From Squalus acanthias (taxonomy: Eukaryota), in NCBI GenBank assembly GCA_030390025.1, contig CM059431.1, positions 148,864,001-148,928,000 on the forward strand: a stretch of DNA of 64,000 nt. The letters run 5' to 3'. Shown piece by piece: positions 1 to 64,000 of the stretch. Within the stretch, counting starts at the first letter, position 1, and every line of letters begins with the position of its first letter. The notes beneath the pieces were generated by a model, which was given only the letters and a program-made list of their open reading frames with translations, did no database searches and was not told where the DNA came from. Made by a program: the position numbers and the translations under genes.

Positions 1-114
1 AAACAATTGAATCTTGGTAAAACTGTATCAGCTTCAGAATCAATAGCTGACAGAAGAACGGATGGGATGGGGAATGATAAGGAGGGAAATACAGTTAAAC
101 ATGATTTATAGAAA

Positions 115-376
115 TAATAGCTGGATACAAAGACTTAGCAGGGACACCGACGGTAGCGAGGTGGTGTGTGGAGAGTAATTAACAGAGACTTACCAGGAAC
201 ACCAAAAGCAGCGAGGATGTGCAAGTCTTTTTAAAGAACAACTATTGCATCAACAAAGATGCAACAACTTAAAACACAGAATACCAAAAATAACTGAGGA
301 TGGCATCGTAAATAGCAAGAATAATATTACAGTGTAACATAGTTTATAGAATTAATAACTGGACATAGACACTTAC
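115..376 (-). repeat. Degenerate tandem copies of the exon-1 3' end plus splice donor at the intron start of GPCR paralog C
   Basis: Minus strand reads ...ctcgctgcttttggtgttcctg|gtaagtctctg (donor at 189-193) and ...ggtgtccctgctaagtctttgtatccag (~120-150). Same unit as 21975-22185 and 59692-59950. Confidence 0.75.
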
Positions 377-422
377 TAGAAACACTAACAGCAGCGAGAA
401 GGGGATAGTAAACCTTTGGTAA

Positions 423-1499
423 ACCCTCCCCTCCCCTTTCAGCATTCCGAAGGAAACGCTCCCTCCAGAACACCCTGCTCCACTCCTCAATCACTCACAA
501 CAGCGCCTTCCCTCCCTACGGTACCTTCCCGTGTAAGTGCAGGAGATGCAACACCTGTCGTTTGACGTCCTCCCTTCCCAATGTCCAGGGCCCCAAACAA
601 TCCTTCCAAGTGAAAAAGCGATTTACTTGTACTTCTTGCAATATTGTATAAGGACATAAGATCAGAAGAAATAGGAGCAGGAGTAGGCCATTTGACCCCT
701 CGAGCCTGCTACTCTATTTAATGAGATCATGACTGATCTGATCTTGGGATCAGCTCCAATTCCCTGCCCGCTCTCCATAATCTTCACTCCCTTATTGTTC
801 AAAAATCTGTCTATCTCCACCTTAAATATATTCAATGAACCAGCCTCCAAAGTTCTCTGGGGCAGAGAGTTCCACAGATTCCATACCATCTCAGGGAAGA
901 AATTCCTCCGCATCTCAGTTTTAAATCGGCGACTGTATTCGCTGCTGACGATGCCGTCTCCTCTACACTGGGGAGAACAAACGTAGATTGGGTGATCGGT
1001 TTGCGGAACACTTCTGTTCAGTCCGTAACCTTGACCCCGAGCTTCTGCATGCCTGTCACATTAATTATCTGGTCCCCTCCCACTCTGACCTCTCTGTCAT
1101 CGAATTCTTACAGTGTTCCAATGAAGCTCAATTTAAGCTCGAGGAACAGCACTTCATCTTTCTATTCGGGACTTTACAGACTTCTGGACTCAACATTGAG
1201 TTCCTCATTTCAGACCATAAACAAGGCCTCTATTATTTTCAGACAGCAGCTGTTGATATTTCTCCCATCCCCATTTGCAACAATTAACCACTCCTGCCTT
1301 CCACCCTGTCACAGACCTTCCCTTTCCTTCCTTCCTCCCATACTCCCTTTCCTTGCCCCTGCACCTGCTTTAAATCAGCGACGTCTCTAACTTTTTCCAG
1401 TGCTGACTAAGTGTCACAGACCTGGAACGGTAATACTGTTTCTCTCTCCACGGATGCTGCCTGACATGCTGAGTGTTTTTTTTACATTTTCTTTTTATT
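423..1499 (+). mobile_element. Penelope-like element, 3' portion (GIY-YIG endonuclease region plus pLTR-type tail)
   Basis: Translates as FTCTSCNIVY/CIRC..LLYTGENKRRLGDRFAEH...KLEEQHFIFLFGTLQTSGLNIEF, the GIY-YIG pattern. Tail 1390-1499 carries a degenerate hammerhead-like motif. Confidence 0.85.
651..932 (-). mobile_element. CR1 LINE 3' end nested inside the Penelope endonuclease region
   Basis: ORF 662-913 MRRNFF...WNSLPQR...FKVEIDRFL is the CR1 ORF2 C-terminus, with the CR1 3'UTR. It interrupts VY|CIRC of the host element. Confidence 0.9.
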
Positions 1500-1639
1500 A
1501 TTCCAGAGTACTCTTGTTAACTGCCACTGTTCAAGAATAATTTCCGTCGAGATCCTCGAGCCCACAACATCCCTTTTTTGAGCGGCTGGTGATCTTTGTT
1601 CTGGACGCAACGCGCTGATTGTGTGAGGTCACAGAGTGA

Positions 1640-1735
1640 ACTGTGCTCCTAATTTAGAGCAGAGGGATTTCCCCTAGTGACATCATTAGGCCTCACTGTT
1701 ATTGGCATTAATTACATTCATTGAACAAACAGACT
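1640..1735 (-). promoter_or_regulatory. Putative promoter of GPCR paralog C
   Basis: cattaattacattcattgaacaaaca (1706-1731) matches cattaattacagtcagtgaacaaaca of promoter A. gggatttccc (1664-1673) lies at the position of gggaaaccc in A. Confidence 0.55.
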
Positions 1736-1809
1736 CATTGATCCATTATCACCCCAACATTTCACTGCAACACAATCCAGCTCACATTATGCACGACATT
1801 TCATCCTTC

Positions 1810-2195
1810 CACAGTCCAGGAATTTAATTCCCAGGGCTGCTTAGATTAAACTGTTACTGCCTCAGTCCAGGAACTTAATTCCCACAGCTGCCTATATTAC
1901 ACTGCTCCCGCCTAATTCCTGGAGTTTCATTCCACGGCCAGCATGATTACACTGCTCCCACCTCATAACAGGAATTAAATTACTTGCTCCGCCTAGATTA
2001 CGCTGCTCCCACTTCAGTCCAGGAATGTCATTCCCAGGGCCACCAAATTTACACTGCACCCGCCTCATAACAGGAATTTAATTCCTTGGGATGCCTAGAT
2101 AACACTGCTACTGCTTCAGTACAGGAATTTCATTCCCAGGACTGCCGAGGGTACATGTTCCCGCCTTAGTCCAGCAACTTGATTCCCAGGGCATT
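1810..2195. repeat. 51-bp tandem repeat, about 7.5 copies
   Basis: Unit ~cagtccaggaatttaattcccagggctgcctagattacactgctcccgcct; consecutive starts at 1812 and 1863. Confidence 0.9.
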
Positions 2196-2299
2196 CTATT
2201 TGCCTGAATCTAGAACAAGAACAACAAGATAATTGTAATGATTGACCTCAACCAGCCAATCTTGTAATGGTGCTTTACAGAGGGGGAGAAAATAAAAAA

Positions 2300-3955
2300 A
2301 TAAGAACATAAGAACAGAAGAAATAGGAGCATGCGTAGGCAATTCGGTCCTTCGAGCCTGCTCCACCAGTCAATGAGGTCATGGCCGATCTTCTGCCTCA
2401 ACTCCATTCAGCGGCCCTATCGCCATATCACTTGATGCCCTTACTAGTCAGAAATCTATCGACTTCTGTGTTGAATATTCCCAATGACTGAGACTCCACA
2501 GCCCTCTGGGGTAGAGAATTCCAAAGATTCACTATTCGCTGTGTGAAGAAATGTCTTCTCATCTCAGTCCTGAATGTCCTACCCTTTATCCTGAGGCTGT
2601 GACCCCTGGTTCTACACTGCCCAGCAAAGGGAAACATTCTCCCAGAATCCACACTATCAAGCCCTGTACCAATATCGTATGCTTCAATGAGATTTCCTCT
2701 CATTCTTCTGAATTCAAGTGAATAAAGGCTTAGTTTACTCAATGTCTTCTCATACGACAGTCCCGCCAATCCCAGGAATCAATCTCGTGAACCTTCGTTG
2801 CACTCCCTCTATGGCAAGTATATCCTCCCTTAGGTAAGAAGACCAAAATTGTACACAGTACTCCAGGTGTGGTCTCACCAAGGCCCTATATAATTGGATT
2901 AAGACTTATTTACTCCTGTACTCTAATCCTCTTGTAATGAAGTCCAGTATACCACTTGTCTTCCTATTGGCTTGCTGCACCTGCACATTCACTTTAATGA
3001 CTCATGTACAAGAACACCCTCGTCCCTTTGAGCATCTGCATTCCCCAACCTTTCGCCATTTAGGAATTACTCTGCCTTACTGTTTTTTTTCTACCAAGGT
3101 GAATAAATTCACATGTATCCACATTATATCCCATCTGCCATGTTCTCGCCCACTCACTGAGCCTGCCGAGATCCCTGTGAAGCCTCTTCACATCATCTTC
3201 GCAACTGACACTGCCACCTAGCTTTATATCATCAGCAAATTTGGAAATGTTCCATTTCGTCCCCTCATCCAAATCATTGATATAGATTGTGAATAGCTGG
3301 GGCCCAAGCACCGATCCTTGCAGTACCCCACTAGTCACAGCCTGCCATCCTGAAAAAGACCCGTTTATCCCTATTCTTTGTTTTCTCTCTGTTAACCAAT
3401 TTTCAATCCATTCAAGTATATTACCCCCAATTCCATGTGCCCCAATTTTGTTCACCAACCTCTTTTGTGGGATCTTATCGAAGACCTTCTGAAAATCCAG
3501 ATACACCACATCTACCTGTTCCCCTTTGTCTACTCCACTAGTTACATCGTCAAAAACTCCAGTAGGTTTGTCAAACAGAACTTCCCTTTCATAAATCCAT
3601 GTTGACTCTGCCCATTCTTACTATTAGTTTCTAAGTGCCGAGTTATTGCATCCTTAATATTAAATTCCAGCATTTTCACTACTACTGATGTGAGGCTAAC
3701 AGGTCTGTAGTTCCCCGTTTTCTCACTTCCTCCTTTCTCAAATACCGGGATTACATTTGCTATCCTCTAACCTGCAGGATCCGTTCCAGAGTCTACAGAA
3801 TTTTGGAAGATGACAACCAATACATCAACTGTCCCAATGACCACCTCTTTCAAAATCCTAGGATGTAGGTCATCCGGTCCTAGCGATTTATCGACTTTGA
3901 GACCCATTAATTTTGCTAGTGCTGTTTTTTTACAAATAATAATTTCTTTAAGTAC
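2300..3955 (-). mobile_element. CR1 LINE, 5'-truncated (RT region plus 3'UTR)
   Basis: VYLDFQKVFDKIP...[14 protein letters not shown]...KFADD in ORF 3060-3509; CR1 C-terminus in ORF 2428-2769; tail repeats at 2300-2325. Confidence 0.95.
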
Positions 3956-4089
3956 CTCAAAAAATAAAACGAGAAAAGGTTTGACACCAAGGAATCAAAA
4001 AAAACGCTTAAAATAATAAGCAATGAGATAAATAGCCTGTAACCGTCTTAATACTCCTTGAAACGCTCTGCAAAGATTGAATTCTCGCA

Positions 4090-4430
4090 CAATCATAGTC
4101 GTAGAACCATACCTAGCATTCAACATTGCCGACTCCTGCATCACCATCTCAGGGTATATATGCATTTCCACCAGCAGGACAGACTCACCAGAGTCGGGGG
4201 AACAGGCATATACAGTCGGCTGGGAGAGATCCTGCGAGTCCTCAACATTGCCTAAGGAAATAATGAAATCTCATGTCTTCCAGTCAGACATGGGCAAGTT
4301 AACTTCCTGCTGATTACCACCCACCGCCCTCATTCTGCTGATGAATCATCACATCTGCAAACAAGCGATCAGATTATTTCAAAGCAGTCATATCCTGTCG
4401 TGAATGGTAGTGAACAATTAAGATGTTTCC
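4090..4430 (+). mobile_element. Fragments of the second LINE family (endonuclease region)
   Basis: Similar to the 5' part of the LINE at 40580-43160, e.g. cctgctgattaccacccaccgccctcattctgctgatgaatca. Confidence 0.6.
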
Positions 4431-4496
4431 ACATAGTCCTGAAAATTTTTCCTTTACAAGAATATATCGAATTACCTTTTGAAAGTTACTAGTAAT

Positions 4497-5605
4497 AAAG
4501 AAAGACTTGCATTTATAGAGCGCCTTTCACGACCTTGGGATGTCCCAAAGCACTTCACAGCTAAAGAAGTACTTTTGAAGTGAAGTCAGTGTTGTACTCT
4601 AGGAAACACGGCAGCCAGTTTGTGCACAGCAATTTCCCATGTACAGCATTGCAATAAAGACAGGTCATCTGGTTTAGTGATGTTGATTGAGATACATATT
4701 GGACAGAACACTCCGGATATCTCCGCTGCTCTTCTTCTTATGGTGCCATGGGATCATCTACATCCACCTGAGAGAGCAGACATGGCTTTGGTTTAAAGTC
4801 GCATCCGAAAGACGGCCCCTCCGACAAGACATTACTCCCTCAGCACAGCACCTCCGACAGTGCAGCCCTCCCTCAATACGGCCCCTCTGACAATGCAGCG
4901 CACCCTCAGTACTGCCTCTTCAACAGTAGAGCGCTCCCTCAGTAATGCCACTCTGACAGTGCAGCAATCCCTCATTAATGTCAAACCGTCAATACAGTGC
5001 TACCTCAGTATTGCCCCTCCAATATTGCAGCGCTCCCTCAGTGCTGACCCTCCAACACGGCAGCGCTCCCTCCGTACTGCCCCTCCGTCAGTGCAGCGCT
5101 CCCTCCGTACTGCCCCTCCGACAGTGCAACGCTCCCTCAGTACTGACCCTCCGTCAGTGCAGCGCTCCCTCTGTACTGCCCCTCCGACAGTGCAGCGCTC
5201 GCTCAGTACTGCCCCTCCAACATTGCAGCGTTCCCTCAGTACTGCCCCTCCAACATTGCAGCGCTCCCTCTGTACTGACCCTGCAACAGCGCAGCGCTCC
5301 CTCCGTACTGCCCCGTGGACTGTGCAGCGCTCCCTCAGTACTGACCCTCCGTCAGTGCAGCGCTCCCTCTGTACTGCCCCTCCGACAGTGCAGAGCTCGC
5401 CCAGTACTGACCCTCCTACAGTGCAGTGGTCTTTCAGTACTGAATCTCCGACAATTCAGTCAGCCCTTCGTACGGACCCTCTGACAGTGCAGTGCTTCCT
5501 AAGTACTGCACTGGAGTTTCAGTTCAGATTTTTGTACACACGTCACTGGAATGGGATTTGAAACTATGACCTTATGATTTAGAGGCGAGTTTGCTGCAAA
5601 CTGAA
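4497..5605 (-). mobile_element. tRNA-derived DeuSINE (SacSINE1-like) with internal minisatellite expansion
   Basis: 3' tail aaagacttgcatttata...cctttcacgac and Deu-domain gtgccatgggatc...catccgaaagacgg at 4500-4815; tRNA-like head at ~5510-5605. Colinear with the unexpanded copy at 61205-61630. Confidence 0.8.
4815..5510. repeat. 33-bp minisatellite (ccgacagtgcagcgctccctcagtactgcccct), about 21 copies
   Basis: Directly visible; produces the 11-aa repeat ORF TVQRSLSTAPP. Confidence 0.95.
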
Positions 5606-6617
5606 ACTATTGAATCTGCTTCCACCAGCATTTCCAAGAGTGCATTCCAGATTATCTTATTGCGTGATCAAGGTTCGTCCATTGGGTAATGACAAGCCAG
5701 CCAGTGGAAACAGATTCTCCTTACTTACTGTAACAAATCCTTTTACATTTTGAACACTTCTATTCAATATCCCCCTAGACTTATCTGCTCTGGCGAAGAA
5801 ACCCTGCTTCTCCAGTCTCTCCACATAACTGAAGTTGGATTCAAAACTGGCTCGGAGACAGGAAGCAGAGGGTTATGGTTGATGGGTGTTATTGTGAATG
5901 GAAGGCAGTTTCCAGTGGGGTTCCGCAGGGCTCGGTACTAGATCCCTTGCTTTTTGTGGGAAATATCAACGATCTTGATTTGAATATAGGGGGTATGATT
6001 ATGAAGTTTGCAGATGATTCTGAAATCGGATGTGTGGTTGATACTGAAGAAGGAAGCTGTAGACTGCAGGAAGATATCAATACATTGATCAGGTGGGCAG
6101 AACAGTGGCAAATGGAATTCAATCCGGAGAAGTGTGACGTAAGCGTTTGGGCAGGGCTAAAAAAGGAAAGGGAATACATATTAAATGGTAGGACACTGAG
6201 TAGTGTAGAGGAACAACGGGATCTTGGAGTGCATGTCCTTAGATCCCTGAAGGTAGCAGGCCAAGTAGATAAGGTGGTTAAGAAGACTTACGGAAAGCTT
6301 GCCTTTATTAGACGTGGCATAGCATACCAGAGCAGGGGGGTTATGCTTCAACTGTATAAAACACCAGTTAGGACTCAGCTAGAATACTGCATGCAGTTCT
6401 GGTCACCACATTACAGGAAAGATTTGATTGCAGTAGAGAGGGTACAGACGAGATTTACAAGGAAGTTGCCGGGAGTAGAAAATCTTAGCTATGAGGAAAG
6501 ATTGGATAGGTTGTGTCTGTGTTCCTTTGAACAGGGGAGGCAGAGAGGAGACCTTATTGAGGTGTGTAAAATTATGAGTGGCATAGATAAAGTGGATACA
6601 GAGGACCTATTTCCCTC

Positions 6618-6858
6618 AGAGTGATTATATCTCTGCCGAGGTGTGATAAAGGGCAGTTGGAAAGATTAACTGTAATCATCTGGCTGTGTTCTCTGACTAT
6701 ATATGCTGTGCCTATATATATCGCTTCACTTCACCTGACGAAGGAGCAGCGCTCCGAAAGCTTGTGATTTCAAATAAACCTGTTGGACTATAACCTGGTG
6801 TTGTGCGACTTCTCACATTTGTCCACCCCAGTCCAACACCGGCATCTCCACATCATGG
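6618..6858 (+). mobile_element. 241-bp Penelope pLTR / retrozyme-like insertion with 11-bp target-site duplication
   Basis: Flanked by ctatttccctc at 6607-6617 and 6859-6869; contains a hammerhead core and AATAAA. Confidence 0.8.
6731..6767 (+). ncRNA. Minimal type I hammerhead ribozyme
   Basis: tcac-CTGACGA-a-ggagc(agc)gctcc-GAAA-gc-TT-gtga: intact core, 4-bp stem I (tcac/gtga), 5-bp stem II, palindromic AAGCTT helix III region. Confidence 0.85.
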
Positions 6859-7514
6859 CTATTTCCCTCGGCAGAGGTGTCAGAAACCAGGGGGCACAGA
6901 TTTAAAGTAATTGGTGGAAGGTTTAGAGGGGATTTGAGGAGAAATATCTTCACCCAGAGGATTGTGGGGGTCTGGAACTCACTGCCTGAAAGGGTGGTAG
7001 AGGCAGAAACCCTAATCACATTTATGAAGTACTTGGATGTGCACTTGGGATGCGCTAACCTGCAGGGATACGGACCAAGATCTGGGAGGTGGGATTGGGC
7101 TGGATAGCTCATTGTTGGCCGGCGCGGGCAAGATGGGCCGAAATGGCCTCCTTTCGTGCTGTAACTTTCTATGATTCAATGATTCTATGATTCTATGAAC
7201 TGCAATTCCTCACCCCTGGTGTCATTAATGATAAATAAGCTCCACACAAGCGCCAGACGATGACCACCTCCAAAAAGAGAAAGTCTAACCTTGACAGTCA
7301 TTGGCATTGCAATCACCGAATCCTCCACCTTCAAAATCCTAGGGGTCGCTATTGATCAGAATATCAACTGGACCAACCACATAAATGACGTGGCTACTAC
7401 AGCAGGTCAGATGCTGGGTATTCTGCGGCGAGTAACTCAACTCCTGACTCCCGAAAGCATCTCCAACAACTAGAAGCCAAGAGTGCTATGGAATACTATA
7501 TGTAAACACCGAAT

Positions 7515-7815
7515 AGATTAGTATGGTCGTTATGTTACTGGATTAGTACTCCAGTGATCTGGACTAATAAACTGTTGAGACTTGAGTCAAAATCCCACGA
7601 GGACAGCTGGGGATTTTAAATTCAGTTAATAAATACATTTGGAATTAAAAATCTAGTATCAGTAATGGAGATTATGAAACTACAACACTGTCAGAAAAAT
7701 CCAACTAGTTAGATTACGTCCTTTAAGGATGGAAATCTGCCTTCCTTAACTGGGCTACCCATATGTGGTTGACTCTTAACTGCCCTCTGAATTGGGCAAG
7801 CAAGACACTCAGTTG
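7515..7815 (+). mobile_element. tRNA-derived SINE (family with the second-LINE-type 3' tail), diverged
   Basis: Homologous to the minus-strand copies at 17350-17750 and 22935-23225, e.g. gtcctttaaggatggaaatctgcc. Confidence 0.7.
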
Positions 7816-8139
7816 TTCCAAAGTCAGACATTAGGGAGTACCTTCACCACAAGGACTGCAGTGGTTCAAGGCACTGTTTCAGCACTCCCTTCTGAAGGGC
7901 AAATAGGGATTGGCTGGCTTTGCCAGCGATACCCACACTCCATGAATTAAACATATTCAAACTAAGTCTGCAAAATAAGCAGGTTCTAAGGGGTCATATT
8001 CAGGACAAGATTAGAATTTGTGAACGAACATTACTGGTATCATATTATGGAAGGACAGATATGGGGGCCTAGAATTTCCGATTCGAAACGATCTGTTTTG
8101 TGCAGTTGCCCGAGAAGGAATTTCTAGTCACTTTTGGTT

Positions 8140-8406
8140 TCACCATTCTTTCTCTTTGAAAAGCCTGTGTAACTGGCCCTGTCTCTTTAAAAAGCATGCG
8201 TGACTGGCCATGTCTCTTTAAACAGCCTGTGTGACTGGACATGTTTCATTTAAAAGCTTGTGACATTGGTCATGTCTCATTAAAAAGCCTGTGTGACTGA
8301 TCATGTCTCTTTTAAAAGCCTGTGTGACTGGTCCTGACTGTTTTAAAAGCCTTCGTGGCTGGTCATGTCTATTTAAAATGCCTGTGTGACTGGTCATGTC
8401 TCTTTA
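8140..8406. repeat. 31-bp tandem repeat (aaaagcctgtgtgactggtcctgtctcttta), left part of the array
   Basis: Visible periodicity; the array resumes after the CR1 at 12969. Confidence 0.9.
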
Positions 8407-8952
8407 GAAAGGAGTCGGCAGCCCCGGTTAAGGCAGAGGATAAAGAGCACGGGAGGCCGAGGACAGCGAACCTGAAAGGAGTCGGCAGCCCCGGAGAAAG
8501 CAGAGGATAAGTCAGAGCAGCTGAAGGCAGTTCAATAGGGAAAGTAGGCCTATTAAAACACGCTTCGCAGTGCGATCTGCACAGAGTGCTGAGAGTTGGT
8601 TGAGTGAGGGAGTTAGGTGGTTGAGGAGTGGAAGGAGGAGCTCCCTTGCTTCGCCTTTGCTTTCCCTAACTTTACACTCTGCAGGATTTTGTTCTTACTT
8701 TACACCCAGGAAAGAGTCCGAGAGCGGGAGCAGTCAAACAACAACAACTGCAAAACCGCTAAATTGACGTCACAGCCAGTGAAGGAGAAGATTGGTAAGT
8801 AGGACCTGTTCAGTATTTCTACAGTCCAGTCGTTAAAGTAAAATTAAGGTCTCTAGTTTAGAGTGAGTAGTGTTTAAACTGAAGGACGGTCCCTAGTGTA
8901 TTTAATATTATTTAATTTAGAGGAAATAAAGATAGTAAATTGAGGGTAGGAC

Positions 8953-9744
8953 ATGGCAGGGCAGCTCGGCAGCGTCGAGTGCTCGTCCTGTGCTATGTGG
9001 GAAGTCAGGGACACTCTCGGTGTTCAAGGCGAACACGTGTGCAGGAAGTGTCTCCAGCTGCAGCTACTCGAAATACGCGTTTCGGAGATGGAGCTGCGGC
9101 TGGATTCACTGTGGATCATCCGCGAGGCTGAGATCTTAGTGGATAGTACATTTAACCAGGTGGTCACAACGCAGGTAAAGAGTGCACAGGCAGAAAGGGA
9201 ATGGGTGACCTCCAGACAGAGTGACAGAACTAGGAAGGTAGAGCAGGAGTCCCCTGTCTCCATGTCCCTCTCCAGCAGATATTGCGTTTTGGACACTGCT
9301 GGGGGAGATCGTTTGTCAGGGGAATGCAGCAAGTTCCATGTCCTTGGCACTACGAGTGACTCAGCTGCACAGGAGGGGAGTAAAAAGAGTGGGAGAGCAA
9401 TAGTGATAGGGGATTCTATCGTAAGGGGAACATATAGACTTTTCTGTGGCCGCAGACGTGACTCCAGGATCGTTTGTTTCCTCCCTGGTGCCAGGGTCAA
9501 GGATGTCACTGAGCGGCTGCAGGGCATTCTGAAGGGGGTATGTGAACAGCCAGAGCTCGTGGTCCTTATTGGTATCAACGACATATGTAGAAAGAGGGAC
9601 GAGGTCCTGCAAGCAGAATCTAGGGAGCTGGAAAATACATTAAAAAGCAGGACCTCAGAGGTAGTAATCTCAGGATTACTCACAGAGCCAATTGCTATCG
9701 AGAGCAGAATCAGGAGAAAAGACCAGGCTGGAGACATGTTGTAG
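8953..9744 (+). pseudogene. CR1 ORF1p (zinc finger/leucine zipper plus SGNH esterase domain), frameshifted near the C-terminus
   Basis: CSSCAMWE...HVCRKC zinc finger; IVIGDSIVR and FLPGARVKDV...IGINDI esterase blocks. Confidence 0.9.
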
Positions 9745-10045
9745 GAGGGAGGGATTTAAGTTCCTGAGGAATTGGGACCGATTCTGGGGAAGGTGGGAAC
9801 TGTACAAGCAGGACTGATTAAACCTTCTCAGTACCGGGACCAATATCATCGCAGGTAGTTTTTCCAGTGCTGTTGGGAAGGATTTAAACTAGTTTCTAAG
9901 GGGGCTAGGAACCTTAGTGTGGGCCCAGAACGGAGAGAAAAAAAGCTGGAAGTGCAAGTTAGAAAAGTAGTCAGCAAAACTAGTAGCGAGCAGAAACAAA
10001 GGCCAACAGTAAAGAGGGTCAAATTGCAGAAAAAATATGAAACAG

Positions 10046-12862
10046 GCAAAGCACTTTATCTAAATGCACGCAGCATTCGCAAAAAGGCAGATGAATAAAT
10101 GGCATTAATAGAAGTAAATGGATATGATGTAATTGCCAATACAGAGATATGTTTGCAGTGTAACCAAAGCTGGGAACTGAATGTTACAGGGTACTCAACA
10201 TTTAGGAAGGACAGACAAAAAGCAAAAGGAGGTTGCGAAGCGCTGTTAATAAGGGAGGAGATCGGTACGGTAGAGATAAAAGATCTTGACTCGGCCGATC
10301 GTTATGTAGAACTGGAATCAGTTTGGGTGGAGCTGAGAAACAGCAAAGGGCAGAAAACATTGGTGGGAGTTGTGTATAAACCACCAAACAGTAATGATAA
10401 TGTAGGGCACATTATCAATCTAGAGATTAGAAGTGCATGTAACAAAGGCAATGCGGTAATCATGGCGTACTTTAATCTACATATTGACTGGGCAAATCAA
10501 ATTACCACTAATGGTGTGGAGGACGAATTCTTGGAATGCATGCGAGATGGTTTCCTGGATCAGTATGTGGAGGAACCAACCAGGAAACAGACTATTCTGG
10601 ATCTGGTAATGTGTAGTGAGAAAGGGCTAATCAATAATCTTGTGGTAAAGGGGCCTTTAGGGACAAGTGAACATAATATGATTGAATTTTATATTAAGTT
10701 TGAGACTGATGTAGTCCAATCTGAAACTAAGGTCTTCAATCTAAACAGAGGAAACTACAAGGGTATGAGGGACAAATTGGCCATGTTAGATTGGGAGACT
10801 ACACTAAAAGGTATGAAGGTGGACATACAATGGCTAACATTCAAGGAAATAATGCATAATTTGCAACAAACATACATTCCTCTAGGGCATAAAACCCAAA
10901 AGGAAAATTGATCCAAAGATGGCTAACAAAAGAAATTAAAGCTAGTATTAAGTCAAAGGAGGAAGCTTATAAAGTTGCCAGAAGAAGCAGTCAGCCTGAG
11001 GAATGGGATCTTTTTAGAAATCAGCAAAGGGGGACCAATAAATTGATATAGGTTGGGAAAATGGAATATGAGCACAAACTGGCGAAAAATATATTTCGGA
11101 TCGTAAAACCTTCTATAGGTATGTTAAAAGGAAAAGACTGGCGAAGGTATATGTAGGTCCTATACAATCAGAGACGGGAGGATTTATAATGGGGAATGAG
11201 GGAATTGGCTGAGAAATTAAATACATTTTGTTTTCTGTCTTCACGGAGGAAGACACAAAACACCTCCCAGAAATACGAGAAAATCAAGGGTGTGGCGAGA
11301 ATGAGGAACTTAAAGAAATTATTATTAGTAAAAAAACAGGACTAGCAAAACTAATGGGACTAAAAGTCGATAAATCTCAAGGACCGGATAACGTACATCC
11401 TAGGGGTTTGAAAGAGTTGGGCATTGTGACAGTGGACGCATTGGTTGTCATCTTCCAAAATGTTATAGATTCTTTAACGGTTCCTGCAGATTGGAGGATA
11501 GCAAATGTAAACACGCTATTTAAGAAAGGAGGGAGAGAGAAAACGGGTAACTACAGACATATAAGCCTCACATCTGTAGTTGGGAAAATGCTGTAATCTA
11601 TTAGAAAGGATGCAGTAACTGGGCACATAGAAACTAAAAGTAAGATTAGGCAGAGTCAACATGGATTTATGAAAGGGAAGTCCTGTTTGACAAAGCTATT
11701 GGAGTTCTTTGAGGATGTAAATCGTGGAAAAGACAAATGGGAACCGGTAGATGTGGTGTATTTGGATTTTCAGAAGGCCTTCGATAAGGTGCCACACAAG
11801 AGGTTGGTGAAGAAACATTAGGACACATGGAATTGGGGGTAATATACTAGCATGGATTGATAATTGGTTAACAGACAGAAAACAAAGAGTAGGGATAAAC
11901 GGGTCTTTTTCAGGATGGCAGGCTGTGACTAGTGGCGTACTGCAAGGATCAGTGCTTGGGCCCCTACTATTCAAAATCTATATCAATGATTTGGATGAGG
12001 GGACTAAATGTAACATTACCAAATCTGCTGATGATGCAAATCTAGGTGGAAGTGTAATTTGCGAAGAGGATGTGAAGAGGCTTCAAGTGAATCTTGACAG
12101 GCTCATTGAGTGGGCGAGAACATGGCAGGTGGATTATAATGTGGATACATGTGAAGTTATCCATTTTGGTAGAAAAAAAAGAAGGCAGAGTATTTCGTAA
12201 ATGGTGAAAGATTGGGGAATGCAGATGCTCAAAGAGAAATGGGATTCCTTTTACATGAGTCATTGAAATTGAATGTGCAGGTGCAGCAAGCCATTAGGAA
12301 GGCAAATGGCATGTTGGCCTTTATTACAAGAGGTTTTCATTTGAGTAGTAAAGATTAATTATTCCAATTATATAGGGCCTTGGTGAGACCCCACCTGGAG
12401 TACTGTATACAATTTTGGTCTCCTTATCTGTGGAAGGATACACTTGCCATAGAGGGAGTGCAACGAAAGTTCACGAGATTCATTCCTGGAAAGGCGGGAC
12501 TGTCGTATGAGAAGAGATTGAGTAAACTAGGCCTGTATTCTCGTTAATTATGAAGAATGAGTGGGGATCTCATTAAAGCATACAAAATTATTACAGGGCT
12601 TGATATGGTGGATGCTGGGAGAATGATTCCCTTGGCTGCGGGGTTTCGAACCAGGGAGCACAGCCTCAGGATAATGTGCAGGCCATTGAGGACTGAGATG
12701 AGAAGTAATATCTTCACACAGTGGGTGGTGAATATTTGGAATTCTCTTCCCCAGAGGGCTGTTGTGGCTCAGTTATTGGGGATATTCAAAACAGAATGCG
12801 ATTGATTTCTGTCTAGTAAGGGCATCAAGGGATATGGCGATAGGGCCGGTGAATGGAGTTGA
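10046..12862 (+). pseudogene. CR1 ORF2p (APE endonuclease plus reverse transcriptase), multiple stops and frameshifts
   Basis: Fragments 10099-10911 (EN), 11228-11596, 11925-12200 (SGVLQGSVLGP...SADD) and 12557-12805. Confidence 0.9.
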
Positions 12863-12968
12863 GGCAGAAGATCAGCCATGATCTCATTGAATGACGGAGC
12901 TTGCTCGAAGGGCCAAAGGGCCTACTCCTGCTCCTATTTCTAATGTTCTTATATTCTTATGTTCTTAT

Positions 12969-13378
12969 AAAAAGCCTGTGTTACTGGTCCTGTCTCTTTA
13001 AGAAGCCTGTGTGACTGGTCCTGCCTCTTTAAAAAGTTGGTGTGACTGGCCCTGCCTCTTTAAGAAGTCTGTGTAACTAGTGCTGCCTCTTTAAAAAGTC
13101 TGTGTGACTGGTCCTGCCTCTTTAAAAAGTCTGTGTAACTAGTGCTGCCTCTTTAAAAAGCCTGTGTGAATGGTCCTGCCTCTTTAAAAAGTCTCTGTAA
13201 CTAGTGCTGCCTCTTTAAAAAGGCTGTGTGTCTGGTCATGTTTCTAGAAAAAGCCTTTGTGAGTGTTCCTGTCACTTTAAAAAGCCTGTGTGACTGGTTC
13301 GGTCTCTTTAAAAAGCCTGTGTGACTGATTGTGTCTTTTAAAAAAATCTGTGTTGCTGGACCTGTGTCTTTAAAAAGT
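12969..13378. repeat. 31-bp tandem repeat, middle part
   Basis: Same unit as 8140-8406. Confidence 0.9.
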
Positions 13379-13379
13379 A

Positions 13380-14263
13380 TAGTGAACAGTGAGTTGGGTA
13401 GTGATAGAATTCAAGAGGAAATCGACAGGCTGGTGAAATGGCCAGACACGTGGCAGGTGAAATTACCACAGAAAAATGTGTCGTGATACATCTTGGTAGA
13501 AAGAATGAGGAGATGAAATATAAACTAAAGGATACAATCCTAAAGGTTTGCATGAACAGGGAGACCTACGGGGTATATGTGCACAAATCTTTGCAGGTGG
13601 CAGGGCAGTTTTAGAAAGCAGTTAGAAAAGCTTACAGGATCATGGGCTTCGTGAATGGAGGTATAGAGTACAAAAGACTAGAAATTATGAACATTCTTTA
13701 TAAAACACTGGTTTGGCCTCAACTGGAGTATTGTGTCCAATTCTTGACACCGCACTTCAGGAAGGATGTGAAGACCTTGGAGAGAGTGCAGAAAAGAATT
13801 ACGAGAATATTGCCAAGGAAGAGGGACTTCAGATGCGTAGATAGACTGGAGAAGCTGGAGTTGTTTCCTGAGAACAGAGAAGATTGAGAGGAGATTTGCT
13901 AGAGGTGTTAAAAATCATGAGGGTTCTGGATAGAATAGATAGAGAGAAACTGTTCCCATTGGCAGATTGGTCGAGAACCAGAGGACACACATTTAAGGTG
14001 ATTGGCAAAAGAACCAAAGGCGACATAAGAAAAAAACTTTTGATACAGCGAGTGATTATGATCTCGACTGTACTGCCTGAAGTGGTGGTGGAGGCAGGCT
14101 CAATCATGGCTTTCAAAAGGGAGTTAGATAAGTACCTGAAAATAAAACAATGCAGGGGGAAACAGCGTGGGAGTGGGACTCGATGAGGTGCTCTTGCAGA
14201 GAGCCGACGTGGATTCGCTGGGCCGAATGGTCTTCTTCCGTGCTGCAACTATTCCATGATTCT
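13380..14263 (+). mobile_element. CR1 LINE 3' fragment (different subfamily) inserted in the 31-bp array
   Basis: ORFs 13642-13887 and 13884-14186 are the CR1 ORF2 C-terminus. Confidence 0.9.
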
Positions 14264-15020
14264 ATTAAAGCCTGTGTGACTGGTTCTTTCTCTTTAAAAA
14301 CCATGTGTGACTGGTCCTTCCTCTTTAAAAAGCCTGTGTGACAGGTCCTGTCTCTCTAAAATGCTTGGGAGACAGTTCCTATCTCTTCAAAAAGCCTGTG
14401 TGACTGGTCCTATCTCTTCAAAAAGCCTGTGTGACAGGTCCTGCCTCTTTAAAAAGCCTGTGTGAATGCTCCTGTCTCTCTAAAATGCTTGGGAGACAGG
14501 TCCTATCTATTCAAAAAACCTGTGTGACTGGTCCTATCTCTTCAAATAGCCTGTGTGACTGGACCTGTCTCTTTAAAGAAACTGTTGGAGTGGTCCTGTC
14601 TCTTCAGAAAGCCTATGTGACTGGTCCTGTCTCTTTCATAAGGCTGTGGGACAGGTCCTGTCCCTTTCAAAAGCCGGTGTCATTGGCTCTGTCTCTATTA
14701 AAAGCCTGTGTGATTGGTCCTGTCTCTTTAAACAGCCTGTGGGACAGGTCATGTCTATTTAGAAAGCCTGTGGGACTGGGATTGTCTGTTTCAAAAGCCA
14801 TTGTGACTGGTTCTGTCTCTTTTAAAAGCCTGTGTGACTGATCGTGTCTCAATAAAACGCGTGTGTGTCTGGTCCTGTCTCTTTGAAACGCCTGTGTGTC
14901 TGGTCCTGTCTCTTTACAAAGCCTGTGTGATGTGTTCTGTCTCTTTAAAACGCCTGTCTGACTAGTCTTGTCTCTTTGGAAAACCTGTTTAACTGGTAGT
15001 CTCTTTAAAAAGCCATTATG
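14264..15020. repeat. 31-bp tandem repeat, right part
   Basis: Same unit as above. Confidence 0.9.
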
Positions 15021-15294
15021 AATGGTTATGTGTCACTGGCTGTGGCTCCTCCCTCTTGTTTAGATGTTCATTGAAAGTTACGAAGAGCCGGAATGGATTT
15101 TTTAGTTAAACAGGGACCCAGGGGTGTTGATGATGCAGGATTACTGATACTAGTTCTTTGACACAAAAGTGGCTTCACAGAAAATACGGAGACACCTTTG
15201 CTGGAATATTAGTGTTAAGTATTGAAGACCTAGGTCTAGAAATCCGTCATTGACTGCGGTGGAACTGAATATCAGGCGCGGCGTGTAACGCAGG

Positions 15295-16720
15295 TAACAA
15301 ATGTAACCCCACTATTTAAGAAAGGAGGGAGAGAGAAAACGGGGAACTACTGACCAGTTAGGCAGACATCAGTTGTAGGGAAAATGCTTGAAGCTATTAT
15401 TAAGGATGTCATAACAGGGCACTTAGATCATTATAATAGAATTGGGCAGCGTCAACACGGATTTATAAAAGGGAACTTGTGTTTGACAAATCATGAGGTT
15501 GTAACTAGCCGTATAAATAAGGAGACCATGGATGTGGTGTATTTGGATTTTCAGAAGGCATTCGATAAATTGCCACACAAGAAGTTATTAAACAAAATTA
15601 GGGCTCATTGGATTGGGGATAATGTACTAGCATGGATTGAGGATTGGTTAACGGACAGAAAACAAAGAGTAGGAATAAACGGGTCATTTTCGGGTTGGCA
15701 GGCTGTAAGTAGTGGGATACCGCACGGATCAGTGCTTGGGACTCAACTATTCACAATCTACATCAATGATTTGGATGATGGGACCAAATGTAATATATCC
15801 AAGTTTGCTGATGATTGAAAGCTGGGTGGGAATGTAAGTTGTGAGCATGATGCAAGGAGGCTTCAAGGTAATATAGACAGGCTAATCAGTGGGCAAGAAC
15901 TTGGCAAATGGAATATAACGTGGAGAAATGTGATTTTATCCACTTTGGTAGGAAAAATAGAAAAGCAGTGTATTTTTTAAATGGTGCGCGATTGGGAAAT
16001 GTTGGTACCTGGCTGTCCTTGTACACGAATCAATGAAATTTTACATGCAAGCACAGCAAGCAATTAGGAAAGCAAATGGTATGTTGGCCTTTATTAGAAG
16101 AGGATTCGAGTATAAGAGTAAAAACGTATTACTGCAATTATACAGAGCCCTGGTGAGACCATACCTGGATATTGTGAACTGTTTTGGTCTCCTTAACTAA
16201 GGAAGGATATACTTGCCATCGATGGAGTGCAACGAATGTTCACCAGACTGGTTCCTTGGATGGGGGGATTGACCTATGAGGAGCGATTGAGTAGACTAGG
16301 ACTATATTCTCTAGAGTTCAGAAGAATGAGAGGTAATCTCATTGAAACATACAAAATTCTTACAGGGCTTGACAGGGTAGATGAAGGAGGATGTTTCTCC
16401 TGGCATGGGAGTCTAGAACCAGGGGTCACAGTCTCAGAATAAGGGGTAGGCCAATTAGGACTGAGATGAGGAGACATTTATTCACTCAGAGGGTGGTGAA
16501 TCTTTGGAATTCTCTACCCCTGAGGGTGGTGGAGGCTCAGTCGTTGAGTATATTCAAGACAGAGATGGATAGAATTTTGTATATTAAGGGAATCAAGGGA
16601 TATGGGGATAATGCAGGGAAGTGGAGATGAGGTAAAATATCAGCCATGATCTAACTGAATGGCGGAGCAGGCTCGAAGGGTCAAATGGTCTACTCCCGCT
16701 TCTATTTCTTATGTTCTTAT
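15295..16720 (+). mobile_element. CR1 LINE, 5'-truncated
   Basis: ORF 15384-15818 ends in KFADD; C-terminus at 16391-16630; ttcttatgttcttatg tail. Confidence 0.95.
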
Positions 16721-16944
16721 GATCCAATAGCGCCCATTTAGCGCCACCGCACATTAAGCGCCACCGCCTGAGACGAATTTCTCGGCCCTTGTCTGCCGAC
16801 ATCGGCACATATCAAATGTCACTGCATGCTGACGAATTGGGCGAAGACGTTGCCTCTCAAAGGCTCGGCTTGTACCCATTCAGTCTCATTTGTTATCTTC
16901 CATGTCATATTGCTCCAGGGGTGCGGAGATATAAGAGTTATATC

Positions 16945-17105
16945 TAAAATTAATTACAAGCATTTATTTCTGATCCAAAACTCTGCTGTCCGTGTCCAAA
17001 CTCGCACCAAGCCCCGTTCACCCATCACCCCTGTGCTCGCTGACTTACATTGTCTCCTGGTTCGGCAATGCTTTGATTTTAAAAATCTCATCCTCCTGTT
17101 CAGCC
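16945..17105 (+). mobile_element. L2 LINE fragment
   Basis: IQNSAVRVQTRTKPRSPITPVLADLHCLLVRQ is the typical L2 ORF2 C-terminal region. Confidence 0.75.
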
Positions 17106-17349
17106 CCAAATCATGGCCAAGTGTCCAGTAAAGGATTTGCATCCCGAAAATGCCAAACGTTCGCTTGTTTATGTTTAGTATTTTACCGTAAGTACTTTTC
17201 ACCCCCAGGGCTGCAGCTGGATTCCTACAATTGGCATCAGCGTGACGTGGCACAGGGGAAGGAGTAGAATTCGGCTCGGACTATAGCACAAAGCGCAACC
17301 ACCTCCAATTTATCTCTTCAAGTCACACACCATCCAGACTTAGACATTA

Positions 17350-17750
17350 AAAAAATAATTCTTGGGATATGTGCGTCGCTGGCAAGGCCAGCATTTATTG
17401 CCCATCCACAATTGCACTGCAGAAAGTGGTGGTCAGCCGCCTTATACAACTGAAAGGCTTGCTAGGACATTTCAGAGGAGCAGTTAATAGTCAACAACAT
17501 TGCTGTGGGTCTGGAGTCACATTTCGTCCAGAATGGTTAAGGACGGCAGTTTTTATTTCCTAAAGGACATTAGTGAACCAGACGTGTTTTACGACAATCT
17601 GGTAGTGTCATGGTAGTGTCGTGGTCACCATTACTGATGCTAGCTTTTTCCTCCCGAATTTTTTAATTAATTGCTGGTGGGATTTAAACTCTGGATCATT
17701 TATCCAAGCATCGAGTTTACACGTCCAGCACCATAACCACTATGTTACTG
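17350..17750 (-). mobile_element. tRNA-derived SINE (second-LINE tail)
   Basis: Starts with the reverse complement of the LINE tail (gggatatgtgcgtcgctggcaaggccagcatttattgcccatcc); body matches 7515-7815. Confidence 0.75.
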
Positions 17751-18149
17751 TACAGTTCAAACAAATCGCCGTTCCTTCATCATCACTGGGTCAAAAGCCT
17801 GTAATAAACCTGCGTAACAGTATTGTGGGAGCAACTACACCCCACGGACTGCAGCGGCTCAAGATGAAGGCCCACCATTTTCTCATGGGTAACGAGGGAT
17901 CGGCAAGTAAGACCGGCCTTGACAGCATTACCATATCCTGAGAACAAATTAATAGAAATAATAAAATGGGAATAAAATTCATGATTTTGTAATTCATTGA
18001 TTAAAACCAGGCGAGGCCTGCGATCAGAGTGGGGCGTCAAAAAAAGTTGGTTCACCAATTCTATGATTCTATGATTGCTACTGCCCACACTTTCCAATTT
18101 CGCTATCCTTTCAAAAGGCGTTTGATGACGTACCACATAATAATAATAT

Positions 18150-18897
18150 TGATGTCCATGGGATTAAAGTGGCAGTAGCAACATGGCTCGGACATTGGCT
18201 AAGAGACAGAATGCAGACAGTAGTGGTAAACGGTTGTTTTTCAGACTCGAGGGAAGTATACAGTGCTGTTACCCATGTGTCGGTGCTGGGACCACTGCTT
18301 TTTCAATGTACATCAATGCCATGGACTTGGGTATACAGCGCATAATTTCAAAGTTTGCAGATGTCAGGAAAGTCGGAAATGTTAATAATCAGTGAGAAAG
18401 GTAGCAACAGACTTGAGGAGGACAAAGAGTGACTGCTGAGATGGGCAGATACATGCCAGATACAACTTAACACAGGTAAGGATGAAGTGATACATTATGG
18501 TCAGAAGTATGAACAGAGGCAATATAAACTAAACGGTACAATTTTTAAAGCGGGTGCACGATCAGAGAGACCTGGGCTGTACTTACACAAATCTGTGAAG
18601 GTGGCAGGATAAGTTGCGACGGCTGTTAAAAAAAACATACTGAGACCTTGGGTTTACAGACAGAGACACAGAGTAACAAAATCCAGGAAGTAATGCTAAC
18701 CTTTTATAAATCACTGGTTAGGTCCCAGCTGGAGCATTGTGTTCAATTCTGAGAACGAAACTTTGGCAAGCATGTCAAGGATTAGGAAAGGTGTTGACGA
18801 GATTTACCAGAATGGTACCAGGGATCTGGGACTTCAGTTACGTGGAGAGAATGGAGAAGCTGGGATTGTTCTTTTTAGAGCAGCGAAGATTAAGAAA
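18150..18897 (+). mobile_element. CR1 LINE fragment
   Basis: ISKFADV and downstream CR1 RT-region sequence, highly degenerate. Confidence 0.8.
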
Positions 18898-21120
18898 CAT
18901 AGAATTATAGAATCATAGAAATTTTCGGCACAGAAGGAGGCCATTCCATCCATCGCATTTGCGCATGTCGCAAAAGAGTGATCCAGGCCTAATCCACTTT
19001 CCAGCTCTTGGTCCGTATCATAGAAAGTTCAAGGGCACATCCAAGTACTTTTTAATGTGATGAGGTTTTCTGCCTCTACCACCTTTTCAGGCAGTGAGTT
19101 CCAGATCACCACCGCACTCTGGGTGAAAAAAATCTCCTCATCTCCCCTCTAATCCTTCCACCAATTACTTTAACTCTATGCAAGCTAGTTATTGACCTCT
19201 CTGCTAAGGGAAATAGATGGTTTCTATCCACTCTATCCAGGCCCTTCATAAATTTTTACAGCTCAATTAAATCTCCCGTCAGCCTCTTCTGTTCCAACGT
19301 AAACAGCCCCAGCCTATCCGATCTTTCCTCATAGCTAAAATTCTCCAGTCCTGGCAACATCCTCGTGAATCTCCTCTGTACCCTCTCGAGTGCAGTCACA
19401 TCTTTCCTCTAATGTGGTGGCCAGAACTATATGCAGTACTCTTAGCTGTGGCCTAACTAGTGTTTTATACAGTTCTAGCATAAGTTCCCTGCTCTTATGT
19501 TCTATGCCTCGGATAATACAGCGAAGTATCGCATATGCCTTCATAAATTCCCCATCTACATGTCCTGCTACATTTACGGATCTGTGGACAAGCACTCCAA
19601 GGTTCCTCTGTTCCTCTACACTTCTCATTACCCGAGATTTACTGTGTAATCCCTTGCCTTGTTAGCCCCCTCCCCGAAATGCATTACCTCATAATTCTAT
19701 GGATTGATTTTAATTTGCCACTTTTCTGCCCGCCTGACCAGCCAATTGATAACTTCCCGGATTCTACAGCTATATAACCTCACTATCAACCACACGGTCA
19801 ATATATGCATCATCTGCAAACTTCTTAATCATGGCCCCAGCATTGAAAAATTAATCATTGATATATATCACAAAAAGCAGGGGACCTTGTACTGAGCTCT
19901 GCGGAACCCCACTGGAAACAGCCTTCGAGTCACACGAAACACTTGTCGAACATTACATTTTTCTTCCTGCCACTGAGATAATTTTGGTTCCAACTTGCAA
20001 CTTTCCGTTGGGTCCCATGGACTTTTACTTTTTTGACTAACCTGTCATGTGGGACCATGCCAAAGGCCTTGCTAATATATATGTGGACTCCATCAAATAC
20101 ACTACCCTCATCGACCCTCCTCGTTACCTCATCCAAAAATTCAATCAAGTGACTGAGACAGGCTCTTCACTTAACAAATCCATGTTGACTGCCCTTGATT
20201 AATTCGTGCCTTTCTAAATCCAATTTATACTGGCTGTCACAATTTTTCCAATATATTTCCACCATCGTGGTTAGGCTGTTTGGCCTCTCATTGGCCTATC
20301 ACTTTCTCCCTCTTTAAACAACGTTACAACGTGAGCAGTCCTCCAGTCCTCTGGCACCGCGCCAGTAGCCACAGAGGATTGGAAAATGATGGTCTGAGCC
20401 TCTGTTATTGCCTCCCTTATCTCTCTTAACAGCGTGGGATACATTTCCTTCAGGACTCGTGATTTACCTACATTGAAAGATGCTAAACCCCTTAATAGTT
20501 CCTCTCTCATTATGTTTATCTCATCTAATATTGTATACTCCTCCTCAACTACAATGTCAGCAACGTCCCTCTCTGCTGTGACGACAAACGCAAAGTATTT
20601 AGTAAGAATCATACCCACGTCTTCCGCCTTCACACACAGGTTACCTTTTTGGTCTCCATTAGGCCCTACTCTTTCTTAGTTAAGCTCTTGCTCTTTATAT
20701 ATTAATAAAACATCATTGGGTTTTCCTTGATTTTACTTGCCAATATTTTTTCATGTCCATTCTTTAATATCCTAATTTCACTTTTAATGTCACCCCTGCA
20801 ATTTCTATACTCCTCTAGGCTTTCTGTAGTATTAAGCTCTCGTTAACTGGCAAATGCTTCCTTATTTTTTTCTTATCCTAACCTGTACGTTTCTTGACAT
20901 CCAGGGGACTGTAGTATTGGGCGTCAAATCTTATTTCTTTGTGGACACATATTTGCTCCGAACCCCCACTATCTCCTCCTCTAATGCTTCCCACTGCTGG
21001 CACTGATTTCCTTTAAGTAACTGTTTCCATTCCAATTTTGCTAAATCACATCGCAGCTTAGTAAAATTAGCCTTTCCACAATTGAGAACTTTAAAGCATG
21101 GTGTAACTTTGTCCTTCTCC
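18898..21120 (-). mobile_element. CR1 LINE, degenerate
   Basis: 3' tail catagaattatagaatcatagaa at 18898; ORFs 19335-19628, 19930-20148 and 20271-20633 are CR1 ORF2 pieces. Confidence 0.9.
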
Positions 21121-21124
21121 AGAA

Positions 21125-21500
21125 TGGGAGATTTAATAATGATGTTCAAATCATGATGGGTTTTGATAGAGTACATAAGTCGAAACTGTTTCAAGTTGCA
21201 GAATGGTGGGTAACCAGCGGTCACAGATTTAACGTAATTGACAAAAGACCCGGAGGAGAGTTGAGGAGAATTTTCGTTATGCAGTGAGTTGTAGTGATCT
21301 GGAATGCACTGTCTGAGAACGTGATGGAAGCAAATTCAACAGTAAGTTTTGACAGGGAATTGGAATATTAGTTGAAGGGGATTGTTTTACTGGGCTCTGA
21401 CTGAAGATTAGGACTAATTAGATAGCTCTTTCAAAGAGACGGCACGGACACAATGGGCCGAATGTCCTCCTTCTGTGCTGTACCATTCTATGATTCTATG
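21125..21500 (+). mobile_element. CR1 3' end (paralogous copy at 60630-61000)
   Basis: gggccgaatgtcctccttctgtgctgtaccattctatgattctatg tail. Confidence 0.8.
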
Positions 21501-21669
21501 AACAGGAGACAGAGAGAGAGAGAGACAACAGGGAGAGATAAAGAATAAGAGAGGAAGACAAGTAGGGACTGATCGTCTGGGAGAGGTACAGAGGAAAATA
21601 AATTACCTTTGAAAGGGGAACAATGTGCAGGACTATGGGAAAAGAGCAGGGGAAATGGACTAATTGTAG

Positions 21670-21960
21670 GGGTGAGGCCATGGTGTGATTTGAACACAAG
21701 GAGTAGAATATTAAGCTCGAAGTGTTGCCCGATCGGGAGCAAATGTAGGTCAGCGATCACACGGGTGATTTGTGAACGGGTCATGATGCGTGTTAGTAGA
21801 TGGACAGCAGAGTTTTGGAAGAGCTCTAGTTTATGGAGACTTGTAACTGGGAGGCCGGCCAAGAGAGCATTGGAATAGTCGATTCTGGATTTAACAAATG
21901 GGGATAATGCAGCGCAATGGCTGAGGCGGGTAGGAGACGGATGATATTGTGGAGGTGGTG
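21670..21960 (-). mobile_element. L2 LINE fragment (paralogous copy at 59970-60440)
   Basis: LAGLPVTSLHKLELFQNSAVHLLTR...ITRVIADLHLLPI in ORF 21488-21862. Confidence 0.8.
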
Positions 21961-21974
21961 ATTCAGAGGATTAC

Positions 21975-22185
21975 AGATCTAATTGCTGGATATAGAGACT
22001 TAACAGGGCAAAGACGAGAGAGTAAATTGCAAGAACTGTAATGCAGTTAGCAAAGGATTGCAGAGGTAATAGTTGGATACAGAGACTTACCGGGAACAAC
22101 AACAGCAACAAGGAGGGGCGAGTAAATTACATTAACAGTAATGCAGTGAAACAAGGTTATCGAATAGCTGGATAGAGAGACTTAC
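21975..22185 (-). repeat. ~95-bp degenerate repeats of the exon-1 end plus donor at the intron start of paralog A
   Basis: Second GTAAG donor at 22090-22086; third, mutated donor (gttaag) at ~22004-21999. Confidence 0.8.
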
Positions 22186-22366
22186 CAGGAACACCGACAG
22201 CAGCAATGAGCGGATAGTAAAAGTGTTCAATAACCTTAAGTGCTAAATAGATCCAAATTTCTAATGATATTCTATCATGATATGCAGAAAGATGGTCAAT
22301 CTCCCAGATGAAACTCTTGCCCACTGTTGTAACATTCCAATCGATTGTTCTCAGATTCTGATCCAT
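22186..22366 (-). CDS. GPR139/GPR142-like class A GPCR, coding exon 1 (paralog A): N-terminus plus first half of TM1
   Basis: ATG at 22366 in acaATGG context; MDQNLRTIDWNVTTVGKSFIWEIDHLSAYHDRISLEIWIYLALKVIEHFYYPLIAAVGVP (60 codons + 1 nt), then GTAAGT. From recall, it aligns with human GPR139 VYYSLLLCLGLP, whose single coding intron lies at this position. Exon 2 not found in the window. Confidence 0.8.
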
Positions 22367-22479
22367 TGTTCTAACATTCCAAACCACTGTTCTCAGATTC
22401 CGACTGCTCCCTCTGTGGAGCAGCGAGCTGATCCCTGTTAGTGCCGGTGGTGATGCTCTCACTGACACTGCGGGATAAC

Positions 22480-22700
22480 ACATTGAAATGAGTCCTTTAT
22501 TAATAGAAGAGGGAAACCCTGCACTGATACAATTAGCGTCCATGGAGACTGACATTGATTACAGTCACTGAACAAACAGCTTCAGTTAAGCCATGGAGAC
22601 TGACATTAATTACAGTCAGTGAACAAACAGCTTCAGTTAACCCCTTTCGATCCAGCATGTTTTGCACCACAGTAAAGTAGAACATTTCTGCAGTCCGAAT
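22480..22700 (-). promoter_or_regulatory. Putative promoter of paralog A
   Basis: 51-bp tandem duplication with TGTTTGTTCA and TAATT/TAATC motifs (22540-22640), GGGTTTCCC (22519-22511) and TATTAATAA; conserved with 59135-59345. Confidence 0.6.
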
Positions 22701-22934
22701 GGAATACATGAGGGTTGCACTCGCACCACACAAGTGTCCCGCAGTGACGATCTCCAAAAAGAGCCATCTCCCCTTGAAATGCAATGGCAATACCATTGGC
22801 GAATCCCCCACCATCAATTTCCTGATGGTCACCATTCACCAGAAACTTAACTGGACCAGCCACATAAAAACTGTGGCTACAAGAGCGGGTCAGAAGCTGA
22901 GTATCCTGCCGCGAGTGTTTATACAATGCTAGTC

Positions 22935-23225
22935 CATTTCAGAGGAACAGTTAATAGTCAACCACATTGCTGTGGGTTTGGAGTCACATTTCAGCCAGAA
23001 TGTGTAAGGACGGCAGATTTCCTTCCCTGAAGGACATTAGTGAACCAATTGTGTTTTTACGAGAATCCGGTAGTTTCATGGTCAACATTGCTGACACTAT
23101 TTTTTTACTCCAGATTGTTTAATGAATCGAATTTAAATTCCCAATGTGTGGGGATTTGAACGACAGGAACATGAGTCCAGGCATCTAGTTTACAATCTAG
23201 CAACAGAACCACTATGCTACGGTAA
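22935..23225 (-). mobile_element. tRNA-derived SINE (second-LINE tail family)
   Basis: Homologous to 17460-17750. Confidence 0.7.
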
Positions 23226-25102
23226 CCTTCAAATATATCGCTGTTCCTTCATCGTCACTTGGTCAAAAGCCTGAAATTCTTTCCTTTACAGTATTGTGGG
23301 AGCACCTTCACCACACGGACTGCAGCGGCTCAAGAGGAAGGCCCACCATTTTATCATGGGTAAATAGGGATGGACATGTAATAGCGGCCTTGACAGCGTC
23401 AACCATATCCTGAGAAAAAAATTATAAAAATATTACAAATGGAATAAAATTACTGATTTTGTTTCTCACTGATTGAAACCAGTCGTGCCTTTGATCAGAG
23501 TGGCGCGTCACGATCCGCTAAAAAACTTGTCAACACAACCTGTCTCACCAATTCTATGGATTTATGATTGATACTGCTCACACTTTCCCAATTTCCCTAT
23601 ATTTTCAAATGTTGCTTGATAAAGTTCCACATATTACCAAAATTGAAGCCCTGGGATTAAATTGGCACTGTCAACAGTGACTGGTGCGAGGTATATCAGT
23701 ATTACAGTGACTGGTGTGGGGTGTAACAGTCCAGAGTGTGGCATGTATCAGAGGGTTACAGTGAGTGGTGTGGGGTATATCAGAGGATTACAGTGAGGGA
23801 TGTGGAGTATATCAGAGGGTCACAGTGAGTGGTGTGGGGTATATCAGACTGTTGCAGAGAGGGTTGTGGGGTACATCAGACTGTTACAGTGAGGGGTGTG
23901 GGGTATATCAGAGTGTGTTACAATGAGTGGCGTGGGGTATATCAGTGTGTTACCTTGAGAATGGTGGGGTATATCAGTACGACAGTGACTGGTGTGGGTT
24001 GTAACAGTCCAGAATGTGACATGTATCAGAGTGTTACAGTGAGGGGTGTGGGTTTTATCAGAATATTACTTTCAGGGGATCTGGCATATATCAAAGAGTG
24101 TTAGAGTGAAGGGTGCGGGTATATCAGACTGTTACAGTGAGCAGTGTGGGGGATATCAGTGTGTTACCATGATGGGTGTGGGGTATATCAGAGTGTTACA
24201 GTTATTGGTGTGGGGTATATCCGAGTGTTAAATTGAGGGGTGTGGGTTATATCAGCGTTTTACAGTGAAGAGTGTGGGGTATTTCAGAGTGTTACAGTGT
24301 GGGATGTGGGTTGTTTCAACGTGTTACAGTGTGGATTGTGGAGTATATCAGAATGTGTTTCAGTGAGTGGTGTGGGGTATATCAGTGTGTTATAGTGAGG
24401 GGTGTGGGGTATATCAAAGTGTTACGGTGAAGCATGTGGGGAACACGAGTGTGTCTCAGTGAGGGTTGTAGGGTATATCAATGTGTTACAGTGAGATGTG
24501 TGGTCTATACCAGATTGTTACATTGAGGGGTGTGTGTTATATAAGAGAGTTAGAGTGAGAGGTGTGGGGGTTATCAGCTGTTTACAGTGAATGGTGTGTG
24601 GTATATCAGTGTTACAGTGATGGGCGTGGCGTATGTAAGAATGTTAGAGCGAGTGATGTGGGATAAAGCAGATTGTTTCAGTGAATGGTCTTTTCTTTAT
24701 CATAATGTTACAGTGAGGGTGTGGGTTATATCAGAGTGTTACATTGAGGGTTGTGAAGTTTATCAATGTATGTTATAGTATGGGGTGTGGGGTATATAAG
24801 AGTGTTATATTGAGTGATGTGGGGTGTATTAGAGTGTTATAGTGTCGGGTGTGGCGTATATCAGAGTGTTACAGTGAGGGGTGTGGAGTATATCAGAGTG
24901 TGGAATTTTGATGAAGGTGGAGTCTATCAGAGTGGTGCGAGGTATATCATTATTACAGTGAGGGGTGTGGGGTATATCAGATAATTACAGTGAAGGTTTG
25001 TGAGGTATATCAGTGTTAGAGTGAGGGTGTGTGGTATATCAGAGTGTTGCAGTTAGTGGAGTGCGGTATATCAGAGTGTTACAGTGAGGGGTGTGTGGTA
25101 TA

Positions 25103-26073
25103 TCCAATGATTTGGATGAAGGGACCAAATGTAATATATCCAAGTTTGCTGATGATACAAAGCTGTGTGGGAATGTAAGTTATGAGGAGGATGCAAGGAG
25201 GCTTCAAGGGGATATAGGCAGGCTAAGTCAGTGTTAAAGAACATGGCAAATGGAGTATAACGAGGAGAAATATGAAGTTATCCACTTTGGTAGGAGAAAT
25301 AGAAAAGCAGTGTATTTTATAAATGGTGAGAGATTGGGAAGTGTTGGTGTTCAGACGGAACTGGGCGTCCTTGTACACGAATCACTGAAAGATAACAAGC
25401 AGGTACAGCAAGCAATTATGAAAGCAAATGGTATTTTGGCTTTTATTACAAGAGGATTTGAGTTTAAGATTAAAGACGGCTGCAAGTATATAGAGCCCTG
25501 GTGAGACCACACCTGGAGTAGTGTGTACAGTTTTGGTCTTCTTACCTAAGGAAGGATATATTTCCAATGGAGGGAGTGCAATGAAGGTTCACCAGACTGA
25601 TTCCTGGGATGCGGGGATTATCCTATAAGGAGTGTTTAAATAGACTAGGCCTATGTTCTCTAGAGTTTAGAACAATGGGAGGTGATCTGATTGAAACATA
25701 AGATATTCTTACAGGGCTTGACAGGGTAGATGCTTGAGGATGTTTCACCTGGCTGGGGAGTCTAAAACCGGGGGTCAGAGTCTCAGAATAAGGCGTCGGA
25801 CATTTAGGACTGAGATGAGGAGAAGTTTCTTCACTGAGAGGGTGGTGAATCTTTGGAATTCTCTACCCCAGAGGGCTGTGGAGGCTCAGTCGTTGAATCT
25901 ATGTAAGACAGAGATCGATAGATTTTTGGATATTAAGGGAATCAAGGGATATGGGGATAGTGCAGAAAAGTGGGGTTGAGGGAGAAGATCAGCCATGATC
26001 TTACTGCATGACAGAGCAGGCTCGCGGGGCTGAAAGGCCTAATCCTGCTCCTTTTTCTCTCATTTAAGTTCTT
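25103..26073 (+). mobile_element. CR1 LINE 3' fragment inserted in the satellite
   Basis: ISKFADDTKL at ~25135; C-terminus ORF 25734-25979; 3'UTR. Confidence 0.95.
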
Positions 26074-26414
26074 ATATCAGAGTGTTAAATTGAGGGGTGT
26101 GGGGTATATCAGAGTGTTATAGTGTTTGGTGTGGCATATATCAGAGTGCTACAGTGAGGGTTGAGGTCTACATCTGAGATTTATGGAGATGTGGGGTTAT
26201 TAAGGGCGTTGCACTGAGAGGTTTGGGAATATCAGATTGTTACATTTATGGGGTGTGATATATCAGAGTGTTACACTGAAGAGTGTGGGGAATAGCAGTG
26301 TGTTACAGTGAGGGGTTTAGGGCATATCAAATTGTTACAATGAGTGGTGTGGGTTTTATCTGAATGTTACAGTGAGTGGTGTGGTGTATATCAGGGTACT
26401 ACACTGAGTGGTGT

Positions 26415-29400
26415 GGCCAGGAATCGCAAGGCGACCTCGGGGCCAGAGACCAGAGGAGAGTTCGGGGCCAGGAATCACGAGTGTAATCGGGGCCAGGAAT
26501 CGGGAGGCGAGCTCGGGGCCAGGAACCACGAGTGGCGCTCGGGGACAGGAATACTAATACAAATACAGGCACAAATACAAACAAACTGATGGGGAACCAC
26601 TAAAATTCCCCTGGCTAACCTTCACCAGAATATCAGTGCCGATTTGATCTTGTGAGGGATAACATCATTCATGTCCGGGGCCGGGACCCAGAAGCCAGGA
26701 GTAGCCCAGCAGCGAAGTCAAGGCCCAGGAGTTGCGCAGAGTGGACCAGCAGCGGAGTCGGGGCTCAGGGAAGGTGCGGCACGGGACAACAGCGAGTTCG
26801 GGAGGACCACAATGCATGCTACGAAACCCAGGCAGAGAGGACCTATGGGAAGGAGGGAGGAGGACAGAAGGAGTATGTTTGTGTGTGTGTGATTGGCCGA
26901 TGCAGCAGAGCCTTGTCTCCAAACGTCTTGTATCCCCTTGCCATTGGACCAAGACATTGCTCTGTGAAGCCCGTGTGCCAGCTGATGTGCAAAGGCCACC
27001 CCACGTTAAAATATTCACGGCAGGCATTTACACCTTTTAAAATGAAGTTCGGGTCCTGGAACTTCAGGAACCTCATGGACAACCCCAACAGTCGGAAACC
27101 GGAACGCCGTACTGCTATCGTTGTCCGGGAGCTCAGATGTTTCGGCATTGACATCGCCGCCCTGAGTGATACCCGGCGGGCAGGGGAAGGCCAGCTCAAG
27201 GAGCAAGGAGTTGGCTACACCTTCTTCTGGAAAGGCAAACCTGAAGAAGAACGCCACCTCCAAGGGGTAGGGTTTGCCATAAAAAAAGATCTAGTTGGGC
27301 GTCTCAGAGACTCCCGTTGCCATATAAACGAGTGCCTCATGTCTCTTCGGCTCACCCTAGCCCGGAACCAGTGCGCTACGGTCATCATTGCATACGCCAC
27401 AACACTGGAAGCCACAGACGAGCCCAAAGAGGAATTCTGCAACCAGCCTCGAACAATCCCTGTCTCGAGTCCCAACGGGCGACAAGCTGATCCTCCTTGG
27501 CGACTTTAACGCCAGAGTTGGAAAGGACACAGACCTCTGGGGAGGTGTGATCGGCAGAGCGGGGGTAGGGGAAGACAACTCCAACGGTACCTCCTCCTGA
27601 CGAAATGCTTAGAACATGGCCTTGTCATAACCAACACCTTATTCCGTCAGAGAGACAAGTGGAAGGCTTCAAGCCAGCACCCTCGCTCCAAACACTGACA
27701 TCTGCTTGACTACGTCATCATCCGAGCGAGAGATTGCATGGACGTCTGCATCACCCGCGCCATGACAGGAGCTGACGACTGCTGTACAGACCACTGCCTA
27801 ATCCGATCTGTCATCTCCATTAATGTACCCCTAAATAAGCAGCGGCAACAGAAAGAATGCTGCAGGAAAATCAACGCTGGAGCACTCAAAGATCCCGCTA
27901 AGCAAGCCCTTTTCAGCCTGCGCCTCACAACGAACCTGATCACTCCCAGTGATGCAGAGGCACAGAGTATCCACAGCGCCTGGTCTGCACTCAAGGCCTC
28001 CATAATCAGCACCTGCGAAGAGACGCTCGTTCACTCGTCCAAGAAACACCAAGAGTGGTTCGACGAGAACGACCAGGAGATCCAGGAGCTAATATGCCAG
28101 AAGCGCAAGGCATTCCTGAATGGGAAACAGCAATACAACCCGAGAGCAAGAAAGCAGCTCTACAGATGCGTGAAGGCAGAGGTCCAACAAAAAACTCGCA
28201 AATTAAAGAACAGATGTTTGGTGGAGAAAACACAGGAGATCCAGCAGCTAGCCGACGACCACAACATGCGTGGATTCTTTAGCGCATTCAGGACGACCTA
28301 CGGCCCAATCACCCAAGGTCCTTCCCCACTGCGGGCCAAGAACGGAGTGGTAATCATCAAGGACAGGGAGGCAGTCATTGCCCGCTGGAAGGAGCACTTC
28401 GAAATCTCCTTAACCGAGAATCTGACTTTGACGCGAATGTCCTGAACTCCAACTCGCAGCATGCTACCCACCACCACCTCAGCTTAACCCCAGCCCGGCA
28501 AGAGGTTGAATAAGCCATCCGACAACTGAAGAACAATAAGGCCTCAGGAGCAGATGGAATCCTCTCAGAGGCGCTAAAACATGGCTGAGAAGCACTATTG
28601 GCACGAATATATGAACTCATTTCGCTTATTTGGAAGGAGGAGAGCATGCCAGGGGATCTCAGAGATGCGGTAATCGTGACCATCTTCAAGAAAGATGACA
28701 AGTCCGATTGCGGTAATTCAGAGGAGTCTCCCTGCTGTCTGCCACAGGGAAAGTCATCGCAAGAATCCTCCTCAATCGCCTTCTCCCAGTGGCTGAGGAG
28801 CTCCTCCCAGAGTCGCAATGCGGATTCCGCCCACTAAGGGGCACAATGGACATGATCTTCACCGCCTGTCAACTACAAGAGAAATGCAGGGAACAGCGCC
28901 AACCACTGTACATGGCCTTCTTTGATCTCACAAAGGCCTTCAACACCATCAACGGTGAGGGAGTATGAAGTATCCTCGTCAAATTCGGCTCCTCTCAAAT
29001 GTTTGTCAGCATTCTCCGCCTGCTTCACGACGACATGCAAAACGTGATCCTGACCAACGGATCCACCACAGACTCAATTCACGTACGGACCGGGGTCAAG
29101 CAAGGCTGTGTCATCGCACCAACGCTCTTCTCGATCTTCCTGGCTGCAATGCTCCATCTCACCCTCAGTAAGCTCCCCACTGGAGTGGAACTAATTTACA
29201 GAACAAACGGGAAACTGTTCAACCTCCGTCGCCTCCAGTCCAGATCCAAGGTCGTTTCATCCACTGTCATCGAATTACAGTATGCAGACGACGCTTGAGT
29301 CTGCGCACACACTGATGCCGAACTCCAAACCATCGTCAACACCTTCACCGAAGTGCACGAGTGCATGGGCCTTACACTAAACATCCATAAGACAAATGTT

Positions 29401-30285
29401 CTCTACCAACCTGCCCCGGCCACGCAGTGCTGTAACCGGATTAGCATTACACACTACGAGGCCTTGGACAACGTGGACCACTTTGCATACCTCGAGAGTC
29501 AACTATCAACAAGGTCAGACGTCGATGACGCTGCACAACACCGTCTTCATTGTGCCAGTGCAGCCTTGTCGCCTGAGGAAGCGAGTGTTTGAAGATCAGG
29601 AAGTCAAACACAGCACCAAGCTCATGGTCTACAGAGCAGTAGTGATAACTGCCCTCCTGTATGCTTCAGAGACATGTACCATGTACAGCAGGCACCTCAA
29701 AGCACTGGAGAGGTACCACCAACGCTGCCTCCGCATGATCATGCAAACCCATTGGCAGGGTAAGCGTACCAACGTCAGTGTTCTCGCTCAGGGCAACATC
29801 CCCAGCATCAAAGCTTTTTTTCACGCTCGATCAGCTCTGATGGACGGGCCACAACGTTCGCATGCCCGATACGAGACTCCCAAAATAAACGCGCTGCTCG
29901 GAACTCCGACACGGCAAAAGAGGCCCAGGCGTGCAGAGGAAACGCTTCAAAGACACCCTCAAAGCCTCCTTGAAAAAGTGTAACCTCCCCCACCGACACC
30001 TGGGATTCCCTCGCCCAGGATCACAAAAAGTGGAGGAGAAGCATTTGGGAAGGCACCAAGCACCTCGAGTCTCTTCGCCGGGAGCAAGTGGAAGCCAAGC
30101 ACAAATAGTGGAAGGAGCGCACGTCAACCCAAGTACCCCACACACCCGCCCCGTCAAACACCGTCTACCCGACCTGTGACAGAGACTGTAGTTTCGGCAT
30201 TGGACTCATCAGTCACCTGAGAATTCATTTTTACTGTGGAAGCAAGTAAGCCTCGGTTCCGAGGGAATGCCTAAGAAGAAGAAGA
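26415..30285 (+). mobile_element. Near full-length RTE-clade (BovB-like) LINE, degenerate
   Basis: 5'UTR with ggccaggaatc repeats; EN start MKFGSWNFRNLMD at ~27042 and LILLGDFNARVG; RT TGVKQGCVIAPTLF...LQYADDA; C-terminal PTCDRDCSFGIGLISHLRIH; (aag)n tail at ~30273-30285. Confidence 0.92.
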
Positions 30286-32212
30286 CGTTAAAGTAAGTGG
30301 TGTGGGGTATATCAGTGTGTTAAAATGAGGGGTGTAAGTATATCAGAGTGTTACAGTGTAGGGTGTGGGGTATATCAGGGCTTTACACTGAGAGAATTTG
30401 GGATATATCAGAGGGTTACATTTAGTGGGGCATGTTATATCATTGTGTTATAGGGAAGAGTGTGGGGAAGAGCAGTGTGTTATAGTGAGGGGCGTGGGGT
30501 ATATCACAGTGCAACAGTGAGGGATGTGTTATAGCAGAGTGTTACAGTGAGGGTTGTCGTGTATATCAGACTGTTAAGGTGAGGGGTGTGAGTGTATCAG
30601 AGTTTTGCATTGTAGGGTGTGGGGTATATAAGAGTGTTACAATGAGCGGTGTGTGGGCTATAAAACTGTTACCATGAGGAGTAAGTGGTACACCAGAGGG
30701 TGATACAGTGAGAGATGAGGGGTATATCAGACTGTTACTGGATTGTGGGTTATATCTGAGTCTTACAGTGAGGGGTGTGGGGAATATCAGAGTGTGTTAC
30801 AGTGAGTGGTGCGTGGTATATCAGTACTACAGTGTGTGGTGTGGGGAGTAACAACCCAGAGTGTGCCATATATCAGAGTGTTACTTTCAGTGTGGTGTTG
30901 TATATCAGTGTGTCAAAGTGAGGGTTTACGGTATGTCAGAGTGTTATAATGAGTGGTGCGGTTTATATCAGAGTGTTACAGTGAGTGATGTGGGGTATAT
31001 CAGAGTGTTACAGTGAGGGGTGTGGGTATATCAGAGTGTTACAGTGAGGGGTGTGGGGAATATCAGATTGTTAAATTGAGGGTTGTTGTGTATAGCAGAG
31101 CGTTATAATGATGGGTTTGGCGCATATCAGCGTGTTTAATTGAGGGGTGTTGGGTATATCAGAATGTTACAGCGTGTGCTGAGTTCTATATAAGAGATTT
31201 ACGGGAATGTGGCGTATATCAGGGCGTTGCACTGAGAGCTTTGGGATATATCAGAGTGTTACATTTATTGGGGTGTGGTATATCGGTGTTTTATATTGAA
31301 TAGTGTGGGAATAGCAGTGTGGTATCGTGAGAGGTGTGGGCTACATCAAAGTGTTACAGTGAGGGGTGTGGGGTAAATCAGTTTTAAAGTGATGTGTGTG
31401 GGAAATATCTGAGTTTACAATGAGTGGTGTGCTGTATATCACAGTGGTACAGTGAGGGTTGTGCGTGATATCAAAGTGTTACACTGTTGATTGTGTCGTG
31501 TATCAAAGTGTTGCAGTGAGGGATGTGGGATATGTAAGGATGCTTCGAGGGTGTGGTGCATATCACAGTGTAACAGTGAGTGATGTGTGGTATATTGGAG
31601 TGTTACAGTGAGTGGTGTGGGGTATATCAATGTGCTACAATGAGGGGCGTGGGCTATATCTGACTGTTACAGGGTTATGGGTTACATCAGAGTGCTACAG
31701 TGAGCGGTGTGGTGCATATCAGAGTGTTACAGTGAGCGGTGTGGAGATATCAGAGTGTTACCGTGAGGGGTGTGGGGTATTTCAGAGAGCGTTACAGTGA
31801 GTGGTGTTGGATATACAGACTGTTACTGAGTTGTGGGGTACATCAGATTGTTACAGTGATGGGTGTGTTGTATATCAGAGTGTTACAGATAAGACTATGT
31901 GGAATATCAGAGTCTTTCAGAGAGGGGTGTGGGCATTTCAGAGTGTTACAGTGAATGGTGTGGAGTTAATCAGAGTGTTACAGTGAGCGATTTGGGGGAT
32001 ATCAGACTGTTTCCGTGAGGGCTGTGGGGTATTTCAGAGTGTTACAGTGAGGGATGGGGGTATATCAGAGTGTTACAGTGAGGGGTATGGGGTATATCAG
32101 AGTTTTAAACTGAGGGGTGTGGAGTATATCAGACTATTACAGTGAGGGGTGTGGGGTATTTCGGAGAGTTACAGTGAGGGATGGGGGTACATCAGAGTGT
32201 TACAGTGAGCGG

Positions 32213-32690
32213 TGATAGGGTAAATTGTAGGTTTGGATAACCTTTAAATGTATATTAGAGTTGCATTAGAAGCTATGCTATTAAAACTTTACACTAACTC
32301 CAAGGCATGACGGGAAGCTTGACCAAAATCAGACCAAAGCGCAGTGTCAGCATTTTACACTATCAGTAGCTGTAATAAAGTTTCTGCACGAATACTTGAA
32401 CCAGGAACATTGAACAAAGATAATGGTAATTGGAGGCAGGATAAAGATAAACAAAACTGCAGAAAGGCAGAAGTAAGGGCCTTGGGTCTGGGACAGTTGA
32501 GATAGCGGGAAGCATCTGCCAAAGCCTACTTAACCGGTAATTAACGATTGGTTATGTATAAATAAACTGCCGTGACCATTGTAAATTTGAGAGACTTCGC
32601 TATGCTGAAGGCTCTCCCCTGCATGCTTGTAATAAAGTTTCTTTCATATCGCAGCCTACCGGTGACACCGAGTGGTTTATTTCCACAACA
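32213..32690 (+). mobile_element. Solo LTR (478 bp), copy 1
   Basis: TG...CA termini, GCGG TSD at 32209-32212 and 32691-32694, AATAAA near the 3' end. Confidence 0.85.
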
Positions 32691-33898
32691 GCGGTGTGGG
32701 ATATATCAGAATGTTACACTGTGGGTCTGAGGTATAACAGAGTGTTACAGTGAGCAGAGTGGAGTATATAAGAGTGTTACAGTGAGGAGAGTGGGTTATA
32801 TCGGAGTGTTACAGTGAGCGATGTGGGGTAGATAAGAGTGTTACAGTGAGCGATGTGGGATATATCGGACTGTTACAGTGAGCAGTGTGGGGGATATCAT
32901 TGTGTTACCGTGAGGGGTGTGGGGTATTTCAGAGAGCGTTACAGTGAGTGGTGTTGGATATACAGACTGTTACTGGGTTGTGGGGTACATCAGATTGTTA
33001 CAGTGATGGGTGTGGTGTATATCAGAGTGTTACAGAGAAGACTGTGGGGAATATCAGAGTGATTCAGAAAGGGGTGTGGGCATATCAGAGTGTTACAGTG
33101 AATGGTGTGGAGTATATCAGAGTGTTACAGTGAGCGATTTGGGGGATATCAGACTTTTACCGTGAGGGCTGTTGGGTATTTCAGAGTGTTACAGTGAGGG
33201 AAGGGGGTATATCAGAGTGTTAAAGTGAGGGGTGTGGGGTATATCAGAGTGTTAAAGTGAGGGGTATGGGGTATATCAGAGTGTTACAGTGAGCGATGTG
33301 GGGTATATAAGAGTGTTACAGTGAGCGATGTGGGATATATCGGAGTGTTACAGTGAGCGGTGTGGGGGATATCAGAGTGTTACCGTGAGGGGTGTTGGGT
33401 ATTTCAGAGAGCGTTACAGTTAGTGGTTTTGGATATACAGACTGTTACTGGGTTGTGGGGTACATCAGATTGTTACAGTGATGGGTGTGGTGTATATCAG
33501 AGTGCTACAGAGTAGACTGTAGGGAATATCACAGTGTTTCAGAGAGGGGTGTGGGCATATCAGAGTGTTACAGTGAATGGTGTGGAGTATATCTGAGTGT
33601 TACAGTGAGCGATTTTGGGGATAGCAGACTGTTACCGTGAGGGCTGTGGAGTATTTCAGATTGTTACAGTGAGGGATGGGGTTATATCAGGGTGTTAAAG
33701 TGAGGGGTGTGGGGTATATCAGAGTGTTACAGTGAGGGGTGTGGGGTATATCAGAGTTTTAAAGTGAGGGGTGTGGAGTATATCAGACTGTTACAGTGCG
33801 GGGTGTTGGGTATATCAGAGTGTTACAGTGAGGGGTGTGGGGTATTTCAGAGAGTTACAGTGAGGGATGGGGGTATATCAGAGTGTTACAGTGAGCGG

Positions 33899-34376
33899 TG
33901 ATAGGGTAAATTGTAGGTTTGGATAACATTTAAATGTATATTAGAGTTGCATTAGAAGCTATGCTATTAAAACTTTACACTAAATGCAAGGCATGACTGG
34001 AAACTTGACCAAAATCAGACCAAAGCGCTGTGTCAGCATTTAACACTAGCAGTAGCTGTAATAAAGTTTCTGCACGCATACTTGAACCAGGAGCATTGAA
34101 CAAAGATAATGGTAATTGGAGGCAGGATAAAGATAAACAAAACTGCAGAAAGTCAGAAGTACGGGCCTTGGGTCTGGGACAGTTGAGATAGCGGGAAGCA
34201 TCTGCCAAAGCCTACTTAACCGGTAATTAACGGTTGATTATGTATAAATAAACTGCCGTGACCATTCTAAATTTGAGAGACTTCGCTACGCTGAAGGCTC
34301 TCCCCTGCATGCTTGTAATAAAGTTTCTTTCATATCGCAGCCTACCCGGGACACCTAGTTGTTTATTTCCACAACA
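33899..34376 (+). mobile_element. Solo LTR (478 bp), copy 2
   Basis: Highly similar to copy 1, with the same GCGG TSD (33895-33898 and 34377-34380) and the same satellite flanks. Confidence 0.85.
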
Positions 34377-36479
34377 GCGGTGTGGGATATATCAGAATGT
34401 TACACTGTGGGTCTGAGGTATAACAGAGTGTTACAGTGAGCAGAGTGGGGCATATAAGAGTGTTACAGTGAGGAGAGTGGGTTATATCGGAGTGTTACAG
34501 TGAGCGATGTGGGGTATATAAGAGTGTTACAGTGAGCGATGTGGGATATATCGGACTGTTACAGTGAGCGGTGTGGGATATATCATTGTGTTACAGTAAG
34601 GGGTGTAGGGTATATCAGAGTGTTACAGTGAGCAGAGTGGGGTATATCAGAGAGTGTTACAGTGAGCAGTTTGGGTATTTCAGACTCTTACCGTGAAGGG
34701 TGTGGGGTATATCACAGAGTGTTACAATGAGGGGTGTGGGGTATATCAGAGTGTTACAGTGAGGGGTGTGAGGTATATCAGAGTGGTACAGTGAGGGGTG
34801 TGGTGTATATCAGAGTGCTACAGTGACGGGAGTGGGGTATATCACAGAGTGGTACAGTGAGGGATGTGGGATATATCACAGTGTTACAGTGAGGGGTGTG
34901 GGGTATATCAGAGTGTTACATTGAGTGGTGTGGGATATATCAGACTGTTACAATGAGGGGTATGAGGTATATCAGAGCGTTACATTGAGGGTTGTGGGGG
35001 ATAACAGAGTGTTACAGTGTGGGGTGTGGGGTATATCAGAGTGTCACAGTGAGCGGTGTGTGGTATATCAGAGTGTTACAGTGAGGGTTGTGTAGTGTAT
35101 CAGTGTGTTACAGTGAGGGATGTGGGGTATATCAGAGTCTTACCATGAGCTGTGTGGTGTATATCATATTGCTACATTGACGGCTGTGGGGTATATCAGA
35201 GATTTTCAGTGTGGAGTGTTGGAGTATTTCAGAGTGTTACAATGTTGGGTGTGGAGAATATCAGAGTATGCTACAAAGAGCGGTGTGGGATATATCAGAT
35301 TGTTTCAGTGAGTGGTGTGGTGTATATCAGAGTGATACAGTGAGGGGTGTAGAGTATATCAGAGCGTGTTACAGTGACTGGAATGGGATATATCAGATTG
35401 TTGCGGGGTATGGGGTATATTAGAGTATTCCAGTGAGTGGTTTGGGGTATATTAGAGTGTTACAGAGGCTTGTGGGGGAGATGAGATATGTTACAGTGTT
35501 GGGTGTTTAGTTTATCAGAGTATTACAGTGAGCGGTGTGTGGTATATCATAGTTTATCAGTGAGTGGTGTGGGATATATCAGAGTGTTACAGTGAAGTGT
35601 GTGAGGTTTATCAGATTGCTGCAGTGTATGTCGTGTGGTATATCACAGTGTTACAGTGAGGGTTGTGGATTATATCAGAGCGTTAGAGTGAGAGCTTTGG
35701 GGTATATCAGAGGCTTCCAGTGATGTGTGTGGGATATTTCAGTGCTGGAGTGTGAGCTGCGGGGGTATGTCAGAGCGTTATAGTGCGGGGTGTGCACTAT
35801 AACTGATTTTTAAATTGTGGGGTTTTGCGGAGATCAGAGTGTTACTGCGAGTGTTGAAGTCTATATCAGAGAGTTACAGGTGTGCGGTGGTATATCAGAG
35901 CATTGCAGTGACTGGTGTGGGTTATATCATAGTGTTACAGTGAGGGGTTGTGTACTCTCTCAGAGTGTTACAGTGAGGGGTGTGGAGTATATCAGACTGT
36001 AACAGTGAGTGGTGTAGGAAATATCAATGTGTCACGGGTTTGTGGGATATATTAGTTTACAGTTTCTGGTGTGTGTTGTATCAGAGTGTTAAAGAGAGGA
36101 GTGTGGGGTACATCACAGTGTAACAGTGAGGGGTGTGGTGAATATCAGAGTATTACAGTGAGGGCTGTGGGGGATATCAGACTGTTACAGTGAGGGAAGT
36201 GCGGTATTTCAATGAGTGTTACATTTAGTGGTGTGGGACATATCAAAGTGTTACGGGTGTGTCGGGTATATTAAGTGTTACAGTGATTGGTGTGGGATAT
36301 ATCAAAGTATTACAGTAAGGGGTGTGGTGTATATCACGTTATTTCAGTGAGGGCTGTGGGTTATATCAGAGTGTTACTGTGAGGGTTGTGGACTATCTCA
36401 GAGTGTTACAGTGAGGGGTGTGTAGTATATCAGAGAGTATTACTGTGAGTGATGTGGGATATATCAGAGTTGCAGAGTA

Positions 36480-39400
36480 AATTTCCCTTTGCAAGGTCGC
36501 ACCAAACACTCCCGTGATAGATACAGCATGAATTAAATAGAGAGTAAAGCTCCGTCTACACTGTCCCATCAAGTACTCCCAGGGCACGTAAAGCAATGGT
36601 TAGATAAAGAGTAATTATTTCTCCACTTTGTCCGATGAAACACTCCCAGGGCACGTAGATCACTGGTTAGATACAGAGTAAATCTCCCTCTGCACTGTTA
36701 CATCAAACACTCCGAAACCAGGTAAAGCACTGGATGGATACAGAGTATAGCTTATTCTACAGTGTCCCATCAAACAGTCCCTGGGCAGGTACAGCAGGGG
36801 TTAGATACAGAGTAACGTTCTCTCCAAACTGCCCCATCAAACATGCCCAGTGCAGGTACAATCTCAGGTTAGATACAGAGTAAAACACCCTCTACACTGT
36901 CCCAGCAAATACTACCAAGGCCGGTACAGCAAGTTTTAGAAACAGAGTGAATCTCACTCTACACTGTCCAAGCAAACACTCCCAGGGCCGGTACAGCAGG
37001 GTTAGATACAAAGTAAAGCTCCCCCTACACTATCCCATCTAGAAGTCCCAGGGCATGTAACGCAAAGGTTAGATAAAGAGTAAAGCTTAATCTACATTGT
37101 CCCATCAAACAATCCCAGGGCACGCACAGCACTGTTTAGGTACAGAGTAAATCGCCCTCTGCACACACCCATCAAACACTCCCAGGGCAGGTACAGCACG
37201 AGTTAGATACAGAGTAAATCTCCCACTAAACAGTCCCAGCAAGCACTCCCAGGGCAGTTGCAGCACGGGTTAGATACAGAGTAAAGCTCCTACTACACTG
37301 TCCCATCAAACACTCCCAGGCCATGTAGAGCATGGGTTAGATACAGAGTAAAGCTCCCACTACATGTCCCATCAAACACTTCCAGGGAACGTGCTGCACT
37401 GGTGAAGGACAGAGTAAACCTTCCTCCGCACTGTCCCATCAAACTCTCCCACGATAAGTACAACGTGAGTTAGATAGAGAGTAAAGATCCCTCTATACTG
37501 TCCCATCAAACATTACCAGGGCACTTAAAATAATGGTTAGATAGTTAGTAATGCTGCGTCAAATGTCCGATCAAACACTCCCAGGGCAGGTACAGCACGG
37601 GTTAGATACAAAGTAAAGCTTCCTCTACACTGTCCCATCAAACACTCCCAGGGCACGTGCAGCACTGGTGAAAAGCAAAGTAAAGCTTCCACTGCACTGT
37701 CCCATCAATCAATCCCAGTAGAGGTAGAGCATGAATTAGATAGAGAGGAAAGCTCATTGTACACTCTCCCATCAAACACGCCCAATGCAGGTAAAGCACT
37801 GGTTAGATGCAGAGAAAAGATTCCTATACACGGTCCCATCAAGCAGTCCCTGGGCAGGTACAGCAGGGGTTAGATGCAGAATAAAACTCCCTCCAAATTG
37901 CCCCATCAAACACTCCCAGGGCAGGTACATCTCGGGTTAAATACAGATTAAAACACACACTACACTGTCCAAGAAAACAATCCCAGGGTAGGTACAGCAC
38001 TGGTTAGATAAGGAGTAAAGCTTCCTCTGCACAGACAAATGAAACACTCCCAGGGCAGGTACAGCACGGGTTAGACACAGAGTAAAGCTCCCACTGCACT
38101 GTCCCATCAAATACTCCGTGTGCATCTACAGCACTGGTTAGCTGAAGAGTAGGGCAACACGGTGGCATAGTGGTTAGCACTGGTGCCTCACAGCGCCAGG
38201 GACCCGAGTTCGAATCTGACCTCGGGTGACTGTCTGTGTGGAGTTTGCACATTCTCCCCGTGTCTGCGTGGGTTTCCTCCGGGTGCTCCGGTTTCCTCCC
38301 ACAGTCCAAAAATGTGCGGGTTAGGTTGATTTGGCTATGATAAATTAACCCTTAATGTTAGGGGGGGATTAAATATGTGGGGTTATGGGGATAGGATGGG
38401 ATATGTGTACTGTGGGGATTAATAGCAGGGACAGGGTACTGGATTTGGATGATCAGCCATGATCGTATTGAATGGTGGAGCAGGCTCGACGGGCCGAATG
38501 GCCTACTCCTGCTCCTAGATTCTATGTTTCTATGTTTCTATGTAAATCTCCCTCTGCACACACCCATCAAACACTCAAAGGGAAGGTACAGCACGAGTTA
38601 GATACAGAGTGAATCTCCCTTGGCACTGCCCCATCAAACTCTCCTAGGGTAGCTGCAGCACGAGTTAGATACAGAGTAAAGTTCCCACTAAACAGTCCCA
38701 GGAAGCACTCCCAGGGCATGTGCTGCTCTGGTGAAACACAGAGTAAATCTTCCTCTGCACTGTCCCATCAAACACTCCCACGATACGTACAACTTGAGTT
38801 ACACAGAGAGTAAAGTTCCCTCTACGCTGTCCCATCAAACATTACCAGGGCAGGTACAGCACGGGTTAGATACAGCGTAAAGCTCCCTCTACACTGTCCC
38901 ATCAAGCACTCCCACGGCACGTAAAGCAATGGTTAGATAGGCAGTAATGCTTCCTTCACATTTACCGATCAAGCACTCACAGGGCACGCACAGTTCTGGT
39001 TAGATACAGAGTAAATCACCCTCTGCACTATTCCATCAAACACTCCCAGGGCACGTGCAGCACTGGTGAAATGCAGAGTAAAGCTTCCTCTGCACTGTCC
39101 CATCAATCACTCCCAGTATAGGTACAGCATGAGTTAGATAGTGAGGAAAGCTCCTTGTACAATGTCCGATCAACACTCCCAAAGAAGGTAAAGCTCTGGT
39201 TAGATAAAGATTCAATCTTCCTGTACACTGTCTCTTCAAACAGACACTGGGCATGTACTGCTCGGGTTAGATACAGAGTAAATCGCCCTCTAAACTGTCC
39301 CAGCAAACACTCACGGGGCCGGTATAGCACGGGGTAGATACCGAGTGGATCCTCGTCTAAACTGTCCCAGCTTACACTCCCAGGTCCGGTACTGCACGGG

Positions 39401-40560
39401 TTAGATATAGAGTAAAGCTCCCTCTACACTGTACCACCTAACAGTCCAAGGGCATGTAACGAAACGGTTAGCTAATGAATAAATCTTACCCTACATTGTC
39501 CCATCAAACACTCCCAGGGCACGTACAGCATGGGTTAGATACAGAGTAAAGCTCCCACTACACAGTCCCATCAAATACTCCGAGTGCACGTAAAAATCAG
39601 GTTAGGTACAGATTAAATCATCCTCTGCACACACCCATCAAACCCACAGGGCAGGTACAGCACTACATTGACCCAGCAAACACTCCCAGGGCAGGTTATT
39701 CACGGGCTAAATACAGCGTAAATTTTCCACTACACCGTCGCATCAAACACTCCCAGAGCATGTGCAGCTCTGGTGAAAGACAAAGTAAAGCTCCCACTGC
39801 ACTGTCCCATCAAATACTCCGTGTGCATCTACAGCACTGGTTAGCTGAAGAGTAAATCTCCCTCTGCACACACCCATCAAACACTCAAAGGGAAGGTACA
39901 GCACGAGTTAGATACAGAGTGAATCTCCCTTGGCACTGCCCCATCAAACTCTCCTAGGGTAGCTGCAGCACGAGTTAGATACAGAGTAAAGTTCCCACTA
40001 AACAGTGCCAGGAAGCACTCCAGGGCATGTGCTGCTCTGGTGAAACACAGAGTAAATCTTCATCTGCACTGTCCCATCAAACACTCTCACGATAAATACA
40101 ACATGATTTAGATAGAGAGTAAAGTTCCCTCTACACTGTCACATCAAACATTACCAGGGCAGGTATAGCACGGGTTAGATACAGCGTAAAGCTCCCTCTG
40201 CGCTGTCCCATCTATCACTTCCAGGGCACGTAAAGCAATGGTCAGATAGGCAGTAATGCTTCGTCAAAGTTGTCCGATCAATCACGCCCAGTGCACATAC
40301 AGCACTGGCTAGATACAAAGTAAATCTCCCTCTGCATTGTTCCATCAAACACTCGTAGGGCACGTGCAGCACTGGGAAAACACAGAGTAAAGCTTCCTCT
40401 GCACTGTCCCATCAATCACTCCCAGTATAGGTACAGCATGAGTTAGATAGAGAGGAAAGCTCCTTGTGCACTGTCCCATCTAACTCTCGCAAAACAGGTA
40501 AACCAATGGTTACTTACAATGTAAAGCTTCCTCTCCACTGCCCCAGCAAACACTCCAAGC
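36480..40560. repeat. 67-bp satellite (cactcccagggcaggtacagcacgggttagatacagagtaaagctccctctacactgtcccatcaaa) with higher-order blocks
   Basis: Unit starts at 37576 and 37643. Diagnostic variant unit (cacgata.gtacaac) recurs at ~37450, ~38780 and ~40088. Confidence 0.95.
38152..38541 (+). mobile_element. HE1-type V-SINE (tRNA head, V domain, CR1-derived tail)
   Basis: A box tggcatagtgg (38163-38173), B box gttcgaatc (38208-38216), V domain gtgtggagtttgcacattctccccgtgtctgcgtgggtttcctccggg, CR1 3'UTR and (tttctatg)n tail. Confidence 0.9.
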
Positions 40561-40579
40561 GCAGCGAAAGCAAAATTGA

Positions 40580-43160
40580 CTCCGGACCAAATGAAGATTC
40601 ATAGCTTCAGGTCAAGCATGGGCAAGAAAACCTCCTGCTGCTTACCACATACCGCCCTCACTCAGCTGATGAATCAGTACTCCTGCATGTAGAACAAAAC
40701 TTGGAAGAAGCACCGAGAGTGGCAAGGGCGCAGAATGTACGCTGGATGAGGGACTTCAAGGTCCATCACCAAGAATGGCTCGGTAGCACCACTATTGACC
40801 GAGCTGGCCGAAACCTGTAGACATAGCTCCCAGTCTGGGCCTGCGACATTAGGTGAGCGAACCAACACGAGGCAAAAATGTACTTGACCTCGTCCACACC
40901 AAACTATCTGTCACAGATGTATCTGTCAGAGAAAGCCTTGGTAGATGTGACCATCGCACAGTCATTGTCGCACGAAGTCCCATCTTCAAACTGAGGACAC
41001 CCTGCATCGTGTTGTGTGGCACTACCACCGTGCTAAATGGGCATCCATGAGGCGCTATTGGCCATCCGCAGCAGCAGAATTTTATTACACCACAATCTGT
41101 AACATCATGGCCCGCCATATGCCTCACTCTAACATTACCATTAAGCCAGAGGAGCATCCCTGGTTCAATAAGGGGTGCAGAAGACCGTGACAGGAGCAGC
41201 ACCAGTCGTACCTAAAGTGAGGTCGCAGTCTGGGGAAGCTGCAACACAGGATCATATGCATGCTAAAAAGCAGAAGCAGCATGCTATTCACAGGGCAAAG
41301 CGACCCCACAATCAACGGAGCAGATGAAAGCTTTACAGACCGGCCTTATCCAGTCGTGAATCGTGGTGGACCATTAACCAACTAACGGGAAGAGGAGACT
41401 CCATAAATGTCCCCATCCTGAATGATGGTGGAGCCCAACACGTGAGGGCAAAGGACAAGGCTGAAGTATTTTCAACCAATTTCAGCCAGAAGTGCCGAGT
41501 GGATGATACATGTCGGCCTCCTCCTGAGGTCCCCACCATCACCGAAGCCAGTCTTCAACCAATTCGATTTACTCCACGAGATGTCAAGAAACGGCTGAGC
41601 GCACTGGATACAGTAAAACCTACGTGTCCCGAAGACATCTCGGGTGTCTTGCTGAAGACTTGTGTCCAGAATTAGCCGGGCCTCTAGCCAAGTTGTTCCA
41701 TTGCAGCTACAGAACTGTCATCTATCCGACAATGTGAACAACTGACCAGGTATGTCCTGTCCACAAAAAGCAGGACAAATCCAAACCGGCCAATTAACGC
41801 CACATCAGTCTACTCTCAATCATCAGTAAAGTGAACGAAGGTGTCATCGACACTGCTATCAAGCATCAGAAATAACCTGCTCACTGAAGCCCAGTTTGGG
41901 TTCCGCCCAGATCACTCGGCTCCCGACCTCATTACAGCCTTGTTCCAAACATGGACAAAGCAGTTGAATTCCAGAGGTGAGGTGAGAGTCACTGCCCTTA
42001 ACATCAAGGCAGCTTTTGACCGAGTGTGGCATCAAGAATCCAAGTAAAACTGAAGTCATTGGGAATCAGGCGGTGAAATCTCCACTGGCTGGAGCCATAC
42101 CTAGCACAAAGAAAAATGGTTGTGGTGGTTGAAGGTCAATCATCACAGCCCCAGGACATCGCTGCAGGAGTTCCAAGGGCAGTGTCCTAGGCCGAATCAT
42201 CTTCAGCTGCTTCATCAATGACCTTCCATCCAACAAACTGTCAGAAATGGGGATTTTCGCTGATGACTGCATAGTGTTCAGTACCATTCACAAATCCTCA
42301 GATTATGAATCAGTCCATGCCCGCATGCAACAAGACCTGGAGACGTTGAGCCTTGGACTGATAAGTGGCAGATAACATCCGCGACACAAAACTGAGAGGC
42401 AATGGCTATCTCAAACATGTGAGTGTCTAACAACCTCCCCTTGTTATTCAACTGCGTTACCATCACAGAATCCCCAACCATCAATAGCCTGTGGTCACCA
42501 ATTACAAGAAACTTAACTGGATCAGCCATATAAACACTATGGCAACAAGAGCAGGTCAGAGGCCAGGTATTCTGCGGCGAGTGTCTCGCCTCCTGACTCC
42601 CCAAAGACTTTCCACCATCTACAAGCCACAAGTAAGGAATGTGATGGAATACTCTCCACTTGCCTGGATGGGTACATCTCCAACAACAGTCAAGAAGCAC
42701 CACGTCATCCAGGACAAAGCAGCCCGCTTGGTTGGCAGCCTATCAACCAATTAAACATATCACTACCTCCACCACAGCGCACCGTGGCTGCAGTGTGTTC
42801 CTTCTATGAGATGCACTGCAGCAACTGGCCAAGGCTTCTTCGGCAGCACCTCCCAAACCCACGAACGCTTCCATCTAGAAGGACAAGGGCAGCAGGCGCA
42901 TGGGAACACCACGACCTCCAAGTTCACCTCCAAGTCAAACCTCATCGTGATTTAGAAATATATCGCCGATCCTTCATCATCGCTGGTTCAAAATCCTGCC
43001 ATTCCCTCCCGAATAGCACTGTGGCAGTACCATCACCACACGGACTGAATTGGTTTAAGAAGGCGGCTCACCACAACCTTCTCGAGGCGATTAGGGATGG
43101 GCAATAAATGCTGGCCTTTCCAGCGACGCCCACATCCCATAAACGAATTTGAAAAAAAGT
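40580..43160 (+). mobile_element. LINE of a second CR1/L2-group family (EN-RT, degenerate)
   Basis: EPTRGKNVLDLV, AQFGFRPDHSAPD...ALNIKAAFDRVWH, FADD at ~42256; tail caataaatgctggcc...cccacatccca. Confidence 0.9.
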
Positions 43161-44747
43161 TCTGCCCCTCCGACAGTGCAGCGGACACTCAGTATCGCCC
43201 CTCCCACAGTGCAGCGCTTCCTCCGTACTGCCCGTATGACAGTGCTGCGCTCACTCAGTACTGCCCCTTAGACATTGAAGTGCTCTCTCAGTACTGCATT
43301 TCCGACAGTGCAGCACTCCCTCACTACAACCCTCCGACAGTTTAGCGCTCGCTCTGTCCTGCCACTCCGACAGTGCCGTGCTCCCTCAGTACTACCCCTC
43401 CACCAATGCAGCGCTCCCTCATTACTGACCATCTGACAATGCAACGCTCCCTCAATACTGACCATCGTCCAGTGCAGCGCTCCCTCAGTGCTGCACCTCC
43501 GACAGAGCAGCGCTCCCTCAGTACTGATCCTCCGAAAATGCAGCTCTCCCACAGTACTGCCCCTCTGACAATGCAGAGCTCCCTCAATACTGCCCCACTA
43601 ACAGTGCAGCTCTCCGGCATTGCTGCGCCTCTGACACTGCACCGCTCCATTACTACTGCCCCTCCGACAGGGCAGCGCTCCCTCAGTACTGCCCAACAGA
43701 CAGTGCGGCACCTCCTCAGTACTGCCCCACCGACAGTGTAGCGCTCCCTCAGTACTGTCCCTCCGACATTGCAGCGTTCCTTCAGTACTGCCCCTGACAG
43801 TGCAGCGCACCCTCACTACTGCCTCTCCGAACGTGCAGTGCTCCCTCAGTACTGCCCCTCTGATAGTGCAGTGCTCCCTCCGTACTGCCCCCTGACAAAG
43901 CAACGCTAACTGAGTACTGCCCCTCCCACAGTACAGCTCTCCCTGAGTAATGCCCCTCCGACAGTGCAGTGATCCTTCATAACTGCCCCTCTGACAGTGC
44001 AGCGCTCACTCAGTACTTACCCACCAACAAAGCAGTGCTCACTCAGTACTGCCCAACCGACAGTGCAGTTCTCCCTCAGTACTGCCCCTCTGACAATGCA
44101 GCGCTCCCTCAAGTTGCCCCTCCGACTTTGCATCTCTCCCTTTTTACTGTCCCTCCTACAGTGCAGCGCTCCCTCAGTCCTGATCCTCTGACAATGCAGA
44201 GCTCCCTCAGAACTTCCCCTCCAACAGTGCAGCGCTCCCTCAGTACTGATCCTCCGACAATGCAGTGCTCCCTCAGTACTGCCCCTCCGACAATGCAGCT
44301 CTCCCTCAGTACTTCCCCTCGGACAGGGCAGAGCTCCCTCAATAATGCCCCTCACAACAGCGCAGCTCTCCCTCTGTACTGCCCCTCCGACAGGGCAGGG
44401 CTCCCTCTGTATTTCCCCTCCGAAAGTGCGGCAATCATTTAGTACTGACCCTCCGAAATTGCAGCGGTCTCTCAGTACTGCCCCTCTAACAGTGCAGCGC
44501 TCAATCAGTACTACCCCTCCGACAGTACAGCGCTCCCTCGGTACTGCCCCTCTGACAGTGCAGTGCTCCATCAGTACTGTTCCTCTGACAATACAGCGCT
44601 CCCGCAATACTGCTCCTCCGACAGTGCGACACTCCCTCAGTAAAGCCCCTCCGACAGTGAAGCGCAATCAGTGCTGCCCCTCTGATAGTACAGCGCTCAC
44701 TCGGTACTGCCACACTGACAGTGCAGCGCTCCCTCAGTACTGCCCGA
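43160..44747. repeat. 33-bp minisatellite (same unit as 4815-5510), about 48 copies
   Basis: ccgacagtgcagcgctccctcagtactgcccct units. Confidence 0.95.
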
Positions 44748-45089
44748 ATAGTTTCTATTGAAGCGAGGGCTTTATGGGATGGACGTACCAATGCCGATCG
44801 GGCCTGGATCTGTTCCTCCACCTTAGGGATTTGCCACCAAAGGGCACCGGGAACGATGTCCATGGTCAGGTTATGGGTGAGTTGGAGCCAGGACAGGATG
44901 AGTCCAAATGAAGGAGGCCCATCTCTGGCCTGCTCCGGCCAGTGACGTATCTCCTGAAACACGGGTCCTGCGATACTTGATTTAGATTGTTGCATTCAAG
45001 GTTCATGGAGAGCAGATAGAGAAGCTTCCTGATAGTCATAGTCAGCATCGAGTATTTCACGGGCATATACAGCACTGGTTGGATATTTT

Positions 45090-45425
45090 ATAGAGCGCCC
45101 TGTACATTACCCTGTGTCCCCACTTCATACCCAGTGTCACATCGAGGGCTCCCAGGGCACAGGTTAGCTACAGTGTAGGACTCCCTCTACATTTCACTCT
45201 CAGTGTGTACCCACTTTATACCCAGTGTCAGCAGCGAGCGCTCCCAGGGCAGGTACAGCACGGGTTAGAAAGAGTGTAGAGCTCCCTCTGCATCACCCTG
45301 AAAGTGTGTCCCCAATTTATACCCTGTATCATTATCGAGCGCTCCCAGGTAAGGTGCAGCACGGGTTAGATACAGTGTACAGCTCCCTCTACATTACCCT
45401 GATATTGTGTGCCCACATTATACCC
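45090..45425. repeat. Longer-unit (~90-bp) variant of the 67-bp satellite
   Basis: ctcccagggcaggtacagcacgggttaga core plus an extra cccactttatacccagtgtc segment. Confidence 0.75.
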
Positions 45426-46282
45426 AAAGTCAGTTAGAACAAAGGTGACTGCTGGAAACGTGCTGTCAAATCAGAGGTTGGTGTAAAATTGTGATCTGTT
45501 CCTGACTGAAATTGAAACAGGTTTCAGCTTCCAGTCTAAAAATGACTGGTAATTAATCCATGAAGACTTAATTTGTTTCTGCGACAGTCCTGGGTCTACC
45601 ATTTTAAGGCAGGTGTTAACTCATTTAAAACAATCTCCTTACAAATTGCTTAAAGTCTGTATTAACATCGCAGACGGAAGAGTTCACAGGTGCCTTTTAA
45701 CTGCTGGTACAATTACACAACAACATTTGAACACCAATTAAAGAAGGACTTGCAACGTGTTTCCAGGAATTCCCTGCTTTAGTAATGTGTGCGTGTTAGA
45801 CACCAAGCTAACTAAAAATACACGACATGGAATATCCACTGCAGTGGTATCCCGAAAGTTACTCTGGGATCACTCCCGCTCCGGAACTGCACCACTGACC
45901 CTGCTGAAGTTTGTAGGCTCAGGGAGTGGGTCATCCAGGAGTGGACAGTAAGAAAGCTGAAGTCCGGTATCGTGACAAATATACGGCGAGGAATTAGATA
46001 AATCCTTAAAAAGGAACCATCTGGGGTTTTACCTGCCAGCGTAACTCCAGGGGTGAATGTTTCCCGACTCCCCGAACTGTCTTACATTGAACCCAGTTCA
46101 TATCAAGAAGGATTCAGTTTACCAGAGAATAGGGACAAATATCACCACAAATGAGGGAGACAAGAGCTGCAATTAGAGAATCTAAGAGATCTTTGGGAAA
46201 TAAAATGGTGCACAATTGTGGTATTAATAGCAAAAGCATTTCCAGCGGCCTCAGGATTCAGAAAGCATAATTACACAGGGTT

Positions 46283-48450
46283 ACATAGAAACACATCGAT
46301 TCTGCAGCACAGGAAGAGACCATTCGGCCCAACTGCTCTGTGCCAATGTTCATGCTCCACACAAGGCTCCTCCCACCCTCTTCTTTTAACCCTATTAGTA
46401 TAACCTTCTATTCCTTTCTCCCTCATGTGTTTATCGAGCTTCTCCTTAATAACATAAGAAAATAAGAAATTGGAGCAGGAGTATGCTTATTTGGACTTCT
46501 AGCATGCTCCGCCATTCAATCAGATCCTGGCTGATCTTCTATCTCATCTTCACTTCCCTGTACTATTCCCGTATCCCTTGATTCCATTAATATTCAAAAA
46601 TCGGAAGATCTCTGTCGAATAAATTCAAAACCTGAGCCTCCACAGCCCTCCGGGGTAAAGAATTCCAAAGATTCACCATCCTTAGTGAAGAAATGTCTCC
46701 TCATCTCAGTCCTAAATGGCGACCCCTTATTCGAAGACTGTGATCCCTGGTTCTAGACTCCCCAGCCAAGGGAAACATCCTCCCTGCATCTACCTCTTCA
46801 AGCCCTGTAAGAATATTGTATGTTTCAATGAGATCACCTCTCATTCTTCTAAACTTCATGAATATAGGAGTAGTCTGCTCAATCTGACCTCATAGGTCAA
46901 TCCCCCATCCCAGGAACCAATCTGGTGAACCTTCGTTGCACTCCCTCTGTAGCATGTATATCCTTCCTTAGGTAAGGAGACCACAACTGTACCCAATACT
47001 CGATGTGTGGTGTAACCAGGGCCCTATATAATTGCCGTAATCGCCTTTACTCTTATACACAGATCCTCTTGTAATAAAGGCCAACATACCATTTACTTTC
47101 CTAATTGCTTGCTGTACCTGCATGCTTCACTGATTCGGGTACAAGGACAAATGCATCGATGTTACTGGCCTCAATCACTCCCTGTGGTAGCGAGTTCAAC
47201 ATACTCACCATTCTCTGAGTATAGATGTTTCTCCTGAATTCCCTATCGGATATATGAGTGACTATCTTATATTGATGTCCTCTAGTTTTAGACTCCCACA
47301 AGTGGAAACATTTTCTCCACGACCACCCATTGTAACATTTTCATAATCTTAATGACGTTTATCAGGTCACCCATCAGCCTTCTCTTTTTTCTAGATAAAA
47401 GAGGCCCAGCCTGTTCAGCCTTTCCTGATAAGTATATCCTCTCAGTTCTAGGACCATCCTTGCTAATCTTTCTACCACCTTCTCCAGTGCTTCTATATCA
47501 GAGGAAACAGAGGAGGCTGACGGGAGACCTAATTAAGCTGTATAAAATTATGAGGGGCCTAGATAAAGTGGATAGGAAGGACCAATTTTTCTTAGCAGAA
47601 TGGTCAACAACCAGGGGCATAGATATCAAGTAATTGGTAGGACGTTTAGAGGCGATTTGGGAAGATGTATTTGTACCAAGAGGGTGGTGGGAGTCTGGAA
47701 CTCACTGCCAGAAAGGGTGGTAGAGGCAGAGTCCCCCGTCGTATTTAAAAAGTACTTGATATGCATTTGAAGTGCCATAACCTACAAGGCTACGGTCCAA
47801 GTGCTGAAAACTTGGATAAGATGGATAGCTATTTGTCGGCCAGCACGGACAAGATGGGCTGAATGGCCTCCTTCCGTGCATTAAATTTGTATGATTCTTT
47901 TAATAAGATGGAGACCAGAACGGCACACAATGCTCCAGATCTGGCCTAACCAGGGGTTTGTACAAGTTGAACATAACTTCTCTGCTATTCAGTTCTATCC
48001 CTGTAGAAATGAATCCCAGCACAATGTTTGCTTTTTTATGACCTTATTAACCTGCGTTGCTACTTCTAGTGATTTGTGTATTTGTACCCCTAGATCCCTT
48101 TGCTCCTCCACCCCATTTAGTCTCTTAATATCCAAGCAGTGTGTGGCCTCCTTATTCTTCCTACCAAAATGAATCTACTCACACTTACCTATGTTGAAAC
48201 CCATTTCCCAATTACACTCCCATTCTGCAAGTTTATTAATGTCTTCTTGCATTGTGTCACGGTCTTCCTCAGTATTAACTATAACTCCCAATTGGTTTTC
48301 ATCGACAAATCTAGAAATTGTACATCCTATTCCCGAGTCCAAATCATTTATGTAAATTTGGAACAGCAGTTGTCCCAGCACAGTTCCTTGTGCAACAACA
48401 ATTCCCACCTTTTGTCAGGCCAGAGTAGCTACTCTCTGTTTTCTGTTTTG
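46283..48450 (-). mobile_element. Nested CR1 cluster: an older minus-strand CR1 interrupted by a minus-strand CR1 (46451-47150) and a plus-strand CR1 3' end (47500-47895)
   Basis: Three separate CR1 3' tails; the host element's sequence resumes after each insert. Confidence 0.8.
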
Positions 48451-48472
48451 TAACCAGCTTGCTATCCATAAA

Positions 48473-48675
48473 AGTATGTCCAATCTACAAGATGACCAAG
48501 GTCAGACCGTGTGGTGTGAAGGGCAAGGCAGCAGAATGGATGGAAAAAAGGTTGCAAAACAGAAATCAGAGGGTTGGAGTTAAGGGAAGTGTGTTGCCAT
48601 CTTTCCATCCATTCTGCGATCTGGCCTTTTAGTCCTCATGGCCTGACATTGGTCATCTTGTAAGACCTCACATAC
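48473..48675. repeat. Imperfect ~200-bp inverted repeat made of a CR1-like fragment
   Basis: tacaagatgaccaa (48486-48499) pairs with ttggtcatcttgta (48649-48662); gcagaatggatggaaa (48531-48546) pairs with tttccatccattctgc (48602-48617). Confidence 0.8.
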
Positions 48676-48834
48676 TGCAGACACAGAGCATTAATGGTGG
48701 AGGGGAGGATATTGAGAACTGTGGCAGGGGCCTGGGATTGTATGAAGGGACAGTGTAGAGGCATATTTTATCTGTAAATGAACCCGTACTGTACCTGTCC
48801 TGCGCGTGTTTGGTGGGACAGTGTAGCTGGAGCA

Positions 48835-49805
48835 GTGTTATAGAGATATACCAGCAGAGGGAGGCAGAGAGAAGGGTGCAACTGATTGTGGAGTGATATC
48901 AAGAGAGACCAGCAGAGGAAGGCAGGCAGCAGTGTGTAACTTAATGAGCAGTGATACAGAGAGATCCCAGCAGAGGGAGAGAGAGATAAAGGTGTAACTA
49001 ATTACTGTGATACAGAGAGACAGCAGCAGAGTTCGTTGGATAAAGTTGAGTATGAGTACTGTGAAACAGAGAGAAACCAGTAGAGGGAGATAAATAAAGG
49101 TGAGACTGCGTACTCTGATACAGAGAGGCACCAGCAGAGGGAGATTGATAAAGGTGAGACTATGTAGAGTGAAACAGAAAGATACAAGCACAGGGAGAGA
49201 GATAAAGGTGACATTGAGTGTGCTGTGATACAGAGAGATCGCAGCAGAGGGAAATAGATAAAGGTGAGACCGAATACAGTGATACAGAGAAACACCAGCA
49301 GAGGGAGTAGATAAAATGAGACTGAGTACTGTGATACAGAGAGCAACCAGCAGAGGGAGATAGATAAAGGTGAGACTGAGTACTGCAATAACGAGAGACA
49401 CCAGCAGAGAGAGATGGATAAAGGTGAGACTGAGTACTGTCGGTGATATAGAGAGACACCAGCTGAGGGAAATAGATAGAGATGGAACTGAGTGCTGTGA
49501 TACAGAGGGACACCAGCAGAGGGAAGTAGATAAAGTTGAGACTGAGTACTGTGATACAGAGAGACACCAGCAGAGGGAAAAAGTTAAAGGTGAGACTGAG
49601 TGCTGTGATACAGAGAGGCACCAGCAGAGGGAAATAGATAAAGCTGAGACTGAGTACTGTGATGCAGAGAGACACCAGCAGAGGGAGATGCATAAAGCTG
49701 AGACTGAGTACAGTGATACAGAGAGACACCAGCAGATGGAGATAGATAAAGTTGAGAGTGAGTACTTTGATACAGAGAGGCACCAGCTGAGGGAGATTGA
49801 TCAAG
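48835..49805. repeat. 54-bp tandem repeat (gagactgagtactgtgatacagagagacaccagcagagggagatagataaaggt)
   Basis: Visible periodicity; gives 18-aa repeat ORFs. Confidence 0.92.
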
Positions 49806-49808
49806 GCA

Positions 49809-50272
49809 TGTATATATTAAGTCGCAGGAAGGCAACAGTTTAATAAGGGTTGTGCTGACTATTCCCCATTAGAATCACCCCTGAAGCTGTGCAGTGCGGT
49901 AAAGGTATCGGAACTGTTCTGGCAGAGAGGGGAAGAGCTTCCCAGGGGAGGCAGAGAGGGGAGAGCTTCCTCTGAGGTCGATCTCAAGCTAGACACGGCC
50001 TAACCCCTCCGCCAGCCTCTGGAGAAACCAAAGAGGAAGAGCCCGCTGCTGCAGGCTGCAGGGATCCGAGAACGCTGTTCTGCCTCAACCTCCATCGATC
50101 CGCCCGACCGTCCGTTCCGGGGCCAGTAAAGCGAACTGATATGTTACGAGTTGTATGTCTACTATATCTATCCTAATTTAACTACATTTGAACTGTCGCT
50201 CCTTAATAAAACGACCTGTGACCCCTATGACCCTTTGGGTATTCTGTGCTTGACCTGTGATCCAAATCTTAC
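49809..50272 (+). mobile_element. Probable solo LTR
   Basis: TGTA...TACA ends, internal short direct repeat (ggcagagagggga..gagcttcc), AATAAA ~65 bp from the end; no matching TSD. Confidence 0.5.
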
Positions 50273-50274
50273 AG

Positions 50275-52620
50275 CGCAGAGCACGGAGCCCAGGATTTCC
50301 AGTCTGGAAATGACAGTGCATTCCTAGAGAGACCATGGCGACCCAGACGTGATGACCAGCAAGAGGAGCGATGTCGCGGCTTCCACAGCAGCGCAGACGG
50401 AAGCGTTACACATTCTCAGTGCTGCAGCGGAAGCTCAGACTGCACTGCGCAGTAGCCACTAGGCGGCATCCAAGCTCTGACTGCTCTGGCGCTTTCTCAA
50501 CCTGATGCCGAACAAACTCTGACTGCTGCCACCGTAGCTGGGTCTACCACTGTCGGCCGTGGCTGTCACGGTGTCGCAGCAGGCCTGCAATCTGTGCTCC
50601 AACAGATTGCTAGGGATGCTGAGGTGTCGCCCCCGGGGGGAGAGTTGCAGTTCGCCAGTGGAGCAGGAAGCTGCTGTCCTCTTTCAGGCTGAGAGCATTC
50701 CTGCTCCCATCACTGCCACTCCGCCATTGCCCTTGCCGCTACCCATCAACCCAGCCAGCCCAGACTGCCGCCGCCCATGCCGAACTGTTGAAGTCTACAG
50801 CCGAGCCTCCTAGTTCCACAGCTGGTCGAGGTCGTCCGGCAAGGCCAGCTGAAGTTTCCCGCTTGGAAACTCAGCAGACTTCACCGAACCGTGCTGCAGC
50901 CACTGGGGTAGCACTGCGTAGGAGCACCAGGGTAGAAAAAGGCACACGAACGACAGGCACTAAGGGATTGCGCAAGGGTGATTAGTTAACAGTATTTCTC
51001 TAAATATGTGTGTTATATTTATTGAAAAATGTATTAATTGTGCTTGGAATCTTTCGTGGTGACTCTCATTTCACCCTTGTGCCCAGGAGGACGCTGTGAT
51101 ACGCCATGAGAAAGGGATTGCATGATTGGGATGTGGTGAACTACGGGGATCTGGGGTTTCATTCATGCGAATCGGAGTCTGATGAGCTGGTCACGACGGC
51201 CCATCCAGAAGGCCGATTGTCTCACTGCCTCCTCCGTCCCCCCTCTTCCACTTCCTTCCCATCCTCTGCCTGCTTCTCCTCCCCCTCGTCCTCCTCCTGA
51301 GGAGATCCCGCAATTCCTGCTGGCAAGGGCTGCGCCCTCATGAATACCAAGTTGTGGAGCATGCAGCAGAGCACCTCGAAATGGGAAACCCACTCAACGG
51401 AGTACTGGAGGGCTCCACTGGAGTGGTCAATGTAGCAGAACTGTTGCTTCAATAAGCCGATGGTCTGCACCATGATGCTCCTGGTGGCCGCACGGCTCCC
51501 ATTATATGAATGCTGAGCCTGAATTTTGGTGTTGTGGAGAGGAGTCATATTCCGGGTGGAGAGCGGCTAGCCCTTGTCTCCGAGCTGCCACCCTCGAAAT
51601 TTACGTGGTGGCTGGTAGAGTGCTGGCACACCAGTCTGGCGGAGGAGGAAGACAAAACGGCAGCTACCACGATGCCGTGCATTGACAGAGACGGTTCGCG
51701 GTCTGTGGTCGCACACCAACTGCACATTAAGTGATTGGTAGCCTTTGCGGTTACGGAAAATCTCAGGTTGTTATACGGTGCCCACAAAGCCACAATGGTG
51801 CAGTCGATTTCGCCCTGCACCATGGGGAAGCGCGCTATCCTGGCAAAGCCACATGCAAGCTCGTCCTGATTCTCTCTGGTGATCAGGAAGCCAATGTAAT
51901 CCCATCTCCTGGTGCGGAGAGCATCAGCGATGGATGGCGAACTGTTTGATGTTAGCTATGTCTCCTCCTGCAGAACGGAAGGATCATCCGGCAAAGACAT
52001 TGAAGGCCACGGTGCCATTGACAGTCTTTGGGAAAGCCACGGTTGCCCTGGTCTGAGGCTGGGGGTCTGGTTGCAGAAAGTGGGCAGAGTTCTGTGACCA
52101 CCTCCTTGTTGAAGCGAAGCCTCCTAATACACTGCTCCTCGCTTAATTGAAGGTAGGTGCACCATTGTCGGAAGACCCAAGGAGGTTAAGGCCTCCTGCT
52201 GAGAGCCCTGATGGCCCTCCTCCTCCTCCTTCTGCGCACATGGTCCCATCTTTCTCGCTGCCTCCGCTCCCTCCGGCGTAGATGTTGCAGAGCGAGGTCG
52301 ACTGTCAGTACAGTCCCCATGACATATAGCAAGTGTTGTAGTTTGAAGCCCTCAAAAATGATGAGGAAGTTTTTACCTGCGGAATACTCCCTGATACTAA
52401 ATAAACTTGAAATATCTAAAGAAAATTCTTGCAGTTACAGGAAGTAGCACACAGCCACTCAAACTGCAAAATCCTGTCAGGGGCGAAATATTGGTGAGGA
52501 TCCCTTTAAATAGTGCCGCTGGAACCGGCTTCCTGGACAAAATGGAGGAGTCCAACTCGCTTGGCATGCTGGGAGATGTAGTTCCGTTCTCCTCACAACA
52601 GCTCCCGGAAGCCGCGCAGT
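50275..52620. mobile_element. PIF/Harbinger DNA transposon remnant with convergent ORFs
   Basis: Minus-strand transposase fragments; the plus-strand GC-rich low-complexity ORF remnant (50275-50985) is consistent with the 3' part of the partner Myb-like gene. Confidence 0.8.
51160..52325 (-). pseudogene. Harbinger (HARBI1-like) DDE transposase, frameshifted
   Basis: FPMVQGEIDCTIVAL; MTPL...YNGSRAATRSIMVQTIGLLKQQFCYID...LQYS...CCMLHNL. Confidence 0.88.
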
Positions 52621-52699
52621 TAATTTAATAAATCTGGAATAAAAAGCTTGTTTTAGTAATGGTGACCAAGAAACTATCGGATTGTTATAAAAACCATCT

Positions 52700-53090
52700 G
52701 ATCACTGCCCAGTGACTCCTGGTTTAGATAGAGATGAAACAAGGCGTGTGTCCTGCTCCTGATCACTGTGCAGTGAGAGCTGGTTTATAGAGCGTAGATA
52801 TCAGCCAGGGTTCTTGCTCCTGTTCACTGTCTAGTGACACCTCATTTATAGAGAGGGGAAATCAGCCAGGGATCCTGAAACTGATCACTGGGCCCCGGCT
52901 TATAGAGATTGGAAAGCAGACAAGGCTCTTGATCCTGATTACTTTCCAGTGCCGCCCGGATTTGGGAGGGTGGGATTGATCGAGGGTTCCTGCTCCTGAG
53001 CACTGTCCAATGACCCCTGATTCAGAGAGTGGGGAAATACGCCAGGGTTCCTGTTCCTGATCACTTTCCTTTGCCCCCTGCGTCCGAAAG
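52700..53090. repeat. ~62-bp degenerate tandem repeat (cagccagggttcctgctcctgatcactgtccagtgacc...)
   Basis: About 6 copies of the cctgatcactg motif at regular spacing. Confidence 0.75.
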
Positions 53091-53097
53091 TGAGAGC

Positions 53098-54422
53098 AGA
53101 TGTAAACCCACTATTTAAGAAAGGGGGAGAGAGAAAACGGAGAACTACAGATCAGTTAGCCTGACATCAGTAGTATGGGAAATGCTAGAATCCATTATTA
53201 AGGATGCTAACAGGGCACTTAGAAAATAATAATACGATTGAGCAGAGTAAATACGGATTTATGAAATGGAAATCGAGTTTGACAAATCTGTTGGAATTTT
53301 TTGAGCTAGCAGAATAGATAAGGGGGAATCAGTGGATGTGGTGTATTTGGATCTTCAGAAGGCATTCGATAAATCGTCAAAAAAGAGGTAATTAAACAAA
53401 ATTAGGGCTCATGGAATTCGGGGTAATATATTAGCATGGATTGAGGATTGCTTAACGGACAGAAAACAGAGAGTAGGAATAAATAGGTCATTTTAGGGTT
53501 GGCAGCTGCAACTAGTGGTGTAAAGCAAGAATTAGTCCTTGGGCCTCAGCTATTCCCAATCTACATCAATGATTGGATGAGGGCACCAAATGTAATATTT
53601 CAAGTTTGCTGACGATACAAAGCTGGGTTGGAATGTAAGATGTGAGGACGATGCAAGGCGGATTCAAGAGGATATAGACAGGCTAAGTGAGTGGGAAAGT
53701 ACATGGCAAATGGAATATAATGAGGAGAAATATGACGTTATCTATTTTGGTATGAAAAATAGAAAATCGTATTATATTTTCAATGCTGAGAGATTGGGAA
53801 ATGTTTGTGTTCAGAGGGACATGGGTGTCCTCGTACACGAATCATTGAAAGTTAACATGCAGATGCATCAAGCAAATAGGAAAGCAAATGCTATGTTGAC
53901 ATTTATTACAATAGGATTTGATAATAGGAGTAAAGACGTGTTCTGCAATTATATAGGGCCCAGGTGAGACCAATCTTCTAGTATTGAGTACAGTTTTGGT
54001 CTCCTTACTTAAGGAAAGATGTACTTGCCTTAGTGGGAGTGCAACGAAGGCTCACCAGACTGGTTCCTGGGATGGGGTGATTGTCCGATGAGGAGAGATT
54101 GAGTAGAATATGCGTATATTCTCTAGAGTTTAGACGAATGAGATGTGATCTAAATATTCAAAATTCCTGGCTGGGGAGTCTAGTGCCAGGGGCACAAACT
54201 CAGAGTATGGGTCGGCCATTTAGGACTGTGATGAGGAGAAATTTCTTCACTCAGAGGGTGGTGAATCTTTGGAATTCTCTACCCCAGATGGCTGTGGAGG
54301 CTTATCCTTTGAGTATATTCAAAACAGAGATCGATTTATTTTTGAATATTAAGGGAATCAAGGGATATGCTGATAGTGTAGAGAAGTGGAGATGAGGTTG
54401 AAGACCAGCCATGATCTTATTA
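53098..54422 (+). mobile_element. CR1 LINE, 5'-truncated
   Basis: RT motifs (KFADDTKL at ~53600) and C-terminus ORF 54081-54395. Confidence 0.92.
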
Positions 54423-54424
54423 AT

Positions 54425-57085
54425 AACAGAAGAAGATAAAAAATAAGAGCAGCAGTAGGCCATACGGCCCCTCGAAACTGCTCCGCCATCAATAAGATCA
54501 TGGCTGATCATCGACCTCAACTGCACTTTCCCGCCCGATCTCCATATCCCTTCATTCCAGTAGAGTCCAAAAATCTATCTATATCAACCATGGATATGCT
54601 CAAAGACTCAGCATTCACAGCCCTCTTACGCAGAGAATTCCAAAGATTCACAGCACTCTGAGTGAAGAAATTCCTCCTCATCTCAGTCTTAAGTGGCCTA
54701 CCTCTTATCCTGAAACAATGCCCTCTAGTGCTGGACACTCCAGCAAGGAGAAACAACCTCATATCATCTGCTCTGTCGTTCCCTTCAGAATCTTGTATGT
54801 TTCAACGAGATCACCTCTGATTCTTCTAAACTCCAGAGAGTATAGCCCAATCTGCACAATCTCTCATCATTGGACAGCCCTCTCATCACAGGAATCAATC
54901 TAGTGAACCTTCATTGCACCGCCTCCAAGGCAAGTATATCCTTTCTTAGATATGGAGACCAAAACTGTGCACAGCACTCCAGGTGTGGTTCCACCAAGGC
55001 CCTTTACAATTGCAGCAAGACTTCAAGACTTCCTTACACTTATACACCAACCCCCTTGCAATAAAGGCCAGCATGCCATTTGCCTTCCTTATTGCTTGCT
55101 GTACCTGCATGTTAGCTTTCTGTGCGTCTTGCACGAGGACACCCACTCTGAACACCAATATTTCAAAGTTTCTCACCATTTAAAATTATTCTGTTTTTCT
55201 ATTCTTCCTAACAAAGTGAATAATTTCACATTTCCCTACATTACACTCCATCTGCCACCGTACTGCCCACGCACTAAGTCTACCTACATCCCTTTGTAAA
55301 CTCGTTCTATTCTCCTCACCGCTTACTGTCCCACCTAGATTTGTATAATCAGCAAATTTGGATACATTACATTTGGTCCCGTCATCCATGTCATTAATAG
55401 AGTTTGTAAATAGCTGAGTCACCTACACTGATCTTTGCGGCACCCCACTAGTTACAGCCTGCCAAACTGAAAATGAGCCGTTTATCCCTACTCTCTGTTT
55501 TCTGTCCGTTAAACAATCCTCTATTATTGCTGCTATATTACACCCAACCCCATGAGCCCTACTCTTGTGTAATAATCTTTTCTGTGGCAACTTATCGAAT
55601 GACTTTTGGAAATCAAAATACACTACATCCACTGGTTCCCCTTTATCTACCCTGCTAGTAACATCCTCAAAACCCTAATAAATTTTCAAACACGATTTCC
55701 CTTTCATAAAACCATGTTGACTCTGCCTAATCATGTTATGATTTTCTAAGTGACTTGATACCACTTCCTTAACAATGGATACCAACATTTTCCGAAGACT
55801 GCTATCCGGCTAACTGGCCTGTAGTTCCCTATTTTTTCTCTCGCTCCTTTTTTGAATAGCGGTGTTATATTTGCGACCTTCCTATCCGCTGGGACCATTC
55901 CAGAATCTAGGGAATTTTGGAAGATCAAAACCAATGCATACACTATCTCTTCAGCCACCTCTTTTAAAACCCGAGGATGTAGTTCGTCAGGTCCTGGGGA
56001 TTTGTTGGCTCTTAGTCCCATAAGTTTCTCTAGTACTTGATCTCTACTTATATTAATTATGTTAAGTTCCTCACCCTCATTAGGCCGTTGGTTCCCCAAC
56101 ATTATGGTATGCTTTTTGTGTCTTCTGCTGTGACGACTGATACAAAATATTTACTTAACGTTTCTGCCATTTCCTTACTCTACATAATAATTTCTCCTGT
56201 CGCAGCCTCTGAGGGACCAACGTTTACTTTTGCTACTCTTTTCCTTTTTACATAATTGTAAAAACTCTTACAATCTGCTGTTATATTTCTTGCTAGTTTT
56301 CTGTCACATTCTATTTTTTCCCAGTTTATCAAATTCTAGTCAACCTTTGCTGGTTTGTGAACTTTCCCAATCATCAGGCTTACTATTATTCTTTGCAACA
56401 TTATAAGCATCTTCTTTCAATCTAATTCTATCCTTAACGTCTTTAGTCAGTCACGTTTGGATTACTTTTCCCGTGGAGTTTTAGTTTCTCAATGGAATGT
56501 ATTTTTGTTGAGAATTATGAAATATTTATTTAAATGCTAACCACTGCTAATCTACCGTCGTACCTTATAATCTATTTTTCCAATCTACTTCAGCCAACTC
56601 GGTAGACTACATTGCCAATGTGATTTGGCCAGTCTATATGAAGATTAAAGTCCCTCAAGATTATTGCATTACCTTTGTTGCAAGCTCCTACTATTTCTTG
56701 ATTAATATTCTGTCCAACAGTATAGCTATTGTTATATGGCCTATATACTACTGCCACCAGTGTTTTCTTCCCCTTGTTATTCCTTATCTCCACCCATACT
56801 GATTCTGCTTCCTGATCTTCCAGCCGGGGCCTATCCAGTGATTTATAAAGGTTCAGCATAACTTCCTTGCTTTTGTACTCTGCCTCTATTTATAAATCTA
56901 AGGTTCCCATGTGTTATTTTAACAATCTTGTCAACTTGTCCTGCCGTCTTCAAAGGCTTGTGTAGTAAACTCCCAGGTGGCTCTTTTCCTGCATCCCCTT
57001 TAAAATTGTAGTTTAGTTTATATTGCCTCTCCTCGTTTTCCTCCCTGATTTATCCTTCACACCTCTCTGCATTAAATTGCACCTC
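54425..57085 (-). mobile_element. CR1 LINE(s), degenerate, tail-to-tail with the preceding copy
   Basis: ORFs 54517-54762, 55186-55422, 55423-55632, 55746-56102 and 56590-56859 are CR1 ORF2 pieces; a further CR1 fragment lies at 56820-57085. Confidence 0.9.
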
Positions 57086-57089
57086 TATT

Positions 57090-58420
57090 TTTTTTCATTT
57101 TTATTAATTCATGGGATGTACCATGGCTGGCACCGACAGCAATTATTGCCCATCCCTAATTGCCCTTTAGAAGGTGGCTTTGAGCCGCCGTCTTGAACAG
57201 CTGCGACTTTTCTCCCACATTGCTGTTACGGAAGTAGTAACAGGATTTGTACCCAGCGACGATGAAGGAACGGCGATATACTTCCAAATCATGAAGGTGT
57301 GTGACTTGGAAGGGAACTTGAAGGTGGTGATGTTTCCATACGCCTGCTACCCTTTACTTCTAGGTGGTAAAATTCGCGGGTTTGGGAGATGTTGTCAAAG
57401 AAGCCTTGGCGATTTGCTGCAGTGCATCTTGTAAATGGTACACACTGCAGCCACGGTGCGCCGGCGTTGGTTGGAATGAGCGTTTAAGGTGGTGGTTGTG
57501 GTGCCAATATAGCGGGCTGCTTTGTACTAGATGATGTCAAGCATCTTGAGTGTTGTTATAGCTGCACTCATCCAGACAAGTGGAGAGTATCCCATTACAC
57601 TCCTGACGTGTGCCTTGTAGATTGTGGACAGGCTTTGGGGTGTCAGGAGCTGAGACAATCGCCGAAGAATACCCAGGCTCTGACCTGCTCTTGTAGCCAC
57701 AGTTTTTATGTGGCTGGTCCCGGTCCAGTTAAGATTCTGGTTAATGGTGACCCTCAGGATATTGATGATAACGGATTTGGCGATGGTAATGCCATTGAAT
57801 ATCACGGGGTGGTGACACTCGTTGGAGATCGTCATTGGCTGGCACTTGTGTTGTGCGAGTGTTACCTGCCACTTATCAGCCCAAGCCTGACATTCGTCCA
57901 GGTCTTGCTGCATGCGGGCACGGACTGCTTCATTATCGGAGGTGTTGCGAATGGAAGTGAAACTGCATTTGTAAGCAAACATCCCCATTTCTAATCTTAT
58001 GTTGGAGGAAAGTTCATTGATGAAGCAGCTCAAGATGGTTGAGCCTAGTGCACTGCCCTGAGCAATCCCTGCAGCGATGTCCTGGGGCTGAGATTATTGG
58101 CTTCCATCAACCAGAGCCATCTTCCTTTGTGCTAGGTATGACTACAGCCAATGGAGGGTTTTCCCCTTATTTCCAATGACTTCAATTTTACTAGGGCTCC
58201 TTGCTGCCACACTTGGTCACATGTTGTCTTGATGTCGAGGGCAGTCACTCTCACCTCTCCTCTGGAATTCAGCTCCTTTTTCCATGTTTTCGACCGAGGC
58301 TGTAATGAAGTCTGGAGCCGAGTGGCCCTGGCTGAACCCAAACTGAGCGTCCGTGAGTAGGTTATTGGTGAGTAGGTAACAATTAATAACCCTGTCGATG
58401 ACACCTTTCATCACTTTGCT
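57090..58420 (-). mobile_element. Second-family LINE 3' portion
   Basis: ORFs 57527-58033 and 58132-58404 are homologous to 41800-43130. Confidence 0.88.
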
Positions 58421-59130
58421 AAATTCACCAGTTTGTCTATATCCTCCTGAAGCCTACTCCCAGCCCACTCAGTGTTAACTACATTTCCTAGTTTTGTGTC
58501 TTTTGCAAACGTTGAAATTATGCACTTTATATATATATATATATATATATATGACAACATGTTTAATATTCATCTAAATGATCAGTGGTCCGAATAGCGT
58601 CACCTGGGAGACACCACTGCATACTTCACTCCACTCTGAGCAACAACCAGTCACCACTACTCTCTGTTTTCTGTCCCTTAGCCAATGTCAGATCCACACT
58701 GCCACTGCCCCTTTATTCCTAACAAGTTTATTCAAAGACACTTAATCAAATGCATTTTTAAAGTCATGTCGAAACGTTAACCACATTATGCTCATCAACC
58801 CTCTCCATTACTTGATCAAAGAACTCAATCAAGTTTGTCAGACACACTTTGTCGTTAACATATCCGTGCTTGTTGTCATTTATTAATCCATATTTCTTTC
58901 CAAGTGACAGGTAATTTTCTCCGGGTATATGGCCTCTAGAAGTTTCCCCACCGCCTACGTTAGCCTGACTGGCCCGTTGTTACAGTGTTTATACCTCTCC
59001 CTTTTTAAACTGGTTGTAACATTGGCAACCCTACAATCCTTTGGCCCACTCCCATCTGAAAGGAGGATTGAAAGATTCTGGGCAGTTCCTGCACTATTTC
59101 CACCATTACTTCCCTCAGCAACACTCATAC
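58420..59130 (-). mobile_element. CR1 fragment containing a (TA)n microsatellite at 58528-58551
   Basis: PKDCRVANVTTSLKRE-type CR1 motif in ORF 58955-59137. Confidence 0.75.
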
Positions 59131-59134
59131 ATCC

Positions 59135-59345
59135 CATCCAGACCGCGGAAATGTTCTACTTTACTGTGTTACAAAAGGTGCTGGATTGAAATGGGTTAAC
59201 TGAAGGTGTTTGTTCAGTGACTGTAATTAATGTCAGTCTCCACGGCTTATCTGAAGCAGTTTGTTCAGTGACTGTAATTAATATCATTCTTCATGGACCC
59301 TAATTACATCAGTGCAGGGTTTCCCTCTTTTATTAATAAGGGATT
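59135..59345 (+). promoter_or_regulatory. Putative promoter of paralog B
   Basis: Two 51-bp-spaced copies of gtttgttcagtgactgtaatta (59208, 59259), GGGTTTCCC (59317-59325) and TATTAATAA (59331-59339); inverted paralog of 22480-22700. Confidence 0.6.
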
Positions 59346-59426
59346 CCATTCAATGTGTTATCCCATAGTATCAGTGAGAGCATCTCCTCCGGCACTAACA
59401 GTGATCAGTGCGCTGCTCATCAGAGA

Positions 59427-59552
59427 GTGAGTCGGAATCTGAGAACAGTAGATTGGAATGTTACAACACTCGGTTGGAACCTGAGAACAGTAGATTGGAA
59501 TTATACAACAATGGATCAGAATCTGAGATCATTAGATTGGAATGTTACAACA
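59427..59552 (+). repeat. Three in-frame 42-bp repeats (14 aa, xxxNLRTVDWNVTT) spanning the 5'UTR and N-terminus of paralog B
   Basis: Units start at 59427 (gtg), 59469 (ctc) and 59511 (atg). Confidence 0.85.
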
Positions 59553-59691
59553 ATGGACAAGGGTTTCTCCTCGGCGTTGTACATGATTTCTAATTATTAT
59601 GATTTTATGTCAATCGCAAATAAGATCTATTACGCACTTCTGATCATGCAATGCATTTACTATCCCCTCCTTGCTGCTGTTGGTGTTGCTG
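59511..59691 (+). CDS. GPR139/GPR142-like class A GPCR, coding exon 1 (paralog B)
   Basis: acaATGG start; MDQNLRSLDWNVTTMDKGFSSALYMISNYYDFMSIANKIYYALLIMQCIYYPLLAAVGVA (60 codons + 1 nt), then GTAAGT at 59692; same length and phase as A. Exon 2 not in the window. Confidence 0.8.
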
Positions 59692-59950
59692 GTAAGTCTC
59701 TCTATCCAGCTATTAATTCTATAAACCGTGATTAACTGCACTACAGTTCTTGCCTTTTACTCTCCCCTCCTTGTTGCGGTTGTTGTTCCTGGTAAGTCTC
59801 TGTATCCAGCTATTAAATCTGTAAACCTTTGCATCTGTATTACTATTCTCGGAAGTTACTCTCTCATCTGTGCTGCTGTTGCTCTTCCTGTTTATTCTCT
59901 ACATCCAGCAATTAGATCTGTACACCACGACTCACTGTATTACTGTATTT
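59692..59950 (+). repeat. 100-bp degenerate repeats of the exon-1 end plus donor (paralog B)
   Basis: Second cctg|gtaagtctc donor at 59792; third copy with a dead donor at ~59891. Confidence 0.8.
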
Positions 59951-59969
59951 GTTATCTAAATCTTGTGAA

Positions 59970-60440
59970 GACCAAAGACATTTTCTTCGGACCTCGTCAA
60001 AAAACTCAATTTTTTAGTAACAAATTCAATCTAGATCCCTGGCCAATGTCTGAGGATGAACAAGATTGTTTGCAACCACGGCGTTCTCTTTGAGCCTGCG
60101 CTAAGTTCCGACCACATATCCTCTGAACCCTTAGTCCTGCCTACTACCACCTCCTTAATATCGACCGTATCCGAACCTCCTCAGCCTTTCCACTGCATAA
60201 ACCGTCACCCGTGCCTTTGTTAAACCTGACTCGACTATTCCAATACTCTCCTGGCTGGCCTCCCAGTTACAAGCCTCCGTAAACTAGAGCTCATCCAAAA
60301 CTCTGCTGCTCATACCCTAACCCGCATCATGTCCCGTTAACCCATCACCACTCTGCTCGCTGAGCAACATTTGCTCCCGATCAGGAAATGCTTCGAATTT
60401 AATATTCTCATCCTAAAGATCAAATCCCACCATGGCCTCA
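59970..60440 (+). mobile_element. L2 LINE fragment
   Basis: ctcgactattccaatactctcctggctggcctccc...catccaaaactctgctgc (LDYSN.LLAGLP...IQNSAA). Confidence 0.8.
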
Positions 60441-61204
60441 CCCCTTCAATTAATCCCATTACCTAGTTCTTTTTCCACTGTCCTGCATTTTGTTACCTTT
60501 CAAATATATATCCAATTACCCTTTTAATTTAATTTCTTCCCTGCTGTACCTCTCCCAGTCTTTCTGTCTCTATTTTTATTTGTCTCTGTCTCTCACTCTC
60601 CCTCTTCTCTCTCTCTGTCTCTTGCTCATAGACTCATAGAATGGTACAGCACAGATTGAGGCCATTCGGCCCATCGTGTCAGTGCCATCTCTTTGAATGA
60701 TCTTTCTCATTAGTCCTACTCTTTAGCCAGAGCCTTGTAAAAAAATTCCCATTCTACTAATTATCCCATTCCCTTTCGATAGTCACTACTGAATCTACTT
60801 CCACCACGTTCTCAGACAGAGTATTCCAGATCACAGCAACTCACTGCGTAAAGTAAATTCTCCACATCTCTCCTCTGGGTCTTTTGCGTATTAACTTAAT
60901 TCTGTGTACTCTGGTTACCCACCTTTCTGCCACTGGAAAACAATTCGACTTATGTGCACTATGAAATCCAATCAAACTTTTTAATATCTATTTTAAATCT
61001 CCCCTTATGAAAAAGGACAATGATGGACCAGGTTTAAATGTTTTCAATTGGGGAAAGGCCAATTTTATTAAGCTGAGATGCGATTTAGCAAAAGTGAACT
61101 GGAAACAGCTACTTGAAGCTAAATCAGTGTCAGAGCGATGGGGGGCATTCAAGGAGGAGAGGGTGAGGGTTCAGAGCAAATATATTCCCACAAAGAAAAA
61201 AGGA

Positions 61205-61630
61205 AAGGAAAGTCTTTCACGACCACCCGACGTCTCAAATCGCTTTACAGCCAATGAGTACTTTTGATGTGTAGTCACTACTGTATTGTAGGAAACGCGG
61301 CAGCCAATTTGCGCACAGCAAGCTCCCACAAACAGCAATGTGTTAATGACCAGATAATCTGATTTGTTATTTTGATTGAGGGATAAATATTTGCTAGGGC
61401 ACCTCACATCGAAATAGTGCCATGGGCATTTTTACCTCCACCTCAGGGAGCAGACGGGGCCTCCGTTTAACGTCTCATCCGAAAGACGGTACCACCGACA
61501 TTGCAGCACTCCCGCAGCACTGCACTGGAGTGTCAGCATAGTTTTATGTGCTCAGGTCCCTAGAATGGGACTTGAACCCACAACCTTCTGACTCAGAGGT
61601 GAGTGCACAACCAACTGAGACACAGCTGAC
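61205..61630 (-). mobile_element. DeuSINE (SacSINE1-like), unexpanded copy, inserted in a CR1 fragment
   Basis: Deu domain and tRNA head (gggacttgaacccacaacc...); candidate TSD aaaaagga at 61197-61204 and 61631-61638. Confidence 0.85.
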
Positions 61631-61789
61631 AAAAAGGACGAGACTCGCAAATTTAGGGCCCACTGGATGTCAAGAAGTATACGGGGAAGAAGATGGGAAA
61701 TAAGGGAAGCTTTTGTCAGATGCTGAGAGCCCACTGCTACAGAAAGCCTAGAGCAGTAAAGTAAGTGTAAGGGTTTCATCGGATTACCT

Positions 61790-62880
61790 AGGATTATATA
61801 GGATATTCGGGACAGAAACAGGGTATATGACACAATCAGTCTAGGCCTGTGTTTATGCTCCACTCGAGCCTCCTCCCGTCTTTCCTCATCTAATTCTATC
61901 AGCATAACCCTCTATTCCCTTCTCCCTTTTAAGCTTATCTAACAGCCCCTTAAATGCATCTATACTATTCGCTTCAGCCACTCCCTATGGTTGCGAGTTC
62001 CACATTCTCACCACTCTCTGGGTAAATAAGTTTATTCTGCATTCGCTATTTGATTTTTTTGGTGATTATCTTATATTATTGACCTCTAGTTTTGCTCTTC
62101 CCAAAGTGGAAACATTCAAACTGCATTTACGCTGCATTTACTCTGCAAATCCTTTCATGATTTAAGGACCTCTATTAGGTCACCCCTCAGCCTTTTGTTT
62201 TCAAGTGAAAAGATACCCAGTGTGTTCATCCTTTCATGATAGGTGTAGCCTCGCATTTCTGGTATCATCTTTGTAAATCTTCTCAGCACCCTCTCCAGTG
62301 CCTCTATATCCTTTTTTATAATATTGCGACCAGAAATGCACATAGTAATCCAAGTGTGTTCTAAGCAAGTCCACAGCAATGTTCGATACAAGTTTGGCAT
62401 AACTTCACTCCTCTTCAATTCTATCACTCTGGAAAAAAACAAAGTGCTTGGTTTGCTTTTTGTATGGCCTTTTTAACCTGTGTCGATACTTTTCATCGAT
62501 TTGTATATTTGTACTCCTAGATACCTTTGCACCTCTGCCCCATTTTGGATTCTTATTTTCCAAGTAATATGTGACCTTCCTATTTGTCTTACCAAAATGT
62601 AATGCCTCACATTTATCTGTGTTGAATTTCATTCGCTAATTATATGCCAATTCTGCAAGTTTATTAAGGTATTTTTGTAATTTGTTGCTGTCCTCCTCAG
62701 TGTTGGCCATCCCCTCCAAATTCGTGTCGTCCACACATTTTGAAATTATGTTTTTGGTTCCAAAATCTAAATCGCTAATATAAGTTATGAATAACAGTGG
62801 TCCCAGCAGTGATCCATGTAAAACACCACTACCCACCTTCTGCCACGCTGATTAGCTATCCTTTATCCCTACTCTCTGCC
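61790..62880 (-). mobile_element. CR1 LINE 3' portion
   Basis: ORFs 62155-62442, 62405-62632 and 62636-62836 (SGVLHGSLLGP...CVDD). Confidence 0.88.
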
Positions 62881-63159
62881 AACTCGATATTGCTGCCTGT
62901 GTTATTATCCTCTCCATCGCTTCGTGGCCCTATTCCCATCAAAACATTCCTTTATCTATTGATATGCCTGTAAAATATTTAACTTTTTTTCGTTCCTTCA
63001 TAATTTAATTTATTTGTTCATGTTTGTCTTCCTAATTGTTATTTTTTACTTCTCTTCTAAACCCTTCATATTCTCACTTGCCATACTCTCCCCTGCTGTC
63101 CATGTAGTTAATGTATGCCGCTTTCCTTCTGCTCATTTTTTACATTATGGCTTTATTCA

Positions 63160-64000
63160 TACACAGTGAAATGGCTGAACAATTAAATACATACTTTCGC
63201 TCTGTCTTCACAAAGGAGAACACAAATAACCTCCCAGAGATGTCGGGGAACATAGCGTCGAATGAGAGGGAGGAACTGAATGAAATCAGTATTTGTAGGG
63301 AAATGGTGTTAGGGAAATTGACGGCATTAAAGGCCAATAAATTCTCAGGGCCTGATGATCTACATCCTAGGCTACTTAAGGAATTGGCCCTAGAAATAGT
63401 AGATGCATTGCTGGTCATCTTCCAAAATTCTATAGACTCTGGAACAGTTCCCATGGATTGGAGGGTAGCTAATGTTACCCCACTGTTCAAAAAATGTGGT
63501 AAAGAAAAAACTGGGAATTAAGGTAAGCCTGACATCGGTAGTGGAGAAAATGCTAGCGTCCATTATAAAAGATGAAATAGCAGAGCACTTGGAAAACAGT
63601 GACAGGATTGGACAAAGTCAACCTGGATTTACAAAAGGTAAATCCTGCTTGACTAATCTACTGGAATTTTTGGAGGATGTAACTGATAGAATAGTTAAGG
63701 AGAACCAGTGGCTGTGGTGTATTTGGACTTTCAGAAGGCTTTCGATAAGGTCCCGCATAAGAGATTAGCATGTAAAGTTAAGGCACATGGGATTGGGTGC
63801 AAGGTACTGACTTGGATAGAGAACTGGTTGGCAGACAGGAAGCAAAGATTTGGAATAAAGGGGTATTTTTCCGAGTGGCAGGCAGTGACCAGTGGGGTTC
63901 CGCAGGGATCGGTCCTAGGACCCCAGCTATTCACTATATATATTAATGACCTAGACGAGGGAACTAGATGTAATATCTCCAGGTTTGCAGATGACACAAA
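63160..64000 (+). mobile_element. CR1 LINE ORF2 fragment, runs off the window end
   Basis: EMAEQLNTYFRSVFT...GPDDLHPR...[14 protein letters not shown]...RFADD. Confidence 0.92.

Follow-up and report, generated by a model that had tools for sequence, protein, structure and literature searches.

A 64-kb stretch of the Squalus acanthias genome, hereafter the window, raises the question of whether several first exons, each with its own promoter, are spliced alternatively onto a single GPR139-like receptor body. The three pieces reported there, A, B and C, are all real, but only A and B are intact first exons (181 nt, phase 1), whereas C is dead and broken by an insertion. With good probability, A and B are the first exons of separate two-exon class A GPCR genes, and genes of their long type are chimeras that arose by capture of a promoter and exon 1 and were then amplified.

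Exon A occupies positions 22186..22366 of the minus strand (ATG at 22366, donor after 22186) and consists of 60 open codons plus one nucleotide, with the donor CCTG/GTAAGT and one N-glycosylation sequon (NVT). Its long-type promoter, recognised from the sequence (22400..22700, minus strand), contains two copies of a 51-bp module whose cores are TGTTTGTT and TAAT, followed by GGGTTTCCC and the TATA-like TATTAATAAA; these motifs may be of the Fox, homeodomain and kappaB-like kinds. Inside the intron of A, sequence comparison revealed degenerate tandem copies of the exon end and donor (21950..22185, minus strand), and such repeats also follow B and C. Exon B lies on the plus strand (59511..59691, ATG at 59511, donor GCTG/GT after 59691) and is likewise open. 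It is preceded by a long-type promoter and 5' leader (59141..59510, plus strand) showing 87% identity to the promoter of A over 296 nt, and the leader contains untranslated copies of a 42-bp repeat. The exon ends follow the reported pattern YYPL.AAV.V., as YYPLIAAVGVP in A, YYPLLAAVGVA in B and, in the surviving piece of C, YYPLLAAVSVS, but the donors, described as identical, differ, with TCTA/GT in C. Each first exon has its own promoter, as judged by sequence alone, and a donor of the same phase.

A tblastn search with exon 2 of four relatives (E<=1) found no 7TM exon anywhere in the window, including the interval between C and A, where its absence had been claimed. Both 7TM exons are located just beyond the window edges: that of A 1.6 kb to the left (contig C7:148862415-148861519, minus strand) and that of B 2.8 kb to the right (C7:148930780-148931676, plus strand), after a 7.1-kb intron. 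Exon A and the 7TM exon at C7:148862414 join in frame across a 23.8-kb intron, with GTG as the junction codon and a stop-free product of 360 aa. Stop-free 360-aa frames are also given by B and by A', a duplicate of A, each with its own exon 2. As no 7TM exon lies between A and C, the next one is found left of the window and the donor joins it in frame, exon A very probably splices over C to this exon 2, which is the course that the preliminary description had predicted and the most likely one.

The shared receptor body, likened there to protocadherin or UGT1 clusters, did not stand. The 264 kb around the window contain four intact long first exons and four second exons, and B owns its exon 2; such strict one-to-one pairing of intact long exons had been named beforehand as evidence against sharing. 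In every pair of this region, exon 2 is preceded at 2-3 kb by a C-type remnant, and one second exon behind a fossil carries a frameshift. Gene B has lost the C-type exon itself and retains the donor repeats downstream of it and the 3' intron of 1.6 kb. The unit of A is duplicated colinearly about 55 kb away as A' (88-96% identity). The arrangement at the window locus is thus a repeated whole-gene unit and not an array of variable exons.

The two copies of the A unit are 97.3% identical in the promoter, 96.7% in the exon and 96.2% in exon 2, and at the parts of C they share 91.7% (promoter), 92.3% (insertion), 92.0% (neighbouring intron) and 87% (exon end). Identity is equally high for 500 bp upstream and within the intron (96.6-97.1%, with 94.9% in one intron block), and part of the similarity could therefore be due to gene conversion. 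Exon 2 differs between the copies in 20 nonsynonymous and 11 synonymous codons, which suggests that constraint on gene A is modest.

Exon C, described as a 1.17-kb exon (1547-377), proved to be a stub, a 1,077-bp insertion and the last 49 nt of an exon. Its promoter (1560..1790, minus strand) is of the compact-subfamily type and is caught in the intron of A. Upstream lies a 51-bp satellite (1813..2192), and similar sequence is found upstream of other C-type copies. The promoter module reported as common to the three units is related in all of them, although that of C belongs to a different type: within the window the promoters of A and C share only a 30-nt match (90%), and that of A matches the duplicate of C at 70% over 117 nt. 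The 5' stub (1503..1559, that is, from about 1560 to 1503, minus strand) reads ..IILEQWQLTRVLW, has ACG at 1547 where the sister copies have ATG, and runs into a stop after 21 codons. The insertion (426..1502, plus strand, antisense to the gene from 1502 to 426) is a truncated retroelement fragment (about 0.8 kb) interrupted by a further insertion of some 280 bp. The frames left in the fragment are broken and resemble a GIY-YIG/Penelope-type endonuclease; a Pfam search with 48 aa gave no match. The 3' remnant (377..425, minus strand) reads ..KVYYPLLAAVSVS and ends in the donor TCTA/GTAAGT, with no splice acceptor in front.

The insertion occupies the identical point in all 30 C-promoter loci examined, and the element-free compact sisters L104 and L105 carry exactly the empty site of C. 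In 13 compact genes the short exon 1 is open and lies about 2 kb ahead of exon 2. The comparison with these genes identifies C as the original first exon of the compact subfamily, and its divergence, which matches that of the intron, marks it as a dead exon. Because it lacks an ATG, is interrupted by 1.08 kb and diverges neutrally, C cannot give an N-terminus. Splicing out of the insertion, with C as two exons, was rejected: the stretch preceding the 3' remnant is rich in purines and offers no AG acceptor. Reading through the insertion was also rejected: the longest stub frame, among the 26 of 30 loci with a recognisable stub, has 86 codons and ends far from the 3' remnant. Among fossils chosen by promoter similarity, the promoter is better kept (0.86-0.92) than the insertion (0.69-0.88). 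This comparison was suggestive of a role of the kept promoter as an enhancer, a reading weakened by the A/A' identities and by the promoter/intron divergence ratios given below.

The second exons belong to class A GPCRs, with Pfam 7tm_1 scores of 68.3 bits for A and 73.7 bits for B against a cut-off of 30.5, and contain a DRF motif (DRY-like). Among solved structures, the best match to exon 2 of A is human GPR139 (E 9e-8, 34.9 bits, residues 2-280), and the next receptor family follows at E 1.7e-4. The shark relatives are named 'probable G-protein coupled receptor 139' in NCBI/UniRef. The best 150 scored genomic matches of exon B are all beyond chance (E<=1.3e-13), and the best 150 scored genomic paralogues are all 80-87% identical to a shark relative. 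The likeness to human GPR139 is distant, and the sequences do not point to orthologues of that gene. According to the abstracts of PMC7318219 and PMC5863515, GPR139 is an orphan receptor of class A that responds to L-Trp and L-Phe, and a passage of PMC12208981 contains no statement on its exons and no mention of sharks. The literature retrieved on GPR139 in sharks and cartilaginous fishes held no account of this family, which may appear in genome-paper supplements or under other names.

Two first exons on one body, a claim that fails at the window locus, do exist as DNA in a second lineage of long-exon genes. This lineage has an open inner exon (ATG, 30 open codons, GT donor) in 14 of 24 copies, displaced in some genes by about 10 kb through insertions. 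C2561, C2671 and C3707, read end to end, each have a long exon followed by an open short exon and a single intact exon 2, and no further exon 2 intervenes; four more intervals, read from the long exon as far as the short one, contain no exon 2. These genes could be working alternatives, with both promoters used and two N-termini on one 7TM body, although we consider this quite improbable, and it is inapplicable to C in the window. First exons number at most two per body and never form an array. Breaks affect 10 of 24 inner exons and 3 of 30 among the long ones (p 0.010 by Fisher's test, the copies not being independent), and the +6 T of the compact donors is lost in 24 of 24.

The ratio of promoter to intron divergence, calculated for the 35 of 66 loci with both regions, was 0.66 for the 11 compact genes, 0.85 (still below 1) for the 19 fossils and 1.36 for the five open inner exons; in these last, the promoter is kept no better than the intron. 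TGTTTGTT is retained in 11/11, 10/19 and 1/5 of these, respectively. Parsimony changes in the inner exon are spread evenly over the codon positions (26/25/28). Its dN/dS is about 1.4 (range 1.1-1.9; p 0.39 against neutrality, power being limited by 30 codons) and still 1.1 among the 14 open copies alone. The values were 0.25 for compact TM1 (p 0.01), 0.19 for the start of exon 2 and 0.47-0.63, not significant, for the long exon 1; these estimates drew on the 20 inner exons free of gaps (of 24), on 28 of the 30 long exons and on 17 second exons. Tested against the working exons, the inner exons show only a weak difference in selection (Fisher p 0.075 and 0.095). The inner exon of the second lineage appears to evolve neutrally, with no sign of selection, and the purifying selection by which alternative exons would be kept is not apparent in it.

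The origin of the long exons was traced by comparing promoters with gene bodies. The promoter tree split 28 long-type from 16 C-type promoters at 100/99 (seven loci were lost to the motif filter, which also missed L097), while in the exon-2 and 3'-intron trees the long-exon genes were nested among compact genes. The intron tree left out nine of 43 rows, namely five genes of other subfamilies, D, c1091, L118 and L126. The ancestry of the 5' and 3' parts is therefore discordant. About 0.5 changes per site separate long from C promoters, and about 0.1 the corresponding bodies from compact genes; promoters so far apart on bodies so nested suggest that a foreign promoter and exon 1 were grafted upstream of whole compact genes. 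A single clade of the 20 non-compact bodies was rejected (p-AU 1.3e-5, for a group chosen after the tree was seen and including eight rows without a located long exon), in favour of two separate lineages. One long-type promoter clade sits on the bodies of both, with inner exons of different compact subtypes. According to this tree test, grafting, or else an exchange of gene bodies at a later time, would have occurred at least twice; the trees are equally expected from one capture followed by crossovers. The recipient type survives, with the empty site, in L104 and L105, and a single locus, L097, is a candidate for the donor lineage: it has an A-type promoter (83.5% over 170 nt, versus 69.5% over 82 nt to C), a short first exon and an intron of its own, and the exon-2 tree groups it, though weakly (87/57), with compact genes. 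Among the loci analysed, none could be recognised as a long exon still paired with its native exon 2.

A tandem duplication of exon 1 within one gene, followed by fast divergence and with no capture, is a very improbable source of A and C. Such duplications do occur, as at C7:149.27-149.31 Mb, where two long exons 5.9 kb apart and 99.9% identical precede one C fossil and an exon 2 with a stop, and one module is common to all promoters. However, this explanation is at odds with the unequal distances of promoters and bodies, with the single long-type clade on the bodies of two lineages and with an A-type promoter on a gene with a different intron (L097).

Under the capture model, the promoter and first exon of one subfamily would have been brought in front of an entire compact gene of another, most simply when the upstream gene of a head-to-tail array lost its own exon 2 by deletion. 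The fusion breakpoint should be in the repeat-filled stretch between 21950 and 2200. Since a first exon has no splice acceptor, the borrowed donor would, from the anatomy and the observed frame, reach only the compact exon 2 and skip the original exon 1. The grafted gene would then have two starts, of which the inner one would lose constraint and decay. Three stages of decay survive: open in the second lineage, split by a retroelement in A with its fossil C, and deleted in B. Each long-exon unit was multiplied by whole-gene duplication, and the order long exon, fossil, exon 2 on one strand was found in each unit read end to end. The gain might, speculatively, have been a new promoter and a 14-aa repeat with N-glycosylation sequons, mostly absent from the sampled compact exons. 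It is unlikely that the long cassette repeatedly takes over compact genes while the second lineage uses both starts, giving glycosylated-long and short N-terminal isoforms of one 7TM body; if true, a receptor repertoire of hundreds to thousands of genes would harbour a variable-first-exon system midway from birth to decay.

Least probable of all is that A is an orphan and the exon 2 left of the window the silent remnant of a gene killed when C was hit: no read joins A to exon 2 across its repeat-filled intron, the 31 kb upstream of fossil L067 contain no long exon and, besides the frameshift, two second exons behind fossils carry stops, but A, A' and B are all open with their exon 2, the order of the unit recurs on one strand, and database gene models from two named sharks combine a first exon of the long type with an exon 2 of the kind found here. 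Among the 15 runs listed for exon 2 of A (best share 0.21), none on record as RNA contained it, and the exon 1-exon 2 joint of gene B was seen in none of the 15 of 286 joints listed, which came from four possible-RNA runs of other organisms at 80% likeness and were dominated by intronic repeats.

The orphan-looking first exon of the window is accounted for by long introns and a fossil, which removes a false lead, and the locus displays a route of diversification in a large, apparently undescribed shark receptor family. A promoter and N-terminus movable as a module onto another ligand-binding body would uncouple the site of expression from the ligand. The trapped exon serves as a lineage marker, and the open, split and deleted series measures the decay of an alternative promoter. 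The architecture also matters to annotators, since annotation will mistake open inner exons for gene starts.

GPR139 presumably has one coding intron at this TM1 position and is a single conserved gene, whereas the shark family comprises hundreds to thousands of copies. Like the clustered protocadherins and UGT1A, the shark genes have promoter-bearing first exons with same-phase donors, the inner ones being skipped for lack of an acceptor; unlike them, each shark body owns its exon 2 and has at most two first exons, duplication involves the whole unit, and the inner exon has died or evolves neutrally. Chimeras from deletion or unequal crossover between tandem neighbours are represented by haemoglobin Lepore, CYP11B1/CYP11B2 and Drosophila Sdic. 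In these, as in the sharks, the coding body of one paralogue has come under the control of the 5' regulatory region and start of another, and in Sdic amplification also came after fusion. The shark genes differ from all three in that the fusion point lies upstream of the recipient promoter, so that promoter and exon 1 were trapped in the new intron and mark the event, and in that the graft seems to have been recurrent and to be the founder of a subfamily of hundreds.

Of the three first-exon units that the preliminary description had placed on an equal footing, A (22186–22366, minus strand) and B (59511–59691, plus strand) are open 181-nt phase-1 exons, each with a promoter. The third, C (1560–377, minus strand), is interrupted by a 1,077-bp insertion, has ACG as its start codon, keeps just 49 nt of exon sequence before its donor at 377 and has a promoter of another type. 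No seven-transmembrane (7TM) exon was found by tblastn in the whole window. With 100 kb of flank added on each side, tblastn of the 264 kb showed four long first exons and four second exons: the exon 2 of A lies 1.6 kb left of the window and that of B 2.8 kb right of it, A′ (a duplicate of the A unit) lies with its own exon 2 53–58 kb to the left, and the fourth unit, D, has its own, frameshifted exon 2. The in-frame exon joins of A, A′ and B each give 360 amino acids without a stop, and units A and A′ are duplicates in colinear order (88–96%). The only partner of A is located beyond C, as predicted; with C broken and the intact exons paired 1:1 with second exons, the window does not support a variable-first-exon locus. 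In the RNA check, no run recorded as RNA was listed for the exon 2 of A, and contigs from other organisms aligned to gene B were mostly repeat matches.

Elsewhere on the same contig, at C7:149297–149309 kb (L082, L083), a segment of 5.9 kb is duplicated in tandem with 99.9% identity. Two intact long first exons thereby precede one C fossil and one stop-bearing exon 2; the duplication is either recent or an assembly artefact. Duplications on the exon-2 side occur too: two second exons (C1923:544769 and 552341) lie 7.6 kb apart downstream of one long/short exon pair, and the 3′ intron is duplicated at L107:1–1247.

A C-type remnant is present 2–3 kb ahead of exon 2 in all four units, whole in A and A′ and partial in B and D. 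The DNA search with the C promoter gave 469 candidates, of which the best 40 were scored; in 30 of the 30 C-promoter loci fetched the same insertion begins directly after the stub, and the decay of the stub and 3′ remnant differs among them. We take this insertion to be a broken Penelope-type endonuclease; its Pfam search gave no hit. Of the 35 regions retrieved upstream of second exons, 13 contain a short exon 1 that is open, free of the insertion and preceded by a C-type promoter; two loci (L104, L105) carry the empty site of C, matching letter for letter across the junction. These open exons and the empty site together identify C as the original first exon of a compact two-exon subfamily. 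At L067 (C3652:177348) the 31 kb upstream of an insertion-split C fossil contain no long exon; this is either an orphan body or a gene with a longer intron.

The promoter tree separated 28 long-type rows from 16 C-type rows, fossils included (100/99, ~0.5 changes per site). In the trees based on exon 2 and the 3′ intron, the long-exon genes are nested among the compact genes. The intron tree grouped A, A′, B and one more gene with three compact genes (99/97), and 16 other genes, the second lineage, formed a separate clade (99/97). Joining all 20 rows by constraint cost 67.8 log-likelihood units (p-AU 1.3e-5), for a grouping chosen post hoc from the tree and including 8 rows without a located long exon. 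Locus L097, in which an A-type promoter precedes a short exon and the intron differs, is a candidate for the donor lineage. In the simplest scenario, the upstream gene of a tandem array would have lost its exon 2, its promoter and exon 1 remaining before an entire compact gene; the capture would have occurred twice, or once with subsequent exchange of bodies. The oddity is real, and first-exon capture with a decaying original is a well-supported explanation.

Compact genes showed a promoter/intron divergence of 0.66, fossils one of 0.85, and the open short exons lying inside second-lineage introns one of 1.36. Between A and A′, the C promoter (91.7%) is about as similar as the C intron (92.0%), and the A promoter reaches 97.3%; gene conversion could have inflated these identities. 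Against promoter decay, the C promoter is better preserved than the insertion in the promoter-selected fossil alignment.

In the second lineage the trapped short exon is insertion-free. The ATG, 30 open codons and the GT donor are kept in 14 of 24 copies, and the other 10 are disrupted, whether by a stop, a frameshift, a GA donor or a lost ATG. In each of three intervals read end to end, a single intact exon 2 goes with an intact long exon and a still open short one; in four others the reading covered the stretch from long to short exon only. The arrangement of two first exons per body that had been proposed is present as DNA at these other loci, with the trapped exon apparently unmaintained: its changes fall 26/25/28 on codon positions 1/2/3, with dN/dS ~1.4 (1.1 among open copies). 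For comparison, dN/dS is 0.25 in the TM1 codons of compact genes and 0.19 where exon 2 begins. As the direct contrast of inner and working exons gave only p 0.075–0.095 and dN/dS of the long exons (0.47–0.63) was non-significant, the power of the selection tests is low. Use of both starts, two per receptor, is unlikely in this lineage.

The receptor family is very large in this 3.7-Gb genome (window at C7:148864001–148928000). Search counts, which are lower bounds or rough ceilings and do not imply gene numbers, were 559 first-look candidates for exon B and 599 for exon A (best 150 of each scored), 3,701 for a 100-aa piece of exon 2 (best 150 scored, 80–87% identity; other receptors are possibly among the remainder) and 162 exact matches of a 34-nt acceptor pattern vs 0 with a reversed control. 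The exon-2 candidates are spread over many unplaced contigs and C7, C21 and C29. Second exons pass Pfam 7tm_1. The nearest named proteins are 'probable GPR139' from two sharks; human GPR139, the best match with a solved structure, is distant (E 9e-8), so 'GPR139-like' is a nearest-name label only. The literature search, which left out supplements and most subscription papers, found nothing on the shark receptor family or this first-exon architecture.

A 42-bp repeat of the long exons (22321–22400, 59435–59557; C218:226017–226290) codes for 14 amino acids that include an N-glycosylation sequon, frequently with an ATG of its own; the copy number varies, with up to seven consecutive motif matches on C218. 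Each first exon is followed, at ~75–100-bp spacing, by two or three degenerate repeats of its end and GTAAGT donor (21950–22185, 59692–59950, 60–376), possibly cryptic or decoy donors common to long and compact types. Large satellite arrays of 32, 67, 33 and 54 bp (23746–26416, 30287–40564, 43158–44745, 48951–49806) occupy the interval between the divergent A and B promoters, the 32-bp array beginning ~1 kb upstream of the A promoter. In and beside the A intron are LINE fragments (5833–6621, 8950–10908, 26619–29980) whose long open stretches resemble reverse transcriptase, esterase-type ORF1 and endonuclease.

Protocadherin and UGT1A clusters are variable-first-exon loci, and the likeness of the shark locus to them is limited to the skipping logic. 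Lepore and Sdic are chimeric genes from tandem neighbours; the shark locus works alike, except that here the entire first exon of the recipient has been trapped.
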